Below are positions 1-64,000 of a stretch of 64,000 bases of DNA, piece by piece. The position numbers were made by a program, and so were the translations under genes. The DNA is from Dehalococcoidia bacterium (GTDB taxonomy: Bacteria; Chloroflexota; Dehalococcoidia; DSTF01; CAZFGZ01). The stretch lies in assembly GCA_049678585.1 (NCBI GenBank), contig JBAUEL010000110.1, positions 11,221 through 75,220 on the forward strand. The letters run 5' to 3'. The notes under the pieces are model-generated. The model had not been told where the DNA came from, made no database searches, and worked only from the letters and a program-made list of their open reading frames with translations. Position 1 is the stretch's first letter; every line of letters begins with the position of its first letter.

Positions 1-16
1 TGTCAACCTGAGGGTT

Positions 17-3013
17 GTGGGCTACTCTGCGAACCGCGGCACCGCAGACGAGGCCGCCCTGGCCCGCATCGACTTCGGTGGTACGCGGCTTTTTGCAGCC
101 GTCGTACCGTTCAATGAGACGGGCAGCGTCGAGCCCTACACGTTGCAACTGGAGACATCGGTGCCGGAGGACCCTGCCGCTGCCTTTGACCCCGAAGTCT
201 GCTCAGGCTCACCCTTGGTTGGCGACGGTCAGTCCACCAGTACGATTGTTGACCTCAATCCAGACTATCCCAGCTCAGGTGCCGACCCGAAGACTCTCAT
301 CATCACCCAGCGAGAGCGCATTCGTGCCTTCTACGGGGACTCGAGGTGGAGCGACCTCGAGAGCGACCTTCTTCTCTTGGCCCAGCACCCCGCCGTGGTG
401 GGCGACATCATCTCCGTGCCGAGTGACATCTACGACGCCTGGGACAGCAACCCCTGCAGCGTGGACGAGGCCAACAGCGTGGCTGCCGCGATCCGCACCG
501 AGATTCAGGGACGTCTGAGCAACCCCGGTATCCAATACGTCGTCCTCGTGGGGAGCGACGACATCATCCCTCAGCGCCGCGTGCCCGACGAGACCATCAT
601 CGGCAAGGAGACCGACTATCTACTGGATGCCGAACTCAGGCCGGGTAGTCCGCTTTTCTGGAGCCTGGCGGGCGGTTACATTCTCACCGACGACTATTAC
701 GTCGATGACACTCCCTCACCGTGGCGGGGGCGAGAGCTGTACGTCCCCGACATCGCCATCGGCCGGCTGGTGGAGACGCCGGAGGAGATCCGGGCTGCTG
801 CCAACGCCTTTGGGGACAGCAACGGCCTCCTCGACTACACCACCGCAAGTGGCTTGGTTACTGGCTACGATTTCTTTGCCGATGGCTCCGAGATCACGGC
901 GAGCAAGCTGGCAGCGAAGCTGACGACCTACACACTCATAGGCCTCGGTTGGGACGCTGACGATCTTCGCTGTCGCTTCCTGGGTGAGGCCTTGCCTGGC
1001 CTGAACGGTTGCGCCGCCCACGATGTCAGCGTTGCCAACGCCCACTTCACCCACTACGCTGCCCTCTCCGCCGATGGCTTCAACACCTCCAACTACAGCG
1101 ACTTCATCAACAGCAATGAGGTGGCCAGCGCGGGCGGCGCCGACCCTGCCCTAGGTGGAGGCGTTGTCCTCACCATGGGCTGCCATGGCGGCTTCAACGT
1201 CCCCGACCGCGCCTCGCTGCCTCCGGACCCCGGCACCGGCATCGACCCGGCCCTGGACTTCGTCCAGGCGATGGCCCGTCAGCAGGCCGTCTACGTGGCC
1301 AACACCGGCTACGGCCTGGGCGAGCATCCTGGCCTCGGCTTCACCGAGCTCCTCCTGGCCATCTTCGCCGAAGAACTCGTGAAGGGCGATATCTTTATTG
1401 GCGACGCCTTTGTAACGGCTAAGCAACTCTATCTGGGCAGCCTCAGCGCCATGACCGAGTACGACGAGAAGTCGTCCATCCAGGCGACGCTATTCGGCTT
1501 GCCAATGTATCAGGTCCTCGTCCCGGCTGGTCCCGGCGAGGTCATCCCCCTTGCGGCCGAGGCGACGGGACCCAACCTTACCCTGACCGTGGAAGATGCC
1601 GGCAGAACGACCACAACCTCTCATCCTAAGCAGGAGGTGGCCACACCTGACGGCAAGTACTTCACCACCGACGGCGACGCCACGGCTACGGCCTTCCGCC
1701 CGATACAGCCGCGGGTTGTCCAAGCAATTCCATCCGACGTCAGCGGCCCCGTACACGGTGTCCTCGTCACAGCTGGCGAGTTCCCCGGCACGGCTGCGGA
1801 GTTCAGCGATCTCTCAGACTTCGATCCCGTGATCGCTCTCCCAATCGACGAGTGGCAGCTGATCCCGTCTGAACCCCAGGTATGTCTTCCCGCCTTCTGG
1901 CCCTCGGAGCTGACCACAGTCAACACCGTGGGGCTCCAGACCTTGGTGGTCATCCCCGGCCAGTTCCGCTGCACGAGCGGCCCGGATGCAGCGGTTACGG
2001 GGATTGAACGCCTGTACACTAGCCTGAGCGTGGAGCTACAGCGCTCCCTGCTGGACGACTTCGAGGCGCCCGTCATCAGCAGCATCGGCCTCAGCGAGGT
2101 GGACGAGACCACCGTCGCGGTGGACGTCGAGGCGAGCGACGACCTCAGCGGCATCGCTCAAATCGTCGTCCTCGTCATCACCGATAACGGGGATAATGGG
2201 ACGATCCGTTCGGTCCCGAGCGGGACGCTGTCCGGGCCGGGCCCGTTCACGGTGGAGGTCCCCGACTTCCCAGCAGACGCCGGGCTAGTTGTCCAGGTGG
2301 TAGACGGCGCCGGTAACGTCGCTACTTTGACTGCGAAGGGCGCAGGTGGCTTCAGCCTCATCTCCGTCGACGCCGGGGACGAAGTGATCGCCATCCCGGG
2401 AGAACCCGTCGAGTTGAACGCCACCGTACACGACTTCGCAAATCTGGCTTCGCCGGTCTCGTTCCTGTGGGACTTCGGCGATGGCACCCTTGGAAGTGGC
2501 CTGGTGGAAAACGCTGAGTTCAGCGTTTGGTACACCTATGAGCCCGAGACCCACTTGCCGGTGACAGCGACCCTCAAGGTAACCGACGCTGACGGTGGCA
2601 TCGGCGTGACACACGTTGCGATTCTCTGTGATCCTAGCGGCGACGCGCCAAGCCCGGATGGAGACCTAATCGGCTGCGGTGTCAGCAGAAACACCGACGC
2701 CGACACGATGACGCTCCATCTGCGAGTGGCAGGAGTGATCTCGGACGACTTCCAATACCGCGTCCGACTCGATGTCGGGCCCGACGTGTACCTACGCTAC
2801 GACCGTGGCAATGTCACGGGCCTACCCGGCCTTCAGGCTGAGGTAGACGGCAACGAGCTGAGGTTCATTCTTGACCCTGCGGACATCGGCCTGGATCCCG
2901 GTGAACAGCTTCAGTGGTTTGCGGAAACGCAGGCCGGCGTCCCGGCCGATCCGTCAATAGGAAAAAGCGACAGGATGCCGGACAGTGGCTTCTTCGGCTA
3001 TGTTCTTCGCTGA
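17..3013 (+). CDS. Large secreted protein with a clan-CD (gingipain C25-like) peptidase core and a C-terminal PKD domain. The 5' end is probably cut by the window edge, since the frame is open to position 17.
   Basis: 998-aa ORF with no upstream in-frame stop. A His...Cys dyad typical of caspase/gingipain-fold peptidases is present (ANAHFTHY ... VVLTMGCHGGFNVPD). The PKD signature WDFGDGT appears in the C-terminal third. Composition looks extracellular (Thr/Asp-rich, no TM). A perfect hairpin follows the stop. Confidence 0.5.
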   Translation: MGYSANRGTADEAALARIDFGGTRLFAAVVPFNETGSVEPYTLQLETSVPEDPAAAFDPEVCSGSPLVGDGQSTSTIVDLNPDYPSSGADPKTLIITQRERIRAFYGDSRWSDLESDLLLLAQHPAVVGDIISVPSDIYDAWDSNPCSVDEANSVAAAIRTEIQGRLSNPGIQYVVLVGSDDIIPQRRVPDETIIGKETDYLLDAELRPGSPLFWSLAGGYILTDDYYVDDTPSPWRGRELYVPDIAIGRLVETPEEIRAAANAFGDSNGLLDYTTASGLVTGYDFFADGSEITASKLAAKLTTYTLIGLGWDADDLRCRFLGEALPGLNGCAAHDVSVANAHFTHYAALSADGFNTSNYSDFINSNEVASAGGADPALGGGVVLTMGCHGGFNVPDRASLPPDPGTGIDPALDFVQAMARQQAVYVANTGYGLGEHPGLGFTELLLAIFAEELVKGDIFIGDAFVTAKQLYLGSLSAMTEYDEKSSIQATLFGLPMYQVLVPAGPGEVIPLAAEATGPNLTLTVEDAGRTTTTSHPKQEVATPDGKYFTTDGDATATAFRPIQPRVVQAIPSDVSGPVHGVLVTAGEFPGTAAEFSDLSDFDPVIALPIDEWQLIPSEPQVCLPAFWPSELTTVNTVGLQTLVVIPGQFRCTSGPDAAVTGIERLYTSLSVELQRSLLDDFEAPVISSIGLSEVDETTVAVDVEASDDLSGIAQIVVLVITDNGDNGTIRSVPSGTLSGPGPFTVEVPDFPADAGLVVQVVDGAGNVATLTAKGAGGFSLISVDAGDEVIAIPGEPVELNATVHDFANLASPVSFLWDFGDGTLGSGLVENAEFSVWYTYEPETHLPVTATLKVTDADGGIGVTHVAILCDPSGDAPSPDGDLIGCGVSRNTDADTMTLHLRVAGVISDDFQYRVRLDVGPDVYLRYDRGNVTGLPGLQAEVDGNELRFILDPADIGLDPGEQLQWFAETQAGVPADPSIGKSDRMPDSGFFGYVLR

Positions 3014-3047
3014 GCCAGGGTAGTCGGGGCATTCTTCGCAGAGCTAC

Positions 3048-3084
3048 GGGGGCCTGCTGGCCGGACACCGCCCAGCAGGCCCCC
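3048..3084 (+). terminator. Probable intrinsic terminator hairpin downstream of the peptidase gene
   Basis: Perfect 13-bp inverted repeat GGGGGCCTGCTGG / CCAGCAGGCCCCC with an 11-nt loop, 35 nt after the stop codon. There is no U-tract, which is common in high-GC genomes. Confidence 0.4.
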
Positions 3085-3164
3085 GCTTCGCGTCCCGAGC
3101 GGGTGGGCACTGTGCGCTCCCCCGCAGGCGGTCACTCCTGGTGATCTAGTAGAATGTCCTCACA

Positions 3165-6100
3165 GTGAATCCCATGCAAACCACCAGCCTTTCCTCCCAA
3201 GACGCTCTTCTAGCCTACCTCCCAGCGACGCTAGTCAGCCGCTGGGCTAGCCGTCCCGGCCAGGCGCCCGTCTGGGGCCATTGGCTCAGTGGCTCCCTCA
3301 TGCATTGTGACATCACCGGTTTCACGGCCATGTCCGAGAGCCTGGCTGAGCTAGGCAAGGAGGGCGCCGAGCTGATGGTCGCCGTCCTCAACCGCTTCTT
3401 CGACAAGATGCTGGAGGTGGCCGAGCGCTGGGGCGGGGTACAGATGAAGTTCGGCGGTGACGCCATGCTCCTCTTCTTCTCCGGCCGGGAGAACGCCGCG
3501 CGTGCCGCCGCTTGCGGCCTGGAGATGCAGACGGAGATGGCCGGTTTCCGCCGGGTCCCTGTAGGCGGCCAGGTGCACCGGTTGCGCATGCGCATAGGCA
3601 TCCATAGCGGACGCTTCTTCTCGGCCTCCGTAGGTCAGCAGGATGGGGTTCTGCACTACATGCTCCTTGGGCCCGATGTGAGTCGCACGGCGGCAGTCGA
3701 GCCGAAAGCCGCACCTGGTCAGGTGGTAGTCAGCGCCGAGACCGCGGCCGTCCTCGGCCCTCAGCACGTACTGATTCGCACCGCGAACCCTGGGATCTGG
3801 CGGGTACGATCGGTCAAGCCCCCCGGCATAGTGCCGGACAGTCGGACCCTGCTCGATGCCCCAAGCGACGTGCTCCGCCGCTATCTGATGCCTCCCCTGG
3901 CCGAAGGGCGCACATCCACCGTTTCCGGCGAGCACCGACGGGTGACTACCCTGTTTATCAATCTTTTTGGTGTGTCCGAGCTCCTGCAGACCCACGGAGA
4001 CAGCCAAGCGTTGGCCCAGGTAGACGCATACGCAAAGATGCTCATCTCAGCCCTCGAGCGATACGGCGGCTTCTTGGCCGGCAGCGACGTCGCCGAAGAG
4101 GGCGACAAGCTCATAGCCTTGTTCGGGGCGCCGGTGTCTCACGAGCAAGAAGAGGCTGGCGCCCTCCGCTGCGCTGTGGACCTTCAGACTGACCTGCAGG
4201 CGTCAGGCCTAGACCTGCGCCAGCGCATTGGGATCAACTCTGGCTACGTTTTCGCTGGGGAGGTCGGTTCGGGGCGGCGCCGCGAGTACACGGTTATCGG
4301 CGATAGTGTCAACCTCGCCGCCAGGCTGATGGCCGCCGCCCGCCCGGGCCAGGTGCTGGTCTCGGCAGCCACTACAGGCCGGGCCGGTGCTGAATTTGAC
4401 CTTCACCGCTCGCGGTCCATCCGCGTGAAGGGCAAGACCGCGCCGGTGCAGATCTACCGGCTGGAGGGCGCTCACCTGCAAACACGGCCACAGCATGCGG
4501 CAGAGGGCGCTTCTCCCGTGTTGGGCCGGGAAGAGGAGCTGGCTGCGCTCCTCAAGCTAGGCCGCCCAGCGGCCGCCGGTCGTGGCCGCTGGGCCTACAT
4601 CTCTGGGGAGCCGGGGATCGGCAAGTCAAGGCTGGTGGCCGAAGTGGCTGCCCGCCTTGGTTCACAGGGGTGGCAGGAGCTAGTGGCCACCTGCCAGGCC
4701 CATACCTCGAGCACACCCTTCGCACCCTGGAGGGAGCCGTTGCGGGCGCTCTTTGGGATCGACAGCGGGAGCAGCCCTCGGGACGCCTGGGACAAACTAA
4801 AGGACGAGGTAGGCCGGCTGCGGCCCGATCTCCAGGTCTTCGCCCCGCTCGTCGGCGAACTACTTTCCCTGCCCATCGATGAGGAGCCGCTGCTGAGCTC
4901 GCTGGATGCAAAAGACCGCCTCCATCGGCTTAGGACCACAGTTGTGGCGCTCCTACGGGCCGTCTCCCAGAATCATCCCCTCCTCCTCTGGTTCGAGGAC
5001 GCCCATTGGGCCGATAGCCCATCCCTAGAGCTTCTGGCGGCGGTCTTGGCCGGACTGGATAGCTCTTTGCTAGTCTTGGTGACCTCGCGCCAGGACACGG
5101 GACCTTCCGAGCTCGCGGGGAGCAAGCCTGCCCTCTCCTTGCGGCTGCAGGAGCTGGCGCCGGAGGAGGCCCGTCGCCTTGTAGCGTCCGCCAGCGGCCT
5201 GGCTGGCGACGATGTAGAGGCGATAGTGGCCCGGGCCCAGGGAAATCCCCTCTTCCTGCAGGAGATGGCCCGCGGCGGCGGCGTCCCGCAGGAGGCCCTT
5301 CCGGAGACGATCAACGACGTGATAATGGTCCGTGTAGACCGCCTGAGCCACAATCAGAAGACTATCCTCTGTCTGGCCAGCGTCATCGGTCCGTCCTTCA
5401 GCCTGCCAGCCCTGAAGACGCTGCTGGGCGGCCGGCCGGAGATAGCTGGCCTGGAACACGCGCTGGCCGAGCTCGCGCAGGCCGGATTCACGCGTGACCA
5501 GGGAGGTGATCCCCACTCCTACGCCTTCTCCCACGGGCTCACTCGGGAGGTAGTCTACGAGACCCTCCCCTATGCCCAGCGACGTCAGCTTCACCGCGGA
5601 GTCGCCGTGCATATAGAGCGGGAGCAGACCCACCATCTGGAGCCGGTGTGCGAGCTCCTGCTCCACCATTACGAGCTTGCCGCCGATGCGGCCAAGACGG
5701 TACGTTATGCCGCCATGTCCGGGGATCGAGCAGAGGCGGTGTTCGCCCACAAGGAAGCGATCGACTACTACCACCGTTCCCTGGCCGCTCTTGACAGCGT
5801 TGGAAGGAGATCCGGCGCCGACAGAAGTCTGGTGTTGGAGCGCATCGGGGATTCCCTGGAGACGGCGGGGCGCCATCGGGAAGCGGCCGAGGCCTTCGCT
5901 CAGGGGCTGAGGGAGTGGCGCGAGTCACGGCAGGGGCGGCCTCGGCTGGTCCCCTGGGCGACGGGCCGCCGGACCCGCGAGGCTGCTCTCTGTCGCAAAG
6001 TGGCCGTTTCCTGCGAGCGCCGCTCGGATTATGATGAGTCGCTCCGCTGGGTAGACCAAGCGATGGCCGTGCTGCCCCGCCGACCAGGCCGCGTCGGCGC

Positions 6101-7130
6101 GCAGGTCTATGCCGTCAAGAGCATGGCGCTGTTTCGAAAGGGCCTGTACGAGGAGGCAATTCACTGGGGCCGGCTGGGGCTGGCCCTGTCCCGGCACAGT
6201 GCGGACCAGCGCGAACTTGCATACGCCCACCGCGTGCTGGCCGGTTCATACATGGAGCTGGGCAACCTCAAGCAGGCCCTGCACCACGACCAGTTGGCCG
6301 TCCGCTTCTATCACGATGCGGGGGACGTCCCCGGGCAGGCAATGGCTCACAGCAATGTGGGAGCCTGCTACCAGCTCCTGGGTGCGCTGGACGACGCCCT
6401 CCACCACTACGAGATCAGCCTCAAGGCCGACGAGCGGGTCGGTAACGTAGTCCACAGCGCCATCGTGCATAACAACATCGGCGAGGTGCTGCTGGTCATG
6501 GGACGGCCTGAGGAAGCGGTAGCTCACCTAGAGGACGTCGTGCGGCTCTACGGGGTCGAACCCGGCCTCGCCGCCGTGGCTGGCCTGGCTCAGGTCAACA
6601 TCTCGCGCTGCCGGCTGGCCCAGGGTGATCTGGATTCGGCCGAGGCACACATCCGCCGGGGCCTGCGTCTTCTACGCCGTGTGGGTGCCCAGGGACTGCT
6701 TAGTGAGGCACGTCTCCAGCTAGCCGAGCTGCGCCTGGCTCAGGGCCAGGCGCGGAAGGCCCAGCGAGAGTGCCGCCGCGCCCTGAGCCAGGCCAAGGCC
6801 GTGGAGGCCAGGCTCTTGGAGGCCCGGGGCGAGCGCCTCCTGGGTCTGGCCCAGGCCGCCCTGGGTAAGTCAGAGGCCGCGTGGGTACACCTGCGGACGA
6901 GCGTTGCCCTGAGCCGCCGCATCGGCGCCGACCACGAAGAAGCCCGCTCGCTCATCGGTTTGGCTCGCCTCTCTTTGGACACGGCCGCACCGTCGCGGCT
7001 ACAGACCCACAGGGCCCTGTGGCGGGCTGTTGCCATTTTCTCCCAGATGGGAGCCCAGAGCGACCTAGCGGAGGCCCGACAACTCCTGTCTGGGATGGGC
7101 ACCGGCGGGGCGCAACGCCGGAGGGTTTGA
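3165..7130 (+). CDS. Multidomain class III nucleotide cyclase: two cyclase homology domains (CHD), a P-loop AAA/STAND-like ATPase and C-terminal TPR repeats
   Basis: CHD1 carries HCDITGFTAMSE ... KFGGDAMLLFF ... RIGIHSGRFFSASVG. CHD2 carries TTLFINLFGVSE ... EEGDKLIALFGAP ... GINSGYVFAGEVG ... VIGDSVNLAARL. A Walker A motif GEPGIGKS follows, then many TPR-like repeats (A/L/R-rich, about 34-aa periodicity) to the C-terminus. The annotated start is GTG at 3165; an ATG at 3174 is an alternative. Confidence 0.8.
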   Translation: MNPMQTTSLSSQDALLAYLPATLVSRWASRPGQAPVWGHWLSGSLMHCDITGFTAMSESLAELGKEGAELMVAVLNRFFDKMLEVAERWGGVQMKFGGDAMLLFFSGRENAARAAACGLEMQTEMAGFRRVPVGGQVHRLRMRIGIHSGRFFSASVGQQDGVLHYMLLGPDVSRTAAVEPKAAPGQVVVSAETAAVLGPQHVLIRTANPGIWRVRSVKPPGIVPDSRTLLDAPSDVLRRYLMPPLAEGRTSTVSGEHRRVTTLFINLFGVSELLQTHGDSQALAQVDAYAKMLISALERYGGFLAGSDVAEEGDKLIALFGAPVSHEQEEAGALRCAVDLQTDLQASGLDLRQRIGINSGYVFAGEVGSGRRREYTVIGDSVNLAARLMAAARPGQVLVSAATTGRAGAEFDLHRSRSIRVKGKTAPVQIYRLEGAHLQTRPQHAAEGASPVLGREEELAALLKLGRPAAAGRGRWAYISGEPGIGKSRLVAEVAARLGSQGWQELVATCQAHTSSTPFAPWREPLRALFGIDSGSSPRDAWDKLKDEVGRLRPDLQVFAPLVGELLSLPIDEEPLLSSLDAKDRLHRLRTTVVALLRAVSQNHPLLLWFEDAHWADSPSLELLAAVLAGLDSSLLVLVTSRQDTGPSELAGSKPALSLRLQELAPEEARRLVASASGLAGDDVEAIVARAQGNPLFLQEMARGGGVPQEALPETINDVIMVRVDRLSHNQKTILCLASVIGPSFSLPALKTLLGGRPEIAGLEHALAELAQAGFTRDQGGDPHSYAFSHGLTREVVYETLPYAQRRQLHRGVAVHIEREQTHHLEPVCELLLHHYELAADAAKTVRYAAMSGDRAEAVFAHKEAIDYYHRSLAALDSVGRRSGADRSLVLERIGDSLETAGRHREAAEAFAQGLREWRESRQGRPRLVPWATGRRTREAALCRKVAVSCERRSDYDESLRWVDQAMAVLPRRPGRVGAQVYAVKSMALFRKGLYEEAIHWGRLGLALSRHSADQRELAYAHRVLAGSYMELGNLKQALHHDQLAVRFYHDAGDVPGQAMAHSNVGACYQLLGALDDALHHYEISLKADERVGNVVHSAIVHNNIGEVLLVMGRPEEAVAHLEDVVRLYGVEPGLAAVAGLAQVNISRCRLAQGDLDSAEAHIRRGLRLLRRVGAQGLLSEARLQLAELRLAQGQARKAQRECRRALSQAKAVEARLLEARGERLLGLAQAALGKSEAAWVHLRTSVALSRRIGADHEEARSLIGLARLSLDTAAPSRLQTHRALWRAVAIFSQMGAQSDLAEARQLLSGMGTGGAQRRRV

Positions 7131-7547
7131 TCCACCTGGCGGCGAACGGTGCGTGGGTCGTCAGCAGCTTTCGGTATCTGTGTGGACAGTTCCCAATGGG
7201 CACCTGAAGGCTTGCTCTCGCTCCCGAGGGGGCGGTTGGGTAGCGCCCCGGAGGAAAGGAGCGAGCAGTGCCGCGAGAGCGTTCCCCCGCAGAGGTCCAG
7301 GCCGAGGCCAGGAGCGAAGAGGCGATCCTACCAGCATGGGACCGAGGAGCGAACCCCCGCCCTCTGGAACCCGATACCTCGGTCGAGCGCAGGGTCATAA
7401 ATGACGACTATTGGGTGCACCAAAGGGTCAACCGCCTACGAGGTGCCAGCTCTACGACAAGCCGCCTCGCCCGCTCCCCATCTACGTCGCCGCCTCGGGC
7501 CCGGGATTCAGGCATTCATAGGCGAAGGTCCTCCTTCTAGCTTCACC

Positions 7548-7569
7548 GGGCCGGTCCGAGTTCCGGCCC
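7548..7569. terminator. Palindromic hairpin in the convergent intergenic region, a possible terminator for the minus-strand methyltransferase gene
   Basis: GGGCCGG-tccgagtt-CCGGCCC, a perfect 7-bp stem with an 8-nt loop, about 106 nt beyond the stop of the 7675..8451(-) gene. Confidence 0.25.
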
Positions 7570-7674
7570 ACCGCTATACGACCGGCAGGGTCGGAGCCGC
7601 ACCAGTACTCGGCGGGTGTGCGAGACGTCATGGTCAACGGCAGGCTCGGCTGAAGTCGGCCCTTAGGTGCCAGC

Positions 7675-8451
7675 TTAGCGGCGGTGACTATCTCTGCGTG
7701 TGGCCGCGACGGCCATGAAGCTCCCATTGAGCCTCAATATCCGGCGGGCCGCTTGCTCGAACGGCGGGTAGACGCGGGCCAGGGGGTTGGGAACCAGCGG
7801 GAGCAAGGCGCAGGTGACTACGTCGGCAGTAGCGAATCCCTGACGCTGTAGCAGAGCACGAACTTGCCCCAGCGCAAAATAGATGCTGGCGGGCGGCGCC
7901 ACCCCCGGGTAGGAACGGACGGTATACCTACCATTCCAGAGGTGAAGACGTCGCAAGACGTGCGGCAGGATGTACAGGCTGTGCATATTGGGGAGCCCCA
8001 GGACGACCTTTTCTCTGCAGACCCGACACAGCTCACCGATCGCTTCCTCGTAGGCGACCATATGGTTGTACACCCAAACACTGATCCCTAGGTCGAAGGC
8101 ACCGCTGTCGAACGGTAGCCTCCTAGCGTCGGCGAGGGTCACCCGAGCCGGTGGATAGCGCCGCCGAACCTCGGCCAGCATCCCCGAGCTGCTGTCGACG
8201 GCCGTAACCGTCGCTCCCATATCCATAAGGAGGCCCGTGAATCGGCCGGTGCCGCATCCCACGTCCAGGGCGCTGATCCCTCGCAGCTCGTTCCTCCCAA
8301 TCGTCCGGCGAACAGCCTCGCGCTGTAGGGCGTCCAGGACGCTGCCCCCAGGCGACGCGAATCGAGCCTCGTCGTAGTCGGCGACAACAGCCTCGTTCTG
8401 GTAGAACCCTTGTGTCACAGCGTCCGGGTCTTCAGCCGACGAGTTGCGCAT
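7675..8451 (-). CDS. Class I SAM-dependent methyltransferase
   Basis: Motif I LDVGCGTGRF followed by a Rossmann-like pattern (TVTAVDSS...). Length 258 aa. Its 5' end overlaps the stop of the upstream GT1 by 20 nt. Confidence 0.75.
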   Translation of the reverse strand: MRNSSAEDPDAVTQGFYQNEAVVADYDEARFASPGGSVLDALQREAVRRTIGRNELRGISALDVGCGTGRFTGLLMDMGATVTAVDSSSGMLAEVRRRYPPARVTLADARRLPFDSGAFDLGISVWVYNHMVAYEEAIGELCRVCREKVVLGLPNMHSLYILPHVLRRLHLWNGRYTVRSYPGVAPPASIYFALGQVRALLQRQGFATADVVTCALLPLVPNPLARVYPPFEQAARRILRLNGSFMAVAATRRDSHRR

Positions 8452-9532
8452 AATGCTCCTCGAAGCGCGCGGCTATTCGATCCAGGCTGAACGCGTCGGC
8501 CCTCTCCGCAGCCAGCCGCCCGGCTCGTGCTACTCGCTCACGGCAAGATGCCAGGCTGAGCAGGGCATCCGCGTAGGCGCACGGGTCTCCCTCTCGACCC
8601 CGCTCGATGAGGAAGCCCGTCTCCCCCTCCGAAAGGAGATCGGGGATGCTCCCCACGCGGGTCGACAGCACCGCACAGCCTGCGGCCATAGCTTCCACGA
8701 TGGTTAGGGGCGGATCGAGGACGCCGGACGCGGTTTGGAGGGGAAAGACCAGCACGTCCAGGGAGCGAAGGAAGGAGGCCGCCTCCACCTCGCCCTGGAT
8801 GCGGACGTGTGGTTCAAGCCCCTGTTCCCTGATGAAAGTCATTAGCCACCGAAGCTCCTCCTGGAGCTCTCGAAACAGTGAGACTTGAGAGACATCGACC
8901 GCCAGCTCGAATTCCACCTGGGGGCGGGAAGCCAGCACCGCAGGGATGGCCTGGACGAACGGTCGCAGCCCTTTCCTGCGCAGCGGCGGGCCCATGAAGC
9001 CCACTCTAAACCTCTCCCTCGCGAGGCCCGACTCGGCAGCCGGGGCAGAGCGGAACCGGGCCACGTCGACGGGCGGGGGGATGTGGACCGATCCACAGGG
9101 GCGGTCACGGCCGTCAGTCGACGTGTACACGACCAGGTCTACGAATCGGAAGTGGTGTGAGCCGTGGGTCGCTGAGAGGGCTGAGTGCACATGAGGTACA
9201 GCGGCGATGCGGCTCACCGCGCTTCCCAGCAGGGCCACCTTCGGGTCCGCGGAGAGGCTGTGCACGAGATGCACCCCCGGGCGGCGCCGACGTCGAGCGA
9301 AAAGTAGCAGAACGGACAGGGCAAACCGGGGGCCTCCGAGTGACCCCAAGCGCTTCCCCCCCACCGTCTGCGCCTCGTAGGGGCCACCCCGTAGCAGCCC
9401 TCCCACCGGTTGGGTGACCACCTCGACGCGATGGCCTCGCCTCGTCAGCCCGAGAGCAAGGGTCTGCGCATACATGGCCGCGCCGTTCCCTGGCAGCCCC
9501 AAGCCGTATCCCAAGAGACAAATGTCCATCAT
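8432..9532 (-). CDS. Glycosyltransferase family 1 (GT4-like)
   Basis: C-terminal VFPLQ...EAMAAGCAVLSTRVGSIPDLLSEGETGFLIE is the GT1 E-X7-E region. The start is taken at MMDICLLGYG (ATGATG at 9532/9529), which overlaps the TGA stop of the upstream membrane-protein gene (ATGA coupling). The ORF track extends 23 codons further upstream. Confidence 0.8.
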   Translation of the reverse strand: MMDICLLGYGLGLPGNGAAMYAQTLALGLTRRGHRVEVVTQPVGGLLRGGPYEAQTVGGKRLGSLGGPRFALSVLLLFARRRRRPGVHLVHSLSADPKVALLGSAVSRIAAVPHVHSALSATHGSHHFRFVDLVVYTSTDGRDRPCGSVHIPPPVDVARFRSAPAAESGLARERFRVGFMGPPLRRKGLRPFVQAIPAVLASRPQVEFELAVDVSQVSLFRELQEELRWLMTFIREQGLEPHVRIQGEVEAASFLRSLDVLVFPLQTASGVLDPPLTIVEAMAAGCAVLSTRVGSIPDLLSEGETGFLIERGREGDPCAYADALLSLASCRERVARAGRLAAERADAFSLDRIAARFEEHYAQLVG

Positions 9533-11796
9533 GGGTTCCCGGAAACCTCGTCCGGCGCTGCTGGCGCGACAAGGTAGGCGGTTACATCGCCTCCCTCCCA
9601 CAAGGGCCGGAAGTAGGGAGACCCCTCCAGCCAGGCTAGCGTCGCGAAGTCAGCTGGGTCACCGTACACCGGATTCTTGAGGTGTCGATCGACCAGGGCG
9701 AAGGTGATCCCATGTTCCCGGATCAAGTCCTCGCTGACGAATGACTGCAGCCCGGACGCGTCGCCGGGGGGATTGCCCTGGAGGGTGAAGAGCAGGGTCA
9801 TCTCGGCCCGAGGCGATCCCGGCTTCACCTCAGCCACGACCATGTCCTCGCCGGGAGGCAGCGTGAGCGTCGCCTCCTCCCCTTCACCGCCGAGCAGGTC
9901 GATGAAGACGCCGACCTGCCAGGGGCCGAGGTGGTCCCCGCCGCTGAATGGGGAGGCCTGCTGCACCGGCACGACTACCTTCGTGACCGGGCCGGTCTCG
10001 GATTCCAGTCTCAGGACGACGGTCACGTACTCGCCGTGCTCAGGCAGCGTGACCTCCTTGACGACGCGGAGACCGTCCAGCTCGTACGTACGCCGGTCAA
10101 CGAAGGCACCGCTCTCCACAGCGGTTACCGATTCCTGAAACTCGGCGTCGGCCAGCGTCACCCGCCGCAAGGCGGGGCCAGCGCCGTACTCAATCTCGAT
10201 CAGACTGTCATCGAGATAGAGGAGGTGCTTTAGCTCCCCGTTGTCGATGCCCAAGGCCGGATCCATCGGCACGTCCCCAGCGATGTAGGCGTCCGCGACG
10301 AAGACTAAGCCGTTGGTCGTCACCCGGTCCCCTGCCAGTAGGGCGCTGCCGATGAGTGTCTGCGCCCGCCGCTCAGCCCTCGTGAATATTCTGCGCTGGC
10401 TGGCCTCATACACGCGCCGGCCGGCCAGTCCCTCGGCCCACCATCCCAGCCCCCTCAAGTTGGCCACACCCGCGCCTGCCGGAGCGTTCCGGTCCACAGC
10501 CTCGATGGCCGTCACGTGCTCCGGCCGCAGGTACCCGTAGTACACCGCCGCCTCCTTCACCAGAGAATGTCCTCTCCACATCGTGAAGGTAGCCAGCGAG
10601 GCCAGCACCGCCAGGACACAGACGGAGCCCACCGCTGCAATCCGCCTGCCGCGGGCAGCCTGCACGAGGGCGTCGGCGCCCACGGCAAAGCCGAGCCAGA
10701 CGGGCACATAGAGGAAGTAGAGCGACCGTCTCCCTACTGCGCCCGTAACCAGCATGTCAAGGGCGAAGGGGACGAAGAACAGGGTCAAGGGGAGCGCGCT
10801 TGCAACGGGACTCCGGCGAAAGAGGACGACAGCCCCCGCAAGGGCCACAAGTGCGAGGGCCGCCCAGAGAAGAGGATGGTCGGCGGGGAAGGAGAAGAAG
10901 TAGCGGAGGTTGTCCCATCCGCCGCGCAAACCATCCAACGAGTGGACGACCGTGAGATACATTTCGCTCCCGACGGCGCTCGACTGGCGGAGGTAGATGG
11001 GAACGAGGGGCAGCGATAGGACCGCTGCGACGAGCACCGCCGGCAGCAGCCTAACCACTCTCCCGCGAAGGCGACCTCCAACGGTGAGGGCGACGGCGGC
11101 GAAGGCGAGCGCCGTGGCCACATAGATGAACGCACTGATCTGGTGGGTACCCACCAGCGCCCACGAGGCGAGCGCCAGTGCGAGCACCTTCCCTCTATCG
11201 AACGATGGCGCCGTCAGGATCTCATGGATGAGGTAGAAGCACAGCGTGAACAGGCCAACACCGACCAGCGTCAGGAAGCCCCAGGAGACCGCGTCCATGT
11301 ACCTCAGGGAGAACATGAAGGGAAGCGAGACTGCGAGGGCGACGGCCTTCCCCGTGAAGCGAGAGCACAGCAGATAGAACGGGACACCAATCAGCACCGA
11401 GGCCGCCACAGCCAGGAGTTTCGTCGCTTCGAGGGGCCCGAAGAGCTGCACCATGGGCCAGAGCGCAACCCCGACCAGCGGCGGCCGCCGCAGCCCCTCA
11501 CCGGTCACATCAGTCCCGAAGAGCTGTTGCATCGTCGCCAGGTAGTTTCCCGCATCGATGCCCAGCGCGACCTGCGACCGGAGGGTAACCATCCGGTAGG
11601 CGAAGACCGCGGCGAGCGCCACCGCGAGGGCAATGGCGAATCGATGGCGCCCCAGCCATCGAAGCGACACCCGGCTCAGCTCCGGCAGCCTCGTTACCTG
11701 TTCTGTCAGTGCCCAGTCTTGCAGCACTGGACCCGATCCCTCGGACAGAGTGCGATGCCCAGCACGGGCTCGTCCTTGCGCGATACGTCGCCACAC
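9529..11796 (-). CDS. Polytopic membrane protein with a large C-terminal extracytoplasmic domain, likely a GT-C-fold glycosyltransferase. It is a paralog of the 24736..26334 gene.
   Basis: At least 10 hydrophobic helices in the N-terminal 430 aa, then a roughly 330-aa soluble domain. The N-terminal helices align with the 24736 ORF (GVPFYLLCSRF vs AVPFYLILRRG; FTLCFYLIHE vs LTVYWLMDG). Confidence 0.55.
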   Translation of the reverse strand: MWRRIAQGRARAGHRTLSEGSGPVLQDWALTEQVTRLPELSRVSLRWLGRHRFAIALAVALAAVFAYRMVTLRSQVALGIDAGNYLATMQQLFGTDVTGEGLRRPPLVGVALWPMVQLFGPLEATKLLAVAASVLIGVPFYLLCSRFTGKAVALAVSLPFMFSLRYMDAVSWGFLTLVGVGLFTLCFYLIHEILTAPSFDRGKVLALALASWALVGTHQISAFIYVATALAFAAVALTVGGRLRGRVVRLLPAVLVAAVLSLPLVPIYLRQSSAVGSEMYLTVVHSLDGLRGGWDNLRYFFSFPADHPLLWAALALVALAGAVVLFRRSPVASALPLTLFFVPFALDMLVTGAVGRRSLYFLYVPVWLGFAVGADALVQAARGRRIAAVGSVCVLAVLASLATFTMWRGHSLVKEAAVYYGYLRPEHVTAIEAVDRNAPAGAGVANLRGLGWWAEGLAGRRVYEASQRRIFTRAERRAQTLIGSALLAGDRVTTNGLVFVADAYIAGDVPMDPALGIDNGELKHLLYLDDSLIEIEYGAGPALRRVTLADAEFQESVTAVESGAFVDRRTYELDGLRVVKEVTLPEHGEYVTVVLRLESETGPVTKVVVPVQQASPFSGGDHLGPWQVGVFIDLLGGEGEEATLTLPPGEDMVVAEVKPGSPRAEMTLLFTLQGNPPGDASGLQSFVSEDLIREHGITFALVDRHLKNPVYGDPADFATLAWLEGSPYFRPLWEGGDVTAYLVAPAAPDEVSGNP

Positions 11797-11989
11797 GATT
11801 ATGGGTTAGCACGGATGCCGACACTATTGGGGGAAACCCTGTCTCCCCCGGTCCGACATCCCGCACAATGCTGCCGCGCGAACCCTGCTTCTAGGGGGGA
11901 TGAACCCGCAGGATGCGGGCAGTCCCCTATCGCCGCCGGCACTCTGCCCATCGATACTGTAGCCCGAGTAGAAGGACGCTCACATAGCC

Positions 11990-12826
11990 GTGCAGAGTCT
12001 CCGCGCCAGCAACGAAAGAACCTACGACGCCTCGGCAGCGCGATGGGGCCGGCGTGTCTCGAAGCGGGTAGTTCTTAGCGGAGGAAGGGGTTACAGGCGA
12101 CGCAACGAGAGGTTTGCCCGGTTTCTGGGCCTGACGGCCGACGCCCGGGTCATCGAGTTCGGGAGCGGCATCGGCACCCTTACGCTGACCCTCGCCGCCC
12201 TTGGATGCAGGATGACCGCAACCGATGTCTCACAGGGGGAACTCGATCTACTTCGGGGAAACGCCGAGACGCTGGCCCTCGCCGACCGACTCGAGATGGA
12301 GAGGGGAGATCCCGCCTCCCTCCCCTCCGACTGGCAGGGGACGTTTGACTTCGCCGTGACGTCCAGCGTGCTCCACCACGTCGAAGACCCCTTCGAATTC
12401 GTGCGGTCCATGGCACGGTTCGTGAAGCCGGGCGACTGGTGCGGAGGCCTCGAGCCGAACGCCGCATCCCCCGTCATGCGCTTGATCCAGGAGGTCGGGT
12501 TCTGGCTGCCCAGGTACGTCTTGGGCGACCGTGCTGCGGAGAAGAACTTCCACACCAGCACGGCGCACCGTTTGCACGCCTACGCGACGCGCGCGGGGCT
12601 GCAGAACGTGGAAGTGGTGAAAGTGGACCTTTTCCCCAGGCCTCTCCTGAGCCGCCTGCCGTTCCTCCACGCTGTCGAAGACCGCCTCACCTCATTGCGG
12701 CTCGTCAAGCCCCTCTGCATCACGCTGTTCTGGAGGGGGCAGAAACCGGGCCCGTCAGGCGACGGCCGGTGCCGACCGCGTGGTTACCAGTTCCGCGCGG
12801 AGGGAAGCCCAGCCGTGGGGGTATGA
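11990..12826 (+). CDS. Class I SAM-dependent methyltransferase
   Basis: Motif I VIEFGSGIGTL followed by DFAVTSSVLHHV (motif II/III-like). GTG start at 11990. The true start is uncertain because there is no internal ATG before the methyltransferase fold. Confidence 0.6.
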   Translation: MQSLRASNERTYDASAARWGRRVSKRVVLSGGRGYRRRNERFARFLGLTADARVIEFGSGIGTLTLTLAALGCRMTATDVSQGELDLLRGNAETLALADRLEMERGDPASLPSDWQGTFDFAVTSSVLHHVEDPFEFVRSMARFVKPGDWCGGLEPNAASPVMRLIQEVGFWLPRYVLGDRAAEKNFHTSTAHRLHAYATRAGLQNVEVVKVDLFPRPLLSRLPFLHAVEDRLTSLRLVKPLCITLFWRGQKPGPSGDGRCRPRGYQFRAEGSPAVGV

Positions 12827-12917
12827 GAGATGTCGCAACGGCCGCAGCGTGTCGTCGCCATCGGCCTGGCCAACGTCTAGCTGATCTCGGCGCCTCGATC
12901 TCCCGAAGGAGGTAAGT

Positions 12918-13904
12918 GTGGGGCCACGGCGGTGTCTCGGCTGGGGGATTCGATTCGCGGGACTCCTAATCCTCCCGCTGCTGATCTGGCTGGGCGTTGA
13001 CGTCGGGTCGACGGTCGATATCATCCGCCAAGCAAACGGTTCCCTGGTACTTGCGGCCATCGCACTCACGATGGCTGGGGTGCTCCTGCGGGTTTGGCGC
13101 TGGCGGGTCGTAGCCAGGGCCTGCGGCGTCCCATACACGAGATACCTCGACTACTTGAGACTCTACTTCACCGGCCTGTTCGCCGGCACAGCGATGCCTC
13201 AAGTTGCGGCTGTATTCGTGCCCGCGCTTTTCATCTCTGGGGAAGGCGGACCCTGGCGACGCGCCGCCGTGAGCATTCTCCTGGACAGGTCGCTGGAGAT
13301 GGTGCTGCTCCTCGGCTTTGCCCTGTGGGGGGCTTTCTACCTGTTCCCGGCCGCGTCGCCTGCCGTTTTCGCTGCGGCTGGGGCAGTTTGCCTCGGAGGA
13401 GCCGGCATGCTCGCTTTGGGTTACGCCGGGAGGCGCAGGCGTGTGAACAGCCGTCGCCTGCGGCATCTCACCGCACGCTTCTTCAGCTTCGCCAAGGTCG
13501 AGCAGTGGGGCCCAACGGCGAAGGCGTTGAGCGGATCCCTAGGTCCGCTGGCCCTGGCTTCACTCGTGATCCTTGCGTTGCAGGTTTCCGTGGCCGTGTC
13601 GCTGGCCGGCGCGCTTGACTTGCAGGTTTCCCTGGTCTTCCTCGTAGCAACGTACAGCCTCGTGCTCCTCGCGACGAGTCTACCGATCTCGGTGCTGGGA
13701 CTCGGCCCGCGGGAGGGCGTCCTCGTGGCCGTGCTCACGGCTTCGAGTGTGACAACTGAGGAGGCGCTGGCGCTCGGTATTCTGCTGTCCAGCGTAGTAA
13801 TCGCGACGCGCCTGCCGGGCGTGGTGCCGTGGTTCTGGCACCGGCGAGCGAGTACGTCGGCCCCGACGCTGAAGGATGACCTCAGGTTCATACGCAGCGA
13901 CTAA
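12918..13904 (+). CDS. UPF0104 / lysyl-phosphatidylglycerol-synthase-TM (MprF flippase-like) family integral membrane protein
   Basis: 328 aa with about 8 TM helices. The N-terminal helix is followed by the conserved R/W-rich loop (LRVWRWRVV). Strong RBS AAGGAGGT 5 nt before the GTG start. Paralogous to 26350..27459 (LRYLRWRRLL). Confidence 0.6.
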   Translation: MGPRRCLGWGIRFAGLLILPLLIWLGVDVGSTVDIIRQANGSLVLAAIALTMAGVLLRVWRWRVVARACGVPYTRYLDYLRLYFTGLFAGTAMPQVAAVFVPALFISGEGGPWRRAAVSILLDRSLEMVLLLGFALWGAFYLFPAASPAVFAAAGAVCLGGAGMLALGYAGRRRRVNSRRLRHLTARFFSFAKVEQWGPTAKALSGSLGPLALASLVILALQVSVAVSLAGALDLQVSLVFLVATYSLVLLATSLPISVLGLGPREGVLVAVLTASSVTTEEALALGILLSSVVIATRLPGVVPWFWHRRASTSAPTLKDDLRFIRSD

Positions 13905-14098
13905 CGCTCCTTTCGGCGGTCCATCCGGTGCGATGCCTGCAGCCAAAGCCGACACCAATGGTGACACTGCTCCGGAAGCCTGGAGCCAAGCCTTCAGGGA
14001 ATCCCTCTGCCGATAGCAAAGAACAGCCCAATCACCGGACCCCGTATGCCCAGGGCGCGCGGCATCGATAGAGGCGAGTCGGTGCGGCGGGAGGCCGC

Positions 14099-14710
14099 CT
14101 ACCAGCTCCTGTACTCCTCGCTCATCCTGCGGTACTCGATGAGCGGCTCGTCGATGGCCTTGGCGGCCAGGATGATCTGACACGATTCCTCCAGGCAGGA
14201 GACCCACTGGAACGCCTCGTCCAGCGTCTGACCGATGGCGAAGCAGCCGTGCCCCCTCAGCATGACGATCTTGTACTCCCGCAGGGCCGGCGGGATCTTC
14301 TTCTCAAGCTCGCCCGAGCCCGAGGCCAACTCCGCGGCGACGACAGGGACCCTGTGCAGCAGGTAGGACCCCTCGACGTCGATGGGCACGATCTCATCGC
14401 GCGAGAGGGAGAGGGCGATGGCGGTGCGCGGGTGGGCGTGGAGGATGGCCAGAGCGGGCGTGGCCAGGTAGATGGCGCGGTGTACGACCAGCTCGGTGGA
14501 GGCCAGTGCGATGCCGCTGTCCGGCTTCTCCAGCCCCGTCTCGATGAGGTCGCCTTCTTTCAGGCGGCCCAGCATGGCCCCGCGTCGCTTGATGACCACG
14601 CGGTCGCCGAAGCGCATACTCATGTTGCCCCCGTGCGAGGAGATCAGCCCGCCCACGTACAGGTCGCGGCCGATCTCCTGGAACTGGCGGAATACCTGCT
14701 TGTCGATCAT
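14099..14710 (-). CDS. Class II aldolase/adducin-family protein (L-fuculose-/rhamnulose-phosphate aldolase-like)
   Basis: The class II aldolase fold shows in the GNMSMRFGDRVVIK / GIALASTELVVHRAIY / AILHAHP regions, with His zinc ligands. 203 aa. Confidence 0.7.
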   Translation of the reverse strand: MIDKQVFRQFQEIGRDLYVGGLISSHGGNMSMRFGDRVVIKRRGAMLGRLKEGDLIETGLEKPDSGIALASTELVVHRAIYLATPALAILHAHPRTAIALSLSRDEIVPIDVEGSYLLHRVPVVAAELASGSGELEKKIPPALREYKIVMLRGHGCFAIGQTLDEAFQWVSCLEESCQIILAAKAIDEPLIEYRRMSEEYRSW

Positions 14711-14725
14711 GCTCGCTCTCCGGTC

Positions 14726-16507
14726 TCAGCAGGCCAGGTCCAGCAACTCCAGCTCCTCTAGCTTGTGGCGCGAGGGCACGCCCTGGGCGTCCCAACCCCG
14801 GAAGCGATAGTACTCGTCGAGCATCTCCAGCAGGTGTGACACCCAGCCCTCGCTCGGCCCGCCCGGCGCCGGCTCCTCGAGCAGGCGGCGGGGCAGGGTG
14901 TCGTCCGCACGGGTGAAGCCCTCGCGGAGATTGTACAGCCGCTCCAGGTTCCAGATGCGCTCGCCGGCCCGGATGAGGTCGCCGGTGGAGTAGGGGATGC
15001 CGCTAACGGAGGTGAGGGCGCGGGCGTAGTACTCCTCGGCTACGGCCATGCTGGTGAACTTGCAGACGACCAGCGAATCGACGGCCGCGGCGCTGTTCTG
15101 GTGGAGGATGACCATGCCCGCCTTGCCCCGCACCTGGAAGCGGTCGATGAGCTTGGGGAGGCCGAGCACCTCCGGCCCCAGCATGTTGCCGCGCATGTGG
15201 CAGGCGCCGCGATTGGAGGTGGCGTAGAGGAGGCCCTGGCCCTGCATGCCACGGGGGTCGTAGGCAGGCATCTCCAGCCCCTTGACCGTCATGGAGTATT
15301 GTGCTGCGCCGTGGCGCTCGGCGAAGCGGCGGCTCCCCTCGGCCAGCTCGCCGCCGAGCCCCTGGCGGCAGGCGATGGCGCGGATGGTGTCGTGGAGGAG
15401 ATCGGCGCGGCCGAAGCGGAGGTCGCCCTTGACGATGCCGCGCTCCGCCAGCTCCATGGCGCAGGCGATGGTGGCACCGGTGGAGATGGTATCGAGGCCC
15501 AGGTCGTTGCAGAGGTAGTTGGCCTCGGCGATCGCCTCCAAGTCGGCGATGCCGCAGGTCGCACCCAGCGCCCAGAGCGATTCGTACTCGGGACCCTCGC
15601 CTTCCTGGTGGGAGGTCCTGGTGACCCGCGTACAGGCGATGGGGCAGGCCCAGCAGGCGGTGTTCTTCACCAGCAGGCTATCGGTGAGGGCCTCGCCGGA
15701 GATCTCCTCGGCGCGCTCGAAGCGGGCCTGCTGGAAGTTGCGCGTGGGCAGGGCACCGATGGCGTTGACGATGTTCATGACCACAGCCGTCCCGAACCGC
15801 GGGAGGGCCTGCGAGGTGAGGGGGCTCGCCGTCAGGTGCTTGGTCACCTCGTATCGGATGAAGCGGAAGCGCTCGCGGTCGGCAAGCCCGGGCTTCTCCT
15901 CCCCTTCGACCACGACGGCTTTCAGGTTCTTGGAGCCCATGACAGCGCCCGGACCGCCGCGCGCGAGCGAGCGCGTGCCGTCGTTCATGATGGCCGCAAG
16001 GCGCACCAGGTTCTCGCCGGCCGGGCCGATGCAGAGCACGTTGCGGCGGGGCCCCTGCCCCAGCGCCTCCGTCGTCTGGGAGACGGTCTTGCCCCAGAGA
16101 TGGGAAGCATCGTGCAGCGTGGCGCCCGCGGGCGTCACCTCCAGGTAGACAGGGCTTTCCGCCCGACCCCTCACGATGAGCGCGTCGTAGCCGGTGCGCT
16201 TGAAGCGCATGCCCCAGAAGCCGCCGGAGTTGGCGTCGAGGACGGTGCCGGTCAGGGGCGACTTGGTGGAGACGGAGAAGCGGTTGCTGGTCTGGAAGGC
16301 CGTGGCCGTCAGCGGACCGCTGCAGAAGATCAGGGCGTTATCGGGCGACAAGGGCTCGACCTCGGGGCCCACCAGGTCCCAGAGCAGGCGCGCACCCAGG
16401 CCGCGTCCGCCCAGGAAGAGCCGGGCCATATCGGCATCGAGCGGACGCGAGCGGATGGCCCCGGTGCCCAGGTCGACCTCCAGGAGCTTCCCCATCCATC
16501 CGTACAT
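14726..16507 (-). CDS. Tungsten-containing aldehyde:ferredoxin oxidoreductase (AOR family)
   Basis: N-terminal AOR domain (MYGWMGKLLEVDLGTG...PLDADMARLFLGGRGLG...ALIFCSGPLT). C-terminal tungstopterin/4Fe-4S-binding region with CWACPIAC. 593 aa. Confidence 0.85.
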   Translation of the reverse strand: MYGWMGKLLEVDLGTGAIRSRPLDADMARLFLGGRGLGARLLWDLVGPEVEPLSPDNALIFCSGPLTATAFQTSNRFSVSTKSPLTGTVLDANSGGFWGMRFKRTGYDALIVRGRAESPVYLEVTPAGATLHDASHLWGKTVSQTTEALGQGPRRNVLCIGPAGENLVRLAAIMNDGTRSLARGGPGAVMGSKNLKAVVVEGEEKPGLADRERFRFIRYEVTKHLTASPLTSQALPRFGTAVVMNIVNAIGALPTRNFQQARFERAEEISGEALTDSLLVKNTACWACPIACTRVTRTSHQEGEGPEYESLWALGATCGIADLEAIAEANYLCNDLGLDTISTGATIACAMELAERGIVKGDLRFGRADLLHDTIRAIACRQGLGGELAEGSRRFAERHGAAQYSMTVKGLEMPAYDPRGMQGQGLLYATSNRGACHMRGNMLGPEVLGLPKLIDRFQVRGKAGMVILHQNSAAAVDSLVVCKFTSMAVAEEYYARALTSVSGIPYSTGDLIRAGERIWNLERLYNLREGFTRADDTLPRRLLEEPAPGGPSEGWVSHLLEMLDEYYRFRGWDAQGVPSRHKLEELELLDLAC

Positions 16508-16549
16508 GCGCGCACCTCGCGTCCGGCCGCTCTGACTACGGGGGGCCTA

Positions 16550-17773
16550 TCAGCCGGTCGGAAAGCCGCCGCCTGCCCCCGAGGCCGCGCCACGCTCGGC
16601 GGCCACCTTCTGCTCGTAGCCGCTGGCCCTGAGGGCGGCCAGGGGGTCGGCGTCCAGCCCCATCTCCAGGCGCACCTGGGCCAGCAGGGGGCGGACGTCG
16701 GTCTCGAAGGCGTCAGTCAGGGCGCGATGGGCGCCCAGCACATCGCCGGCGGCCTGCCGCTCCGCCAGGTCCTTTCGGTCAACGATAAGGGCGCGAGCAT
16801 AGGCGGCCTGCACGTTGAGGACCGATTGCACCATCGCCTCGATCTTGGGCTCGATGTTGTGGCTCTGGTCGATCATATAGGCCACGTCACGGGCCGTCTC
16901 GCCCGCGGCCACCAGTTCATTGTAGATGAGGAACAGCTCGAAGGGATTAACCGTGCCCACGATGAGGTCGTCGTCGGCGTACTTGCGGGCGTTGAAGTGG
17001 AAGCCGCCCAGCCTGCCCTCGTCCAGCAGGAAGGCCACGATGTGCTCGATGTTCGTCCCCTGGGGGTGGTGCCCGGTGTCCACCAGGACCTGCGCCTGAG
17101 GCCCCAGCTTTGTCGCCAGCGCGTAGGCAATGCCCCAGTCGTCGATGTCCGTGTGGTAGAAGGCCGGCTCGAAGAACTTGTACTCGATGAGCATGCGCAT
17201 GCCTGCCAGCATGGCCGCGTACACCTGGCGGAGCGAGTCCAGCAGCCGTTGCTTGCGCTGGCGGATGGAGTCCTGCCCGGGGTAATTGGTGCCGTCGGCG
17301 AACCAGAGGCTCAGGAGCGTCGAGCCGGTGGCCCGGGCGATCTCCACGCACTCCAGGATATGCTCCACGGCCTGCCGCCGCACCGCCGGGTCGGGATGGC
17401 ACACGCTGCCGAGCCTGTAGGCGTCGTCCTGGAACAGGTTGGGGTTGATGGCGCCGATGCGCAGCCCCAGCGACTCCGCATGGGCCCTCAGTTCGGCCCA
17501 GTCGTCCACCTTATCCCAGGGGATGTGCAGCGCCAGCGACGGGCAGATGCCGGTGAGCCTGTGCACCATGGCCGCATCGGCCAGCCTCTCGCGCACGTCG
17601 CGGGCGGCGCCGGGCCAGGGGAAGGTCTTGAAGCGGGTGCCGCTGTCGCCGTAGCCCCACGAGGGGGTCTCGATGCACTGCGCCTTCAGTGCGCTCTTGA
17701 CGCCCTCGATGTCCAGGCCACGGTCGGCTAGCCGCGCCGCCAGCATGTCGTATGCTTCGGAATGATGGTCCAC
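16550..17773 (-). CDS. rhaI: L-rhamnose isomerase of the xylose-isomerase-like TIM barrel type (actinobacterial / P. stutzeri type)
   Basis: 407 aa. N-terminal [19 protein letters not shown] and internal HIPWD ... [16 protein letters not shown] fit the metal-dependent sugar isomerase TIM-barrel family. It sits next to a GH78 rhamnosidase. Confidence 0.65.
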
Positions 17774-17802
17774 GTCAAGCCTCCCCCAGAGAGCCGGTCT
17801 CT

Positions 17803-18240
17803 CTAATCGACCGCCAGCGCCGTCACGCTCCGCGGCTCGATCTTGAGGATGACCCGTCGCTCCCCTGGCTGCCGGAACGGATACCGGTCCTGTCCCATGT
17901 ACTGCTTGGCCAGGCTATCGATGTGCTCCTCAGCGCCCTCACGCGTTATCTCGACGACGCGTCCCCGTATCGCTGCGAAGGCATAGGGGTTCGCCTGACT
18001 GATCACGTCCAGAGCCACCCGAGGGTCGCGGCGCACGTTCCGCGACTTCTGTCGATCCTCCGCCGTGTTCACCAGGATGTGCGTCCCGTCGTAGTCCACC
18101 CACACCGCCGTCACCTGAGGCGACCCGTCGGGCATCAGCGTCGCCAGGTGCGCGATGTTGGGCTCCTCAAGCAGCCTGCGTACCCCTGTCGATATCGTCG
18201 CCATCATCGCACCTCCTTGCGGCAGTGCTCTGCCGATCAC
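17803..18240 (-). CDS. PPOX-class (pyridoxamine 5'-phosphate oxidase-like) probable F420-dependent enzyme
   Basis: [32 protein letters not shown] matches the Rv1155-like split-barrel family. The true start is probably MMATIS at 18207. Confidence 0.6.
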
Positions 18241-18267
18241 CCGTGGGATCGCCTGGCCATCTCGCCC

Positions 18268-20871
18268 TCACGCTTTCGCCTCCAGCTCCAGTTCGCGCGG
18301 CCCCTGGACGACAAGCGTGATAGCCTCCTCGCCGCGGATGACGTGGGATACCCCCGCTCTGGCCTGTGCCGCCGCATCCGTGAGCACGTCGCCCACGTCG
18401 CCCACCCGGAGGGCCCTCCAGCCGCCGGGCCGCGAGGGCAGGGTGATCTCGGCGGTGCTGCCTTCGGGGATGGCGGCCGAGAGCCTGAATTCTTCATCAC
18501 GCTTCTCCCAGGCCACCCGGATGTCTCCCTTCACCGTAGGGAAGACACCGCGCGCCCAGTCGAGGCCGGCGGGCTGCGGGGCGATGCGGGCGCGGGCGAA
18601 GCCCGGCTCCAGGGGCACCACGCCCAATACCTCAGTGGAGAGGTCGAAGGTGGGCGTGGTGGACCAGGCATGGCACTGGCTGGCCACCGGATGCCAGACC
18701 TCCCAGATAGAGGTAGCGCCGGCCTCGATCATGGCGCCCCAGCGCTGGCGGATGTTCCGGACCAAGTCGTCGTACCTGTCAGCGCGGGCCAGGGCGCGGT
18801 GGACGTGGTGCATGAAGAAGGGCTGCGCCAGCACCACGTGACGCTCCTCATCGAAGTCCACCTGGTAGGGCGCGGAGAGCATGCCTATCGAGGTCAGGGC
18901 CAGGCGGGACTCGTCGAGGATGGTGGCGAAGATGCGCTCCCACCGCTCCGGTGGGGCGATGTCGTAGGCGATGCAGACGGCGTTGGCCTGCTGGCTAAGG
19001 CGGCGGCTCTGCTGGCCGTCTACGCAGGCGTCCACGTAGGCGCCCCGCTCCTCGCTCCACAGGCGGGCGTTGACGGCCTCGCGGATGCTCTGGGCGCGGG
19101 TCGCGCATCTCTCCGCAATGGCAGCGAGGCCCAGCCTGCGGGCCAGGTCCTCGACCACGCGCAGGGTCCGGTAGTAGAGGGCGTTGTAGACGGTGCCCTC
19201 GCCGCGGCGGTCCACCTCGGCCCAGTCCACGAAGTTCCACTCCGGCACCCTGTTGAGAAGGCCGTGCTCGTCGATGAAGCGGTCGAACCAGTCCAGGGCC
19301 CGCAGTACCGAGGGCAGGAGCTCGGCGGGCATGTCCAGGTCGCCGGTGTACTCCACGTACCGCCCCAGGGACATGATCCAGCACAGACACCAGTCAGGGA
19401 TGGTGAGGAGGCCCGCCGCCGCGAAGTCGCTGGGAGTAGCCATCTGAGTCATCCCGTCGGGGCGCTGGCTCTGGGCGACCTGCCGTAGCATCTGGGCCAC
19501 CAGCGCGGTGTCCCCAAAGGCCACGTAGTTGGTCAGCGACTCCACGTAGGCGTCGCCGATCCACTGGCGCTGCTCGCGGGAGGGGCAGTCCTCGAAGCCA
19601 TCATGCATGCAGAGGCGCAGGGTGTGAGCCCCGGCCCACCAGATGCGGTTGAGCATCGGGTCCGAACACTCGAAGGAGCCCCGCTCCTCCACGGGGTACA
19701 GCGTCTCGTTCAGGGCGACCCTGTGGAGGGTCACCGGCCCCCGCGGGTTGCGGACGGTGATCTGGAGGTAGCGGAAGCCCGCCCACTCGAACTTCTCCCA
19801 TCTCTGCCGGCCCTCCCGGGCGATGTAGCGGTGCACGGTGGGCGACCAGATGGGGGTGCGCGGGGGCGGCTCTGGCCGGTCGTCCTTGAGGCGCTCGGCG
19901 TAGGCGATGTCGAGGACCGTGCCCGCCGACGCGCTCACGTCGAGGCGCGGGTAGCCGGTGACCACGTCGCCGAAGTCCAGCACGATGACCGCGTCGCGGC
20001 CTTCGCCCGGGGCGATGGTGGCCGGGCCGGCCGCCCCAGGCAGCGCCTCGGCGCCCTCGATCCGGCGGGCCGTCGGCTCCAGCAGCACCTCGCCGCTCAC
20101 CTGCTCGAAGATATCGGGGTCATCCTTCAGCGGCTCCACCTCGCCCAGGGTGGCAACGGCGGCGGGCAGCCGCTCTTCCTCCGAGAGGAACGGGATGGCC
20201 CGCGGGACCATCACCGGGAAGGGGCGGACGGGGCTGGCCAGGTTCAGGGGCGGGACGGTGAGCACGACAGCCTGCTCCCAGCCCCCGTGGTCGAGTTCCG
20301 GGGACGCCCACTCGCGCAGGGCCTTCCCGGCGTCGAAGACCTCCATGAAGCCCACGGCGCCCGGGAGGGTGTCCTGCTGCCAGGCCTCCTCCTTGCGACA
20401 GCGCCAGGAGTCGTCGGAGTCGACCTGTACCTGGCTCCCGTCCGCCAGCACGACATCACACTGGAAGAAGACGCTGCCGCAGCCGAAGGCGGCCAGGTGG
20501 AACCGCGAGGGAAGCTGGTACCAGGACATGTCCCTCCCGTAGGAGTGCAGGAGGAGCGCCACGACGTTCCGTCCGGGGCGCAGGTGGGCGGCGATGTCGC
20601 GGGTATCGAAGTACTGGAAGGCGGGGTCGCAGCGGGCCGGGCCGCGGCCCACGAAGGCGCCATTGACATAGAGATGGTACCGGCCGTCGGCCGAGGCATG
20701 CGCAAGGGCCTCACGGGGTGCCGAGGCAAGCTCAAACGTCTTGCGGAAGTACCAGAAGGCGTTGCGATCCTCCGAGAGGTCCGGTCGCTGCTCGCCCCGC
20801 AGGGGGAAGACGCCGCTGAGGGGACGGGGCGGCGAGATCCACTGGGCACGACGTACGAACCGGCTGGTCAT
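18268..20871 (-). CDS. Alpha-L-rhamnosidase (GH78)
   Basis: 867 aa. The N-terminal region is typical of bacterial rhamnosidase N-domains (FWYFRKTFEL...GRYHLYVNGAFVGRGPARCDP). The central six-hairpin catalytic domain carries conserved Trp/Asp-rich segments (GFEDCPSREQRQWIGD). Confidence 0.75.
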   Translation of the reverse strand: MTSRFVRRAQWISPPRPLSGVFPLRGEQRPDLSEDRNAFWYFRKTFELASAPREALAHASADGRYHLYVNGAFVGRGPARCDPAFQYFDTRDIAAHLRPGRNVVALLLHSYGRDMSWYQLPSRFHLAAFGCGSVFFQCDVVLADGSQVQVDSDDSWRCRKEEAWQQDTLPGAVGFMEVFDAGKALREWASPELDHGGWEQAVVLTVPPLNLASPVRPFPVMVPRAIPFLSEEERLPAAVATLGEVEPLKDDPDIFEQVSGEVLLEPTARRIEGAEALPGAAGPATIAPGEGRDAVIVLDFGDVVTGYPRLDVSASAGTVLDIAYAERLKDDRPEPPPRTPIWSPTVHRYIAREGRQRWEKFEWAGFRYLQITVRNPRGPVTLHRVALNETLYPVEERGSFECSDPMLNRIWWAGAHTLRLCMHDGFEDCPSREQRQWIGDAYVESLTNYVAFGDTALVAQMLRQVAQSQRPDGMTQMATPSDFAAAGLLTIPDWCLCWIMSLGRYVEYTGDLDMPAELLPSVLRALDWFDRFIDEHGLLNRVPEWNFVDWAEVDRRGEGTVYNALYYRTLRVVEDLARRLGLAAIAERCATRAQSIREAVNARLWSEERGAYVDACVDGQQSRRLSQQANAVCIAYDIAPPERWERIFATILDESRLALTSIGMLSAPYQVDFDEERHVVLAQPFFMHHVHRALARADRYDDLVRNIRQRWGAMIEAGATSIWEVWHPVASQCHAWSTTPTFDLSTEVLGVVPLEPGFARARIAPQPAGLDWARGVFPTVKGDIRVAWEKRDEEFRLSAAIPEGSTAEITLPSRPGGWRALRVGDVGDVLTDAAAQARAGVSHVIRGEEAITLVVQGPRELELEAKA

Positions 20872-21180
20872 CGAGCGCCTCCTGGCTCATCGGGCGGGCG
20901 ACGCACCCTGGTAGAAGCTACGCCCCGCGCAGCGGCGGGTCAAGGAGGAGGGCCGGCTGTGGGCGCGGTTCTGTCCACGATTCGCCTCCCCTCCTGAGAG
21001 TGGCTCCGTTCGGCACGGGACGGAGCAGCCAGACGGGTGATGCGGGAACGCCCCAATCTTTGCGGGTCAGGCCCCCTAAGGGTTCCGGCTCATAAGGGAT
21101 GTCACCCAGGGAACATCGGGAAGGCCCCTATCTCGGTGGGTGTGCTTCAAACGGAACATGTATCCGAGCAGGAGAGCCGA

Positions 21181-22392
21181 ATGGCCAAGGCAGTGAGCGC
21201 CAGCACCAAAGTCCCCGTCACAGGCCCTGAATCGTCCGTCTCCCCAGAGACGGAGCGCGAGGCAGGCCTGGTCGATGTTTCCATCGTCATGCCCTGCCTC
21301 AACGAAGAGGAATCGGTTGCGACCTGCGTGACCAAGGCCCGTCGCTGGCTGGAGCGGGCAGGGCTCAGCGGCGAGGTCATCGTCGTCGACAACGGGTCCG
21401 AGGACGCCTCTGTCCGACACGCCACCCAGGCGGGCGCGAAGGTGGTCCATGAGCCCCGTCGCGGCTACGGCAGCGCGCTCCTGCGCGGGATCGTCGAGTC
21501 GCGCAGCCGCTACGTGGTGATGGGCGACTGCGACGACACCTACGACTACACGGACCTGGACCCCTTCATCGAGGCCCTGGAGGGCGGCGCCGACATCGTA
21601 GTGGGCAACAGGTATGCGGGAGGAATCGTCCCGGGCGCCATGACCTGGAGCCACCGCCACATCGGGACGCCGGTGATCACCTTCCTGCTTCGTCTGTTCA
21701 GCGGCGCCCGACTGGGAGACAGCCAGTGCGGGCTGCGCGCCTTCACCCGGGTGGCGTTCGAGCGGCTGGAGCTCCACACGCCGGGCATGGAGTTCGCCTC
21801 CGAGATGATTCTGAAGGCCGCCCGAAAGGGCCTGCGGGTGGTGGAGGTTCCAATAGCGTACTACCCGCGCGTCGGCGAGGCGAAGCTGAGGACGTTCCGC
21901 GACGGCTGGCGGCATCTCCGGTTCCTGCTCCTGATGAGCCCGCACTTCCTGTACACGGTCCCCGGCATCCTGCTGGCGCTGACGGGATCGCTGATCCTGA
22001 CCCTGGGGCTGGCTTCTTCCGAGGGCATTGTCATCGGCCCTGTGGTGTGGCAGCCGGTGTTTGCGGGCTCCATCCTGATGATCCTGGGGATCAACGCGCT
22101 CATCTTCAGCGGCATCGCCAACCTGTACACCACTTCGCTCGGTCTCACGCAGCCCGACCTGATTCATGCACTGGCCTGCCGCCTGCTTCGCTTTGAGGTA
22201 GTCATCGTTGGTGCCGCCGCGCTCATCGCCATAGGCATTGGGCTCGACATCTTCCTGCTCGTGGAGGACGTCTCGGCCGCCGCGGTCCCCAACAGGCTGG
22301 GTCTGGCCGCCGTCGCCCAGGCGATCATCCTGAGCGCGGGCAATTTCGGGCTGGCAGGCTTCCTGGCAAGCCTGTTGAACGGCGCCAAGTAA
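21181..22392 (+). CDS. GT2 polyprenol-phosphate sugar synthase (DPM1/GtrB/ArnC-like) with C-terminal TM helices
   Basis: VSIVMPCLNEEESV ... VVDNGSEDAS ... GDCDDTYD (DxD) ... DSQCGLRAF is the GT2-A signature. Four C-terminal hydrophobic helices follow. The start is taken at ATG 21181 (MAKAV); the ORF track extends to 21037. Confidence 0.75.
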   Translation: MAKAVSASTKVPVTGPESSVSPETEREAGLVDVSIVMPCLNEEESVATCVTKARRWLERAGLSGEVIVVDNGSEDASVRHATQAGAKVVHEPRRGYGSALLRGIVESRSRYVVMGDCDDTYDYTDLDPFIEALEGGADIVVGNRYAGGIVPGAMTWSHRHIGTPVITFLLRLFSGARLGDSQCGLRAFTRVAFERLELHTPGMEFASEMILKAARKGLRVVEVPIAYYPRVGEAKLRTFRDGWRHLRFLLLMSPHFLYTVPGILLALTGSLILTLGLASSEGIVIGPVVWQPVFAGSILMILGINALIFSGIANLYTTSLGLTQPDLIHALACRLLRFEVVIVGAAALIAIGIGLDIFLLVEDVSAAAVPNRLGLAAVAQAIILSAGNFGLAGFLASLLNGAK

Positions 22393-22444
22393 GGCTCGAC
22401 CAGCAAGCCGGGCCCGGCCGACCGGAAGGATCCGTGGAGAGGGT

Positions 22445-23647
22445 ATGGATACCACCACAAGGCCCCTGAGGATCCACGTATTCACCGATTACTTTCGTCC
22501 CCACGTCGGCGGCGGCGTCGAGCGGGTGGTGGAGGAGGCGTGCCGTCGGCTGGCGGAGCAGGGACACCTTGTGCGGGTGTTTACGTTCAACACTGGCGGG
22601 GCACCGGCGTACGAAGTCATCGGTGGCGTCCATGTTCATCGGGCCCGCGCACTCCAGTTGACACGCCTCATCCGCATGCAGAGCTCGATCTCACCGAGTC
22701 TGCTGCCCCTCGCCTGGAGGCTGGGCCGATCCGAGCCCCCCGACGTGCTCCACGCCCACAACCTGTTCTTCTTCTCAACCATCGTGGCGGTGCTCCTTCG
22801 CCGCCTGCTCAAGAAGCCGCTGGTCACCACCCTGCACCTCGGTCCGCTGGACCAGCTAGGCGGTCCCTTCCGGGTTCTGGCATCGTCCTATGAGCGGGTC
22901 CTGGGACGGGCTATCGTCCGCAGGAGCGACCGGATCATCGCCGTGAGCAACGCGGTCGGCGCCCACGCTGCTCACCTGGGAGCCAAGCCCGAGACGGTGC
23001 GGGTCATCCCGAACGGGGTGGACGCGCAGCAGTTCCAGCCCGGCGAAAGGAGCGCAGACGGGACGTTCCGGATCGCCTGTGTCGGCCGCCTCATCTTCAA
23101 CAAGGGCCCGCAGTACCTCGTGGAAGCAGCGCCTGAGGTGCTCCGTGGCCATCCACAGGCGGAGTTCGTGATGGTGGGAGACGGGCCCCTGCGCGCCCGG
23201 CTGGAGGAACGTGCCCGCCGACTGGGGATCAGTCACCGCGTTACCTTCCTGGGGACTCGGTCCGACGTAGCCGCGATCCTGCAAACGTGCGATGTGCTGG
23301 TACGCCCTTCCCTTCTGGAAGGGATGCCGCTGACGGTCCTGGAGGCTATGGCCTGCGCTCTGCCGGTGATCGCCACGCCGGTCTCCGGCACCGCAGAGCT
23401 GGTGCGGCACGGTGAGAACGGCCTCCTGGTCCCGCCGACCGACCCCGCGGCCCTGGCTTCGGCCATCCTGCGGCTGATAGAGGACGTGCCGCTGCGGGAG
23501 CGGCAGGGCAGGAAGGGGCGGCAGTTGGTAGAAGGCGGCTACACCTGGGACGCCGTCGCCAGGCAGACGCTGTCCGTCTACGAAGAGCTGGTGCCCCGCC
23601 CGAGTGACGAGGCGGCGACGGCGGAACCCCTGGCCAGGGCAGCGTAG
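22445..23647 (+). CDS. Glycosyltransferase family 1 (GT4-like)
   Basis: N-terminal HVFTDYFRPHVGGGVERVV. C-terminal SLLEGMPLTVLEAMACALPVIATPVSGTAELVRHGENGLLV (E-X7-E). An RBS GGAGAGGG precedes the ATG. Confidence 0.8.
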   Translation: MDTTTRPLRIHVFTDYFRPHVGGGVERVVEEACRRLAEQGHLVRVFTFNTGGAPAYEVIGGVHVHRARALQLTRLIRMQSSISPSLLPLAWRLGRSEPPDVLHAHNLFFFSTIVAVLLRRLLKKPLVTTLHLGPLDQLGGPFRVLASSYERVLGRAIVRRSDRIIAVSNAVGAHAAHLGAKPETVRVIPNGVDAQQFQPGERSADGTFRIACVGRLIFNKGPQYLVEAAPEVLRGHPQAEFVMVGDGPLRARLEERARRLGISHRVTFLGTRSDVAAILQTCDVLVRPSLLEGMPLTVLEAMACALPVIATPVSGTAELVRHGENGLLVPPTDPAALASAILRLIEDVPLRERQGRKGRQLVEGGYTWDAVARQTLSVYEELVPRPSDEAATAEPLARAA

Positions 23648-23659
23648 AAGGAGTTGCGC

Positions 23660-24739
23660 ATGGTTCGGGTAGGGAAGCCGCTCTCCGTGGGCATTGTCGG
23701 GGCGGGCTGGGTCGCCACCGCCCGGCACATCCCTGCCTTTCAGCGCGACCCTCGGGTCCGTGTGGCCGCCCTGTTCGACCTCGCTCCCGGGAAGGCAGGG
23801 GAGGTCGCCCGGCAGTATCGCATACCGAGTGCGTTCCATGACCTCTCCGAGTTCCTGGCCACGGGCCCGGACATCGTCGCTATCTGCACTCCGCCGTGGA
23901 CGCATGCTCCCATAGCAGTAGAGGCGCTACACCGCGGCTGCCACGTCCTGGTCGAGAAGCCCATGGCGATGTCCTCGGAGGAGGCCTCCGCGATGATCGA
24001 TGCGGCGAGAGAGGGCGGCGCTCGCCTCTGCGTCGCCCACAACTTCCTCTTCTCGCGCTCGATGCGAAAGGCCCTGAGCCTTATCGAGCGTGGCATGGTC
24101 GGGGAGGTGCAGCACGCCATTGCCCTTCAGCTCAGCAGCCCCAGGCGGCGGCTGCCGCGCTGGTACCCAGACCTGCCCGGCGGCCTCTTCTTCGACGAGT
24201 CGCCCCACATGATCTACCTGCTGCGCCGATTCTTGGGCGATCTCTCTGTAGCGCAGGCCTGGGCCGAGGCCGCCCCGCCCGGGATGGACCAGAGACTGGA
24301 CCGGGTAGAGGCTCGGCTCCAGAACAGCGAACACAGCGCCCACCTCAACATGTCCTTCCGCTCCCCTATCTCGGAGTGGCTGGTGGCGGTTGTAGGGACT
24401 CAGCGGGTGCTGGTGGTGGACGTGTTCCGGGACATCCTGGCGGTCCAGAAGCCCGATGGCGCACACGGCTCCGCCGACGTGCTGAAGAGTTCTTCCCGGC
24501 TCTTCCTCCAGGGGCTGATGGGCTTTGCGACCTCCGGGGCTCTCTTCGCCACGAAGCGGCTGCTGTACGGCCATGAGACGTTGGTCCGCCGCTTTATCGA
24601 CGCCGTCGTGGATGGCGGAGCCGTCCCCGTGGCGCCCGAGGAGGGCATGGCCGTGGTGCAGACCATGGAATCGATCCTGAAGCAGGCGTTCACTTCTATG
24701 GATAGCACCAAGAGCGCCGGCAGGGTTCCCACCGCATGA
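23660..24739 (+). CDS. Gfo/Idh/MocA-family NAD(P)-dependent sugar oxidoreductase
   Basis: Rossmann motif GIVGAGWVA, then CTPPWTHAPIAVEALHRGCHVLVEKP. An RBS GAAGGAG lies 6 nt before ATG 23660. The stop overlaps the next gene's ATG (ATGA). Confidence 0.8.
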   Translation: MVRVGKPLSVGIVGAGWVATARHIPAFQRDPRVRVAALFDLAPGKAGEVARQYRIPSAFHDLSEFLATGPDIVAICTPPWTHAPIAVEALHRGCHVLVEKPMAMSSEEASAMIDAAREGGARLCVAHNFLFSRSMRKALSLIERGMVGEVQHAIALQLSSPRRRLPRWYPDLPGGLFFDESPHMIYLLRRFLGDLSVAQAWAEAAPPGMDQRLDRVEARLQNSEHSAHLNMSFRSPISEWLVAVVGTQRVLVVDVFRDILAVQKPDGAHGSADVLKSSSRLFLQGLMGFATSGALFATKRLLYGHETLVRRFIDAVVDGGAVPVAPEEGMAVVQTMESILKQAFTSMDSTKSAGRVPTA

Positions 24740-26334
24740 GCCGCGCCCGAAAGAACCGCAAGCGCACCCGGACGAAACAGCCACAGCAGCAGCAAGCGCA
24801 GCGGCGGTGGACGGAGAACCTGAATCCGAGCCGCTATGCGCTCGTCGCCGTCCTGCTCGGAGTCGCCGTCTATCGACTGGTCATGCTCGCTGGCGAGGCC
24901 GCCCCGCCCGGAGCCGACCCGGGCAACTGGCTAGCCTACACCCACGGGCTCTTCGATACGTCTGTCAAGGCGGCCGAATCCATGTACTTCCCGGTGACCC
25001 TGATCGTCCTCAAGGCCCTGCTGGTCTTCCTGCCGCCGCTCATGGCGGCCAAGGTGCTGGGCGTCGGAGCGTCCGTCGCGGTGGCCGTACCGTTCTATCT
25101 CATCCTGCGCAGGGGGTGTTCGCCCCTCCTCGCTGCGGGCCTCACCCTGGCGTTCGTGCTTGCAGGCTACCAGCAGGAGACCCTCTCCTTCGGTGGCTAT
25201 CCTCAGCTCCTGGCCACGGCCTTCCTGCTTCTTACGGTGTACTGGCTGATGGACGGCCTCATCTCCGGCAGGCGGCGACCCCTCCTGCTGGCAGCCGCCA
25301 GCACCGCTCTGATCGCGGGCACGCATCACTTTACCCTGGCGCTCCTGGTGCCCACGGTGTCGATCCTCGCCCTGGCGCTGGTGGTGCAGGAGCGCCCGAG
25401 CATAGGGCCGTTCCTTCGCAACGCCGGAGCCTGGATGGTCGCCGCGGCGCTGTTCGCTCTTCCCTTCCTGCCGTGGTACGTCCGCTTCTTCACCCTTCTG
25501 GACGGCAACCCGGCGAACGCCCTCGGCCTCACTCTGATGAACATGGATAGGGTTATCTCGTACGTCTTCGAGAATAACGAGGTGTTCTGGACGGCCCTAT
25601 TGATCATCGCAGGCGTATTGCCGTTGCTGCCGTTCTTCGGCCGGAGGGCCGCGGGAATCAGACCTGCCGTGCTGGCTCTCCTGGCCGGTCCGTTCCTTGC
25701 CTTCGCCTTGACGAACGAGGTTCGGAGCTTCCAGTTCATCCAGGCTGGCGTGGTGCTCTCGCTCGGCCTGCCGGTGGCCGCCATCGAGCAGCACCTCGCT
25801 CAGACCGAGCTGAGGGTAGCGGTGCGGCGGTTGGAGAGGCTCTCCCTGGCGCTTGGGGCTGCCACTATCCTGATCATCGTAGGCGGTTCGGGACACCAGC
25901 GGTTTACGGAGACCATCGCCCGGTACCAGATAGTGGACGATTCGGCCCTGGAGGCGCTGAACTGGCTGCGCGAGCGGAGCCCGCCCGGCGCGATCGTCAT
26001 GGCCAATGATTCACCCACCAGGGTGTCCTACGCCTGGTGGGTGGAGGGATACGCAGAGCGCCCTACCTACAGCCTCATCGAACCGGCGTTCCTGTCGTTT
26101 GCGGAGGAGAAGGAGCAGGCCGCCCTGGCGCGCCGTCTGCTTGAGCAGGACACATCGCCGGCCGAGGTGCAGTCTCTACTTGAGAGGACCGGCATCAACT
26201 ACATCTTCCTGGACAAGCGAACCGGCGGCAGGTTCAGGCCGCTGCTGTCCAAGGCGATGTTCTACATCTCCCTCGAGAATGAGCACTTCGCCATCCTCCG
26301 GTACCCTGGCGCGAGGGTGGAGGCGAACCGCTGA
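24736..26334 (+). CDS. Polytopic membrane protein, likely a GT-C-fold glycosyltransferase. It is a paralog of 9529..11796.
   Basis: 532 aa with a basic N-terminal tail, about 11 TM helices and a roughly 150-aa C-terminal soluble domain. Helices align with the 9529 ORF. Confidence 0.55.
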   Translation: MSRARKNRKRTRTKQPQQQQAQRRWTENLNPSRYALVAVLLGVAVYRLVMLAGEAAPPGADPGNWLAYTHGLFDTSVKAAESMYFPVTLIVLKALLVFLPPLMAAKVLGVGASVAVAVPFYLILRRGCSPLLAAGLTLAFVLAGYQQETLSFGGYPQLLATAFLLLTVYWLMDGLISGRRRPLLLAAASTALIAGTHHFTLALLVPTVSILALALVVQERPSIGPFLRNAGAWMVAAALFALPFLPWYVRFFTLLDGNPANALGLTLMNMDRVISYVFENNEVFWTALLIIAGVLPLLPFFGRRAAGIRPAVLALLAGPFLAFALTNEVRSFQFIQAGVVLSLGLPVAAIEQHLAQTELRVAVRRLERLSLALGAATILIIVGGSGHQRFTETIARYQIVDDSALEALNWLRERSPPGAIVMANDSPTRVSYAWWVEGYAERPTYSLIEPAFLSFAEEKEQAALARRLLEQDTSPAEVQSLLERTGINYIFLDKRTGGRFRPLLSKAMFYISLENEHFAILRYPGARVEANR

Positions 26335-26349
26335 TGGCATCCACGAACC

Positions 26350-27459
26350 ATGGCTCACGCTGACATGACATCGCTGGCGGAGAAGCCGCCCGAGGCTGGA
26401 GCCACGGCCCAACGGGCACCTGCCGCCGCCAGGAGGAAGCTCGGCTGGGGCGGCGGCCTTCTGGTATCCCTGGTCGTAGGGTTCGCGGTGCTGACGGGCC
26501 TTGGGCTCTACGCCGACATCGGAGACGTCTCCTCGACCCTTCTCGGGTTCGATTGGGGCCTGATGCCGGTGCTTTTCGGATTGACCGCCCTCAACTACGC
26601 GGTGCGGTATCTCCGCTGGCGGAGGCTGTTGCGTCTCACCGCCGGCCAGGAACCGGATCTCTTCCGCGACCTGCTGGTGTTCTTCGCGGGCACCGCCATG
26701 ATCCTCACACCGGCGCGGCTGGGCGAATGGGTGAAGAGCTATTACGCTCGGGAGCTGCACGGGGTGCCTGTGGCGCGCACGGCGCCGATTATCCTCGCAG
26801 AGCGGGTCAGCGATTCGCTGGTCATGCTCCTCCTGGCCACGACCGGCCTCTTCCTGTTTGGCTGGGGCACGGCCGTTTTCGTCACGGTCATAGTTATCGC
26901 AGTGGCGGCCATCGTGGCGCTTCGACACCGTGGGCTCGCTTCGCTTCTCCTGCGGGGCGCGAGGAGGTTCCCGCCGGCGCAGCGCCTGCTGCCGCCGATA
27001 GAAGACTTTCACGAGAGTTCCCGCATCCTCTTCTCGCTGTCCGGACTTTCCTGGGCCTTCGGTCTGGGCCTGGTCGCATGGACTCTGGAGTGCCTGATTT
27101 TCTTCCTTGTACTGGTGGGCCTGGGCAATCCGGGGACCTGGGAGCTGGTCGCCCAGGCGGCCTTCATCTTCCCGGTTGCCACGCTTGCGGGGGCGCTCTC
27201 GCTGCTGCCCGGGGGAATAGGGGTGACGGAAGGCGGCATCGTGGGCATGACCCAGGCGATTCTCGGCGCCTCGCGAAGCCTCGCGGCCGCCTCAGCATTG
27301 CTGGTGCGGGCCTTGATCCTGGGCTTTGGCTTCGCATTGGGCCTGGCGGCGCTGGCAATACTCAGTTGGCGGCCGCCCTCGAAGGTGGGTGAGAGTGGCC
27401 CCCTGACCCAGGAGAGGCTCGTAACCGCCGCCGGATCCATCAAGGGCGATTCGAGATAG
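26350..27459 (+). CDS. UPF0104 / lysyl-PG-synthase-TM (MprF flippase-like) family membrane protein, paralog of 12918..13904
   Basis: 369 aa, about 8 TM helices, with the conserved YLRWRRLL loop after TM2. Confidence 0.6.
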   Translation: MAHADMTSLAEKPPEAGATAQRAPAAARRKLGWGGGLLVSLVVGFAVLTGLGLYADIGDVSSTLLGFDWGLMPVLFGLTALNYAVRYLRWRRLLRLTAGQEPDLFRDLLVFFAGTAMILTPARLGEWVKSYYARELHGVPVARTAPIILAERVSDSLVMLLLATTGLFLFGWGTAVFVTVIVIAVAAIVALRHRGLASLLLRGARRFPPAQRLLPPIEDFHESSRILFSLSGLSWAFGLGLVAWTLECLIFFLVLVGLGNPGTWELVAQAAFIFPVATLAGALSLLPGGIGVTEGGIVGMTQAILGASRSLAAASALLVRALILGFGFALGLAALAILSWRPPSKVGESGPLTQERLVTAAGSIKGDSR

Positions 27460-27618
27460 TGGACTCAGAAGTCTCAGTCGCCGGCACGCCGCTGATGGTG
27501 AGTGCTCAGTCCCGGCCATCTTCTTGCACTCGGAGCCCAGGAGTCACGGCGCCGACCGCCCTCATCGCCTCCGCAGGACGGGGTAGATAGAGCGATGTAG
27601 ATTGGTCGATAATCACAT

Positions 27619-29466
27619 ATGCGAGTGCTTTCTACCTATTTCCGATTCTCCCGGCTACAAAGCGGCATCAAGCTCTTGATCGATGCAGCAAGGTCGCTCT
27701 GTTGCCGTCCCCTGCAGCGCCTTCGCTGGAAGATCATCGGGCCCTATGCACTGCTGACCGTGCTCTTGGGAGTGGTCGGGACCTACATGGTGACCGACCT
27801 CATCGCCGGTTCGCTCCGGGAGCGATTCGACAATCAGCTCGCCGAAGCGGGGCACGTGGCCACCGATGCAGTGGTACGAAAGGAGCGGGAGCATCTAGAG
27901 GGCGTGCGGGCTCTCGCCTTCACAGAGGGTGTGGGGGAGGCCGTCGCGGCCGGGGACACGCAGAGTCTCGACAGGCTGCTGGAGCCGGTGGTCACGAACC
28001 TTGGTCTCGAACGGGCCGAGGTCATCGGCACGGGCGCCAATCGGCTGTTCGGTGTGACCAGAGAGGGGCGGGAGAGTGACCTGACATTCCGGCCCGTCGA
28101 TGCGGGCGACCCGAACCAGTGGCCGCCGGTGCAACGGGTGCTTGCAGCCGGTGAGGACAAGCAGGGTGACAAGTTCGCGGGCCTCGTGGAGACTCCCGAG
28201 GGCTTCGTGTTCCTCACGGCCGGGCCGGTTCGCCGCGGCGATGAGGTCGTGGGGGTCGCGCTGGTCGGGACATATCTGGATAGCTTCGCGAGGCAGACAC
28301 GGGAGGAAGCCCTCGCCGAGGTGACCTTCTACGACTTCAAAGGACGCCCGCTCGCCAGCAGCTTCGCGGGCACGGGCAGCGCGAGCGAAGAGGCAAACCT
28401 TCAGATAAGCTCGCCCGTGCTGGCCTCTGTACTAGGGAGCTACGAGGAGACGACGCGGGAGAGCAGGAGCGTTTGGAAGCGCGACTATGACTTCGCCCAG
28501 GGCCCATTGATCGTCCGCAACCAAGTGGTAGGTCTCTACTCAGTGGCGCTACCAACACAGTTCATCTTCCGGGCGGGCAGCGTCACCCGCTGGCAGATGA
28601 GCGCTGCCTTCAGCGTGGCCATGTTGCTCGTGCTGCTGACGGGCTACCTGCTGGCGCAGGCGATCACCGATCGCGTCAGTCGGCTCATGCGAGCCGCACA
28701 GAAGGTCGCATCCGGTGACCTATCGGTGACGAGCTCGGTCTCCGGGGAGGACGAGATCGGGGTGCTCGCGCAATCCTTCGATGAGATGACGGCGAGCCTG
28801 CGGGCCTACACCAGCCAACTTCACGAACATCACCTGAACACCATCAAGGCGCTCACAGCCGCGGTCGACGCACGCGACCCCTATACGGCGGGCCATTCTG
28901 TGCGCGTAGGTGAGCTGGCCCGGCTGCTGGGTGAGCGGCTGGCGCTGCCTGAGAGCACGCTCGACGCGCTACAGATCGGCGGCTATCTGCATGACGTGGG
29001 AAAGCTCGGCGTTCGCGACGCAATTCTGCTGAAGCCCAGAGAGCTCTCGGACGTGGAACGGCTGATTGTGGACAGCCATCCACTGGTCGGCGCTAGAATC
29101 CTCAAGGCGCTCAACCTACCGCCTGAAGTGCTCGATTTCGTAGTTTCCCATCACGAGCGGCTCGACGGAAGCGGGTACCCGCAAGGGCTCCGCAGCGGGG
29201 AGCTTTCCGTGGTCGCCTGCATCGCCGCCGTGTGCGATGTCTATGATGCGTTGACCACGGACCGCCCGTACCGAGCGGCCCTGACGCCGGAGGACGCGCT
29301 GGCATTGCTCCGGTCGCAGGTCGGGACGCTCTTCGAGCGCGTTGCGGTGACGGCCCTAGACGCGGCCTACATCGGATGGGAGGCGCGGCGGCGCACGGAC
29401 CCCATGCTTCAGGGGGTCAGCCTGCCAGCCACTGTCGCCGACCTGGACCATCAGAAGGCCGCGTAG
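27619..29466 (+). CDS. Membrane-anchored sensor with HAMP and HD-GYP domains (c-di-GMP phosphodiesterase family)
   Basis: TM1 (IIGPYALLTVLLGVVGTYMV), a roughly 280-aa extracytoplasmic domain, TM2, a HAMP-like segment, then HD...HDVGK...HHERLDGSGYP, which is the canonical HD-GYP motif. Confidence 0.8.
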   Translation: MRVLSTYFRFSRLQSGIKLLIDAARSLCCRPLQRLRWKIIGPYALLTVLLGVVGTYMVTDLIAGSLRERFDNQLAEAGHVATDAVVRKEREHLEGVRALAFTEGVGEAVAAGDTQSLDRLLEPVVTNLGLERAEVIGTGANRLFGVTREGRESDLTFRPVDAGDPNQWPPVQRVLAAGEDKQGDKFAGLVETPEGFVFLTAGPVRRGDEVVGVALVGTYLDSFARQTREEALAEVTFYDFKGRPLASSFAGTGSASEEANLQISSPVLASVLGSYEETTRESRSVWKRDYDFAQGPLIVRNQVVGLYSVALPTQFIFRAGSVTRWQMSAAFSVAMLLVLLTGYLLAQAITDRVSRLMRAAQKVASGDLSVTSSVSGEDEIGVLAQSFDEMTASLRAYTSQLHEHHLNTIKALTAAVDARDPYTAGHSVRVGELARLLGERLALPESTLDALQIGGYLHDVGKLGVRDAILLKPRELSDVERLIVDSHPLVGARILKALNLPPEVLDFVVSHHERLDGSGYPQGLRSGELSVVACIAAVCDVYDALTTDRPYRAALTPEDALALLRSQVGTLFERVAVTALDAAYIGWEARRRTDPMLQGVSLPATVADLDHQKAA

Positions 29467-29483
29467 GAGAGGGGAAGCGGACA

Positions 29484-30449
29484 ATGCGGCAAACTCTGCT
29501 CCGCTTGTGCCTTGCCCTGGGATTGGCGGGCATCTGCGTGGGGGGTGCCTGGCTCGCCTCCAGGCTAGCGCTGCAGCGTTCGGCAGCGGGAAGTCTGCCT
29601 GTCGATCTCAGGTCAGAGCTAGAAGTGGACTACGACCGCGAAGACTCGCTGCCACGTCTGCCCCCCTTGGAGCACACGGTGTCGGAGCAGGCGCGCGAGG
29701 ACGAGGCGCAGCTCGCCACTCGATTCTCCCGGGAGGATCTGGATTTCGTGCCCGTATTCTCCACGCTGCCGGACTGGCAGGCAGTGCCCACGCCCGCCTG
29801 GCTGCTGACTCCGCCGGCCACAGGCCCAGCGGAAGGACCGCTGAGAGACTCCACGGCGACGCCACGCCTGGAGTCGACCCCAGAGCGCTCCTCTCCATCG
29901 GGCTCTGCCATGGAGAACGTCCTCGTTCGCTTCGGGCCGTATCCGGACGCCGACACCTACATCGCCGAGGAGGCCAGCAACGCGAACTATTCGGGCACGG
30001 ATGAGCTGCATGTATCGAACACGGCCGGTCGACGAGAGCGTGCCCTCATCACCATCAGGCTCCCCGGCTTGATAGAATCGAGCGGTCTCGAGCGCGCCGT
30101 CCTTCACATCTACATGGGCTCATCCATTGGACCGGGTGAACCGGTGACGGTCCATCGTGTGACCGCTCCATGGGAGCCAAGCACGGCCACCTGGGAATCT
30201 GTCTCGGGGGGGCGGTTCAACGCGGATCAGGTAGCGAGCATCGACACCGAGAGTGTCGGCTGGAAGGAGCTGGACATCACGCCGCTGGTGCGAGTATGGC
30301 TCGAAGGCTCGTTCCAGAACTACGGAATCATCCTGGCGGCACCCACTGTTGCTGTCGACAGCATCGCCACCTTCCACAGCAGCAACTACCCTGATCCCCT
30401 CCTGCGACCGTGGCTCGAGGTGAGCTTCAGTGCCGCCAGCGATTCGTAG
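29484..30449 (+). CDS. Secreted DNRLRE-domain (carbohydrate-binding-like) protein
   Basis: Signal peptide MRQTLLRLCLALGLAGICVGGAWLA. The C-terminal roughly 170 aa match the DNRLRE-domain pattern (ADTYI...NANYSGT...LHIYMGSS...VHRVTAPWEPSTATWESV...WKELDITPLVRVW...NYGIIL...PLLRPWLEV). RBS GGAGAGGGGAAG. The start is 18 nt after the HD-GYP stop; the ORF track extends upstream to 29376. Confidence 0.55.
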   Translation: MRQTLLRLCLALGLAGICVGGAWLASRLALQRSAAGSLPVDLRSELEVDYDREDSLPRLPPLEHTVSEQAREDEAQLATRFSREDLDFVPVFSTLPDWQAVPTPAWLLTPPATGPAEGPLRDSTATPRLESTPERSSPSGSAMENVLVRFGPYPDADTYIAEEASNANYSGTDELHVSNTAGRRERALITIRLPGLIESSGLERAVLHIYMGSSIGPGEPVTVHRVTAPWEPSTATWESVSGGRFNADQVASIDTESVGWKELDITPLVRVWLEGSFQNYGIILAAPTVAVDSIATFHSSNYPDPLLRPWLEVSFSAASDS

Positions 30450-30624
30450 CCCCTAGGACACAAGGCTTCGTCAAGCAGAGCATCTGCAATGGTTCCTCGC
30501 GCCGGACCTTAAGCCTACCCACGGGCGGCTATGACGCGTCCGCGATCCTCTGCCTAGAGAGGACATGGCCGACACACGGCGCCACCGCCTGGCGGCGGCA
30601 AGGCCGATGCAGGTGGAGTGGAGC

Positions 30625-31566
30625 CTACCCTTCGCCGGAAAGGAACCGGCGAGGCACCTCCACTGTGATCGTGCGGATGGTGTCCTCGGCGACCCCCAGT
30701 TCCCTGAGGCCTGGGATGCCGGTCTTCGTGAGGAAGAGATAGCCCGTCGGCTCGTGGTGGGCCGGAGGCTCCTGGCCTGCCAGGACGGGTGCGGGCGCGT
30801 AGTCGTGACCGAGCATCAGCCTGTCCGCGTACCCGCGGTCGATGAGGGCCTTGACGGTCTCGTTGCGTTGTCGCCAGCTGGGGCGGCCTTCGCGCCCCGG
30901 GTAGCGGTCCATGGATAGGAATACGCCCCTCTCAAGCAAGCGGATGAGGTATTCGATGTCCGTCGTGTCAGCGCTATGGCCGACGCAAACGCGGCTCATG
31001 TCGACGCCCTCGTCCTCGAAGATGTCCACCTGGCGCAGGCCGACCTGTTCCGGTGCCCACTGATGAGTGCTGATGGGGGCATTCGTCGCGATGCAGGCGC
31101 GGGCGGCAGCCCGCAGGACGAGCTCACCCTGCTCGGTCACTCCACCGATGTCGTTTGCGACCTTGATGACGCCGGCCTTGATTCCTGTTCCGCCGATGCC
31201 CTCTTCGATCTCGCGAGTGAATACGCGGGCGAGGGAATCCGGGCCAAGGCCCCAGAAGAAGCGTGGTACGTCCAGCCACATGCCAGTGGCCACCACCACG
31301 TGCACGCCGCTCTCACGAGACGCCTCCGCCGCCAGCTCCACGTCCCGGCCCAGGTCCAGCGTGGTGAGGTCGATGATTGTCTCGACACCTCCCGCCCGCG
31401 CTTCCCGGAGCTCCTTGATGACCTGCGCTCGCGTTGCCTTCATGTCGAAGAGGAATGGAAAGCCTTCGAAGACGCCCGCTGAGCCTACTAGGAGGTGCTC
31501 GTGGCCAAGGGTGAATCCGAGTTGGCCTGCATCGACGGGTCCCGTCGCTGTCTGAATGTAAGCCAT
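30625..31566 (-). CDS. Phosphotriesterase-family (PTE/PHP, amidohydrolase superfamily) hydrolase or lactonase
   Basis: N-terminal GFTLGHEHLL (binuclear metal His-x-His), then VHVVVATG and later HS...GHD metal ligands. 313 aa. Confidence 0.8.
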   Translation of the reverse strand: MAYIQTATGPVDAGQLGFTLGHEHLLVGSAGVFEGFPFLFDMKATRAQVIKELREARAGGVETIIDLTTLDLGRDVELAAEASRESGVHVVVATGMWLDVPRFFWGLGPDSLARVFTREIEEGIGGTGIKAGVIKVANDIGGVTEQGELVLRAAARACIATNAPISTHQWAPEQVGLRQVDIFEDEGVDMSRVCVGHSADTTDIEYLIRLLERGVFLSMDRYPGREGRPSWRQRNETVKALIDRGYADRLMLGHDYAPAPVLAGQEPPAHHEPTGYLFLTKTGIPGLRELGVAEDTIRTITVEVPRRFLSGEG

Positions 31567-31579
31567 AGCGCTCCTGCCT

Positions 31580-33010
31580 TTACTCGCCAGCGAGCGGCGG
31601 AATCTGCTGAGGCCAGAGATGGTTCCAGGGGCGCTCGCACTCGTAGGCGTAGGATGCCTGGAGGACGAGGTCTTCGCGGTGTCGGGGCCCCACGATCTGA
31701 AGACCGGCGGGGAGGCCCGCGTCGGTAAGGCCAGCGCGAACGGTCGCGGCCGGGTGGCCCGACAGATTGAACGGGTAGGTAAACGCGATCACCGCCAGCG
31801 GGTTGGGGACCGGCTCGCCGTCGATCTCAGGGGGCATCTTCCCGAGCGCATCGAAGGCCTCGGTGGGAAGGGTCGGCGTGAGCAGGAGGTCGTAGCGCTC
31901 GAAGAGGTGCCAGAGGAAGTTTATCAGCTCGGCGCGGGCCCGTTGTGCCGCTCCGTATTTCTCAGGCGTGAGAACGCGCACGCGTTCGATTCCCGCCAGG
32001 AAGCCGCGACCAAACTCCGGGCGGTGCTCTTCGATGAGATGGGCGATCTCGGCGTAGGTCTCACCGCCGGCGACGGCTGCCCAGGCCAGGCCGGGGTCGG
32101 GGATCCCCCCCTCGATCTCCTCTAGGTCGTGGCCGAGCCGCTCGAAGACGCCTACGGCCTCTCGCACCTCGCGCATGACGTCTGCCTGGACCCGGGCGTA
32201 GCCCAGCGTTGGGCTCCAGGCGATACGAAGGTGCGAGGGCAGGCGCTCGAGCACCTCTACGTATGAGACGCCCGGGTGGGGCAGAGAATCGGGGTCGGCG
32301 GGGTGCGCCCCGACGACGGCGTCCAGGTAGAGGGCAGCGTCGCGTACCGTGCGGGTGATAGGCCCGTAGGCCACCGTGTCACTCCACGTCAGCATCCGGA
32401 ACGGGCCGCGTGGGATGCGGCCGAAGGTCGGCTTGAACCCAAAGCAACCGGTATAGCAGGCCGGGATGCGGACGGAGCCACCTCCGTCGGAGCCGGTGGC
32501 AAGCGGAACCATCCCCGAGGCGATCGCGGCCGAGGAGCCACCGCTCGATCCACCCGGGGTTCGGGCAGGATTCCAGGGGTTTCGCGTTACCCCGAAGAGA
32601 AGGTTCTTCGTAAAGGCCGTGTACCCGAATTCCGGCGCGTTGGTCTTGCCCAGCACGATAGCTCCGGCCCGTCGCAGCCGCTCGACCTGCACCGAGTCCC
32701 GCTCCGGCCAGTTATCCTTGAAAGGGACGGACGCGTGGGTCGAAGCGAATCCCTCCGCGTCTTCGAGCTCTTTGACGCCGAGGGGCAGGCCGGCCAGTGG
32801 CCCCGGATCTTCTCCGCGGGCTATCCGGTCCGCCATAGAACGGGCCTCACGCAGCGCCTCCTCCGGGCGCATCGCGATGAAGGCGTTGAGTACCGGGTTG
32901 GTCTCCTCGATGCGCTCCAGGCAGGCCTCCATCAGGTCGACGGGGGAGAGCGCGCCGGACCGGATGTGCCCCGCGAGCTCATGGGCAGGAGTGAACCAGA
33001 GTTCCGACAT
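31580..33010 (-). CDS. Amidase-signature family amidase
   Basis: GGSSGGSSAAIASGMVPLATGSDGGGSVRIPA is the amidase signature with the Ser-cisSer-Lys triad context. 476 aa. Confidence 0.85.
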   Translation of the reverse strand: MSELWFTPAHELAGHIRSGALSPVDLMEACLERIEETNPVLNAFIAMRPEEALREARSMADRIARGEDPGPLAGLPLGVKELEDAEGFASTHASVPFKDNWPERDSVQVERLRRAGAIVLGKTNAPEFGYTAFTKNLLFGVTRNPWNPARTPGGSSGGSSAAIASGMVPLATGSDGGGSVRIPACYTGCFGFKPTFGRIPRGPFRMLTWSDTVAYGPITRTVRDAALYLDAVVGAHPADPDSLPHPGVSYVEVLERLPSHLRIAWSPTLGYARVQADVMREVREAVGVFERLGHDLEEIEGGIPDPGLAWAAVAGGETYAEIAHLIEEHRPEFGRGFLAGIERVRVLTPEKYGAAQRARAELINFLWHLFERYDLLLTPTLPTEAFDALGKMPPEIDGEPVPNPLAVIAFTYPFNLSGHPAATVRAGLTDAGLPAGLQIVGPRHREDLVLQASYAYECERPWNHLWPQQIPPLAGE

Positions 33011-33166
33011 GGCATACCTCCGCCTCTCTCATGATGACGCCCCGGTTAGCGGGGACGATCGCCACGCGGCGGCATGGTACACCACCCGGATTGCGCGGGG
33101 AAGCCCCTGTAGAGGTTGAGAACTCTACCCGCACATCGTCTGGTAGACTTCTGGAGGGTCAGGCCA

Positions 33167-34711
33167 ATGATGAATGAACTGCTGCTCGGCATTGATGTGG
33201 GGACGTCAGGCCTGAAGGCCGTGGTAGCAGACGCGACCGGCGCTGTGAAGAAAGCGGCCACAGCGCCCTGCGAGGTCGCCCGCCCGCGGCCCGGCTGGAC
33301 GGAGCAGGACCCGGACGACTGGTGGCGGGCCTGTGTACGGGCCGTAAGGAGTCTTGGGAAGCAGCGTGCCTTTCGCTCCGGCGCCCTGGCCGGCATCGGC
33401 CTGACCGGCCAGATGCACGGCTCGGTGTTTCTTGACCGGGCGGACAGGGTCATCCGGCCGGCCATTTTGTGGAACGACCAGCGGACGGCGGCCGAATGCA
33501 AGGAGATCGAGCAGAAGCTCGGCCTGGCCCGGCTCGTCACGCTCACAGGGAACAGGGCGCTCACGGGCTTCACCGCGCCCAAGGTCCTGTGGCTCCGCAA
33601 CAACGAGCCCGGGCACTTCCGGCGCCTGCGGCGATTGCTCCTGCCTAAGGACTACCTCCGGCTCCGGCTTACCGGAGAGCATGCCAGCGACGTCTCCGAC
33701 GCCTCGGGCACCCTCCTCTTCGATGTGCGCCGACGCAGATGGTCGGATGTGATGCTGAGGGCGCTGGATCTCAGCCCGGAGTGGCTTCCTCCCGCGCTGG
33801 AATCACCGGAGGTGAGCGGGCGGCTCAGCAGGGAAGCGGCAAGCGCCCTGGAACTGCCGCCGGGAACGCCCGTGGTGGCGGGAGCAGGCGATCAGGCGGG
33901 GGGAGCGGTGGGCGGCGGCGCCGTGGAGCCGGGGATCATCACCTCCAGTATCGGCACCTCCGGCGTCATCTTCGCGGCCACACCGGAGCCGGTGGTCGAC
34001 CAGGAGGCACGTCTTCATTCCTTCTGCCACGCGTCGCCCGGGCTGTGGCACGTGATGGGTGTCATGCTCTCGGCCGGCGGCTCCCTGCGATGGCTGGCGG
34101 ACCTGATGAAGGCCGCCGCTCCCAGGGGGCGCGACGTGGAGCAGTGGCTGGACGGACTGGCAGAGCGGGCCCCTCCGGGCGCAGGCGGTCTGCTTTTCCT
34201 GCCCTACCTCACGGGGGAGCGGACCCCTCATGCCGACCCCTTCGCCCGGGGCGCCTTCGTCGGCCTGACCAGCGGACAGGGCCTGCCGGAGATGGCCCGC
34301 GCTGTGATGGAGGGTGTGGCTTTCGGCCTGCGCGATTCCCTGGAGCTGGTGCGGGGGCTGGGCATCAACCCGGAGGAGGCGCGGGCCATCGGGGGCGGCG
34401 CCCGCAGTCGCCTGTGGCGTCAGATCCAGGCGGACGTCTTGGGCCTGCCTGTGGTCAGTCTGGCCGCCGACGAAGGCCCTGCCTTCGGGGCGACTCTCCT
34501 GGCGGGCGTGGGCGCGGGGCTGTTCGAGAGCGTGCCGCAGGCCTGCCGAAGCGCGGTCCGCACCGAGGAGCGGCTCGAGCCGCGCCCCCAGGCGACCGGG
34601 GTCTACGACGAGCTGTACCGCCGGTATCGTGACCTCTATCCGCTGCTGCGGGACACCTTCCATACCCTGCACGACCTGTCGGCTAGCGAACCCCCAGCAG
34701 CAGCTCCGTGA
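33167..34711 (+). CDS. xylB: Xylulokinase (FGGY carbohydrate kinase)
   Basis: N-terminal [19 protein letters not shown] motifs GTSGVIF and [12 protein letters not shown]. It lies adjacent to xylA. The start is taken at ATG 33167; the ORF track starts at a TTG at 33116. Confidence 0.8.
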
Positions 34712-35861
34712 CCAGTTGGTCCAGCCGCTCGTAGCCCAGCCCAGGGCGCGCGAGCCCATCGATGTCGAACGGCATCTCTTTCAGCCTACGGGCCTTCTCC
34801 GCCGAATAGCCCCTGGTTAGCTCAGCCGGCCCATCGTCCTTGGCGCGCAGGGCGACCAGGGCAGCCTGGATCTCCGCGTCCTGCTGAAAGCGCCGCACCT
34901 TGGCCCGTAGGATGTTATAGGTGCGCATGCAGCCCAGCGCGAAGTCCCATACGCCCTTCTCGTCCTCCGTCCGGTAGGCATGAGCGTCGAATTGCTTGGG
35001 TCCCTGGTATCCCCCTTCCTCCAGCAGCTTCACCAGAAAGAACATCCCCTTCAGACTCTCAGAGGCGAAGCGCAGGTCCTGGTCGTAGCGGCCGGGCTTC
35101 TGATCGTTCAAGTCGATGTGGAAGAGCTTTCCCGCTTCCAGGGCCTGGGCGACGGCGTGGCAGAAGTTCAGTCCAGCCATCTGCTCGTGGGCGACCTCGG
35201 GGTTGACGCCAACCATCTCCGGGCGGTCCAGCGTGGTGATGAAGTGGAGCAGGTGACCGGTGGTGGGGAAGTAGATGTCGCCGCGAGGCTCGTTGGGTTT
35301 GGCCTCAAGGGCGAAGACCATGTCATACCCCTGGTCGGACACGTACTGACACAGGAAGTTGAGGGCCTCTCTGTATCTCCTGATGGCCTCCCGGGGGTCC
35401 CTGGAGACATCCACCTCGGCACCCTCACGCCCGCCCCAGAACACATAGATGTGTGCCCCCAGCTCCACGCCGAGGTCGATGGAGCGCATGGTCTTCTGAA
35501 GGGCGAAGGCGCGAACGCGTGCGTCGTTGGAGGTGAAAGCCCCGTCCTTGAACACCGGGTGGAAGAAGAGATTGGTGGTCATCATGGGGACCTGCATGTC
35601 GCAGTCGGCTAGGACGCGCCGGAACTCGCGCACGATGTGGTCGCGCTCGCGGAGGGTGGCAGCGATGGGGACGAGGTCATTGTCGTGCAGGCTGACGCCG
35701 TAGGCGCCCAGCTCGCTGAGCCTCTCCACGATGCGCTCCGGCGGGATGGCGTCGCGGACGGGATCCCCGAAGGGGTCGCGTCCGCGGTTCCCCACCGTCC
35801 ACAGCCCAAAGGTGAAGCGGTCCGCTTTCGTCGGCGTGTACTCGTCACGGGTAGTCTGCAT
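34683..35861 (-). CDS. xylA: Xylose isomerase (actinobacterial class I type)
   Basis: [12 protein letters not shown]-terminal signature and FHDNDL; metal ligands lie in the ...EAKPNEP... region. The start is ATG 35861 with a strong RBS AAGGAGG. The ORF track's upstream extension is not supported. Confidence 0.9.
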
Positions 35862-36117
35862 CTGAGACCTCCTTCGCTCCTCATGACGCTGGACTGCCAT
35901 CGTATTTGACATCCGTCGCGCGCGTCCAGTACGTCTTGCCGGGCCGTACGGTCTCTCCCGGCAGATGGTCAGCGGTCGGCCCCCAGGGATGACGTAGAGT
36001 TGAGAGTGAGGTACGCTGGTATCGGTATCGGGCCGCATGTCACCGGCGACGGCTGAGTTTTCGTGGCCCTGATGCTGTCCTGCCTAGGTGTAGCGAACCG
36101 CGTAGCGACCTAGTAAT

Positions 36118-37581
36118 GTGAGAAGGCGCACTAAACGGACGACCACAGACGTGAACGCGAGCGATGACCTCGAGCCTCTCTTCCATCCGCGAAGCATCGC
36201 CGTCGTAGGCGCATCGGCGAACGAGCGCAGCCAGGGGTACGAGTTCGTTCAGGGGCTCCTCAAGATAGGATTCCCCGGCCCCGTCTATCCGGTAAACCCC
36301 AAGCTGGATGAACTCCTTGGGCAGAAGGCATACCCGAGGCTCGAGGACGTGCCCGGACCCGTCGATTTCGTCATCTCCGCCGTTCCGGCGGGCGCGACCC
36401 TTGAGTTGATCGAAGGGGCCAAGGCCAAGGGGACCAAGCTCATCCACTTCTACACCGGCCGCTTCAGCGAGACAGGCCACGAGGACGCGGCGAAACTCGA
36501 GCGTGAGCTCGCCAGGCGGACCAGGGAAGCCGGCATCCGCGTCATCGGCCCCAACTGCATGGGCCTCTACTACCCGAAGGCCAAGATCACGTTCGACCCG
36601 GATATTCCGGCTGAGCCGGGCAACGTTGGTTTCCTGTCTCAGAGCGGAAGCCATGCCTTCCGAGTCATCGGCCGTGGCTGGCTCCGGGGCCTGCGATTCA
36701 GCAAGGTGATCAGCTACGGAAACGCCCTCGACCTCAACGAAGGCGACTTCTTGGACCACTTCGCCCGCGATCCAGATACCGACGTAATCGCCGCCTACAT
36801 CGAAGGCGTCCGCGACGGAAGACGTTTCTTCGAGGCGCTGCGACGGGCCGCAGACAGAAAGCCCGTCGCCGTCCTCAAGGGCGGGCGCACCTCCGCGGGC
36901 CACGCTGCCGTCGCCTCGCACACCGCCTCGCTCGCCAGCGAGCAGGTCATCTGGCAGACGGCCGTGCGCCAGGCGGGAGCGCTGGAGGTTGGCAGCCTCG
37001 ATGATCTCATCGATATGCTGGTGGCCTTCAGGAACGCCGGCCCGGCCAGGGGGCCGCGGGTCGGCGTTCTCGGCGGGGCAGGCGGCGGCACCGTCGAGGC
37101 CGCGGACCTCTGCCAGGAAGCGGGCCTCGAACTCGCTCCCATGCCGCAGCAGATCAGAGAGGATCTCCGGGAGAAGGTGCCGCACGCCTGGGACTGGGTT
37201 GGAAATCCTATCGACGGCTCGATTCTCGGGTTTGGATCGTTCAACCCGCTAGACGTCGTCGAGATGATGGCGGCCAGCCCCGCCTACGACGCCATCATCG
37301 CCAACACCCATGTGGAGCGCATCATCCGTCATGCCGGCGGTGACAAAGCCTTCCGCGACATCCTCGACCGGCTCAAGCGCTTGGGGACTGAGACCGGCAA
37401 GGCCACCATGCTGGTGATCGAGAATCCCGAGTCGAGCGAGGAGCGGGGCTGGAAGGCCGTCACCCAGGCGCGCGAAGAGCTCGCCGCGGCAGGAGCCGCC
37501 ATCTACTCAGACATCGAGAGGGCGGCCCGGGCCATGAGCCGCTACGTCCACTACATGGCCGCGCGCCGGGAGCGCGAATAG
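36118..37581 (+). CDS. CoA-binding / NDP-forming acyl-CoA synthetase alpha-like protein
   Basis: CoA-binding Rossmann motif (SIAVVGASANERSQGY), then VISAVPAG...IHFYTGRFSETG...GPNCMGLY...SQSGSHA, the succinyl-CoA synthetase alpha-like catalytic His region. Confidence 0.7.
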   Translation: MRRRTKRTTTDVNASDDLEPLFHPRSIAVVGASANERSQGYEFVQGLLKIGFPGPVYPVNPKLDELLGQKAYPRLEDVPGPVDFVISAVPAGATLELIEGAKAKGTKLIHFYTGRFSETGHEDAAKLERELARRTREAGIRVIGPNCMGLYYPKAKITFDPDIPAEPGNVGFLSQSGSHAFRVIGRGWLRGLRFSKVISYGNALDLNEGDFLDHFARDPDTDVIAAYIEGVRDGRRFFEALRRAADRKPVAVLKGGRTSAGHAAVASHTASLASEQVIWQTAVRQAGALEVGSLDDLIDMLVAFRNAGPARGPRVGVLGGAGGGTVEAADLCQEAGLELAPMPQQIREDLREKVPHAWDWVGNPIDGSILGFGSFNPLDVVEMMAASPAYDAIIANTHVERIIRHAGGDKAFRDILDRLKRLGTETGKATMLVIENPESSEERGWKAVTQAREELAAAGAAIYSDIERAARAMSRYVHYMAARRERE

Positions 37582-37731
37582 CCCTCAGGAAGGCGGCAGC
37601 CGCCGGCAGGAAGGCGGTTGCGCTTCATAGTGCCCCGCAGCGCTCCCATACATCCGAGAACGCCTCCAGTCCGGGTGCCACGCGAGGGCTTCGGCAGGCC
37701 ACAGGCCAGCCGACCTACGGCTCAACGGCGC

Positions 37732-39510
37732 TCAATGACTGCCGCTCAGTTCGCTGGCGCCGGGGCACCCTCGCAGGAGATGTGATGAAGGGCACTCCCG
37801 CAGCTCCATGGCGATGATCGCGAGTTCCTCGCCGGGAGTGACATAGGCAACCCTGAAGTCAAAGGGCTGAATGTCAGGCCACCGGAGGAAGAACGTTTCG
37901 CTGAGTCGTTCTCGAATCTCTTCTGAGCTGGAATCCTCCGATAGTCCCCCCGAATCAAAGTAGTTCACCGACGCGATGTGGTCGAAGCCCCGGTCGTAGG
38001 CGAGCCAGAGCAAAGGTGCACGCTCCATCCAGGCTACCGCCTCGCTGTCCAAGGCGAAGCCAAGGCCCGACATGGTGGGGTAGCCCGTGGTGAAAGCCAC
38101 GATCCCGTCATCGTACTCGATGATCCTTGGCTGGTCGGAGCCAAAGTGGGCTCTGATCTCCGAGCGACTCTCGAACATCGTCTGATATCGAGCATTGTAG
38201 TTGGGGTCATGGTAGAGCGCCGAGAAGAACAGGGCCACCAGGGCAACGCCTCCTCCGGCCAGCACGACCTCGGCGGTCCGGGTCCGCCGGGCCACGGGCT
38301 TGTACCGTTCCCAGAAGTAGAGTGGAAGGATCGTTGTCAGTAGCACTGAAACCGGAAAGTACCAGTGCCCCTGATGCCAAAGGGGGACGAAGAGGAAGTT
38401 GTAGGCGGCGAGACCCACGACGAACGCGCTGCAGATGCTCAGCGGCACAGTCAAGAGATCGTGTCGTTGGCATCGCCATTGGGTCAGGAGAAAGAGCAGA
38501 GACGCGCCAGCCACGGCGGCCGGGAGGAAGACCTGTGCCTGGCGCCAGGGCAGGGCCTGGGGCGCGTCAGGGAACAGAATGAGTACCCCCAGGTGGATAA
38601 CGTTCCTACCAACGGGGTCGGGGAACGTGCTCTTTATTGAGGCGCTCACGGGGAGGAGGCTGCCCGCCGTGAGCCAGTTGAACGTCACGTACAGGCCCAG
38701 CACACTCATAAACGGCACGGTTAGAGCAAGAAAGCGGCGTACGCGAAGTCTGTCGATGGGGAGCGCACGGAAGAAGAAGACGATGAAGATGCATACGGCC
38801 AGCAGCCCGTGATCGAGGCGGCTAAGCATGAGGACGGACAGGGCGATGCTGAGTTGCAGGCTGGTGACTAGCCGCTCAGAGGTCTCCCGGAGCAGCATGC
38901 TACGTAGGACCCAAGCGAAGGCGAGGACGGCAAGAGCGCTTTCCATGCCATTGGCATAGCTCCACAGTGAGCCGTACTGGGGATCTATAGGCCACGTCGC
39001 CAGTGCATAGAGGCCAACCGGGAGAAGGGGGAAGGCGCTTGGGACTCTCCCCAGTGCAAGCCTGAAGCAGCTCGCCAGCACGACCAACGCCAGGCCAAGC
39101 AGCGCCAGACCGGTCAAGAAGACCAGAACCAAGAAGGCGGAATCAGGGAGACCCAAGAGCGAGGTCAGTTTGTAGAGCAGCCCGGTCAGGAATTGCCAGA
39201 GCGGATGAAAACCGTTGGTCGTTCGTTCCTGGTCGAACGACAGCGAACCGTGCAGGGCCAGATTGCGGGCAACCGTCAGATAGTAGAACGTGTCTGCTGC
39301 AAAATACCAGAAGACCCGCTTCCAGCCATTGACCAGCAGGTCGAGCAGCGGCGGGCCCGTCAGCGTCGCCAACCCCAGCGTAAGCAGCACCTGATCGCGC
39401 ATCGGCCAGGCACGAGGCCAGGGTAAGGGCAGCCACGTTAGTAGCAGCGGCCGGCCACCTGTTCGCGGCGCGAGGAATGGCAGACGAAGGGGAGGATGAG
39501 GGCCTTCCAT
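37732..39510 (-). CDS. Large polytopic membrane protein in the polysaccharide locus, possibly a GT-C-like transferase or polymerase accessory. The start is uncertain (39510 or 39402).
   Basis: At least 12 hydrophobic helices. Conserved-looking loop FYYLTVARNLALHGSLSFDQERTTNGFHPLWQ. The ORF track's N-terminal extension to 39693 overlaps a GT1 remnant in another frame and is unlikely to be coding. Confidence 0.45.
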   Translation of the reverse strand: MEGPHPPLRLPFLAPRTGGRPLLLTWLPLPWPRAWPMRDQVLLTLGLATLTGPPLLDLLVNGWKRVFWYFAADTFYYLTVARNLALHGSLSFDQERTTNGFHPLWQFLTGLLYKLTSLLGLPDSAFLVLVFLTGLALLGLALVVLASCFRLALGRVPSAFPLLPVGLYALATWPIDPQYGSLWSYANGMESALAVLAFAWVLRSMLLRETSERLVTSLQLSIALSVLMLSRLDHGLLAVCIFIVFFFRALPIDRLRVRRFLALTVPFMSVLGLYVTFNWLTAGSLLPVSASIKSTFPDPVGRNVIHLGVLILFPDAPQALPWRQAQVFLPAAVAGASLLFLLTQWRCQRHDLLTVPLSICSAFVVGLAAYNFLFVPLWHQGHWYFPVSVLLTTILPLYFWERYKPVARRTRTAEVVLAGGGVALVALFFSALYHDPNYNARYQTMFESRSEIRAHFGSDQPRIIEYDDGIVAFTTGYPTMSGLGFALDSEAVAWMERAPLLWLAYDRGFDHIASVNYFDSGGLSEDSSSEEIRERLSETFFLRWPDIQPFDFRVAYVTPGEELAIIAMELRECPSSHLLRGCPGASELSGSH

Positions 39511-39572
39511 GAGCCGGACCCTAGAGGCGCCTCTTGGCGGAATCCATGAGGGAAATCTCCTCTCTCGTCCTA

Positions 39573-39960
39573 TCACGGCCCACACGCCGGGCCGGCGATG
39601 TCCCCGCTCCGCTCTCCCCCCGCCGTTGGATGCACCACGACCCGCAGGCGCCGCAGCGCGTGGTCGTAAGCCTGCAGATGAACCTGCGCGCACCGTTCCA
39701 CCGAAAACCGGCGCACCGCCCGCCCCCGTCCGGCGCGGCCCATGCGCTCGCGCAGCGCCGGATCACCCAGCATCCGCAGCACGGCTTCCGCCATGGCCTG
39801 CGGGTCCAGCGGCGGCACGACGTATCCAGTGATGCCGTCTTCCACCACCTCTGGCACCGCGCCCACTTCCGTCGCGACGACCGGCAGAAGTCGGCGTGGC
39901 CACAGCCGATGCTCAATGAGCTCAAATACAACAACGACATCGAAGGCGCCGTCATGTCCC
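39573..39960 (-). pseudogene. Remnant of a GT1 glycosyltransferase, C-terminal third only
   Basis: The frame encodes FELIEHRLWPRRLLPVVATEVGAVPEVVEDGITGYVVPPLDPQAMAEAVLRMLGDPALRERM...FSVERCAQVHLQAY. This is a clean GT1 E-X7-E C-terminal region with no N-terminal domain; the space upstream is occupied by an intact GT1 in another frame. Confidence 0.4.
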
Positions 39961-39967
39961 CGTCCGC

Positions 39968-41134
39968 TCACGGTGTCCTCCCCGCCGCTGTCCGAAGGAC
40001 GGCCAGCGTTTCCTGCGCCGTCCGATCCCATCTGAACTCCGCGGCGCGGGCGCGGCCGCGCACACTGAGCTGCCGTCCGAGCTCGCCATCCCGCACAACC
40101 CTGCTGATGGCATTCGCGATGGACTCAACCGACTCCGGATCAACCAGGAGCGCAGCGTCGCCGGCCACCTCGCGCATGGCGCCCCTGTCGGATGTGACCA
40201 CCGGCACGCCACCGGCCATGGCCTCAAGGAGCGGAAACCCGAATGTCTCGTAAAGGGAGGGGTAAAGGAGAGCCTCCGCTCCGAGCAGTAGCGCCGACAC
40301 GTCCCGGTGCGGGACTCCTCCGATAAACAGGACCTGTCCTCCTAGCCCAATCCGCTCCGCGTGGCTGGCGAGCTCCGCAGCGGTGACGTCGGCGTCCTCG
40401 CCGGCGACCACCAGCCGGTGAGGGAGCTGCACCTCGGCTACGGCGCGCCCGAAGGCCTCGATGATGCGCCGGGTATTCTTGAAGACATAGAGAGTGGAGA
40501 GGGCGAGCAGATAGGGGGCGCCACCCGGCACGTATCGCCTGACAACCGCCGAGAGGGCGTCCGTATCGTGCGAGGCCAAAGAGTCGCGCACGCGCGTGGA
40601 GAGCCCATGCAAGACGGGATGCACCTGTTCTGGCGGCACGCCGGTGAGAGCGACCAGGTCAGCGGCGGCGAAGCGAGAGACTGCGATCACCGCGGATGCG
40701 CCTCGCAGGGACCTCGGCACCGCGTGGCGCAGGTAGGCCCGGCGCAGACGACCAAACGCCTGCGGGTAGAGGAAGTACTGGAGGGATTGGCAGACAACCA
40801 CCGTGGGCGCACGGCGAAGGAAAGGACGCACGTTACTGGTGGCGAGCAGCACATCGACACCCTGGCGGGCGATCAGCCAGGGATAGACGGTCTGCTCGTA
40901 GAGCACGCGCAGGCCAGCGCCGGGAGGCACCAGCGGGCAGAGGACCGCCCTCACCCTGGCGTGGTCCGGCATGATGAGCGAGGCCTTCTCGGGAGTGACA
41001 AAGACCACCACCTCTTCGTCATCGCGAAGCTGGCGGGCCATCGAGCCGAGGAGGTCCCGCATGTAGACGACCATCCCTCCTGCGGCTTCTCCGAGGCCGC
41101 GGCCTGCGCTTATGGCGTCGACCGCTATGCGCAT
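39968..41134 (-). CDS. Glycosyltransferase family 1 (GT4-like)
   Basis: MRIAVDA... N-terminal domain. C-terminal LYPSLYETFGFPLLEAMAGGVPVVTSDRGAMREVAGDAALLVDP. Confidence 0.8.
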   Translation of the reverse strand: MRIAVDAISAGRGLGEAAGGMVVYMRDLLGSMARQLRDDEEVVVFVTPEKASLIMPDHARVRAVLCPLVPPGAGLRVLYEQTVYPWLIARQGVDVLLATSNVRPFLRRAPTVVVCQSLQYFLYPQAFGRLRRAYLRHAVPRSLRGASAVIAVSRFAAADLVALTGVPPEQVHPVLHGLSTRVRDSLASHDTDALSAVVRRYVPGGAPYLLALSTLYVFKNTRRIIEAFGRAVAEVQLPHRLVVAGEDADVTAAELASHAERIGLGGQVLFIGGVPHRDVSALLLGAEALLYPSLYETFGFPLLEAMAGGVPVVTSDRGAMREVAGDAALLVDPESVESIANAISRVVRDGELGRQLSVRGRARAAEFRWDRTAQETLAVLRTAAGRTP

Positions 41135-41173
41135 GGGGAGTCCTCCTCAAGGTCCATCACGGGCGGTCCGCCG

Positions 41174-42361
41174 CTAGACACGTTCCAGCGCATGCCCTCG
41201 CGCCGCGGCCCGCGCCACATCTTCGTAGAGCGTCCCCAGCCGGTCGGCGGTGCGCGCCCAAGTAAACTCGCCTGCCCGCCGGAGGCCGCGGGCCTGCAGG
41301 CATTCGCGCAGCTCGGCATCGCTGAGCACACGCGCCACCGCGGCCGCCAGGGCGGCGTGGTTGGTCGCATCCTCGTGCAGGGCAGCATCACCGGTTGTCT
41401 CGACCAGCGCGGGCGCGCTGGACGTGACCACCGGCGTGCCGCAGGCCATCGCCTCCAGCGGCGGCCAGCCAAACCCTTCGTAGAAGGAAGGAAAGAGCAG
41501 CACATCGCAGCGGTTGTAGAGTGCGACGAGCTGCGCGGTGGTGACCTCGCCCAGGTCGATAATGCGATCCGCCACACCGAGGCTATCCGCCAGGAGGAGG
41601 TGCTTCTCCTCCAGCTTGCTTCCGGCCCGGACCAGAACAGCATCGCCTTCCAGCGTGCGAGCCACCCTCGCGAAGACGCGCAGCAGCCCTTCGATGTTCT
41701 TGTAGGGGGAACCGCTGCCAACGTGCAGCACGAAGGGGCCCTGGCCCAGCAGGCGGGGAGACAGCGTTTCGCAGGCCGCAGCGGATTCGGCCGGGGGCAG
41801 GGAGCGAAATTGCGGCGATACACCGGGCGGAATCACCACCACGCGCTCCGGCGGCACACCCAGGTAGGACGTAACGTCGAGCTTGGTCGTTTCTGAGTCG
41901 GCCACGACCTGGGCGACCCTGGGGAGAGCCGAGAGGCTGACGCGGAACGCAGCCGTCGCGATTCGCGGGCGAGGCAACTGCGGCACACTCCCATCCGCCG
42001 CACGGAGGAGCATGAGGTCGTGACAGGTGACCACGGTGCGCGACCGATCAAGCGCATAGGCCAGGTGCCCGTATCCATGGTCAACGATGTGGTAGACGTG
42101 CGCGCGCTGGCGGCGGGCGGAGAGCGGGTAGCCGACGAAGCGCGACAGGTAGTTGTCGATCTTGGCGGCGAGGGGGAAGGGCAGGCCTCTACGCAGCAGT
42201 CTGACCTCGTCATAGCTGCATTCGCCTACGGTGAGCTGGCCCGACCGGTGCGCCCGCAGCGCTGAGGCGAGTTCGCTGGCGTAGACCTCCATGGAGGTGC
42301 GGCCTTCGGCGGGCATATCACGGAACAAGGTCACCTGGAGCCGCTCCGGAAGGCCGGTCAA
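41174..42361 (-). CDS. Glycosyltransferase family 1 (GT4-like)
   Basis: C-terminal LFPSFYEGFGWPPLEAMACGTPVVTSSAPALVETTGDAALHED. Its start overlaps the stop of the upstream Wzy-like gene (4 nt). Confidence 0.75.
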   Translation of the reverse strand: MTGLPERLQVTLFRDMPAEGRTSMEVYASELASALRAHRSGQLTVGECSYDEVRLLRRGLPFPLAAKIDNYLSRFVGYPLSARRQRAHVYHIVDHGYGHLAYALDRSRTVVTCHDLMLLRAADGSVPQLPRPRIATAAFRVSLSALPRVAQVVADSETTKLDVTSYLGVPPERVVVIPPGVSPQFRSLPPAESAAACETLSPRLLGQGPFVLHVGSGSPYKNIEGLLRVFARVARTLEGDAVLVRAGSKLEEKHLLLADSLGVADRIIDLGEVTTAQLVALYNRCDVLLFPSFYEGFGWPPLEAMACGTPVVTSSAPALVETTGDAALHEDATNHAALAAAVARVLSDAELRECLQARGLRRAGEFTWARTADRLGTLYEDVARAAARGHALERV

Positions 42362-43863
42362 GCTGGTGCCTCCGTTCCGTCGGTCCGGCTGGATAGCACA
42401 GATAGCAACGCTACGAATGCGATCGCAAGGGCCAACGCCTGGATCATCTCTACCATTATCGATGGGACTGATGTCTCGACTCGAAGCGCGTGGGCCATGA
42501 CCGCGAAGTAGATCAAGCTACCCGCTACCCCGACGCCTCGCGCCATCAGCCACTCCCAGAACACGCGCAAGAGGAGCGCAAACAGAAACCAGCCAGCAAC
42601 CACGCCAGCAATCCCGAAGTTCATGTAGAGGTCTCCGGTAACGGTGGGACCGATGACGCTCGTCTGCCAATAAGGAGCCTCCGCGTAGTCACGGGTGAAG
42701 TCAGCGTCAAGGGCATTAACGTCCAGTTTGCCCTGCCAGAGCTGTCGGGGCACCAGCGCAGCGGGAACTATCTCCTTATAGAGTCTGCCGTACTGGAAAT
42801 CCCGAAGCCCAGGCGTGAGCTTCACAGCTAGCGCCACGGATTCCACGCTTGTGGTCCTGTTCATGAGCCGCGTAAAGCCGTAGCTCGCATAGTCCAACGG
42901 ACCTATCTCTCGCAGGCGGGCCGGCGTATCGCGCACGGCCTGCCACGCGATGTCCGTGGTAGCTTGGCCACCCCCGGTCAGTCTGTACTGCGCTTCGCGG
43001 TTTGCGTGAATGATCGGCGTGACCACGAAGATGAATGCGGCCACCCCAGCGAGCAACTGCCGCATTGTGACGCGGATGCCCGCTGCCCGTGCCGCCAGCA
43101 ACCACGCCAATGCCACAAGAACCAGGTGAGCCTTGAAGCCGGTGCCAACGGCGAATGCGAGCTCGATAGGGGTCATGAACACCAGCGCTACGATGAGTAG
43201 CCACCGGGAACCTCGAAAGCCGACAGCGAGCGCAGCTAGGTACGCGATGAGGGCAAGGAACGACACGTCCAGGATGATCCCAGGGACCGGGGCGTCCGCA
43301 CGGCCAGCAAAGCTGAGCTTGGTGTAGTTTCCTAGCTGGATCGCCCACCAGCGTGCAACATTGGCGATGACATAGACGGTTACTATGGCAATTGCGCACG
43401 CTGGGCCCACGAATGGCATGGTCCGGGGCGCTGGAAGGCTCCGGGCCAGCTGGAGGGGGAAGAACAAGAAATAGCCGACCATGAACGACACGAGCGCGAG
43501 CAGCGATACTGCCTGCGATAGCGCGAGAGCGTCCTTTACCGGACGGTACACCTGCGCCTCGGCAGCGTCAGGCTCAAACGTGAGATAGAGTCCGCGAGCC
43601 ACGCAGAAGAATCCGAACAGCCCCACAACGATCCAGCCTGGAGTCAGGAACTCCCCACCATGGAGCCGGTAGCAGGCCCATGCGAAGACACTCAGGGTCA
43701 GTCCAAGTCCGGCTGTCCACGCGTAAAGCCCGGTGGTCTCGGGCGGCACCACGTACGCCAGCGCGAGGGCCACCGCGCCTGCGAAGGCTAGAACGCTAGT
43801 CCACAGAATGCTCTCCGATGAGCCCTCCTGCCGCCGCGCTGACCTTGATAACACACTATTCAT
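42358..43863 (-). CDS. Polytopic membrane protein, a candidate Wzy-type polysaccharide polymerase or O-antigen-ligase-like protein
   Basis: 501 aa, about 12 TM helices with a large loop late in the protein. Its position between a Wzx-like flippase and GT1s points to a Wzy role. No diagnostic motif was recognised. Confidence 0.4.
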   Translation of the reverse strand: MNSVLSRSARRQEGSSESILWTSVLAFAGAVALALAYVVPPETTGLYAWTAGLGLTLSVFAWACYRLHGGEFLTPGWIVVGLFGFFCVARGLYLTFEPDAAEAQVYRPVKDALALSQAVSLLALVSFMVGYFLFFPLQLARSLPAPRTMPFVGPACAIAIVTVYVIANVARWWAIQLGNYTKLSFAGRADAPVPGIILDVSFLALIAYLAALAVGFRGSRWLLIVALVFMTPIELAFAVGTGFKAHLVLVALAWLLAARAAGIRVTMRQLLAGVAAFIFVVTPIIHANREAQYRLTGGGQATTDIAWQAVRDTPARLREIGPLDYASYGFTRLMNRTTSVESVALAVKLTPGLRDFQYGRLYKEIVPAALVPRQLWQGKLDVNALDADFTRDYAEAPYWQTSVIGPTVTGDLYMNFGIAGVVAGWFLFALLLRVFWEWLMARGVGVAGSLIYFAVMAHALRVETSVPSIMVEMIQALALAIAFVALLSVLSSRTDGTEAPA

Positions 43864-44171
43864 GCTTGCGCCCCGCTCTCCACTACACTTGCGGCTGTGC
43901 TCCGCCCGATCCTGAGCATGAGCTCGCCTAGCCGTACAGACGTATGCCTGTGGTCCAAGGCAACAAGGGCCAGGATGTACATAGTGGCCGGAGTTGCGCC
44001 TCCGCCAGTTAGTGGAGGGCCCTCTCCCCTCAACAGCCAGAGAGCCGCCAGCGGCACGACCAGCAGGTAGAGGGGCTCCAGTGCAGAGATGACTCCGACA
44101 AGAACGCAGGCGGCTGCGACCCAGGCGGCCACGGCGAGCGTATCCCTGTTCGAGCTCAGAGCCACTATCAT
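43860..44171 (-). CDS. Small hydrophobic protein (103 aa), translationally coupled between the Wzx-like and Wzy-like genes
   Basis: Start and stop overlap both neighbours (ATGA-type overlaps at 44168-44171 and 43860-43863). Two or three predicted TM helices. No recognisable family. Confidence 0.35.
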   Translation of the reverse strand: MIVALSSNRDTLAVAAWVAAACVLVGVISALEPLYLLVVPLAALWLLRGEGPPLTGGGATPATMYILALVALDHRHTSVRLGELMLRIGRSTAASVVESGAQA

Positions 44172-45754
44172 GGAACCGCGACCCCCTGCGCCCGCTTCAG
44201 GGCCAGCCTTCGCGCCTCCCTCGGCAGGAGGGACAGCATCTCAGCGGCCGGCCCCACACGCCAGAAAGCCAGCATGGCGATCATGAGCAGCGCTGCCGCC
44301 GGCAGCACCAGAACGAGCGCCTCGTTCGGCAACACCAATCCGCGCTCCCGTAACGCCCACTCTCCCAACTTCAGGGCCGCCGGAACTATGAGAGAGACGA
44401 TCAGGATCTTTCCAACGTCCCTCGCCAGGGTGCGGTCGATCCGCGGCGAAAGGAGAAGGCCTACCAGGGTACCCGCGGCCGTGCCCGCCGTGGTCGCCGC
44501 CACCAGGAAGGTAAACCCCAGCGCTGGGGCCAGGGTGAGGTACAGCGGCACGGTGACGGCGACTCTGGTTCCCAGCATCGCGTAGGCGATGGCCAGACGG
44601 CGGCGGGCGTAGGCCGCGAAAAGCGCCAGACCGTACCACACGTCGAAGAGTGCTGCGGGGAGAAACCACACAACGGCTGTGGAGGTCAGGGCCACCGATG
44701 CCTCGTCGAATGCGCCGCGCGCGAACAAGAGCTCGGTGACGGGCTTCGCCCAAAGCATCAGCAAGAACGTAAGTGGCGCCACGACCACGCACGACGCCAC
44801 GGCGCTCCTCCACATAACCTGGCGGAACTCATCCATCCGCCCCCTGGCTGCGCTGATTGAGAGTGCGGGCAAGGCAACGGTGGCCATAGCAGTACCGAGC
44901 ATTCCGGTTGTCCCCGCCGTCCTGAAGCCATAGCTCAGTGCCGCAATCGCACCTGCATCAAACCCAGACGCGACTCTGCGCTGCACCATGCCGATGCAGT
45001 CGCCTCCGAGAATCAGCGCCAGCACCGGCAGACCCAAGGCGAAGACCGCGGGAAGCTCGGGGTGCCAGAGCCGCAGGTGCCGGAGACCGGGTCGATCTTC
45101 CCTCAGAACGAGAATGCACATTGCCAGCAGCGCCGCGGCCCCCAGGAGGTAGGCCAGAGCCAGCAACCGCACATCGCGGGTGCCGGAGAGCACCAGCATC
45201 AGGACGATGACCAGGCTTGGCAGGAACTGCGCAATCCGCGGCACGAGGAACCGGCCCAGTGCGTTGGCGTAGGCGGTAAAGAGGCTGGCGATAAGGAGGA
45301 CCACGCCGGCGGGAAGCAGGACGAGGGCGATTTCATGTGCAAGGCCTCGCTCCTGCTCAGAGAATCCTCCCAGCAATACCCCCAGAGCGCCGTTGCCGAC
45401 CGCCAGGAGGCCAAGCAGCCCAAGCGCTGCTAGCAGGATCGTCCAGAGAACGGTCGTGCCAAGTAGGCTTCGCGCGCTCTCCTTTTCGCCACTTGAGAGT
45501 CTGCTGGCCAGAAGCGGCACCAGCACGGCCGTGCCGATCCCCGACAGCCCCAATCTGTAGATGAGCTCGGTAAAGTAGACGATGCCGTAGTAAACGTCGG
45601 CGTCGCTGGAGGTGCCGATGCGCGACGCGGTTACCGCTTCTTTGATAAAACCAAACAGCGAAACGAAGACGGTAAGCGCCGCCAAGGCAAGAGCGGTGTC
45701 CAAGATGCGGCGCTTGGCCACGCCCGCTTCCTCGGCTCGCGCTGGGGCTATCAT
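44168..45754 (-). CDS. MOP-superfamily flippase (MurJ/Wzx-like polysaccharide biosynthesis protein)
   Basis: 528 aa, about 14 TM helices. The N-terminus (FGFIKEAVTASRIGTSSDADVYYGIVYFTELIYRL) resembles the MurJ/MviN N-terminal pattern. Confidence 0.6.
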   Translation of the reverse strand: MIAPARAEEAGVAKRRILDTALALAALTVFVSLFGFIKEAVTASRIGTSSDADVYYGIVYFTELIYRLGLSGIGTAVLVPLLASRLSSGEKESARSLLGTTVLWTILLAALGLLGLLAVGNGALGVLLGGFSEQERGLAHEIALVLLPAGVVLLIASLFTAYANALGRFLVPRIAQFLPSLVIVLMLVLSGTRDVRLLALAYLLGAAALLAMCILVLREDRPGLRHLRLWHPELPAVFALGLPVLALILGGDCIGMVQRRVASGFDAGAIAALSYGFRTAGTTGMLGTAMATVALPALSISAARGRMDEFRQVMWRSAVASCVVVAPLTFLLMLWAKPVTELLFARGAFDEASVALTSTAVVWFLPAALFDVWYGLALFAAYARRRLAIAYAMLGTRVAVTVPLYLTLAPALGFTFLVAATTAGTAAGTLVGLLLSPRIDRTLARDVGKILIVSLIVPAALKLGEWALRERGLVLPNEALVLVLPAAALLMIAMLAFWRVGPAAEMLSLLPREARRLALKRAQGVAVP

Positions 45755-46359
45755 CTGCGGGCCCTCAGCTCCCAGCTTGATGCCCAGAGCTGGCTGAACG
45801 GCGGTAGCCTCAGCAGGTAGGACAACAGGCGTATGAAATGCAGGCGGTTCGAAAGCGGCACGCCGCCCATGGGCCAGACCCGCTCGACGGTGAAGCCTGC
45901 GTCCTCCAGCAGCATCCTGGCAGAGCGTTTGCTAAATCCCCGCACGTGAGTGTAGTCCGCCCACACCGCGCTTGGTTTGGCCATCACCACAGAGGCGACA
46001 AGGGTTCCCCCAGGGATCATCACCCGGTAGATCTCCCGTGCCAGCGCGCCAGGGTCCTGCACGTGCTCAAAGATGTCCTTGGCCAGCACGGCGTCAAAGG
46101 TTCCGTCCGGATAAGGGAGCGGCTTCTCCTCAATGTCCAGACACACCGCCACCTCGTGCCGGGCTGCCAGCTCCACCGCCCCTGCATCGATATCGACGCC
46201 GTGAACCTCGATGTCAGGTGAAGGTCTGTACTTTCCCAGCCCGCCCGTGCCGCAACCAATGTCGAGCACCTTGCGAGCCGCGCCAAAGTGCCTGAAATAC
46301 ATGCACGCCAGGCTGGGTAGCATCCCGCTATCGCGGTAGTAGGCCAGCTTTCTAACCAC
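45751..46359 (-). CDS. Class I SAM-dependent methyltransferase
   Basis: Motif I VLDIGCGTGGLG, then DAVLAKDIFEHV. The stop overlaps the flippase start (ATGA). Confidence 0.75.
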   Translation of the reverse strand: MVRKLAYYRDSGMLPSLACMYFRHFGAARKVLDIGCGTGGLGKYRPSPDIEVHGVDIDAGAVELAARHEVAVCLDIEEKPLPYPDGTFDAVLAKDIFEHVQDPGALAREIYRVMIPGGTLVASVVMAKPSAVWADYTHVRGFSKRSARMLLEDAGFTVERVWPMGGVPLSNRLHFIRLLSYLLRLPPFSQLWASSWELRARR

Positions 46360-46432
46360 CTTCAGCAGACAGCCTTCCTGCGGCTACGGCTCGTTCAGCG
46401 CGCCGCTGACGGCTCGCATACGGGCACTTGAC

Positions 46433-47644
46433 TCAGCCCACCACCTGCTCCAGCGCCCCGACGATTCCCTGCACATCCGCCTGGTAGTCCCAGCCGCTGA
46501 TGATCTCGCGGGAGCGGCGGCCCCAGCACCTGCGCCGGTCGGCGTCGGTCACGACCACGCCAAGCGCCTCTGCAAGCGCTGCAAGGTCACCGCACCGATA
46601 GACCACCCCGTTTTCCCCTGAGCGCACCAGGTCCGCCGCGCAGCCCACCTTGTCTGAGACAATGACCGGCAGCCCGGCAGCCATGGCCTCGTTGACCACC
46701 AGCCCCCAGGGCTCATACTCCGATGGCAGAACAAGGCAATCCGATGCAGCGTAGAACGCCGACAACTGCGCTTGATTGACGAAGCCTGCCAGCCTGACAT
46801 CGAGGCCTAGAGCACGCGCCTCGGCCTCGACCTGCGGCCGCAGTTCACCGTCGCCGACGATCAAGAGCGTCGCCCTCGGCAAGTAAGCGCTTGCCAGCGC
46901 TCGCACGAGGTCCAGAGGTCGTTTCCAGGCAGCCAGCTTGCCGCAGTAGAGGATTACGACTCGGTCAGGGCCTATGCCGAGTTCCCCACGCACACGATGG
47001 CGGCCCTCCTCAGCGGCTGCCGAGAGGCGCTCGTTCTCCACCGCATAGGGGGCCGGGAAGAGCCGGCCGCTGCGGACGCCATGGTGCACAAAGAACTCAC
47101 GATTTCGCGTTCCTATGTAGAGGCATGCCGACGTCTGCTTCAGAAGCACCCAGAGGAACGCGCGCTTGAGTACGCGCACCCACCAGGGGCGTTCCCGCAG
47201 CAGCGTCGACTCCGTTCGCAGGAGGACGGGTATTCCACGCAGGCGCGCCGCGAGGTAGCCGAGCAGGGAACTGACCTTGGCATAGCTGTGGATAAGCAGG
47301 GCATGGTGATTGCCGCGATGCAGGCGGCGCAGTATCGACGGGTTGATCTGGCCGAGGGGCGACGAAAGCGAGGACAGCGGAGAGATGTTTACGAGAAAGC
47401 GGTGGTCATAGCCATCGGTCAAGGGGATGTCCCACTTCACCACCCGCCCGAAGCCGTCATCGTAGTACTCGCAAGCACCTTGGTCAGAGCAGAAGAATAC
47501 GGTCAGGTCTATCCTGGGGTGCTCAGCCAGTGCCCTGAAAAGCGGCGCCTGGTACTGGATGGGATGCGACGTCAGGACGGCCAGGTGCCACTTCCTTTTC
47601 TCACTCATAGGCAGCGTAACCAGCCACTCCGTCCCCTGCGGCAA
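46433..47644 (-). CDS. Glycosyltransferase family 1 (GT4-like)
   Basis: C-terminal VLPSEYEPWGLVVNEAMAAGLPVIVSDKVGCAADLVRSGENGVVY (E-X7-E). The real start may be the internal MSEKRKWHLAV at 47608. Confidence 0.75.
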   Translation of the reverse strand: MPQGTEWLVTLPMSEKRKWHLAVLTSHPIQYQAPLFRALAEHPRIDLTVFFCSDQGACEYYDDGFGRVVKWDIPLTDGYDHRFLVNISPLSSLSSPLGQINPSILRRLHRGNHHALLIHSYAKVSSLLGYLAARLRGIPVLLRTESTLLRERPWWVRVLKRAFLWVLLKQTSACLYIGTRNREFFVHHGVRSGRLFPAPYAVENERLSAAAEEGRHRVRGELGIGPDRVVILYCGKLAAWKRPLDLVRALASAYLPRATLLIVGDGELRPQVEAEARALGLDVRLAGFVNQAQLSAFYAASDCLVLPSEYEPWGLVVNEAMAAGLPVIVSDKVGCAADLVRSGENGVVYRCGDLAALAEALGVVVTDADRRRCWGRRSREIISGWDYQADVQGIVGALEQVVG

Positions 47645-47672
47645 CCAGAGTTCTCATCGCGCCGCTGTCGGT

Positions 47673-48428
47673 TCATAGTGACTTGACAGCCTCCACATAC
47701 AATGTCTCGTTTGCCCGGCTCGCTGAATCCGGGCACGGTTGTAGGCACGATTGACCAAAACTCATCTGCTGCGTCGCCAGCCCAAAGGCTTCGAGCACCT
47801 TGCTGAGCGTCTCCGCGTCCCAGACCGACAGGTGTCCGTAGCAGTAGACCACCTCGGAAAGAGCAATCAAGCGCGAGAACCTGCCAGGGCGCACCGCCTC
47901 GATGAAGTCCGTACCATGCACGTAGGAATTCAGATAGCGCCCGAAATCCGGCACGGTCACCCGCAATATGCCTCCTGGTCGCAGGACACGCGCGCATTCG
48001 GAAAGCACCTGGATTGCATCGTGGTATGTCAGGTGCTCTATGAGGTGCTCGTGGAAAACCGCGTCGATCGAGCCGTCCGGGAAGGGCAGCCGCTTTCGCA
48101 GGTCTAGTGCCAGATCGATTGGCTGGCGCCCGACGAGGTCCACATTCAGCCAGCCGGGCAGCATCGTGCGGCCGCAACCCAGGTGCAGCCGGTGTTCTTG
48201 CCCGTTTGCCATCCAGCGTTGACTCTTCCACACCATCAGAGGCCGGACTGCCGCTGTTGCCAGCGTCCTCAGACGCCATCTCAATGACGACCCAGCCCGA
48301 GAGTCCGCCAACCAAATCGTCTCGCTGAGTTGCTTCACCGAGCCTTGTTCGCACGGCCGGCATGCTGCGCTCCTTGCTTCGTCAACAGCAAGGGCCACGT
48401 CACGCTGCTGATACGGGCGTCGGCTCAC
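47673..48428 (-). CDS. SAM-dependent methyltransferase (type 11-like)
   Basis: HRLHLGCGRTMLPGWLNVDL ... DAVFHEHLIEHL. The real start is probably MANGQEHRLHLGCG near 48212. The N-terminal extension in the ORF track is unsupported. Confidence 0.6.
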   Translation of the reverse strand: MSRRPYQQRDVALAVDEARSAACRPCEQGSVKQLSETIWLADSRAGSSLRWRLRTLATAAVRPLMVWKSQRWMANGQEHRLHLGCGRTMLPGWLNVDLVGRQPIDLALDLRKRLPFPDGSIDAVFHEHLIEHLTYHDAIQVLSECARVLRPGGILRVTVPDFGRYLNSYVHGTDFIEAVRPGRFSRLIALSEVVYCYGHLSVWDAETLSKVLEAFGLATQQMSFGQSCLQPCPDSASRANETLYVEAVKSL

Positions 48429-48520
48429 TGCTGTGCCTCCCTGAGTGCACTCCTCAAAGGAATAGCCTCCCTACATCGGCCTCTGAGTCGAGGCCCGCTA
48501 GCACCAGCCCTTCCACCAGG

Positions 48521-50528
<2,008 letters not shown>

Positions 50529-50652
50529 GTCTTCACCTCGACTGGGTTCTCTGTACCCGCACTCCCGCCGCCGACAGCAAGCACCGCACACAGCGACTGC
50601 TCGTAGCCGTCCATCCCGACCTCCCTCGAGTGCGCCGCGGCCTCCCAGCCAT

Positions 50653-51933
50653 CTACTGCGAAACCAGGGAAGTCCGCCGCTCCCACGCCCGCAGGTTCCG
50701 CCGCGATGCCGGGTCGAACCGTTCGAAAAACGCACCGTACCGCGGTAGCACCGCGTGACGAGAAAAGTGCTCCTCGACGAAGCGCCGCCCCTCTGAGCCG
50801 AGGTGGGCGGCCAGAGAACGATCCCTACTCAGGGGAAGGATCGCCTGGGCCAATGCCTCGGGGTCCTCAGGTGGGGCCACCACGCCGCCGTTCGACCGCC
50901 GCAGGACCCGGGCGGTCTCGCTGTGTGGGTGGACGGATGCGACCACCGGCCGGCCAGCGGCCATGTAGGATAGGAGCTTGGTCGGCATGACGGCGTCGAC
51001 GATGCCAGCGCGCTGGCAGACTATGCATACGTCCGCCGCTCGCAGCGCCGCCTGGTAGACAGCGAGTGGCTGCGGCGGCAGGAACACGATGTTCTCGAGA
51101 CGGTTACGCTCCGCTTCCGCTCTTACTTCCTGGAACCGTGCCCCATGTCCAATAATGGCGAACGCGATTCGCCTTTCACCCTGCAAGACACTGGCAGCGC
51201 CAACCAGGCTTTCCAGCCCTTGCTTGTACCCGATGTTCCCGGCATGGAGGATCAGGGCAGTGTCCGCAGCTAGTCCAAGGCCCGCTCGGAAGCGATCGCA
51301 CTGCTGTTGCTCTACCTGGAATGTCGTGTCTACCCAGTTGGGGAGTAGCTGGACCTGGGGGGAGTGCCAGCCTCGGCGGTGCAGGTCGTCAGCGAATCCC
51401 TGGCAGATGACGGTTATCGCGTCGGAGCGCTGGTACACATACCGCTCCAGGCTCCGCAATCCGCGGATCAGAGCTGGATTGCGGATCAAATTGACAGCTA
51501 TCGCCGTCTGTGGAATGAGGTCCTGGATGTGCGTGACGAGCGGAGCCGAATACCTCCTGGAAAGCAGGTATCCCGTGAGTCCCAGCGTCAGCGGGGGGGA
51601 CACCGTGAAGACAACATCGGTGTTGGCTGCGCCGACTCCTCTCAAGGCGGAGGTGAGCGTGAATGAGAGGTCGCTCAGCGCGCGCCGAGGAGCGTTGGGA
51701 TGCCTGGGAACGAATATGAATGATCTTCTGACCTTCACACCACCACGGCTTTCGTCCAGGAAGAGCTTCCCCCGGTAGCCAGGCTCAATCTTCCAGGCAG
51801 GATAGTGCGGAAATGAGGTGAGGACTGTGACGTCGTTGCCCGTGGCAACCAGGTATTCACAGAGGTCAGTCGTCAAGGGCCCGATGCCGGTCAGCTCGGG
51901 CCAATAGTTTTGACCTATTACCAGGATTCGCAC
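50653..51933 (-). CDS. Glycosyltransferase family 1 (WcaI/WbuB-like)
   Basis: [28 protein letters not shown] is the typical WcaI-like N-terminus. C-terminal GT1 domain. RBS AAGGAGCG precedes the ATG. Confidence 0.8.
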
Positions 51934-52358
51934 GGGCGCTCCTTATGCCCCTGGGGTGATGGCAATCTCACGCTCAGCACTTTCTCAGGATTCGGCCCGG
52001 AGAAGCCCTCGGGCACGGACCCATCCCACACCAGGGGATAGCGACTGTCTGCATCTTGCTCGGCCGGGAGCCGTGGCCTGAGTGGAGAACGGCCCTAGAA
52101 TCACACACTATGTTCTTCCCAGGGCGGGCAGCCGATCAATCGGCATCTGCCCCTAGGGTGCCGCCCTCGACCCGCCCGTGCAGAGCACTCCCGTGGGCCC
52201 GCAAGGTCTCCTAGGGGGGTCCCGAGGCCCCGCATGGGCTGGCCGAGCGCCCGACCAGAGGGTTCCCCTGATTGACTGCACGGACCCTCCCCTCTGCAAG
52301 ATATTGGCAGGACGCAGCGGGCAGCCAGCCGCGTTGATGGGCCGCAGCGCTACGCTCG

Positions 52359-53036
52359 GTGATGAAGCAACTTGAAGCCGCCTCCGATCTCACCACCCGC
52401 GCGGACACGGCAGGCGTCGTGGCGAAGAGGGTGGTGGATGTCGTGGTTGCGGTGGTGGTACTGGCGGGCCTTTCTCCCCTCTGGCTGCTCATCGCCATCC
52501 TGATCAAGCTCACCTCGCCTGGCCCTGCCCTCTACTCAAGGCAGGTTGTGGGGAAGGGAGGCATCCCTTTCACCTATTACAAGTTCCGGACGATGCGAGC
52601 CGGCTCGGGTGAGCCCAACCACCGGCGATTCATCGAGCAGTACGTCCGGGGAGAGGCGCGGCGTCTGAACGGCTCGGACCAGGGTCAGGGCCACTTCAAG
52701 GCACCGGGGGAGGACCATCTCACCCCTGTAGGAAGGATCTTGCGGCGGGTCAGCCTGGACGAGATTCCCCAGTTCATCAACGTGCTCCGCGGCGAGATGA
52801 GCGTGGTGGGGCCACGGCCTCCCGTCCCATACGAATACGAGCTTTACGATGACTGGGCAAAGCAGCGATTGGCGGTGCGCCCGGGCATTACCGGCCTCGC
52901 CCAGGTGCGGCGGCGGAGCGCCGCCACCTTTCAAGAGATGGTCCAGATGGACCTGGAATACACCCATACCTGGTCCCTCTGGCTGGACCTGAAGCTCATG
53001 TTCCTCACGCTGCCCGCGATGCTCCGGGGCATATGA
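52359..53036 (+). CDS. Small monotopic phosphoglycosyl transferase (bacterial sugar transferase, PglC/WbaP-C-terminal type) that initiates the polyprenyl-PP-linked pathway
   Basis: One N-terminal hydrophobic helix, then LYSRQVVGKGGIPFTYYKFRTM ... DEIPQFINVLRGEMSVVGPRP ... PGITGLAQV, which matches the PGT catalytic core. 225 aa. Confidence 0.85.
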   Translation: MMKQLEAASDLTTRADTAGVVAKRVVDVVVAVVVLAGLSPLWLLIAILIKLTSPGPALYSRQVVGKGGIPFTYYKFRTMRAGSGEPNHRRFIEQYVRGEARRLNGSDQGQGHFKAPGEDHLTPVGRILRRVSLDEIPQFINVLRGEMSVVGPRPPVPYEYELYDDWAKQRLAVRPGITGLAQVRRRSAATFQEMVQMDLEYTHTWSLWLDLKLMFLTLPAMLRGI

Positions 53037-53053
53037 TCGCTGGGAGAGATGCA

Positions 53054-54166
53054 ATGAAACGAGTTCTGGTCACAGGAGGGGCAGGGTTCATCGGCTCCCA
53101 CGTGGTGGACCTACTGCTCCAGTCGGGCTATGCGGTCCGGGTGCTGGACAGCCTGGAGCCGCCCGTCCACCATCCCGCCTATCCGTACCGGCCGCCTGAG
53201 GGTGTTGAGTTCATCCAGGCCAGCGTCCTAGATGCGGCGGCACTGGACCGGGCCCTGGAGGGGACACAGTTGGTGATGCACCTCGCCGCCTACCAGGACT
53301 ATCTGCGCGACTTCAGCAAGTTCGCTATGGTCAACGGGGGCGGCACGGCCCTCCTGTATGAACGGATCGTGGCCAACCGCTATCCTGTCGAGAAGGTGGT
53401 GCTGGCCAGTTCGCAGGCCGTCTATGGCGAGGGGAAGTACACGTGCCCGACGCACGGGGTGGTCTATCCACCGCCACGCTCGGTGGAGCAGATGCGAGAG
53501 GGGCGGTGGGATATCCGCTGCGAGGCCTGCGGCGGGGAGATGGCCTCCCTCCCCACGGATGAATCGACGGTCAACCCGCACAACCAGTACGCCATCTCCA
53601 AGTACAGCCAGGAGCTATACGCCCTAATCCTGGGCCGCCGCTTCGGCATCCCCACAGTCGCCCTCCGCTACTCCATCACTCAGGGCCCCCGGCAGAGCCC
53701 CAACAACGCCTACTCCGGCATCCTGAGGCGCTTCACCGCTCGGCTCCTTCACGGCCTGCCGCCGGTCATCTATGAGGACGGGCAGCAGATCCGAGACTAC
53801 GTGCACGTGCGGGATGCGACGAGGGCCACCCTGCTGGTCATGGAGCGCCCGGCGGCCGACTTCCGCACCTTCAATGTGGGAGGCCGGGAGACAGCCACGC
53901 CGCTCCAGTACGCCAGGCTTCTCGGCGAGGTCCTGGGCAAGGCTGTGGAGCCAGAGATGCCCGGCTACTTCCGCATGGGCGACACCAGGCATGTAGCGTC
54001 GGACAGCGGTAGGCTGGCCTCGCTGGGCTGGCGGCCTCAGGTCCGCTTGCGCGAGATAGCCGAGGATTACCTGGCCTGGGCGATGGAAGAGCGCGAGCGC
54101 TTCCCGGCACCCTCCGCCGACGCCGAGATGCTCGCCATGGGCGTGGTGCGAACCGCGGCGGCCTAG
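53054..54166 (+). CDS. NAD-dependent epimerase/dehydratase (extended SDR, GalE-like) with a Cys/His-rich insertion
   Basis: MKRVLVTGGAGFIGSHVVD ... YAISK (YxxxK). A roughly 45-aa insertion carries C-x2-H ... C-x2-C (YTCPTHG ... IRCEACGG). The start is taken at ATG 53054 with RBS GGGAGAG. Confidence 0.8.
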   Translation: MKRVLVTGGAGFIGSHVVDLLLQSGYAVRVLDSLEPPVHHPAYPYRPPEGVEFIQASVLDAAALDRALEGTQLVMHLAAYQDYLRDFSKFAMVNGGGTALLYERIVANRYPVEKVVLASSQAVYGEGKYTCPTHGVVYPPPRSVEQMREGRWDIRCEACGGEMASLPTDESTVNPHNQYAISKYSQELYALILGRRFGIPTVALRYSITQGPRQSPNNAYSGILRRFTARLLHGLPPVIYEDGQQIRDYVHVRDATRATLLVMERPAADFRTFNVGGRETATPLQYARLLGEVLGKAVEPEMPGYFRMGDTRHVASDSGRLASLGWRPQVRLREIAEDYLAWAMEERERFPAPSADAEMLAMGVVRTAAA

Positions 54167-54272
54167 CCCGTAGGCCCAGCCAGCGACGAATGGACGAGTA
54201 CAAGGCCTTTCGCCTGGACTCCCTCGCTGGTATGCTGGTGGCGCTCGCGCCCCGGGTGCGCGCCGGGGCTTC

Positions 54273-54671
54273 ATGGAGGCTGAGTTGGCAAAGCCCAGGG
54301 AGAAGTTTCCGGAGGAGGAGCCCGAGGAGGGCTCGTGGGAGCGCCTGGAGGGCGAGGAACCGGATAGCGCCACCCGCCAGGTGCTGAATCTAGCCCATCG
54401 GGCGATGGGCAAGTTCCCGGAGCTGCCGCAGCGCTACCGACGTTTCGCCGGCCCCGCAGCGGTGGTGTCCACGGCGCTGACGGTGCTGGCGGGCATCGCA
54501 GTAGCCCGCCGGCTGCGGCAGGGCCAGCCACCGGAGCGCATCCTGGAGGAGCTGACTCAGGAGGAGATCGAGAACGCCGCCAGCAAGGCGCAGCGGGCCA
54601 ATCGCTTGCGGCGCATGATCTGGCGCATCGCCCGCCGGCAGCCGCAGCAGCCGGAGGGCGAATCCTCGTGA
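54273..54671 (+). CDS. Hypothetical protein with an acidic N-terminus, one TM segment and a basic C-terminal tail
   Basis: ORF only. The stop overlaps the start of the downstream holin-like gene by 4 nt. No family recognised. Confidence 0.3.
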   Translation: MEAELAKPREKFPEEEPEEGSWERLEGEEPDSATRQVLNLAHRAMGKFPELPQRYRRFAGPAAVVSTALTVLAGIAVARRLRQGQPPERILEELTQEEIENAASKAQRANRLRRMIWRIARRQPQQPEGESS

Positions 54672-55102
54672 GGCGCCGGGTCTATGTGTGGCGGTGGCAG
54701 GAACCGGGGAACGCCGGTGAGGACCGGCTGGTGGGGCTGCTGGTCCGGTTCGGCATCAACGCTGCGGCCCTGCTTCTGGCGGCTGAGTGGGTGCAGGGGG
54801 TAGAGGTCGGGGGCTGGCAGTCACTCCTCATCGCCGCCGCCCTCTTCGGTATCATCAACGCGCTCATTCGTCCCGTCGTGCTCGCTCTGAGCTGTCCCTT
54901 GCTGGTGCTGACGCTGGGGCTATTCACCCTGCTGGTGAACACGGCCATGCTGGCCCTCACTGTCTGGGTGTCCGGCCGCCTGAACCTCGAGTTCGAGGTG
55001 GACGGCTTTCGGGCAGCCTTCCTGGGCGCCCTGCTTATCAGCGCCGTCAGCGTGGTGCTCAGCGCGACGGTGGGTCGGAAGGTGCGGGAGGTCCTCAGGT
55101 AA
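54668..55102 (+). CDS. Phage-holin-4_2-like small membrane protein (4 TM)
   Basis: LVRFGINAAALLLAAEWVQGVEV ... LFGIINALIRPVVLALSCPLLVLTLGLFTLLVNTAMLALTVWV matches the conserved pattern of this family. Confidence 0.55.
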   Translation: MRRRVYVWRWQEPGNAGEDRLVGLLVRFGINAAALLLAAEWVQGVEVGGWQSLLIAAALFGIINALIRPVVLALSCPLLVLTLGLFTLLVNTAMLALTVWVSGRLNLEFEVDGFRAAFLGALLISAVSVVLSATVGRKVREVLR

Positions 55103-55346
55103 CCTTGTAGACGTCGTCCCCGCCCCGACAGCGGTCCGGGACCTTGATGCCTACGGAGTCGCCCGCCTTGGCCTCCTGCACGTCCTCGTGCTCGATCTGC
55201 ATGGACCCCACCACCTGCTCCAAGTCGGTGGTGTGTCCCTTGATGTGGATGGTGTCACCCACCTTGAGGGGAGCCACCAGGTCGATGCCGATGACCCCGA
55301 TGCGGGCGAAGTAGTCCTTTACCTTCCCGACCAGCTCCTCGGCCAT
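55095..55346 (-). CDS. Small EF-Tu-domain-2-like beta-barrel protein (translation elongation factor-like protein)
   Basis: 83 aa with the G-rich beta-barrel pattern IGVIGIDLVAPLKVGDTIHIKG ... KAGDSVGIKV. The assignment is tentative. Confidence 0.3.
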   Translation of the reverse strand: MAEELVGKVKDYFARIGVIGIDLVAPLKVGDTIHIKGHTTDLEQVVGSMQIEHEDVQEAKAGDSVGIKVPDRCRGGDDVYKVT

Positions 55347-55467
55347 AGCGTTGCCCTCCTTGTGCCAGCAGGGGCATGATTTGCGGTCATTCTACCGCTT
55401 CTGAGCGATCCTTGGAAGTAGCAGTCGCTGGGGCCTGTGGGGCGAGCCCGAAAGCGGCGGGCGGACG

Positions 55468-55496
55468 TTGACAGCAGCCATCGGAGGCCCTAAAAT
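55468..55496 (+). promoter_or_regulatory. Sigma70-like promoter (TTGACA-17-TAAAAT) upstream of the HTH regulator and tetrapyrrole operon
   Basis: An exact consensus -35 at 55468-55473 and a near-consensus -10 TAAAAT at 55491-55496 with a 17-nt spacer, in a locally AT-richer stretch. It is followed by the direct repeats TTGCCAGGATT (55517-55527) and TTGCCTAGATT (55536-55546). Confidence 0.4.
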
Positions 55497-55535
55497 TCTC
55501 AGTACAGTAGGCTTATTTGCCAGGATTAGCTAGTT

Positions 55536-56210
55536 TTGCCTAGATTTTCTCGGACCGGTTCTCCTCCCGTCCAGGCTCACGGCTCCTCTGAAGAGGAGCG
55601 CTGGCTGAGCCTGCGGGAGGCCTGTCGCCTGCTGGGGGTGGACGAGTCCACCCTCCGCCGCTGGGCCGACGGCGGTCACCTGCGCACCTTCCGCACCCCC
55701 GGCGGCCACCGGCGTTTCGCAGAATCGGACCTCCGGGACTTCCTGGCGCGGCGGGGCGGAGAGCATCAGGGCCATAAGGATGCCGGGGAGCTGGCGGCGG
55801 CACGCATTCGCCGGCACCTTCAGCGGGGCCGGGAGCACCAGGCAAGCTGGTACGCCAGCCTGGACGAGGAAAGCCGGAGACGGCTGCGACCGTTAGGGCG
55901 GCACCTGACCTCACTGGCGTCGGCATACCTGACCCAGAGGCGGCGTCGGTCGGCGCTGCTGGAGGAGGCCCGCGACACGGGGCGAGTGTACGGGCGGGAG
56001 CTTGCGGCCTCAGGGCTGCGCCTGTCCCAGACGGTGGAGGCGTTTGCCTTCTTCCGGCGGAGCCTGGCGCAGGCGGCCCGCGATGCCAGCCAGTCGAGCG
56101 GACCGTCGCTGGAGGCGGCCCTGGAGGCCTCCGAGCAGGTCACGGGACTGGCCGACGAGGTGCTGGCGGGCATCGCTGAGGCCTACGAGTCCCCGGCCGG
56201 ACAAAACTAG
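55536..56210 (+). CDS. Excisionase/MerR-like helix-turn-helix DNA-binding protein, a putative regulator. The start is uncertain (TTG 55536, or CTG 55605 preceded by GAGGAG).
   Basis: LSLREACRLLGVDESTLRRWADGGHLRTFRTPGGHRRF is a typical N-terminal HTH_17-type domain. It is followed by a roughly 150-aa Arg/Ala-rich helical domain. The stop lies 12 nt before the radical SAM gene. Confidence 0.55.
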   Translation: MPRFSRTGSPPVQAHGSSEEERWLSLREACRLLGVDESTLRRWADGGHLRTFRTPGGHRRFAESDLRDFLARRGGEHQGHKDAGELAAARIRRHLQRGREHQASWYASLDEESRRRLRPLGRHLTSLASAYLTQRRRRSALLEEARDTGRVYGRELAASGLRLSQTVEAFAFFRRSLAQAARDASQSSGPSLEAALEASEQVTGLADEVLAGIAEAYESPAGQN

Positions 56211-56222
56211 GACGGGGCAGAG

Positions 56223-57500
56223 ATGCTAGGGGTCACCAGACTGTTGTGCGGAACGGCCACACCGGGCGACGCCCTGCGCTTCGGAAGGGAGACGGGGCGG
56301 CTGCCTCCGCACCTCTTGCACTACTCCGAGGACAAGAGGCCGGTGGTGGTGTGGAACCTCACCCGCCGCTGCAACCTGCACTGCGCTCACTGCTACAGCG
56401 ACTCCCGGGACCGGGACTACGAGGGCGAGCTGAGCACCGCGGAGGCCAGGGGGGTCATCGATGACCTGGCGGCGTTCGGGGCGCCGGTGATCCTGTTCTC
56501 GGGCGGCGAGCCCCTCCTGCGGCCGGACCTGTTCGAGCTCATCCGCTACGCCCAGGAGCACGGCATCCGGGCGGTCCTCTCGACCAACGGCACCCTCATC
56601 ACCGGGGAGCTGGCCCGGGAGATGCAGGGCCTGGGCCTGTCCTACGTGGGGGTGAGCCTGGACGGGCCGGAGAAGGTCCATGACAAGTTCCGCGGCAAGA
56701 TAGGCGCCTTTCAGGAGAGCCTCCGGGGGATCCGTCACTGCCTGGAGGCGGGCCTGCGGGTGGGCCTGCGCATCACCCTCACTCAGTACAACGCCGGGCA
56801 CGTCGACTACTTCTTCGACCTCGTCGAGGAGGAAGGCATCCCCCGCATGTGCTTCTATCACCTGGCCTACGCGGGCCGGGGAGACCGCATCGTGAAGAGC
56901 GATCTCTCGCACGAGGAGACCCGGCGGGCCGTTGACCGCATCTTCGACCGAACTATCGACCTGCACCGCCGCGGCCTGACCAAGGACATCCTGACGGTGG
57001 ACAACCACACCGACGGCGTCTACCTGCACCTGAAGGTCCGGCAGGAGGAGCCCGAGCGGGCCGGGGAAGTCTACCAGCTCCTGCGCTGGAACGGGGGGAA
57101 CCAGTCGGGGGTGGCGGTAGCGGACATCGACAATCTGGGGAACGTGCACGCGGACCAGTTCTCCTGGCATTACAGTTTCGGGAACGTGCGGCAGCGTCCC
57201 TTCAGCCAGATCTGGATGGACACCTCGGACCCGGTGATGCGGGTGCTGAAGGACCGGCGGGGGCACATCAAGGGGAAGTGCTCGCGCTGCTCCTACTTCG
57301 AGATCTGCAACGGCAATCTCAGGGTGCGCGCCGAGTCCTACTACGGCGACCCCTGGGCGGAGGACCCGGCCTGCTACCTGACCGACGAAGAGCTGGGCAT
57401 CACGGAGCCCTACGAGCGGCTGAGGCCCGCGCACGGGCGGACGGACCCCTTCGCCCCTGCGGCAGCCGCTGGCGGCGACATCCCGAAAACGGTGGAGTAG
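56223..57500 (+). CDS. Radical SAM protein with a C-terminal SPASM/twitch Cys cluster, NirJ/AhbC/AhbD-like (tetrapyrrole-modifying family)
   Basis: WNLTRRCNLHCAHCYSD (CxxxCxxC), then GGEPLLRPD, and a C-terminal GKCSRCSYFEICNG auxiliary cluster. Its context is immediately upstream of sirC-hemA-hemC-cobA/hemD. Confidence 0.75.
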   Translation: MLGVTRLLCGTATPGDALRFGRETGRLPPHLLHYSEDKRPVVVWNLTRRCNLHCAHCYSDSRDRDYEGELSTAEARGVIDDLAAFGAPVILFSGGEPLLRPDLFELIRYAQEHGIRAVLSTNGTLITGELAREMQGLGLSYVGVSLDGPEKVHDKFRGKIGAFQESLRGIRHCLEAGLRVGLRITLTQYNAGHVDYFFDLVEEEGIPRMCFYHLAYAGRGDRIVKSDLSHEETRRAVDRIFDRTIDLHRRGLTKDILTVDNHTDGVYLHLKVRQEEPERAGEVYQLLRWNGGNQSGVAVADIDNLGNVHADQFSWHYSFGNVRQRPFSQIWMDTSDPVMRVLKDRRGHIKGKCSRCSYFEICNGNLRVRAESYYGDPWAEDPACYLTDEELGITEPYERLRPAHGRTDPFAPAAAAGGDIPKTVE

Positions 57501-57508
57501 GAGCAGCG

Positions 57509-58156
57509 GTGGCCTACTATCCCATCTTCCTGGAGCTTGCGGGGCGCCCCTGTCTGGTCATCGGCGGTGGCGAGGTAGCCCAGCGCAAGGCCGAGGGCCT
57601 GCTTCAGGCGGGGGCCTGGGTTCGCGTGATCAGCCCGACCCTGACGCCTGCCCTGGAGGCGCTGAAGGCGGAGGGGCGTCTCGACCACGTGGCCCGGGAG
57701 TACCGGGAGGGGGACCTGGAGGGCTGCGAGCTGTGCCTGGTGGCCACCGACGACAGATCGGTCAACGCCCGGGTGGCTCGGGAGGGCCGGCGCCGCCGGG
57801 TATGGGTCAACATCTCCGATGACCCCCGGAGCTGCGACTTCATCCTGCCTTCGGTCGTTCGGAAGGGCGAGGTAGTGGTGGCGGCATCCACCGGCGGGGC
57901 CAGCCCGGCCCTGGCGCGCCGCCTGCGGGAGGAGCTGGAGGCCTATCTATCGGAGGAGATCCCCGCCCTGGCGGAGCTCCTGCGAGAGGTACGGCAGGAG
58001 TTGCGCAAGGGGGGCATCTCGGTAGAGGCGGATGCCTGGCAACGGGCCATCGATGGGCGGCTGAGGGCGTTGCTGGCACAGGGGCGCTATGGCGAGGCCA
58101 GGACGCGCCTGCTGGCGTCGCTGGGGGTAAAGCCGGCCACCCGGAACGAGGTATAG
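57509..58156 (+). CDS. Precorrin-2 dehydrogenase / sirohydrochlorin ferrochelatase domain protein (siroheme synthase N-domain, SirC/Met8-like)
   Basis: YPIFLELAGRPCLVIGGGEVAQRKAEGLLQAGAWVRVISP is the characteristic N-terminal Rossmann domain of CysG-N/SirC. GTG start at 57509 with GGAG upstream. The ORF track extends to 57278 inside the previous gene. Confidence 0.75.
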   Translation: MAYYPIFLELAGRPCLVIGGGEVAQRKAEGLLQAGAWVRVISPTLTPALEALKAEGRLDHVAREYREGDLEGCELCLVATDDRSVNARVAREGRRRRVWVNISDDPRSCDFILPSVVRKGEVVVAASTGGASPALARRLREELEAYLSEEIPALAELLREVRQELRKGGISVEADAWQRAIDGRLRALLAQGRYGEARTRLLASLGVKPATRNEV

Positions 58157-58160
58157 GGCT

Positions 58161-59423
58161 GTGTACGCCTTGGTGGTAGGCATCAGCTACAAGACCGCCC
58201 CCGTGGAGGTGCGGGAGCGCTTCGCCTTCGGGACGGAGGATCTGCCTAGGGCGCTTCCGCGGCTAGGCCGAGAGTTCGGGGGCGCGGCCATCCTCTCCAC
58301 CTGCAACCGCACGGAGGTGTACGTGACAGCATCGCAGGCCCTGACGGATGCCCGGCCGGTGCTGCGGGTGCTGGCCGAGCTGAAGGGCGCCTGCGGACCT
58401 CGCATCGATGCCTCCTATATGTACAACGGCAGCGAGGCGGCCCGTCACCTCTTTCGGGTGGCAGCGGGGGTCGAGTCAATGGTGCTGGGCGAAGCGGAGA
58501 TCCTGGGTCAGGTGCGGACGGCCTTCGCGGCGGCTATGGCGGCAGGCACCTCCGACCCTTTGCTCTCGCGGCTGTTCCGCTCGGCCATCCGGGTAGGTCG
58601 GAGGGCCCGCAGCCAGACGAACATCAGCCGCCATGCCGTATCGGTCAGTTCCACGGCGGTGTCTTTGGCCCGCCGGACCCTGGGTGACCTGGCCTCCCGC
58701 ACCGTGCTGGTGGTGAGCGCAGGCGAGGCGGGCAAGCTGACCGCGCGCAACCTGGCGGAGCGAGGAGCCTCGCGCATCCTGGTGACCAGCCGGACCTTCG
58801 ACCGGGCTGTACAGCTTGCCGCCGATCTCGGCGGCACCGCCGTGCCCTTCGAGGGCCTGGGGGAGGCGCTGGCCCGGTCGGACATCATCATTACCTCCAC
58901 GGGGGCCCCGAGCTTCCTCATCGGGCCGGAGCTGATGGGGGAAGTGGTGGCCCAGCGCGACGCCCGGCCCCTGCTGCTCATCGACATAGCGGTCCCCAGG
59001 GACGTGGACCCGGCGGTGCGGGAGTTGCCGCACGTGCACCTATACGACATCGATGACCTCCGGGCGGTCTCGGAGGAGAACCTGGAGGCGCGTCAGCGAG
59101 AGGTGGAGAAGGTGGAGGCCCTGGTAGAGGAGGAGATGGTGCGCTTCAGCGAGTGGTGGCGCTCCCGGGGGGTCATCCCCACGGTAGCGGCGCTGCGGGA
59201 GAGGGCCGAGCAGATCCGGCGGGAGGAAGTGGCGCGTACCCTGAGGCGGCTGCCGGACCTCTCGGAGGAGGAGCGGCGGCGGGTGGAGGCCATGGCCTCG
59301 GCCATCGTCAAGAAGCTGCTGCACGCTCCCATCGTCTACCTAAAGTCCTCGGGCGATGCCGAGCGTCATACCTCCGCCCTGCGCGAGCTGTTCGACCTGG
59401 ACCGGCCCGCCACGGAGGAGTGA
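58161..59423 (+). CDS. hemA: Glutamyl-tRNA reductase
   Basis: VVGISYKTAPVEVRERFAF ... ILSTCNRTEVY (catalytic Cys), plus an NADPH-binding domain and a C-terminal dimerisation helix. GTG start. Confidence 0.9.
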   Translation: MYALVVGISYKTAPVEVRERFAFGTEDLPRALPRLGREFGGAAILSTCNRTEVYVTASQALTDARPVLRVLAELKGACGPRIDASYMYNGSEAARHLFRVAAGVESMVLGEAEILGQVRTAFAAAMAAGTSDPLLSRLFRSAIRVGRRARSQTNISRHAVSVSSTAVSLARRTLGDLASRTVLVVSAGEAGKLTARNLAERGASRILVTSRTFDRAVQLAADLGGTAVPFEGLGEALARSDIIITSTGAPSFLIGPELMGEVVAQRDARPLLLIDIAVPRDVDPAVRELPHVHLYDIDDLRAVSEENLEARQREVEKVEALVEEEMVRFSEWWRSRGVIPTVAALRERAEQIRREEVARTLRRLPDLSEEERRRVEAMASAIVKKLLHAPIVYLKSSGDAERHTSALRELFDLDRPATEE

Positions 59424-59424
59424 G

Positions 59425-60351
59425 GTGCGCGATCCGCTGGTAAGGGTCGGCAGCCGGGGCAGTCAGCTAGCCCTGCGCCAGACTGAGCAGGTGGTGGCGG
59501 CGCTGCGGCGCTTCCATCCGGGCGTTGAGTTCCGGGTGTACCCGGTGCGCACAGAGGGCGATCGCCGCGCGCGAGCGCCTCTGTCCCGCATCGGCGGCCA
59601 GGGTGTGTTCGTTCGCGAGCTGGAGGCGCGGCTGGCAACAGGCGAGGTGGACCTGGCGGTGCACAGCCTCAAGGACGTGCCCACGGAGCTGGCTCTGGGC
59701 TTGACCCTGGCGGCCGTTCCCGCGCGGGAGGACCCCGGCGATGCCCTGGTGAGCCGCCGGGGCCTGCGCCTGGCCGAGCTGCCGGCGGGCGCGCGGGTGG
59801 GCACAGGGAGCGCTCGACGGGCCGTGCAGGCGCGGGCCTTGCGGCCGGACCTGGAGTACGTCGATATAAGGGGCAACGTGGACACCCGCCTGCGGCGGGT
59901 GCGCGAAGGCTCAGTAGACGCGGTCATCCTGGCGGCGGCGGGACTGGCCCGCCTGGGCCGGCTGGGGGAGGCGGCGGAGGTGCTGGACGTCGAGACGATG
60001 CTACCCGCGGCCGGGCAGGGCGCCCTGGCGGTGGAGGCGCGGACTGACGACGCCGAGCTCTGCGCCTTGGTCGCCCCGCTGGAAGATCGGGAGACGCGGG
60101 CGGCGGCAGAGGCGGAGCGAGCCTTCCTCCGGCGCCTGGGGGCCGGCTGTCGGCTGCCCGTGGGAGCCCTCGGCGAGGTGGGGGGTCCGACCCTGCGCCT
60201 GCGCGCCCTCATCGCCGACGGGCAGGGAGAGCGCATCCTGCGCGAGGAGCTGACCGGTCGCCCCGAGGAGGCCGAGGCCCTGGGAACTCGCCTGGCCGAG
60301 AGGCTGCTTGCCCTGGGCGCGGACGAGTTCATGGCGGAGTCAGTGCGGTGA
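59425..60351 (+). CDS. hemC: Hydroxymethylbilane synthase (porphobilinogen deaminase)
   Basis: VRVGSRGSQLALRQT ... AVHSLKDVPT ... dipyrromethane cofactor Cys in GAGCRLPVG. GTG start at 59425 with RBS GGAGGAG directly after the hemA stop. Confidence 0.9.
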   Translation: MRDPLVRVGSRGSQLALRQTEQVVAALRRFHPGVEFRVYPVRTEGDRRARAPLSRIGGQGVFVRELEARLATGEVDLAVHSLKDVPTELALGLTLAAVPAREDPGDALVSRRGLRLAELPAGARVGTGSARRAVQARALRPDLEYVDIRGNVDTRLRRVREGSVDAVILAAAGLARLGRLGEAAEVLDVETMLPAAGQGALAVEARTDDAELCALVAPLEDRETRAAAEAERAFLRRLGAGCRLPVGALGEVGGPTLRLRALIADGQGERILREELTGRPEEAEALGTRLAERLLALGADEFMAESVR

Positions 60352-61877
60352 AGGCATCGGGCAAGGTATGGCTGGTGGGGGCGGGCCCGGGTGACCCTGG
60401 GCTCCTCACGCTGGCGGGCGCGGCCTGCCTGGCCCGGGCAGAGGTGGTGTTGTACGACCGCCTGGTACACCCTCGCCTGCTCGACCTCGCCCCTGCCGGG
60501 GCCGAGCGCATCTACGTGGGCAAGCAGGCGGGCGGCCACACCCTCACCCAGGACGAGATCAACGCCCTCCTGGTGGCCAGGGCGTGCGAAGGGAAGCGGG
60601 TCGTGCGGCTGAAGGGCGGCGACCCCTACGTGTTCGGACGCGGGGGCGAGGAGGCCGAGGCGCTGGTCGCTGCGGGCGTCCCCTTCGAGGTGGTGCCGGG
60701 CGTGACCTCGGCGGTGGCCGCGCCGGCCTATGCGGGCATCCCTGTGACCCATCGGGGGCTGGCGTCGTCTGTGGCCGTGGTCACCGGCCACGAGGATGCG
60801 GCCAAGGAGGAGTCAAGCATCGACTGGGCGAGGCTGGCTACCGGCGTGGACACCCTGGTGCTGCTGATGGGCGTGGCCAACCTGCCCGACATCGCCGAGC
60901 AGCTCGTGCGGCACGGCCGGCCCCCCGAGACTCCGGCCGCCGTCATCGAGTGGGGGACGCTACCGCGGCAGCGCACGGTGTCGGGCACGCTCGGGGACAT
61001 CGCCCGGCGGGCCGCCGAGGCGGGCCTGCAGCCGCCCGCGGTGACGGTAGTAGGCGAGGTGGCCGGCCTGCGCGAGACCCTGCGCTGGTTCGACAATCGC
61101 CCTCTCTTCGGGAAGCGGGTGCTGGTGACGCGCACCCGGCGGCAGGCGAGCGCCCTCTCGCAGGCCCTGGCCGAGGCGGGTGCGGAGCCCATCGAGCTGC
61201 CCACCATCGAGATCGAGCCGCGGGCCGACCCCGGCGCGGTGCAGGCAGCCCTCGACGCCCTGCGGGCCGGAGCATACGCCTGGGCCCTCTTCACCAGCGC
61301 CAACGGCGTGGAGCTGTTCTTCGGGCACCTGCGGGAGCGGGGCCTGGACGCTCGCGCCTTCGGCTCGGCTATGGTGGCGGCCATCGGCCCCGGCACCGCC
61401 GAGGCTCTGGCCGGCGAGGGCATTGCGGCGGACCTGGTGCCGGAGGATTTCTTGGCCGAGGGGCTGCTCCGAGCGCTGGCCGAACATGAGATGGCAGACC
61501 GGCGGGTGCTCGTGCCGAGGGCGGAGGGCGCGCGGCGCGAGCTGATCGAGGGGCTGGAGGCCCAAGGCGCCCGGGTGGACGAGCTGACCCTGTACCGCTC
61601 GGCGGTACCGCGCGAGCCGGACGCCGAGGGCCTGCGACGCCTGCGGGCGGGCGAGCTGGACATCGTGACCTTTGCCAGCTCCTCGGCGGTGCGCAACCTC
61701 GCGGAAATGCTAGGCGACAACCCGGAGCCGCTGCGGCGGCCCCTCATCGCCTGCATCGGGCCGGTCACGGCGCAGGCGGCGGAGGAGCTTGGCTTGACCG
61801 TCGGGCTCGTATCGGAGGAGCATACCATCCCGGGGCTGGTGCGTGCGCTGGAGGAGAAGTATCGGTCGGAAGGATAG
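60348..61877 (+). CDS. cobA/hemD: Bifunctional uroporphyrinogen-III C-methyltransferase / uroporphyrinogen-III synthase fusion
   Basis: N-terminal SUMT (VWLVGAGPGDPGLLTL ... VVRLKGGDPYVFGRGGEE ... GVPFEVVPGVTSA). C-terminal HemD-like domain (KRVLVTRTRRQASALSQALAEAGAEPIELPTIEI ...). The GTG start overlaps the hemC stop (GTGA). Confidence 0.85.
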   Translation: MKASGKVWLVGAGPGDPGLLTLAGAACLARAEVVLYDRLVHPRLLDLAPAGAERIYVGKQAGGHTLTQDEINALLVARACEGKRVVRLKGGDPYVFGRGGEEAEALVAAGVPFEVVPGVTSAVAAPAYAGIPVTHRGLASSVAVVTGHEDAAKEESSIDWARLATGVDTLVLLMGVANLPDIAEQLVRHGRPPETPAAVIEWGTLPRQRTVSGTLGDIARRAAEAGLQPPAVTVVGEVAGLRETLRWFDNRPLFGKRVLVTRTRRQASALSQALAEAGAEPIELPTIEIEPRADPGAVQAALDALRAGAYAWALFTSANGVELFFGHLRERGLDARAFGSAMVAAIGPGTAEALAGEGIAADLVPEDFLAEGLLRALAEHEMADRRVLVPRAEGARRELIEGLEAQGARVDELTLYRSAVPREPDAEGLRRLRAGELDIVTFASSSAVRNLAEMLGDNPEPLRRPLIACIGPVTAQAAEELGLTVGLVSEEHTIPGLVRALEEKYRSEG

Positions 61878-61887
61878 GAGGCGGCTG

Positions 61888-62298
61888 ATGGCACCCGAGA
61901 CAACCCTTCGCCTGACCCATGTGCGCCTGCTGGTCAAGGACTTCGCGGCCTGCTTTCGCTTCTACCGCGACGTGCTGGGATTCGAGGTGCTGTGGGGCGA
62001 GGAGAAGGGCCGCTACGCCGACTTCCGCGCCGGCGACGCCATCGTGGCCCTCTACAAGCGCGGTCTGATGGCTGAGGCAGTGGGGGAGGCGGAGAAGCCG
62101 TCGGAGGCCGAGGCGCAGGACCGGGCCGCCCTCATCTTCGCCGTCGAGGACGTGGACGCAACGTACGAGAGCCTGAAGACGAAGGGCGTGACATTCGTTA
62201 CGGAGCCGACGGACCGGCCGGACTGGGGCATCCGCGCGGCCCACTTCCGCGACCCCGACGGCAATCTGCTGGAGATCTACAGGGACCTGGGGGCGTGA
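61888..62298 (+). CDS. VOC-family (glyoxalase/bleomycin-resistance/dioxygenase fold) protein
   Basis: LTHVRLLVKDFAACFRFYRDVLGFEV ... HFRDPDGNLLEIY. RBS GGAGG precedes ATG 61888. Confidence 0.7.
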   Translation: MAPETTLRLTHVRLLVKDFAACFRFYRDVLGFEVLWGEEKGRYADFRAGDAIVALYKRGLMAEAVGEAEKPSEAEAQDRAALIFAVEDVDATYESLKTKGVTFVTEPTDRPDWGIRAAHFRDPDGNLLEIYRDLGA

Positions 62299-62377
62299 GG
62301 GTGAGCTGCAGGCGGGGCATGCCGTGCGGAGCCTGACGAAGGCGCCACGGGAACGGTTTCTAGACAAGGGATAGAAA

Positions 62378-63019
62378 ATGCGGACTAAGACACTACTGCC
62401 TGCAGTTTCGTTCGAGCGACTGTTCAAGACGGGTCACGGGCCTAGAGACAAGTTCCTATCCCGCCTTTTTGGCATATTCGGTGAAGAGATTGTTCGAGTG
62501 TGGTCTCGCTGTAGACAGGCGCCTTATGAAGACATTGGGCGGCCCACAGTCAAACGTCCCGGCGAATCGAGAGGCAAGACTCTAGACTTCACCTTCAAAT
62601 CCCGGACGGATGGCCGGCTCTTCGTCGGTGAGATGAAGTGTGAGCTGGAGTTTGAGAACTATCGCTACCTAAGATTGACCGACCACTGGCAACTGGATCA
62701 CCACAGAACTGATGCCTTCCTGCGGTTCCGTGACCTAGCACGAAATCCTGAGGCCTACAGTGTCACTGTGAATGGGAAGCATGTTTCGCCTGCAGGAGCG
62801 ATCCTGGTTTGGGGCAGCGTTACAAGCGAAGGGCGAAGCGATGTAAAGCAAGCTACCGACGTGGCGGATGTCCTATCAGTGGAGGACATGATTGGTGACC
62901 TGCTCGTGTGGAATTCTGTAGAGTACAAGACATTCATCCAGGCACGGGGCCAGTGGTGTGGGGATTTGTTTGGCATACTTGCGGGACGCGGCCAGCCAAT
63001 TAGAGAGGTTCCATCATGA
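62378..63019 (+). CDS. Hypothetical protein encoded in a low-GC island, with a possible PD-(D/E)xK nuclease-like motif
   Basis: 213-aa ORF with clearly lower GC than its neighbours (about 50% vs about 70% by eye). It uses AGA, AAA, ATA and TTT codons that are rare elsewhere in the window. It has a candidate D...E-x-K motif (TLDFTF ... LFVGEMKCE). Its stop overlaps the hemB ATG. Confidence 0.5.
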
Positions 63020-64000
63020 CCACCAGTACCCTCCCGCTCGTTCTCCGCCGCTTCCGGCGGCTGCGGCGGACGGAGGCGCTGCGCGAGCTCGCCCGCGAGA
63101 CGCGGCTCTCGGCGCAGGACTTCGTCTATCCGCTGTTCGTCAGGCACGGGTCGGGCGTGCGCGAGGAGATCACGTCGATGCCCGGCCAGTATCACCTCTC
63201 GCTGGACCAGCTCGCCGCGGAGGCCGAGGAGCTGCGCTCGCTGGGCATCCCTGCGGTCCTCCTGTTCGGCCTGCCCGCGGCCAAGGACGAGGTGGGCTCG
63301 GAGGCCTACGCCGAGGACGGGATCGTCCAGCGGGCGGTGCGCGCGCTCAAGGACACCGCACCCGACCTGGCCGTCATCACCGACGTCTGCCTCTGCGAGT
63401 ACACCAGCCACGGCCACTGCGGCGTGGTCGTGAACGGCGAGGTGGACAACGACGCCACCCTGGAGCTGCTGACGCGCACGGCCGTCTCCCACGCCCGCGC
63501 CGGCGCCGACATGGTGGCGCCGTCAGACATGATGGACGGTCGGGTGGCCGCCATCCGGCGCGCCCTCGACGAGGGGGGCTTCGCTCAGACGCCCATCCTG
63601 GCCTACGCGGCCAAGTACGCCTCGGCCTTCTACGGCCCCTTCAGGGAGGCCGCGGAGTCGGCGCCCGCCTTCGGGGACCGTCGCGGCTACCAGATGGACC
63701 CGCCCAACGTGCGGGAGGCCCTGCGGGAGATGGAGGCGGACCTCCAGGAAGGGGCGGATATCCTCATGGTAAAGCCCGCCCTGGCCTACCTGGACGTGCT
63801 GGCGCGGGCCAGGCAGCGCTTCGAGGTGCCCCTGGCGGCCTACAACGTGTCGGGGGAGTACGCGATGGTGAAGGCGGCGGCCGCTCAGGGCTGGCTCGAG
63901 GGCCCGCGGGTGGCCCTGGAGATACTCACGGCCATCAAGCGAGCCGGCGCCGATATCATCATCACCTATCACGCGAAGGAGGCGGCCCGCTGGCTGCGCG
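63016..64000 (+). CDS. hemB: Porphobilinogen synthase (delta-aminolevulinate dehydratase), 3'-truncated by the window end
   Basis: N-terminal [29 protein letters not shown]. Zn-binding Cys triad [33 protein letters not shown] active-site region. The frame is open to position 64000. Confidence 0.85.

Follow-up and report, generated by a model that had tools for sequence, protein, structure and literature searches.

Gene content of the window

The window analysed here, a stretch of 64,000 nucleotides, includes two loci in which a large polytopic membrane protein (BIG_1 in locus 1, BIG_2 in locus 2) is encoded close to a PF03706 (UPF0104) protein (UPF_1 and UPF_2, respectively; Table 1). The genes named in the first-pass annotation were all recovered by Pfam and NCBIfam searches, at or very near the coordinates originally assigned to them. 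Locus 2 is composed, in order, of a GT2, a GT4 (GT4_2), a Gfo/Idh/MocA oxidoreductase, the GT-C BIG_2 and UPF_2, with intergenic gaps of 53, 6, -4 and 15 bp calculated from the gene coordinates; the start of BIG_2 and the stop of the oxidoreductase gene overlap by 4 bp, and UPF_2 (369 aa) begins 15 bp past BIG_2. These five genes constitute a tight operon.

Table 1. Coordinates of the features discussed in the text (positions within the window).
Feature	Position	Strand	Description	Profile match
MT_a	7675..8451	-	SAM-dependent methyltransferase, last gene of BIG_1 operon	PF08241 1.3e-19
GT4_1	8432..9601	-	GT4, downstream of BIG_1, same operon	PF13692 1e-21
BIG_1	9529..11796	-	755-aa paralogue of BIG_2, extra beta-sandwich inserted in C-terminal domain	
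WWAEG	10429..10443	-	motif of BIG_1	
MT_b	11990..12826	+	SAM-dependent methyltransferase, divergent from BIG_1, paired with UPF_1	PF13489 1e-17
UPF_1	12918..13904	+	stand-alone PF03706 flippase-like protein	PF03706 1.3e-28
GT2	21181..22392	+	polyprenyl-phosphate hexosyltransferase-like (DPMS/AglJ/ArnC type), ~4 C-terminal hydrophobic helices	PF00535 5.6e-25
GT4_2	22445..23647	+	cytoplasmic glycosyltransferase (GT-B fold)	PF13692/PF00534/PF13439, 1e-34 to 1e-46
Gfo	23654..24739	+	Gfo/Idh/MocA NAD(P) sugar oxidoreductase	PF01408 1.4e-27
BIG_2	24736..26334	+	532-aa polytopic GT-C, OST (STT3/AglB/PglB)-like, small OST-type C-terminal domain	
Asp61 codon	24916..24918	+	BIG_2, motif P-P-G-A-D-P-G-N-W-L, first loop after TM1	
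WWVEG	26035..26049	+	motif of BIG_2, aligned with WW of OST WWDYG	
UPF_2	26350..27459	+	stand-alone PF03706 (MprF-type, 'PplT'/COG0392) flippase-like membrane protein	PF03706 3e-40; TIGR00374 1.3e-20
Third glycan cluster	37732..54166	.	Wzx/Wzy type	
Polymerase-like	42358-43863		in Wzx/Wzy-type cluster	
MurJ/Wzx-like	44168-45754		in Wzx/Wzy-type cluster	
GDP-mannose dehydratase	49470-50735		in Wzx/Wzy-type cluster	
Bac_transf PGT	52359-53036		in Wzx/Wzy-type cluster	

The assignment of the locus 2 GT2 to the DPM1/GtrB/ArnC type with C-terminal transmembrane helices was upheld by NCBIfam matches to AglJ (1.6e-40), Dol-P-hexose transferase (2.4e-29) and PpgS (2e-22), all below the curated cutoffs, by PDB matches to DPMS (5mlz, 1.4e-15) and ArnC (1e-10), and by a hydrophobic stretch covering the C-terminal 150 aa (residues 249-399); a DCD motif is found at residue 116. 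A longer ORF is possible from the GTG at 21037, and homologues align starting at residue 1 of the protein that begins at 21181. GT4_2 matched the GpgS model weakly and far below its cutoff, and it aligns with GT4_1 solely over the C-terminal 220 aa (30% identity). The top NCBIfam models for the oxidoreductase were UDP-GlcNAc 3-dehydrogenase and inositol 2-dehydrogenase, both far below cutoff.

Both UPF proteins scored above the PF03706 gathering cutoff of 33.4 bits (100.8 bits for UPF_1, 139 for UPF_2). They had been described as clearly paralogous, a claim that was not sustained: BLASTP found nothing between them (E=64), and they are related only distantly, through the shared Pfam family. Neither UPF_1 (328 aa) nor UPF_2 carries the aminoacyl-PG synthase (DUF2156) domain, and the NF033480 MprF model scored 17.5 bits where 600 are required, ruling out classical MprF. 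UPF_2 also matched the GpgF model weakly (1.4e-9), far below its cutoff. We are aware of no stand-alone PF03706 protein for which any activity, flipping included, has been demonstrated. The present name of COG0392 is 'predicted membrane flippase AglD2/YbhN', and PF03706-only proteins adjoining glycosyltransferases should not be called lysyl-PG synthases.

A GT-C family related to oligosaccharyltransferases

The paralogy proposed for the two large membrane proteins was confirmed (28% identity over 461 aa, E=3e-17). Fold searches unambiguously assigned the polytopic GT-C fold to both, with PimE and GPI mannosyltransferases among the matches, and a transporter or polymerase fold was ruled out. 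Searches of PDB sequences with full-length sequences and profiles retrieved no GT-C and no solved oligosaccharyltransferase (OST); a profile of the C-terminal domain did find, among PDB sequences, a match that identifies its core as OST-type. Pfam STT3 (PF02516) gave no match at E<=1 in 32 members of the family, sub-threshold matches being limited to PTPS_related, DUF6798, DUF6541, AftD and PMT_2, and identity to STT3/AglB/PglB is 12-14%. BIG_2 is thus a GT-C of an unclassified family, remotely related to STT3/AglB/PglB by fold and domain homology; the kinship appears at the level of structure and, weakly, at that of sequence. Neither Pfam nor NCBIfam has an entry for the family, its members are mostly annotated 'hypothetical', and literature searches for an OST or WWDYG in Chloroflexi gave nothing relevant. 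About 1,200 clusters at 50% identity are distributed over Chloroflexota, Acidobacteriota, Acidimicrobiia and Bathyarchaeia; a homologue search repeated with an alignment returned the same 46 proteins. We know of no member with demonstrated activity.

An Asp in the first loop after TM1 (Asp61 of BIG_2) was invariant in the 32 sequences of alignment A1, which spans both paralogue families, and was kept in 33/34 homologues from four phyla, the odd one out being a frameshifted ORF. The BIG_2 N-terminus is strongly basic (10 K/R within 32 residues), which predicts an outward-facing loop after TM1. The conserved acidic residue expected in the first extracytoplasmic loop was thereby located, and Asp61 is a candidate catalytic or metal-binding residue. 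The same basic N-terminus, together with homology to the extracytoplasmic OST domain, supports the suggestion that the C-terminal domain is extracytoplasmic.

The BIG_2 motif, which takes the form [YG][AG]WW[VI][EQS]G[YF] in the 34 homologues, aligns on the SWWDYG of AfAglB-S2 and of STT3A/B; at this position the family keeps W, W and G, and D and Y are replaced. In BIG_1, whose real start probably lies ~23 codons further downstream, W453 and G456 were invariant in alignment A3. Conservation across the four phyla extends to Asp61, R330, WWxEG and an acidic residue at position 148. The alignment also shows an 'E..Q...A' helix and, confined to bacterial members of the BIG_2 clade, a 'T.E.R' around residues 326-330. 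In STT3/AglB/PglB the features to compare with these are the second acidic motif (DxD/DxE), the TIxE/SVSE motif in EL5 and the DK/MI motif, of which they may be counterparts. The Asp of WWDYG contacts the sequon Thr/Ser, and with WW[VA]EG in its place this contact residue is missing, which counts against the pathway proposed below.

Conservation of locus 2 and composition of locus 1

The five-gene order of locus 2 is kept in at least nine Dehalococcoidia/Chloroflexia genomes, in full in L001, L003, L005, L006 and L008, with protein identities of 35-80%, and in part on the truncated contigs L002, L007, L010 and L011. Five genes in one order in independent genomes represent a synteny far beyond chance. 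A UPF_2 orthologue is the next gene after BIG in L001-L008 and L010, and within this clade PF03706 follows BIG immediately wherever the contig extends downstream, so that the GT2, GT-C and PF03706 trio proved to be co-conserved, as had been anticipated. Frameshift-fused BIG-UPF ORFs are present in L002 and L006. Outside the clade, a profile search of related loci, from which matches to BIG were excluded owing to fused ORFs, detected no PF03706 gene next to BIG, indicating that PF03706 is not obligatory.

The L004 cassette keeps the GT2 (78% identity), BIG (62%) and PF03706 (71%), and has a divergent GT4 (28%) and a methyltransferase replacing Gfo. The Gfo position thus appears to be a variable tailoring slot, swapped together with the GT4 in L004. 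In L022 a deacetylase stands before the cassette. No partner of the GT-C is conserved as widely as GT4, and the two are adjacent in loci of Chloroflexota, Acidobacteriota, Acidimicrobiia and Bathyarchaeia. The Acidobacteriota GT2 orthologue is devoid of the TM region, which was counted against the pathway proposed below.

Locus 1 had been taken for a second copy of the glycosylation module, an interpretation that the neighbourhood evidence rules out. A GT2 is missing from it; in other genomes (L027-L030) the BIG_1 orthologues adjoin Bac_transf, GT4, epimerase, Wzx and Wzy_C genes and are not accompanied by any PF03706; and UPF_1 pairs with a methyltransferase. The MT_b-UPF_1 pair also occurs in L031/L033, and UPF_1 homologues (44% identity) in L034/L035 come after a methyltransferase and a Wzy_C-TPR protein. 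BIG_1 and UPF_1 were found together only in a near-identical strain, the grouping being lost in more distant orthologues. BIG_1, GT4_1 and MT_a (32% identical to the methyltransferase in the L004 tailoring slot) make up a second OST-like transferase operon; BIG_1 orthologues are normally part of Wzx/Wzy-type undecaprenyl-PP-glycan clusters. MT_b and UPF_1 are a separate neighbouring pair.

A third glycan cluster, at 38-54 kb, contains the kinds of gene that adjoin BIG_1 orthologues in those other genomes; besides the genes in Table 1 it has four GT4s, epimerases and methyltransferases. A 653-aa membrane protein encoded at 37732-39693 showed no relation to the BIG family by hhalign. The genes between the two loci (rhamnosidase, RhaA-like isomerase, class II aldolase and AFOR) are, as suspected, unrelated to both; they are catabolic, which rules out a biosynthetic role for the rhamnose genes.

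A putative lipid-linked glycosylation pathway and its known relatives

The reading we prefer, with a probability of roughly 45%, is that locus 2 encodes an archaeal-Agl-like, lipid-linked extracytoplasmic glycosylation pathway. Judging from its family, the membrane-anchored GT2 would load a first hexose onto polyprenyl phosphate at the cytoplasmic face; GT4_2 would add a second sugar, and the oxidoreductase (the methyltransferase in the sister cassette) would modify a sugar; the stand-alone PF03706 protein would translocate the lipid-linked glycan; and BIG_2 would move it onto an acceptor, most likely a protein, on the extracytoplasmic side. GT2, GT-C and PF03706 would be the constant core, and GT4, Gfo and methyltransferase the variable, glycan-defining part, although GT4 and Gfo could have another target than the lipid-linked intermediate. 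The earlier three-component model of GT2, UPF0104 and GT-C holds in its co-conserved trio, its GT-C features and its type of GT2, and falls short in omitting the GT4 and the swappable tailoring gene. A bolder version, in which BIG_1 and BIG_2 would be a deep-branching sister family of STT3/AglB/PglB glycosylating proteins en bloc from a polyprenyl-monophosphate glycan, with WWxEG binding the acceptor and, in Dehalococcoidia, a stand-alone MprF-type flippase, is regarded as doubtful.

The classical Gtr-type system of the earlier three-component model is less probable than the Agl-like pathway. In it the GT2 would make a polyprenyl-P-monosaccharide, PF03706 would take over the role of GtrA and flip it, and the GT-C would add this single sugar to an envelope glycan that already exists or to a protein. 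GT4 and Gfo would then serve another step such as acceptor building. This leaves unexplained both the rank of the GT4 as the GT-C neighbour conserved most widely and the presence within the operon of a tailoring enzyme that is exchanged along with the GT4, and the C-terminal domain and WW motif of BIG are specifically OST-like. An improbable alternative is a glycolipid pathway, in which the GT4 glycosylates a glycerolipid (cf. GpgS/HexS and PimA), PF03706 flips it, and the GT-C extends it outside with the GT2-made polyprenyl-P-sugar, following the logic of PimE and lipomannan. The weak matches of UPF_2 to GpgF and of GT4_2 to GpgS, the PimE and GPI mannosyltransferase fold matches and the L022 deacetylase are in its favour, as is the fact that glycerolipids are the only substrate class experimentally tied to PF03706, through MprF and, genetically, gpgSDF/hexSDF (PMC12713373). 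That these are merely adjacent envelope genes in a glycan-rich region, as the restriction of the BIG_1 and UPF_1 grouping to a near-identical strain might suggest, is highly improbable for locus 2, whose genes overlap or nearly abut in an order held across many genomes at 35-80% identity.

To our knowledge, flippases for polyprenyl-phosphate-linked sugars are unproven in every domain of life. With PF03706 as constant partner of a lipid-charging GT2 and an outward-facing transferase in a compact operon, locus 2 would offer a clean system in which to test one. If the BIG family glycosylates proteins, OST-type glycosylation would be far commoner in bacteria than the PglB paradigm suggests, and Bathyarchaeia would have it too, in the form of extra paralogues; were the sister-family version true, it would extend well beyond a few PglB lineages and bring a candidate, amenable to genetics, for the long-sought flippase of polyprenyl-P-glycans.

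Among known systems, MprF has the PF03706 membrane domain in common with UPF_1 and UPF_2, which do not have its C-terminal DUF2156 aminoacyl-PG synthase. The gpgSDF (P. aeruginosa) and hexSDF (C. difficile) operons likewise combine a GT4 with a stand-alone UPF0104 protein; unlike locus 2 they have a deacetylase, for which Pfam found no counterpart in either locus, act on glycerolipids and have neither GT2 nor GT-C. Gtr-type loci (GtrB/GtrA/Gtr*; CsbB/GtcA/YfhO) resemble locus 2 in uniting a GT2 polyprenyl-P-sugar synthase, a flippase and a GT-C that act outside the membrane, whereas locus 2 has two more conserved genes (GT4, oxidoreductase) and an OST-like GT-C with an OST-type C-terminal domain. 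The flippase family differs among Gtr-type systems, and Kelly et al. are said to have presented a MATE variant of the three-component system in 2024. Pfam detected no GtrA/SMR or MATE flippase in either locus, PF03706 being in that place, and the intergenic gaps leave no room for another gene. From STT3/AglB/PglB (GT66), BIG_2 differs in its 12-14% identity, its failure to match Pfam STT3, its WW[VI][EQS]G motif and its 532 aa, below the length of any characterised OST.

In Haloferax volcanii, AglJ/G/I/E, AglP (methyltransferase), AglM (dehydrogenase) and AglB act on dolichol monophosphate (PMC3871713). Locus 2 would by analogy be alike in that a GT2 places the first hexose on polyprenyl monophosphate, further GTs in the cytoplasm and a methyltransferase or dehydrogenase act on the lipid-linked glycan, and this is flipped and then transferred by an OST-type GT-C. 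It is unlike it in its transferase, which has no PF02516 match and WWxEG rather than WWDYG, in its elongating GT, a GT4, and in its bacterial host. Haloferax links GT2 and PF03706 by fusion in AglD, whose C-terminal domain is PF03706 (PMC5898192), whereas in locus 2 they are separate genes. The arrangement of GT2, UPF0104 and GT-C had been considered undescribed, but Makarova, Galperin and Koonin reported in 2015 that in archaea UPF0104 (arCOG00899) neighbours an AglD-like GT2 (arCOG00897) and a PMT/STT3-like enzyme (arCOG00563), and predicted a flippase (PMC5898192). Locus 2 has matching protein classes, and the flippase role of UPF0104 is a prediction in both; the published neighbourhood is confined to archaea, and its description does not include GT4 and tailoring genes (Makarova et al. 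2015, PMC5898192).

Gene content of the two loci and kinship of their proteins

Pfam and NCBIfam scans of the window (G+C about 66%) recovered all the genes named by the first-pass annotation, which had described two paralogous modules, each pairing a large GT-C-like membrane protein (BIG_1, BIG_2) with a UPF0104 (PF03706) protein (UPF_1, UPF_2). Locus 1 consisted of two units, a minus-strand unit and a divergent plus-strand pair, and locus 2 was a run of five plus-strand genes with gaps of 53, 6, -4 and 15 bp. The genes separating the loci were rhamnose-catabolic (class II aldolase, AFOR, RhaA-like isomerase and alpha-L-rhamnosidase), and we share the earlier view that they are unrelated to either locus. 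The class II aldolase is paired with the AFOR, a tungsten-type aldehyde:ferredoxin oxidoreductase, and the two may form a route for lactaldehyde oxidation.

Features of the two loci and their surroundings (window positions)
Feature	Position	Strand	Description
Adenylate cyclase-AAA-TPR protein	3165-7130		5' side; 1,321 aa
MT_a, SAM methyltransferase	7675-8451	-	locus 1, in unit with BIG_1 (Pfam/NCBIfam)
GT4_1	8432-9601	-	locus 1, in unit with BIG_1 (Pfam/NCBIfam)
BIG_1	9529-11796	-	locus 1; 755 aa, no family match
MT_b, SAM methyltransferase	11990-12826	+	locus 1, paired with UPF_1 (Pfam/NCBIfam)
UPF_1, PF03706 protein	12918-13904	+	locus 1, paired with MT_b (Pfam/NCBIfam)
Rhamnose-catabolic cluster	14099-20871		AFOR at 14726-16507
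GT2	21181-22392	+	locus 2, first gene (Pfam/NCBIfam)
GT4_2	22445-23647	+	locus 2, second gene (Pfam/NCBIfam)
Gfo/Idh/MocA oxidoreductase	23654-24739	+	locus 2, third gene (Pfam/NCBIfam)
BIG_2	24736-26334	+	locus 2, fourth gene; 532 aa, no family match
UPF_2, PF03706 protein	26350-27459	+	locus 2, fifth gene (Pfam/NCBIfam)
dCache-HAMP-HD-GYP sensor phosphodiesterase, then CBM96/disaggregatase-repeat protein	27619-30449		directly 3' of locus 2
Polytopic membrane protein	37732-39693	-	653 aa, soluble C-terminal domain; end of Wzx/Wzy-type cluster
Wzx/Wzy-type glycan cluster	39968-54166		complete

BIG_1 and BIG_2 are paralogues (28% identity over 461 aligned residues, E = 3e-17), and the alignment of GT4_1 with GT4_2 was limited to their C-terminal halves. 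The paralogy also claimed for UPF_1 and UPF_2 did not hold, as BLASTP gave no alignment between them (E = 64); they belong to the same family without being recent paralogues. Neither is a classical MprF, since the aminoacyl-PG synthase domain was absent from both in the Pfam and NCBIfam scans.

The BIG proteins as a GT-C family

Structure predictions of the BIG proteins gave a clear GT-C fold, and on these models BIG_1 and BIG_2 are predicted enzymes of an unclassified GT-C family resembling the oligosaccharyltransferases (OSTs; STT3/AglB/PglB). In a search of 5.8 billion proteins the two families proved small and had no name (46 and 20 matches), the matches being mostly labelled 'hypothetical' and with Dehalococcoidia MAGs as the named sources. 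Exhaustive HMM searching, with the two families as queries, collected 1,225 cluster representatives at E<=1e-3, 342 of them also reaching E<=1e-30. Family lengths formed two groups, of ~520 aa and ~730 aa. A single member carried an informative name, 'glycosyltransferase family 39 protein'. No member passed the Pfam thresholds; the sub-threshold matches were to PTPS_related, DUF6798, DUF6541, AftD and PMT_2, which we take to be members of Pfam's GT-C clan.

When a profile of the BIG C-terminal domain (14 homologues) was compared with the whole PDB sequence set, AfAglB-S2 (3vu0) was the best match (E = 0.006) and AfAglB-S1 (3vgp) the third. In the 3vu0 alignment 'gWWveGy' fell on 'SWWDYG', 'eAL.WLr' on 'EALNWMK', and the helix-strand segment 'e..all.e.giryl' on 'EAMKIVEKRKVRYV'; STT3A/B segments aligned in the same register (hhalign, E = 2.5e-5). 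At the level of these profile alignments, the C-terminal domain was shown to be homologous to OSTs. Conservation was counted over 34 homologues from Chloroflexota, Acidobacteriota, Acidimicrobiia and Bathyarchaeia, and included the Asp of 'P[PS]GAD.GN[WY]L' immediately past TM1, an acidic residue within 'Y..E....WGGYP', Arg330 (BIG_2 numbering) and '[YG][AG]WW[VI][EQS]G[YF]'; the D and Y of the OST motif WWDYG were not kept, which limits the OST-like reading. The BIG N-terminus is strongly basic (10 K/R among 32 residues), which fits an N-terminus inside, with the first loop and the C-terminal domain facing outward.

Neighbourhoods in other genomes

The neighbourhood scan used one genome per species and comprised 24 loci, annotated by tblastn with the window proteins, an HMM search for PF03706 and Pfam checks. 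Five loci from Dehalococcoidia / Chloroflexia (L001, L003, L005, L006 and L008) had the order GT2, GT4, Gfo/Idh/MocA, BIG and PF03706, and four on truncated contigs (L002, L007, L010 and L011) had the part of the cassette that fits the contig. At L004 (6112-12328; Dehalococcoidia) the GT4 was different (28% identity) and a methyltransferase occupied the oxidoreductase slot, with the three core genes still 62-78% identical (GT2, 78%; BIG, 62%; PF03706, 71%). This arrangement shows that GT2, BIG and PF03706 are the constant core, and GT4, the oxidoreductase and the methyltransferase the variable, glycan-defining part.

In Acidobacteriota and Acidimicrobiia (L015, L017, L021 and L022), GT2 and GT4, with or without the oxidoreductase, were upstream of BIG, PD40 beta-propeller genes were beside it and no PF03706 was present; the GT2 of L022 had no TM region. 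The six Bathyarchaeia loci (L014, L016, L018, L020, L023 and L024) carried GT4 directly upstream of BIG, with a second BIG paralogue further upstream in all except the 2.1-kb L018. GT4 and the GT-C protein are thus an ancient pair to which GT2 was added in bacteria, and PF03706 is a clade-specific, locally invariant member of the cassette.

Some features of these loci deserve separate record. The two Bathyarchaeia paralogues on either side of GT4 are divergent (L023 6183-8567, 8881-9990 and 10022-12148; also L014, L016, L020 and L024), the upstream one with the variants 'GAD[IL]GLHN' and 'WW[FIV]SGF'. The PD40 (TolB-like) genes flanking BIG (L022 8870-9805 and 11491-12345; L015 6793-7683) encode proteins that could be its acceptors or partners, and a polysaccharide deacetylase and a sulfotransferase lie in the vicinity at L022. 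The gene at L015 7659-8879, directly upstream of BIG, codes for a polytopic protein of 406 aa that bears the motif 'YIDFPYEHLP', has no Pfam match at E<=0.05 and presumably resembles DUF2029/GT87.

A near-identical strain (L031/L033) was the one place where the layout of locus 1, with UPF_1 and MT_b divergent from BIG_1, was seen again. BIG_1 orthologues at greater distance (53-65% identity) adjoined a Bac_transf phosphoglycosyltransferase, GT4, NDP-sugar epimerases, methyltransferases, Wzx and Wzy_C, and PF03706 was not found beside them; one orthologue had none of these neighbours. Elsewhere, UPF_1-type proteins (44% identity) were encoded after a methyltransferase gene and a gene for a Wzy_C-TPR protein of 1,088 aa. 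Given these neighbourhoods, the description as two paralogous modules was overstated: there is one conserved cassette and a second OST-like transferase, BIG_1, which probably serves an undecaprenyl-PP-glycan pathway.

The gene set flanking BIG_1 orthologues also occurs at 38-54 kb of the window, where the Wzx/Wzy-type cluster contains a Bac_transf phosphoglycosyltransferase, four GT4s, a GDP-mannose 4,6-dehydratase, two epimerase/reductases, two methyltransferases, a MurJ/Wzx-like flippase and an O-antigen-polymerase-like protein. The 653-aa protein at its end had no Pfam match and no link to the BIG family by hhalign; the 'FAADTFYY' motif after its first TM helix makes it a possible further transferase of unclassified, GT-C-like type. 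At L034 (32-2753) and L035 (2839-7993) a UPF_1-type gene comes after genes for a methyltransferase and for a large membrane protein of Wzy_C (O-antigen-ligase-like)-TPR type, another case in which PF03706 is repeatedly paired with a glycan transferase that acts on the outer side but has a different fold.

BIG_1 is also a local divergence hot-spot (window 9500-11999) relative to L033 (Ga0209979_1011724). The flanking DNA was 95-99.6% identical (MT_b 99.6% and UPF_1 98% at the protein level), whereas identity within BIG_1 was 61-94%, with its minimum at 9750-9999, encoding the C-terminal beta-sandwich, and only 75.6% for the protein, a pattern that suggests either that the allele was replaced or that the exposed domain is under diversifying selection.

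Proposed pathway and known systems

Locus 2 is tentatively read (probability about 0.45) as an Agl-like pathway ending in OST-like GT-C transfer to an extracytoplasmic acceptor, a reading that uses all five conserved genes. The gene content, the paralogy of BIG_1 with BIG_2, their GT-C fold, the kinship of the C-terminal domain with OSTs and the synteny are established by the comparisons above, whereas all substrates, translocation, the acceptor and the direction in which each reaction runs are inferred: GT2 and then GT4 would build a short glycan on polyprenyl phosphate, the oxidoreductase or a methyltransferase would tailor it, the PF03706 protein would translocate the lipid-linked glycan and BIG_2 would pass it to the acceptor. 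The first-pass annotation had instead proposed a three-component system transferring a single sugar, with which the equally high fold scores of AftA, PMT and ArnT agree; the GT4 and tailoring genes and the OST-type C-terminal domain of BIG weaken this proposal, and we consider it rather unlikely. It is improbable that the PF03706 protein flips a GT4-made glycoglycerolipid, then extended by the GT-C protein, and a coincidental neighbourhood is scarcely credible.

UPF0104/arCOG00899 proteins are MprF-flippase homologues, found as the C-terminal domain of AglD; their conserved neighbourhood contains an AglD-like GT2 together with a membrane enzyme resembling PMT/STT3, another context has a deacetylase and a GT, and flippase activity was predicted for all COG0392 members (Makarova, Galperin and Koonin, PMC5898192). 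The first-pass observations largely stand and their interpretation does in part, but the arrangement is not new in kind, this archaeal neighbourhood having been predicted. The PplT preprint describes PF03706 domains fused to GT-A, GT-B, O-antigen-ligase and methyltransferase domains, Chloroflexi included; the gpgSDF and hexSDF operons combine GT4, deacetylase and UPF0104, with the flippase step still unproven (PMC12713373); and three-component systems swap flippase families, with direct demonstration for none of those flippases (PMC11127046). The new element is an unclassified OST-like GT-C family operonically fixed to a stand-alone MprF-type protein in Chloroflexota. The closest mechanistic precedent for locus 2 is the Agl pathway of Hfx. 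volcanii, in which Dol-P is charged by AglJ and the glycan lengthened by further GTs, with AglP as the methylating and AglM as the oxidising enzyme, before the flipped glycan is transferred by AglB (PMC3871713).

Follow-up and report, generated by a model that had tools for sequence, protein, structure and literature searches.

Five tightly packed genes on the minus strand at positions 14099–20871 of the 64,000-nucleotide stretch analysed here (the window) probably form a rhamnoside/L-rhamnose catabolic operon of a Dehalococcoidia-like member of Chloroflexota. In this operon, an aldehyde:ferredoxin oxidoreductase of the tungstopterin/[4Fe-4S] AOR family would oxidise the L-lactaldehyde produced by the adjacent 203-aa class II (Zn) aldolase (Ald203), as judged from gene content and synteny. 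Apart from a single line about MAGs of Lernaellota (PMC9324843), no paper describing an AOR linked to rha or fuc loci was found in the literature searched.

Gene organisation of the rhamnose locus

All five open reading frames (ORFs) were intact and separated by gaps of 15–42 bp. The first gene (18268–20871, −) encodes an 867-aa GH78 alpha-L-rhamnosidase, in which the N-terminal (Bac_rhamnosid_N, PF08531), concanavalin-like (Bac_rhamnosid, PF05592), six-hairpin catalytic (Bac_rhamnosid6H, PF17389) and C-terminal (Bac_rhamnosid_C, PF17390) domains all exceeded their cutoffs; models of characterised equivalogs scored far under cutoff for this protein. An AGGAGG motif lies 7 nt 5' of its ATG, and a GH78 gene directly upstream of (PPOX-)RhaI-AOR also occurs in loci L090, L092, L098 and L099. 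The second gene (17803–18240, −) encodes an F420-dependent PPOX-class protein (TIGR03618, 124.6 bits against a cutoff of 79.05), the ORF of which spans 145 aa, or 134 aa from the probable start at 18207 used in the MAG annotation. It is followed by the gene for L-rhamnose isomerase RhaI (16550–17773, −; 407 aa, or 398 aa from the MAG annotation start at 17746), which scored 618.8 bits with the equivalog model TIGR02635 (RhaI_grampos; cutoff 531.35). The last two genes encode the complete 593-aa AOR (14726–16507, −; AFOR_N and AFOR_C) and Ald203 (14099–14710, −; Aldolase_II; NCBIfam NF006413 ‘aldolase’, 212.8 bits against a cutoff of 203). The Pfam and NCBIfam profiles thus confirmed the first-pass annotation in describing a co-directional block of GH78, RhaI and class II aldolase genes, with an AOR gene between rhaI and the aldolase gene.

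The block is flanked by a convergent LPG_synthase_TM gene (12918–13904, +) and a divergent GT2 gene (21037–22392, +), which makes it a candidate for a self-contained transcription unit. A weak terminator-like hairpin is located at 14025–14041 (−), ca. 60 nt past the stop codon of the aldolase gene; alone it is not significant, as the region has two terminator-like sites and shuffled sequences lead one to expect 1.8. Since a sigma-70 promoter scan of the region also returned zero matches, the promoter and terminator scan was uninformative for this phylum. The window contained no Moco/Tuco or other riboswitches (Rfam), no tup genes and, in all frames, no ferredoxin motif (CxxCxxCxxxC[PAG]), and no transporter, mutarotase or regulator gene was found near the operon within it.

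Truncation of the rhamnulokinase gene

As the first-pass annotation had stated, no rhamnulokinase gene is present in the 64-kb window, so that the set of isomerase, kinase and aldolase is incomplete there. The only FGGY kinase (33113–34711, +) was rejected as a candidate: it is XylB (TIGR01312, 567 bits) and adjoins XylA. A kinase-free, non-standard pathway, which had been offered as one explanation, is contradicted by a remnant of rhaB at 14050–14065 (−), which retains the start codon and first five codons (ATGCCGCGCGCCCTGG). Beyond this remnant, similarity to the complete rhaB genes of relatives stops, with the blastn match breaking off at 14052, and the truncation is visible in an alignment (A3) of the window with L090, L092 and L094. 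Relatives with 93%–99% identity carry an intact rhamnulokinase-like gene at the same position, scoring 465–518 bits with TIGR02627 (486 bits in L092) against a cutoff of 528. The missing kinase is therefore a recent truncation of rhaB in this operon.

This truncation could also mean that what is left of the operon was disabled not long ago, the pathway having been broken when rhaB was lost and the other genes being intact only through recency. The survival of five rhaB codons and no others, the 64 kb without a rhamnulokinase and the coexistence of kinase-plus (L092) and kinase-minus (L090) alleles at 99% identity are in line with such a history. We nevertheless consider it unlikely, because the five genes are intact with dN/dS values of 0.09–0.19 against close relatives (93% nucleotide identity), and because three sequences with ca. 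7% difference (the window, L001 and L090) have the kinase-less junction in common. A second kinase copy may also be present elsewhere in the genome.

Properties of the AOR and its partner aldolase

The AOR of the window contains AFOR_N (PF02730; residues 6–202, E = 2e-76) and AFOR_C (PF01314; residues 220–588, E = 1.5e-144), and matches 1AOR over its full length (609 bits; 617 bits to 9mqx_D). In a HMMER alignment to 1AOR, the [4Fe-4S] ligands Cys288, Cys291, Cys295 and Cys494 as well as the residues for aldehyde oxidation, Thr243, Glu313, Tyr427 and His448, were all conserved (key residues in PfAOR numbering, taken from PMC13328260). Its gene adjoins those of RhaI and the aldolase with no genes for poly-ferredoxin or FAD subunits, as in class I enzymes with a single catalytic subunit, and families of such subunits were likewise absent among the frequent neighbours of AOR–aldolase loci. 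From family membership, we infer a tungsten rather than a molybdenum cofactor and ferredoxin as the electron acceptor. A MoaD/SAMP1-like gene, which directly precedes the AOR gene in 29 related loci, is absent from the window locus.

Ald203 shares 25% identity with Escherichia coli FucA. In an alignment with the authentic FucA sequence (A1), the Zn ligands His92, His94 and His155 together with the catalytic Glu73 of FucA corresponded to the invariant H91, H93, H154 and E73; the phosphate-site residues Asn29, Gly44 and Ser71 were also retained, with Ser72 replaced by Thr. The segment carrying FucA Tyr113, the second catalytic/specificity residue, aligns with a four-residue deletion in Ald203, and the nearby Tyr116, invariant in the clade, is at most a candidate equivalent. 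The best solved relative is 2fk5 (E = 1.7e-35, 126 bits). The AOR-linked aldolases form essentially one cluster at 50% identity. Their closest relatives without AOR linkage neighbour genes for an MtnA-like isomerase or a transaldolase, so the wider aldolase family is not rhamnose-specific. On the basis of pathway completeness in RhaI-AOR-Ald203-RhaB operons, we propose that Ald203 is an L-rhamnulose-1-phosphate aldolase, possibly acting also on L-fuculose-1-phosphate.

Conservation of the AOR–aldolase pair in Chloroflexota

Of ca. 160 Chloroflexota loci surveyed, most have the AOR–aldolase pair inside a rha/fuc cluster. The aldolase gene directly followed the AOR gene on the same strand in 70 of 71 loci from species-level genomes (median gap, 26 bp), and the AOR gene preceded the aldolase gene in all 65 metagenome loci, which were retrieved with the aldolase as query. 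Taken together, the two independent collections gave adjacency in 135 of 136 informative loci, a recurrence far beyond chance. The conserved unit is therefore the AOR–aldolase pair, which behaves as one two-gene module.

Linkage to deoxyhexose genes was counted for RhaI/RhaA/FucI, rhamnulokinase, RhaM, RhaD-like proteins and RhaEW. Among genome loci 8 kb or longer, RhaI, RhaA or FucI was present in 46 of 68, any deoxyhexose gene in 52 and a deoxyhexose or lactate gene in 55; the corresponding numbers for metagenome loci of this length were 19, 21 and 22 of 25. Thus, 81%–88% of these loci carry rhamnose/fucose or lactate genes. Immediately before the AOR gene, RhaA was found in 26 loci and RhaI in 12. 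The aldolase gene was immediately followed by LutA in 15 loci, rhamnulokinase in 11, RhaEW in five and LarA in three. Unbiased ORF clustering identified rhamnulokinase, RhaA, a sugar ABC transporter, LutB/LutC/LutA and RhaD-like proteins as the commonest neighbour families, along with LacI/DeoR, RhaM, RhaI, LarA and FucI; LutB, LarA and RhaEW exceeded their NCBIfam equivalog cutoffs. LutABC, for L-lactate oxidation, is often encoded directly 3' of the aldolase gene, and a gene for the lactate racemase LarA lies nearby in some loci. In RhaI-type clusters (e.g., L011, L089, L092, L093 and L098), Ald203 is the sole aldolase, so that each gene of the compact operon GH78-RhaI-AOR-aldolase-RhaB can be assigned to one pathway step.

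Other loci are less simple and weigh against the proposed role. In ca. 15%–20% of well-flanked loci, no rha/fuc or lactate gene occurs within 10 kb of the pair. In Anaerolinea thermolimosa, the only isolate and one of these cases, the pair stands between unrelated genes and thus says nothing on the rhamnose link; this cultured organism was rejected as a model. In many clusters, a RhaD-like or FucA-like aldolase or an entire RhaEW is encoded as well, which makes the AOR–aldolase module formally redundant there, with no evident need for the aldolase to travel with the AOR. Since true RhaEW (TIGR02632) shares a cluster with the pair in at least 13 loci, the earlier suggestion that the AOR replaces the usual NAD-dependent enzyme was not upheld in this simple form.

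Bacterial class I tungsten oxidoreductases are usually assumed to detoxify aldehydes broadly, and the characterised AORs are promiscuous. Chloroflexi AORs have accordingly been read in generic terms (PMC5481317, PMC3971608), and together with the pairs that stand alone in some genomes, this would allow the AOR to be a broad-spectrum detoxifier whose position in a rhamnose operon has no pathway meaning. Such a role appears improbable given that one aldolase clade is paired with the AOR almost without exception, that LutABC is directly downstream in 15 loci, and that the linkage to deoxyhexose/lactate genes persists in loci that differ widely in gene order and in the type of isomerase. This persistence speaks for selection and against the mere inheritance of a single arrangement.

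The pair might instead act on another deoxy-ketose phosphate and merely neighbour the rha genes. Candidate substrates are 5-deoxy- or 5-methylthio-ribulose-1-phosphate, yielding acetaldehyde or methylthioacetaldehyde in a DHAP-shunt-like salvage, and pentulose-1-phosphate, yielding glycolaldehyde. An aldolase relative with 53% identity, whose gene overlaps that of an IF-2B/MtnA-like isomerase, points in this direction, as do the stand-alone pairs and the RhaD-like or RhaEW aldolases often already present in the clusters. We consider this reading very improbable, because MtnA-, MtnK- or MtnP-type genes are absent among the frequent neighbours, Ald203 is the sole aldolase in RhaI-type operons, where it lies beside a rhamnulokinase-like kinase, and the genes following the pair are related to lactate rather than acetate. 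As for the reverse reaction, AORs can work in both directions, and those of acetogens and Thermoanaerobacter reduce acids. An AOR that uses reduced ferredoxin to turn lactate into lactaldehyde, and so serves as a redox sink leading to 1,2-propanediol, nevertheless deserves hardly any credence here because no lactaldehyde reductase/FucO-type gene occurs among the conserved neighbours and the commonest downstream partner, LutABC, is a lactate oxidiser.

Proposed pathway and relation to known systems

The route that we favour is the phosphorylated one ending in ferredoxin-linked oxidation of L-lactaldehyde. L-Rhamnose would be released by the GH78 enzyme, isomerised to L-rhamnulose by RhaI and converted to L-rhamnulose-1-phosphate by rhamnulokinase, ancestrally encoded by the last gene of the operon and truncated here. 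Ald203 would then cleave L-rhamnulose-1-phosphate into DHAP and L-lactaldehyde, and the single-subunit AOR-family enzyme would oxidise L-lactaldehyde to L-lactate, passing electrons to a ferredoxin encoded elsewhere. In many relatives, lactate would be further oxidised to pyruvate via LutABC or racemised by LarA. The toxic aldehyde would thereby be oxidised with neither NAD+ nor oxygen in fermentative or anaerobic Chloroflexota, in place of 1,2-propanediol excretion. Lactaldehyde oxidation with ferredoxin, as originally suggested for this AOR, is supported by the synteny of the pair, by the operons with one gene per step and by the LutABC and LarA genes downstream.

The AOR and aldolase can be regarded as a putative ferredoxin-linked counterpart of RhaEW, a bifunctional L-rhamnulose-1-phosphate aldolase/L-lactaldehyde dehydrogenase (Rodionova et al. 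2013, PMC3870299) whose aldolase activity depended on the dehydrogenase (PMC3870299). Both systems lock a class II aldolase to an enzyme that oxidises (RhaEW) or would oxidise (AOR) its product L-lactaldehyde in rha loci, including those of Chloroflexi. RhaEW is, however, one polypeptide with an SDR-type NAD+-dependent dehydrogenase, whereas the present system consists of two genes and a pterin/[4Fe-4S] AOR with ferredoxin as the presumed acceptor; Ald203 is a stand-alone protein lacking an SDR domain, and its 203-aa clade differs from the RhaEW aldolase. The E. coli rhaBAD and fucPIKA systems with AldA or FucO follow the same phosphorylated route through an isomerase, a kinase and a class II aldolase to DHAP and L-lactaldehyde, but the window encodes a RhaI-type isomerase, and an AOR is proposed for the lactaldehyde step instead of an NAD(H) enzyme. 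The ‘fuculose-1-phosphate aldolase’ of Thermus thermophilus (2fk5/2flf) is of the same length class as Ald203 and falls outside the AOR-linked clade; to our knowledge, its physiological substrate has not been established.

Pyrococcus furiosus AOR (1AOR) and other class I single-subunit enzymes resemble the window AOR in full-length homology, identical key residues and the lack of partner subunit genes. The archaeal enzyme is linked to amino-acid-derived aldehydes and has no fixed aldolase neighbour, whereas the present clade is bacterial (Chloroflexota) and located in sugar clusters. In the archaeal non-phosphorylative Entner–Doudoroff branch, KD(P)G aldolase is followed by glyceraldehyde:ferredoxin oxidoreductase; there too, an AOR-family enzyme oxidises the aldehyde product of an aldolase with ferredoxin in a sugar pathway, although the aldolase class, sugar, aldehyde and domain of life all differ. 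WOR1 of Eubacterium limosum, a tungstoenzyme of the AOR family, oxidises lactaldehyde in vitro (PMC11725836); it is multi-subunit and electron-bifurcating, and is tied to lactate metabolism and aldehyde detoxification with neither a deoxyhexose locus nor a paired aldolase.

Of 92 tungsten oxidoreductase clades, only five have a defined physiological role (PMC13328260), and genomic context now gives a very abundant Chloroflexota clade a specific, testable candidate substrate and pathway. Beside AldA, FucO, RhaW and RhaZ, the predicted reaction would be a further non-orthologous way, independent of NAD+ and oxygen, of dealing with lactaldehyde in deoxyhexose catabolism. A further prediction is that the organisms concerned, which prevail in anaerobic digesters, sediments and aquifers, depend on the trace metal tungsten when they break down polysaccharides rich in rhamnose and fucose, such as plant pectin, algal sulfated rhamnans and EPS. 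The strict aldolase–AOR pairing suggests a new case of aldehyde channelling. More tentatively, the two proteins might bind each other and channel the substrate. They would then be a ferredoxin-dependent RhaEW analogue made of two proteins, and rhamnose/fucose fermentation across much of the Chloroflexota would require tungsten. In that case, low-potential electrons (H2) and lactate/pyruvate would arise in place of excreted propanediol, and a large clade of tungsten oxidoreductases without an assigned function so far would acquire a well-defined role in physiology, along with a partner protein of its own.

Three further observations concern this module. The PPOX/F420 gene noted earlier in the same strand run is present but not part of the conserved module: it occupies the RhaI-adjacent position only in L001, L090 and L092 and is absent from the other ca. 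155 loci. It is a lineage-specific passenger and was rejected as a pathway member because it is not conserved beyond the closest relatives. Apparent AOR–aldolase fusions were also discarded. The in-frame read-through in L066 most likely reflects a misassembly: when its sequence was compared with 5.8 billion proteins, only unfused proteins of ca. 597 aa matched, including some with 93%–95% identity. The apparent fusion in L025 is merely a long out-of-frame ORF. Finally, and in favour of the proposed role, a second AOR lineage, 36% identical to the window AOR, has as its partner a relative of Ald203 (54%), with a gene for a lactate permease in the vicinity.

An L-rhamnose operon with a paired AOR and aldolase

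Profile searches bore out the gene identities proposed in the first-pass annotation, and all five co-directional minus-strand ORFs were present at exactly 14099–20871. In order, the operon encodes a GH78 alpha-L-rhamnosidase carrying the full set of four Pfam rhamnosidase domains, an F420-dependent protein of the PPOX class that scores above the TIGR03618 cutoff, the L-rhamnose isomerase RhaI (TIGR02635, 618.8 bits vs. a cutoff of 531), a full-length oxidoreductase of the tungsten-type aldehyde:ferredoxin oxidoreductase (AOR) family (AFOR_N and AFOR_C; 14726–16507) and a 203-aa class II aldolase, hereafter Ald203 (NF006413, 212.8 bits vs. a cutoff of 203; 14099–14710). Given the short intergenic gaps (15–42 bp) and the flanking genes, one convergent and one divergent, the block looks like a single transcription unit. 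A Shine–Dalgarno-like AGGAGG precedes GH78, the first gene, and a weak hairpin lies 3′ of the aldolase, the last. Third-position GC was 0.86–0.93 in the operon genes and 0.74–0.85 in neighbouring genes, a difference that high expression or a separate origin could explain. Among the comparison loci retrieved from genome and metagenome collections (L-numbers), L001 (MAG GCA_049678065.1) was 99.9% identical to the window, and the closest relatives of the window AOR were from Chloroflexota MAGs labelled Dehalococcoidia.

The presence of the PPOX/F420-type gene in the same strand run was confirmed. Only the window, L001, L090 and L092 have it between GH78 and RhaI; it is absent from the other GH78–RhaI–AOR operons and is treated here as a passenger. 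In the 96% identical relative L090, a sulfatase gene (4264–5643) overlaps the GH78 start, hinting at sulfated rhamnose-containing polysaccharides as the natural substrate.

The window AOR aligned end to end with Pyrococcus furiosus AOR (609 bits) and kept the four [4Fe-4S] cysteines. It also retained Thr243, Glu313, Tyr427 and His448, the hallmark of aldehyde-oxidising members according to a 2026 survey (PMC13328260). As genes for a poly-ferredoxin or FAD subunit are missing beside it, the AOR is a single-subunit (‘class I’) enzyme with free ferredoxin as the predicted acceptor; we infer its metal, electron acceptor and substrate from sequence and gene context. Compared with authentic Escherichia coli FucA, Ald203 kept the Zn histidines, Glu73, the phosphate-site Asn29, Gly44 and Ser71, and is accordingly expected to be a ketose-1-phosphate aldolase that depends on a metal and requires its substrate in phosphorylated form. 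The segment around FucA Tyr113 is missing from Ald203.

Conservation of the AOR–aldolase pair

The genome set (80 species-level loci, AOR as query) consisted entirely of Chloroflexota (Dehalococcoidia, Anaerolineae, Thermoflexales and Ardenticatenia), with Anaerolinea thermolimosa as the sole isolate, and the metagenome set comprised 80 independent loci retrieved with the aldolase as query. As loci were picked by query similarity, one AOR clade was sampled (61%–96% identity). Of the 71 genome loci with sufficient downstream DNA, 70 had the aldolase directly after the AOR in the same orientation (median gap 26 bp), and the AOR lay 5′ of the aldolase in all 65 metagenome loci with sufficient upstream DNA. 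This adjacency identifies the AOR–aldolase pair as the conserved unit. The AOR-linked aldolases themselves make up a compact clade: every member has 203 aa, identity is no lower than 57%, and clustering at 50% identity yields essentially a single group. Around the pair, gene order and isomerase type (RhaI, E. coli-type RhaA or FucI) vary, although the deoxyhexose theme is constant. A 787-aa in-frame ORF joining the two genes in L066 (10041–12401) had no fused homologues among 5.8 billion proteins, and this read-through is probably a long-read assembly error.

An independent aldolase–AOR pairing was found in L172 (6001–8290), where a 192-aa relative of Ald203 (54% identity) precedes its AOR rather than following it. 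That AOR belongs to a second lineage and shares 36% identity with the window AOR and 72% with the AOR2 proteins of L006 and L035. The latter adjoin rhamnulokinase or LarA–RhaM, and a lactate permease gene lies close to the L172 pair. This second lineage (ca. 565 aa, 35%–36% identical to the window AOR) was located within rha clusters at 14044–15747 in L006/L024 and at 6656–8347 in L035.

Deoxyhexose and lactate genes around the pair

How often the AOR is embedded in rha or fuc loci, a survey suggested by the first-pass annotation, was determined for loci of at least 8 kb. RhaI, RhaA or FucI was present in 46/68 genome and 19/25 metagenome loci, any deoxyhexose gene in 52/68 and 21/25, and a deoxyhexose or lactate gene in 55/68 and 22/25, respectively. 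We estimate, rather than compute from a control, that in a ca. 4 Mb genome possessing one or two rha loci about 1% of random 20-kb stretches would include such a locus.

When all genome-locus ORFs were clustered without a prior panel, the top neighbour families were rhamnulokinase-like FGGY kinases (36 loci) and RhaA (28), followed by a sugar ABC transporter, LutB, LutC, LutA, a RhaD-like 273-aa aldolase, and LacI and DeoR regulators; a MoaD/SAMP1-like small protein, RhaM, RhaI, the lactate racemase LarA and FucI were also common. LutB, LarA and RhaEW (a fused L-rhamnulose-1-phosphate aldolase/lactaldehyde dehydrogenase) passed NCBIfam equivalog cutoffs, and the kinases scored slightly below the rhamnulokinase cutoff (465–518 vs. 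528 bits).

The layout RhaB–RhaD–RhaA–AOR–Ald203–LutABC is typical (L029, L048, L074, L118 and L127). Equally typical are compact operons, with one gene per step from rhamnoside to DHAP and lactate, arranged as GH78–RhaI–AOR–Ald203–RhaB (L092, L098 and L099) or likewise without GH78 (L011, L089 and L093); in these, Ald203 is the sole aldolase and the AOR the sole candidate for the lactaldehyde step. The L-lactate oxidation genes lutABC directly follow the pair in 15 loci; of all the observations, this one points most strongly to lactate as the putative AOR product.

Truncation of the rhamnulokinase gene

As first noted, no rhamnulokinase was found in the 64-kb window; the suggestion of a non-standard pathway was not upheld, since the window holds a rhaB remnant where relatives carry an intact kinase. 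L092, with 93% nucleotide identity over the whole operon, runs directly into an intact rhamnulokinase-like gene, and its homology to the window ends at 14052. The window and L090 still have the start codon of rhaB plus five codons (14065–14050, minus strand), then diverge and enter the neighbouring envelope-glycosylation cluster. Because the kinase occupies the same spot in all of the more distant relatives L009, L011, L089, L093, L094, L098 and L099, the six-gene operon is the ancestral state. L090 and L092 are 99% identical over the operon; either kinase-plus and kinase-minus arrangements coexist in close strains, as a recent structural polymorphism or through recombination, or one of the two contigs is a chimera. 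A resolvase-domain ORF lies ca. 2.3 kb past rhaB in L092. The loss of the kinase raises the possibility that the operon in the window strain is a disabled remnant. We consider this unlikely: none of the five remaining genes is disrupted, and their dN/dS against close relatives is 0.09–0.19.

Proposed role and alternatives

On the best reading, the AOR–aldolase pair probably acts as a ferredoxin-linked analogue of RhaEW, a fusion whose aldolase relies for its activity on the attached NAD-dependent lactaldehyde dehydrogenase (PMC3870299). Whereas RhaEW is an NAD-dependent fusion, the pair consists of two genes and ferredoxin is the predicted acceptor. A close pairing would limit the pool of free lactaldehyde, and ferredoxin-linked aldehyde oxidation would fit fermenters shedding low-potential electrons as H2. 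Excretion of propanediol is an alternative fate of lactaldehyde in E. coli; oxidation by the AOR would instead allow all six sugar carbons to reach central metabolism. The substrates of both enzymes, and any complex between them, are likewise putative. The proposal that an AOR replaces the NAD enzyme would fit the compact operons but not all loci, as other clusters also contain full RhaEW. In many clusters the pair is accompanied by a RhaD-like or FucA-like aldolase or by RhaEW, which the RhaEW-analogue reading does not explain; this redundancy possibly reflects oxic/anoxic alternatives, differing stereospecificities or mosaic cluster assembly.

The remnant explanation and three others fit the linkage to LutABC/LarA and rha/fuc genes less well than a RhaEW analogue does. 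AORs have been handled as generic in Chloroflexi genome papers (PMC5481317, PMC3971608), and a generic aldehyde-detoxifying role is improbable here. Slightly less probable still is a DHAP-shunt-like action on a different deoxy-ketose phosphate. The closest AOR-unlinked Ald203 relative (L177, 919–2606; 53% identity) overlaps an IF-2B/MtnA-like isomerase gene in a DHAP-shunt-like arrangement, and a 47% identical relative lies beside transaldolase/FSA (L175, 267–1530), which indicates that the wider PRK08660-type family is functionally mixed. Reductive operation of the AOR is very improbable.

A comparative-genomics study defining rhamnose pathway variants, including those of Chloroflexi, did not mention ferredoxin or AOR (PMC3870299). 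One sentence in a 2022 MAG paper raised lactaldehyde detoxification as a possible function of AORs in Lernaellota (PMC9324843), and lactaldehyde is oxidised in vitro by Eubacterium limosum WOR1 (PMC11725836). The proposed chemistry is therefore unsurprising. A June 2026 classification of > 4000 tungsten oxidoreductases by gene neighbourhood stated that a defined role exists for only 5 of 92 clades and never mentioned aldolase, rhamnose, fucose, lactaldehyde or Chloroflexi (PMC13328260). In the literature searched, the conserved aldolase–AOR module in deoxyhexose clusters appears to be undescribed, and the proposal is directly open to testing.

Other genes in the window

An ARAGORN call of an 85-nt tRNA-Arg(CCT) at 53560–53644 (minus strand) falls within an epimerase ORF of the other strand (53033–54166, plus strand); the Rfam gathering scan found no tRNA there, and the call is probably a false positive. 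Convergent genes for XylB (xylulokinase, TIGR01312) and an Arthrobacter-type XylA (xylose isomerase) form a separate pentose module at 33113–36083, and a tetrapyrrole biosynthesis cluster at 56211–63999 encodes a radical SAM protein, glutamyl-tRNA reductase, a HemD/methylase fusion and ALA dehydratase. Around the operon extends a large cell-envelope glycosylation region (7675–13904, 21037–27459 and 44168–50828) with GT2, GT4, flippase-like/LPG_synthase_TM, MurJ, methyltransferase, and GDP-mannose 4,6-dehydratase and epimerase genes; the organism seems both to make a GDP-6-deoxyhexose and to degrade rhamnose.

What the first reader, a model, noticed from the sequence alone, without database searches (positions are those of the whole stretch)
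62300..63025. Low-GC foreign ORF, with a PD-(D/E)xK-like motif, inserted into the tetrapyrrole operon directly upstream of hemB
The 62378-63019 ORF has GC near 50% by eye, against roughly 70% in the flanking hemD, VOC and hemB genes. It uses AGA, AAA, ACA, ATA and TTT codons that are nearly absent elsewhere. It sits between cobA/hemD-VOC and hemB, and its TGA stop overlaps the hemB ATG (ATGA). The protein (213 aa) has a hydrophobic-D ... hydrophobic-E-x-K arrangement (TLDFTF ... LFVGEMKCE), the hallmark of PD-(D/E)xK restriction-endonuclease-fold nucleases. I recognise no other family. A horizontally acquired, possibly nucleolytic gene welded into a core housekeeping operon is unexpected. It could be an orphan toxin, a defence or addiction module, or a domesticated mobile-element gene.
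Basis: seen in the sequence. Interest (0 to 1): 0.65.

Follow-up and report, generated by a model that had tools for sequence, protein, structure and literature searches.

The report
Mobile nuclease-fold gene inside haem operon
A compositionally foreign gene wedged directly in front of the haem-synthesis gene hemB encodes an unannotated restriction-endonuclease-fold protein; it is swappable cargo, because a near-identical relative carries a candidate phage-defence gene at the same spot.

Summary
ORF 62378-63019 (213 aa) has GC 0.54 and GC3 0.57. The other 46 genes of the window average 0.66 and 0.81 (z = -4.2 and -3.7). Its TGA overlaps the hemB ATG.

No Pfam, NCBIfam, PADLOC or PHROG model matches. 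The family is small (about 370 clusters), phylogenetically patchy, and has no conserved partner gene.

The gene is not a one-off recent insertion. Six lineages of one Dehalococcoidia clade carry it with the same overlap onto hemB, under purifying selection (dN/dS about 0.2).

It is not a fixed operon component either. A relative that is 93-97% identical in the flanks has a methyltransferase plus PADLOC defence candidate PDC-S18 in its place. A homolog also sits in a hypervariable cargo slot of a phage structural module.

Best reading: a stand-alone, methylase-independent nuclease carried as accessory, probably defence-type, cargo. It is a new member of a known superfamily, of moderate interest.

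The parts
62378..63019 (+). Gene X: 213-aa stand-alone PD-(D/E)xK-fold protein of an unannotated family
62483..62485 (+). Codon for E36, the acidic residue on core helix alpha1
   Evidence: Invariant in A1 and at least 90% conserved in the more divergent A3. Lies in helix 21-44 of the model. The role of an alpha1 Glu is described in PMC3424549.
62585..62587 (+). Codon for D70, the 'D' of the PD motif, at the start of core strand beta2
   Evidence: Invariant in both alignments. Immediately precedes strand 71-75.
62630..62638 (+). Codons E85-M86-K87, the (D/E)xK motif on core strand beta3
   Evidence: E85 and K87 are invariant in A1 and at least 90% conserved in A3. They lie within strand 81-87.
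62690..62692 (+). Codon for Q105, an invariant residue at the start of the helix after beta3; H108 and H109 are near-invariant
   Evidence: A contribution to the active site or to substrate binding is inferred, not tested.
62366..62371 (+). Shine-Dalgarno-like AAGGGA, 6 nt upstream of the X start codon
   Evidence: Read from the sequence. No promoter-like or terminator-like site lies in 61700-63200.
63003..63008 (+). Shine-Dalgarno-like GAGAGG for hemB, embedded in the last codons of X
   Evidence: Read from the sequence. The X tail (residues 202-213) has lower model confidence and is an extension specific to the hem-linked alleles.
63016..63019 (+). ATGA: the hemB start codon overlapping the X stop codon (translational coupling inferred)
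   Evidence: The same kind of overlap is seen in L004, L070 and L072 (ATGA), L069 (GTGA) and the P0007 contig (1 nt).
61841..63013 (+). Variable cassette (last ~12 codons of hemD, VOC, spacer, X). In the close relative L091 it is replaced by a methyltransferase plus PDC-S18.
   Evidence: blastn of window against L091: 55001-58136 at 97.4%, 59414-61840 at 93.0%, 63014-63998 at 92.7%, and nothing alignable in between. No flanking repeats.
61888..62298 (+). VOC/glyoxalase-fold gene with host-like composition (GC3 about 0.90); the left part of the cassette
   Evidence: Pfam Glyoxalase, E 1.7e-26. Composition.
60348..61877 (+). cobA-hemD fusion gene, the conserved left flank of the slot
   Evidence: ORF. 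TP_methylase and HEM4 domains in the equivalent genes of L001, L004 and L091.
63016..64000 (+). hemB (porphobilinogen synthase, runs off the window), the conserved right flank of the slot
   Evidence: ALAD domain in L001. 95% identical to the L091 hemB.

Best explanation
Gene X encodes a catalytically intact, stand-alone nuclease of the PD-(D/E)xK (restriction-endonuclease-like) fold. It belongs to a small family of about 200-aa proteins that no database annotates.

It is horizontally mobile accessory cargo, not a haem-pathway component. In one Dehalococcoidia clade it occupies the position directly upstream of hemB, inside a hemD-hemB interval that collects and exchanges unrelated genes. Exchange probably runs by homologous recombination in the conserved flanks.

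It has no promoter-like site of its own. It would be transcribed by read-through of the hem operon. Its last codons carry the hemB ribosome-binding site, and its stop codon overlaps the hemB start, so hemB translation is coupled to it.

The most likely activity is Mg2+-dependent cleavage of nucleic acid, using E36, D70, E85 and K87. The most likely role is a solitary, methyltransferase-independent nuclease directed at foreign DNA, in the style of Mrr/type IV restriction or phage exclusion.

Shown here: the gene is real and under purifying selection; the fold and catalytic residues; the patchy distribution; cassette replacement between close relatives; the defence-candidate alternative occupant.

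Inferred, not shown: nuclease activity, substrate, the defence role, co-transcription and translational coupling.
For: Composition: GC z = -4.2 and GC3 z = -3.7 among 47 genes.

Family: 174 homologs by single-sequence search, 369 by profile and 329 representatives. None is named and none has a Pfam domain.

Active site and fold:
- E36, D70, E85, K87 and Q105 are invariant.
- The AF2 model has pLDDT 93.4. E36 lies on helix 21-44, D70 at the start of strand 71-75, and E85/K87 on strand 81-87. [quoted passage not shown]
- The Foldseek top ranks in the PDB and in BFVD are of the same kind.

Selection: dN/dS is 0.15-0.21.

Mobility:
- 59 loci in about 185,000 species genomes, spread over at least 10 phyla.
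- The gene's GC is below that of its flanks, median -0.04 and down to -0.22.
- Neighbours are heterogeneous. They include IS110 transposases, PLD/DrmC-like proteins, REase-ARP, NA-iREase1 and a Dam methyltransferase. In one locus a type I R-M HsdM/HsdS pair lies nearby.

Slot:
- L091 is 93-97% identical in the flanks, but carries a methyltransferase plus a 305-aa low-GC gene instead of VOC plus X.
- That 305-aa gene matches PADLOC PDC-S18 at E 1e-78. PDC families are phage-defence candidates (bioRxiv 10.1101/2024.01.29.577857).
- The L069 methyltransferase is 71% identical to the one in L091 and is followed by X. X and PDC-S18 are therefore alternative occupants of one position.
- A low-GC DUF4062 gene lies in the same interval in L004.

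Independent parallel: a homolog (GC 0.53 in a 0.68 phage) lies co-oriented between head and tail genes of a phage. Related phages have 0-3.8 kb of unrelated cargo there (97 clusters, 3 empty sites).

Operon embedding: no promoter-like or terminator-like site, a 4-nt overlap with hemB, and the hemB SD-like site inside X.
Against: - No PADLOC model hits X itself.
- Only a handful of about 60 loci have defence-type immediate neighbours, so there is no strong defence-island enrichment.
- Sequence profiles do not reach Mrr_cat or any other Pfam family, even below threshold.
- Foldseek E-values are not significant (best 0.035 in the PDB).
- X lacks the separate DNA-recognition domain that Mrr-type enzymes have.
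- The hemD-hemB interval also holds ordinary metabolic genes (VOC, PAC2, AMP-binding, TauE), so occupying it does not by itself imply defence.
- Six lineages keep exactly the same junction with hemB, which would also fit a stably inherited gene with a cellular role.
- Only one viral locus was found among 2.9 million viral contigs.
- No activity, expression or phenotype data exist.
Confidence: 0.5

Rival explanations
1. X is a selfish, free-standing homing-type endonuclease. It cuts a site in or next to a conserved gene (here the hemD-hemB junction or the 5' end of hemB) in genomes that lack it. It is then copied in by recombinational repair. This would explain its precise anchoring to hemB and its position between conserved phage structural genes.
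For: - It is embedded and co-oriented between conserved genes in two unrelated settings.
- It is present or absent among very close relatives.
- It has no partner gene.
- The junction with hemB is identical in all six hem-linked lineages, while the left neighbour varies.
- Composition is foreign.
Against: - Both slots hold many unrelated cargo genes: 97 clusters in the phage slot, and PDC-S18, a methyltransferase, PAC2 and others in the hem slot. The sites are therefore generic hotspots, not a site specific to X.
- No truly empty hemD-hemB allele was recovered that could serve as a target.
- The roughly 60 family loci share no common flanking gene.
- dN/dS of about 0.2 over saturated synonymous divergence points to long-term maintenance, not the usual gain-decay-loss cycle of homing genes.
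Confidence: 0.12
2. X is a cellular housekeeping nuclease (DNA repair, recombination or RNA processing). It was acquired once by an ancestor of this clade and has been kept because it is useful. Its place in the hem operon is incidental.
For: - Purifying selection.
- The same junction in six lineages.
- In Bacillota its composition matches the host, for example 0.44 against 0.44 in Caldicoprobacter.
- Structural neighbours include the repair enzymes NucS/EndoMS, MGME1 and Hjc.
Against: - The family is very rare and patchy: 59 of about 185,000 species genomes.
- It is absent from a relative whose hemB is 95% identical.
- There are far more hemB relatives at 79% identity or more (over 120 clusters) than hem-linked X clusters (about 6).
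- The gene's GC is depressed relative to its flanks in many hosts.
- There is no conserved repair-gene neighbourhood.
Confidence: 0.12
3. X is the toxin of a toxin-antitoxin or addiction module. Alternatively, it is retained only because removing it would break hemB expression (addiction by embedding).
For: - The hemB SD-like site and start codon lie inside or overlap X, so a clean deletion would disturb an essential gene.
- Some subclades have a small ORF overlapping the X start: 96-111 aa in L088 and L090 (74% identical to each other), and a zinc-ribbon ORF in Clostridia that is fused to X in P0009.
- CdiA-CT toxins are among the structural neighbours.
Against: - No small partner is conserved across the family, and there is none in the window. 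The upstream gene is an ordinary VOC with host composition, 79 nt away.
- Retention by embedding alone would not keep the catalytic residues invariant or hold dN/dS at 0.2.
- L091 shows that the gene can be swapped out without losing hemB.
Confidence: 0.1
4. X is a haem-pathway accessory or regulatory protein of this clade, for example one that tunes hemB expression or binds a tetrapyrrole. The nuclease-like fold would then be a scaffold without nuclease function.
For: Strict adjacency and translational coupling to hemB in six lineages. Rare codons upstream of a coupled gene could throttle hemB (inference).
Against: - Only 6 of about 75 family loci are hem-linked. The rest lie in unrelated contexts in many phyla and in a phage.
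- The full catalytic set is invariant.
- A relative with 95% identical hemB has no X.
Confidence: 0.05

Closest known systems
Mrr-type catalytic domain (Pfam Mrr_cat PF04471 / DUF2034 group; structure 1y88, AF1548), i.e. type IV modification-dependent restriction enzymes
   Different: No sequence-profile match to Mrr_cat, even below threshold. About 10% identity. No separate N-terminal DNA-recognition domain; instead X has about 75 extra C-terminal residues (strands and three helices) of unknown role. Modification dependence is untested.
Single-gene phage-defence candidates found embedded in other systems (PADLOC PDC families; here PDC-S18)
   Same: PDC-S18 occupies the very position upstream of hemB in a 93-97% identical relative, and is likewise low in GC (0.56). 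Both are solitary genes embedded co-oriented within a conserved gene set, as described for 'guilt by embedding' (bioRxiv 10.1101/2024.01.29.577857).
   Different: No detectable sequence relationship (hhalign probability 1%). X matches no PADLOC model. The host 'system' is a biosynthetic operon, not a defence system. PDC-S18 itself is untested.
Stand-alone PD-(D/E)xK defence or effector nucleases (Shedu SduA, Hachiman HamA, AspBHI, Can2/Card1 nuclease domains)
Free-standing homing endonucleases and phage 'morons' inserted between conserved genes
   Same: Promoterless and co-oriented between conserved genes. Present or absent among close relatives. Foreign composition.
   Different: The slots hold many unrelated genes, so nothing ties the site to X's own specificity. 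No cleavage site or empty target allele has been identified.

Membership tests
PD-(D/E)xK phosphodiesterase superfamily (restriction endonuclease-like fold) | [quoted passage not shown] | tested here: met
PD-(D/E)xK phosphodiesterase superfamily (restriction endonuclease-like fold) | Asp at the start of beta2 and (D/E)xK on beta3 | tested here: met
   D70, E85 and K87 are invariant in 55 sequences. D70 is invariant, and E85/K87 at least 90% conserved, in 51 more divergent sequences. Their positions on the strands are given.
PD-(D/E)xK phosphodiesterase superfamily (restriction endonuclease-like fold) | Acidic residue on the first core helix contributing to the active site (present in many families) | tested here: met
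   E36 is invariant and lies in helix 21-44.
PD-(D/E)xK phosphodiesterase superfamily (restriction endonuclease-like fold) | Divalent-metal-dependent phosphodiester cleavage | not testable with these tools
   Needs biochemistry.
Mrr / type IV restriction (Mrr_cat PF04471) | Match to the Mrr_cat sequence profile | tested here: not met
   No Pfam hit to Mrr_cat at E up to 10 for X, nor at E up to 1 for any of 51 family members.
Mrr / type IV restriction (Mrr_cat PF04471) | Structural similarity of the catalytic domain | tested here: met
Mrr / type IV restriction (Mrr_cat PF04471) | Separate domain that recognises modified DNA, and modification-dependent cleavage | tested here: inconclusive
   The model has no N-terminal DNA-binding domain. 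The C-terminal 75 residues are of unknown role. Modification dependence is not testable here.
Type II restriction-modification system | Adjacent cognate DNA methyltransferase | tested here: not met
   There is none in the window (VOC upstream, hemB downstream). Only one Dam-type methyltransferase was found among 115 nearest neighbours of about 60 loci.
Toxin-antitoxin module | Conserved small partner gene in an operon with the toxin | tested here: not met
   All-against-all clustering of neighbours found no partner shared across loci. Small ORFs are lineage-specific only, in L088/L090 and in Clostridia.
Known or candidate anti-phage systems (PADLOC-DB v2) | Match to a PADLOC protein model | tested here: not met
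   Only a JAB model at E 0.027, which is not meaningful.
Defence or accessory cargo of a genomic hotspot | Conserved flanks with alternative, unrelated cargo, including defence genes, in close relatives | tested here: met
   Window against L091. Other cargo in L004, L069, L072 and the P0007 contig. The phage slot holds 97 cargo clusters.
Free-standing homing endonuclease | Empty-site allele carrying the recognition sequence, cleaved by the enzyme | tested here: inconclusive
   No empty hemD-hemB allele was recovered, since L091 has other cargo. Three empty phage sites exist, but cleavage is not testable.
   Hem-linked in only 6 lineages of one clade. GC3 is 0.57-0.70 against 0.91-0.95 for hemB in those lineages. 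Absent from a relative with 95% identical hemB.

The most novel reading that the evidence does not exclude
X is a free-standing PD-(D/E)xK homing-type endonuclease, or more broadly a selfish nuclease. It propagates through bacterial chromosomes and phages by anchoring itself, through stop/start overlap and supply of the ribosome-binding site, to an essential downstream gene (hemB). Its loss is then penalised, and its spread rides on recombination in the conserved flanks. This would make the hemD-hemB interval of these Dehalococcoidia a natural case of 'addiction by operon embedding'.
Probability: 0.1. Interest if true: 0.75.

Novelty: new member of a known kind. Interest (0 to 1): 0.5.

Why it matters
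The result defines a previously unannotated, compact (about 200 aa) family of the restriction-endonuclease fold, with a confident model and a clear catalytic set. This is a concrete candidate for a new solitary defence or exclusion nuclease.

It also shows that, in an uncultured Dehalococcoidia clade, a core haem-biosynthesis operon acts as a sink for exchangeable cargo. That cargo includes defence candidates and is wired translationally into an essential gene.

If the defence role is confirmed, searches for immune genes should include variable slots inside housekeeping operons, not only classical defence islands. The enzyme itself might be a useful small nuclease.

If it is not confirmed, the case remains an ordinary example of horizontally acquired cargo.

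Tried and rejected
Sequence-family searches:
- Pfam, NCBIfam, PADLOC and PHROGs on X, and a PDB sequence search with both X and the family profile, found nothing meaningful.
- A sub-threshold Pfam scan of 51 family members found no consistent family.
- Longer family members have no informative extra domains, apart from a weak zinc ribbon in P0009.
- A profile search of 5.8 billion proteins reached no annotated relatives.

Structure:
- The afdb50 fold library was unavailable.

Relationship between slot occupants: hhalign of the family profile against the L091 305-aa protein and the L072 178-aa ORF showed no relationship. Calling the L072 ORF nuclease-like rests on a motif alone.

Neighbourhood and local signals:
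- Clustering of neighbouring ORFs produced only overlapping or antisense artefacts, plus an ADP-ribosylglycohydrolase in Caldicoprobacter-like genomes.
- No promoter-like or terminator-like site, no Rfam family, and no flanking direct or inverted repeats or att-like sites around the cassette. A site-specific mobile element was therefore rejected.

Phylogeny:
- The first tree attempt timed out.
- The NJ tree groups the six hem-linked alleles within a 12-leaf clade. Three of the six other members were checked and are not hem-linked (P0016, P0020, P0074); the other three (P0015, P0029, P0032) were not checked. The exact bipartition had 0/40 bootstrap support. A single capture cannot be proved from the tree; synteny is the stronger argument.

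Other:
- PDB sequence searches of the L088 and L090 neighbours were uninformative.
- Literature searches for PDC-S18, DUF5655 and AF1548 gave nothing functional.
Full report
1. THE OBSERVATION

The ORF at 62378-63019 (+) is real: ATG to TGA, 213 aa.

Its GC is 0.539. The flanking genes are hemA 0.696, hemC 0.745, cobA-hemD 0.735, VOC 0.681 and hemB 0.716. Its GC3 is 0.57, against 0.86-0.95 in the hem genes. It contains the lowest-GC 642-nt stretch of the whole 64-kb window.

Against 46 other plausible genes of the window it is the extreme outlier: GC z = -4.2, GC3 z = -3.7, and the lowest codon-adaptation score. Amino-acid content explains only part of this. Expected GC under host codon usage is 0.627; observed is 0.540.

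ATGA at 63016-63019 is shared by the stop of X and the start of hemB.

2. WHAT THE PROTEIN IS

No Pfam, NCBIfam, PADLOC or PHROG model recognises X, and neither does any PDB sequence. The same holds for the family profile and for 51 diverse members scanned below threshold.

X nonetheless belongs to a genuine family. There are 174 homologs by single-sequence search, 369 by profile search among 5.8 billion proteins, and 329 among 1.84 billion representatives. All are about 195-215 aa, and all are 'hypothetical'.

In a 55-sequence alignment, E36, D70, E85, K87 and Q105 are invariant, along with R29, R40, W42, P56 and others. D70 stays invariant, and E36, E85 and K87 stay at least 90% conserved, when members down to 29% identity are added.

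An AlphaFold2 model built on this alignment is confident (pLDDT 93.4, pTM 0.88). It places E36 on the first long helix (21-44), D70 at the start of strand 71-75, and E85-x-K87 on strand 81-87, followed by a helix. [quoted passage not shown]

Foldseek finds nothing significant in the PDB or in viral models, but ranks the same kinds of protein first.

The family is far from any solved or annotated member.

3. WHERE THE FAMILY OCCURS

The window matches a Dehalococcoidia MAG.

A scan of one genome per species (about 185,000) found only 59 loci. They are spread over Chloroflexota, Bacillota, Acidimicrobiia, Alpha-, Beta- and Gammaproteobacteria, Planctomycetota, Acidobacteriota, Zixibacteria and others.

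The gene's GC tracks the host (r = 0.76) but is usually lower than its 3-kb flanks. The median difference is -0.04, and it reaches -0.22. In Caldicoprobacter-like Clostridia it equals the host (0.44).

Clustering of neighbouring ORFs found no partner gene shared across loci. A pooled Pfam and PADLOC scan of 115 nearest neighbours shows a heterogeneous mix:
- ADP-ribosylglycohydrolase (4, all related Clostridia)
- PLD/DrmC-like (3)
- IS110 transposases (2)
- REase-ARP (2)
- NA-iREase1 (2)
- HTH_3 (2)
- one Dam methyltransferase

One relative follows a type I R-M HsdM/HsdS pair. This is the profile of a solitary, horizontally mobile accessory gene. It is not the profile of an R-M or toxin-antitoxin pair.

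4. THE hem CONTEXT

X is not a one-off insertion. The same arrangement, with X directly upstream of hemB and stop and start overlapping, is seen in these lineages:
- The window.
- L069: X 79% identical, a GTGA overlap. The contig ends 7 nt after the X stop, so hemB is inferred only from 'GTGACCACCGA'.
- L070: 69%, with hemD directly followed by X and then hemB.
- L072: 52%, VOC, a 178-aa ORF, then X and hemB.
- The P0007 contig: 57%.
- L004: 51%.

The left neighbour differs each time: VOC, a methyltransferase, hemD itself, or PAC2 preceded by AMP-binding, TauE or DUF4062 genes.

X is under purifying selection. dN/dS is 0.21, 0.19 and 0.15 for the three closest pairs. It evolves about three times faster than hemB; between the window lineage and L004, dN is 0.44 for X and 0.15 for hemB.

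Hem linkage is confined to this clade. None of the other 55+ genome loci or 15 metagenome loci has hemB nearby. The three non-hem relatives checked in the same NJ clade lie in unrelated contexts.

5. THE DECISIVE COMPARISON

The closest hemB in the databases (95% aa identity) lies on contig L091.

At the DNA level the window and L091 align as follows:
- 55001-58136: 97.4% identical
- 59414-61840: 93.0% identical
- 63014-63998: 92.7% identical

Window 61841-63013 (the hemD tail, VOC and X) has no counterpart in L091. There L091 carries a UbiE-like SAM methyltransferase and a 305-aa gene of GC 0.56 and GC3 0.67, ending 18 nt before hemB.

That 305-aa protein is a full-length match to PADLOC's PDC-S18 (E 9.7e-79). 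PDC-S18 is one of 145 untested 'phage defence candidates' predicted from their embedding in BREX, DISARM and type I R-M loci (bioRxiv 10.1101/2024.01.29.577857).

The L069 methyltransferase is 71% identical to the L091 one and is followed by X. X and PDC-S18 are therefore alternative occupants of the same position.

Homology with L091 fades inside the last ~12 codons of hemD and resumes at the hemB start. No repeats or att-like sites flank the cassette. Exchange through the conserved flanks is the simplest mechanism; this is an inference.

Far more hemB relatives exist at 79% identity or more (over 120 clusters) than hem-linked X clusters (about 6). X is thus probably a minority allele. This estimate is rough, because most contigs are short.

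6. AN INDEPENDENT PARALLEL

The only family member found among 2.9 million viral contigs (L092, 41% identity) lies co-oriented inside a phage structural module. The order is S49 prohead protease, major capsid protein, DUF6441, X, a 139-aa gene, then the tail tube. Its GC is 0.53 in a phage of 0.68.

In 70 related phage contigs the DUF6441-p139 interval varies from 0 to about 3,800 nt. It holds about 97 unrelated ORF clusters, and three sites are empty.

X is again exchangeable cargo of a hypervariable slot within a conserved operon.

7. HOW IT MOST LIKELY WORKS

Shown:
- An intact PD-(D/E)xK catalytic set on a confidently predicted nuclease fold.
- Purifying selection.
- Mobility.
- Absence of a methyltransferase or other partner.
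- Occupation of a slot that carries a defence candidate in a near-identical genome.

Inferred:
- X is a metal-dependent endonuclease that needs no cognate modification enzyme, like Mrr-type (type IV) or exclusion nucleases.
- It is transcribed by read-through of the hem operon. No promoter-like or terminator-like site was found.
- hemB translation is coupled to it. GAGAGG at 63003-63008 lies inside X, and ATGA overlaps the two genes. The C-terminal tail of X that carries the hemB ribosome-binding site is specific to the hem-linked alleles and has lower model confidence.

I put about 0.85 on the statement 'real, functional PD-(D/E)xK-fold gene that is mobile cargo of a variable slot'. I put about 0.4 on the defence role specifically, and 0.5 on the combined statement.

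8. RIVALS

- A homing-type selfish endonuclease (0.12) fits the embedding and the fixed junction. Both slots, however, are generic hotspots, and no target allele was found.
- A housekeeping repair nuclease (0.12) fits the purifying selection. It does not fit the rarity, the patchiness, or the absence from the closest relative.
- A toxin or addiction gene (0.10) lacks a conserved partner.
- A haem-related role (0.05) is contradicted by the roughly 70 non-hem loci.

9. UNEXPLAINED

All hem-linked alleles keep GC3 at 0.57-0.70, next to hemB at 0.91-0.95. Yet synonymous sites between the more distant alleles are saturated, and the junction is identical. Possible causes are:
- slow amelioration from a low-GC (Bacillota-like) donor;
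- selection for rare codons, which would throttle a nuclease or the coupled hemB;
- circulation of the cassette among hosts of lower GC.

I could not discriminate between them.

10. VERDICT

The finding is real and the structural guess was right. The evolutionary picture needs revision. X is not a lone foreign gene welded into a housekeeping operon. It is one of several interchangeable cargo genes of a variable slot in that operon.

X founds an unannotated family within a well-known superfamily, so it is a new member of a known kind. Interest is moderate (0.5). It is a good candidate for a new compact solitary defence nuclease and an unusual location for such cargo, but there are no functional data.

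Noticed in passing
window 58137-59413 (hemA, 58161-59423) vs L091 3862-3867: The glutamyl-tRNA reductase gene hemA is missing from the otherwise 93-97% identical operon of the close relative L091. There the sirohaem-synthase-like gene is followed directly by hemC. Identity to L091 is 97.4% to the left of hemA but about 93% to the right, which suggests mosaic recombination.
   Followed up: partly
L091 7065-7982: A 305-aa low-GC gene (GC 0.56) sits 18 nt upstream of hemB. It is a full-length match to PADLOC candidate PDC-S18 (E 1e-78), with a C-terminal DUF5655 and an N-terminal 'IDTLAF...VLIEYK' motif that looks like D...ExK. It is an untested defence candidate sitting inside a haem operon.
   Followed up: partly
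L072 840-1376: A 178-aa ORF lies between VOC and X, with a 'CDFRIVVNGRPLWLEAK' (D...EAK) motif. It has no Pfam, PADLOC or NCBIfam hit and no profile similarity to X. It may be a second nuclease-like cargo gene in the same slot, but this rests on the motif only.
   Followed up: partly
L004 4331-5374: A DUF4062 gene (E 8e-20) with depressed GC (0.57; GC3 0.74) lies in the same hemD-hemB interval of another clade member, alongside AMP-binding and PAC2 genes of normal composition. The hemB-hemL interval there also holds inserted genes (Iron_traffic, RibD_C, HAD).
   Followed up: no
L088 5040-5375 and L090 2799-3089: A conserved small ORF (111 and 96 aa, 74% identical to each other; weak OB_RNB hit) overlaps the start of the X homolog by 4 nt in one subclade. 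In L088 the pair follows type I R-M HsdM/HsdS and a metallophosphatase. It may be a lineage-specific partner.
   Followed up: partly
L006 8001-8783, L008 7275-7475 and 7468-8067: In Caldicoprobacter-like Clostridia a CxxC...CxxC zinc-ribbon segment is either fused to the N-terminus of X (P0009, 260 aa) or encoded as a separate 66-aa ORF overlapping it. A 322-aa gene with a weak NA-iREase1 hit is present next to X in L006 and absent in L008.
   Followed up: no
L092 5950-6632 and L093-L172: The interval between the DUF6441 gene and the next conserved structural gene of a large group of high-GC phages or prophages is hypervariable: 0-3.8 kb, about 97 ORF clusters, 3 empty sites. The commonest cargo is a 224-aa protein found in 6 loci.
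   Followed up: partly
window 62348-62380 vs L070 30-58: The sequence just upstream of X in the window (AAGGGATAGAAAATG) resembles the hemD stop region that directly precedes X in L070 (GAAGGATAGGAAATG). It may be a relic of an ancestral hemD-X junction, or simply a similar ribosome-binding site.
   Followed up: no
window 37732-39693, 42358-43863, 47673-48428, 50653-51933 (all - strand): These genes have mildly lower GC (0.61-0.63; GC3 0.71-0.73) than the window mean. They are far less extreme than X and were not annotated.
   Followed up: no
window 59356-59423: As listed mechanically, the hemC ORF overlaps the end of hemA by 68 nt. The true hemC start is probably further downstream.
   Followed up: no
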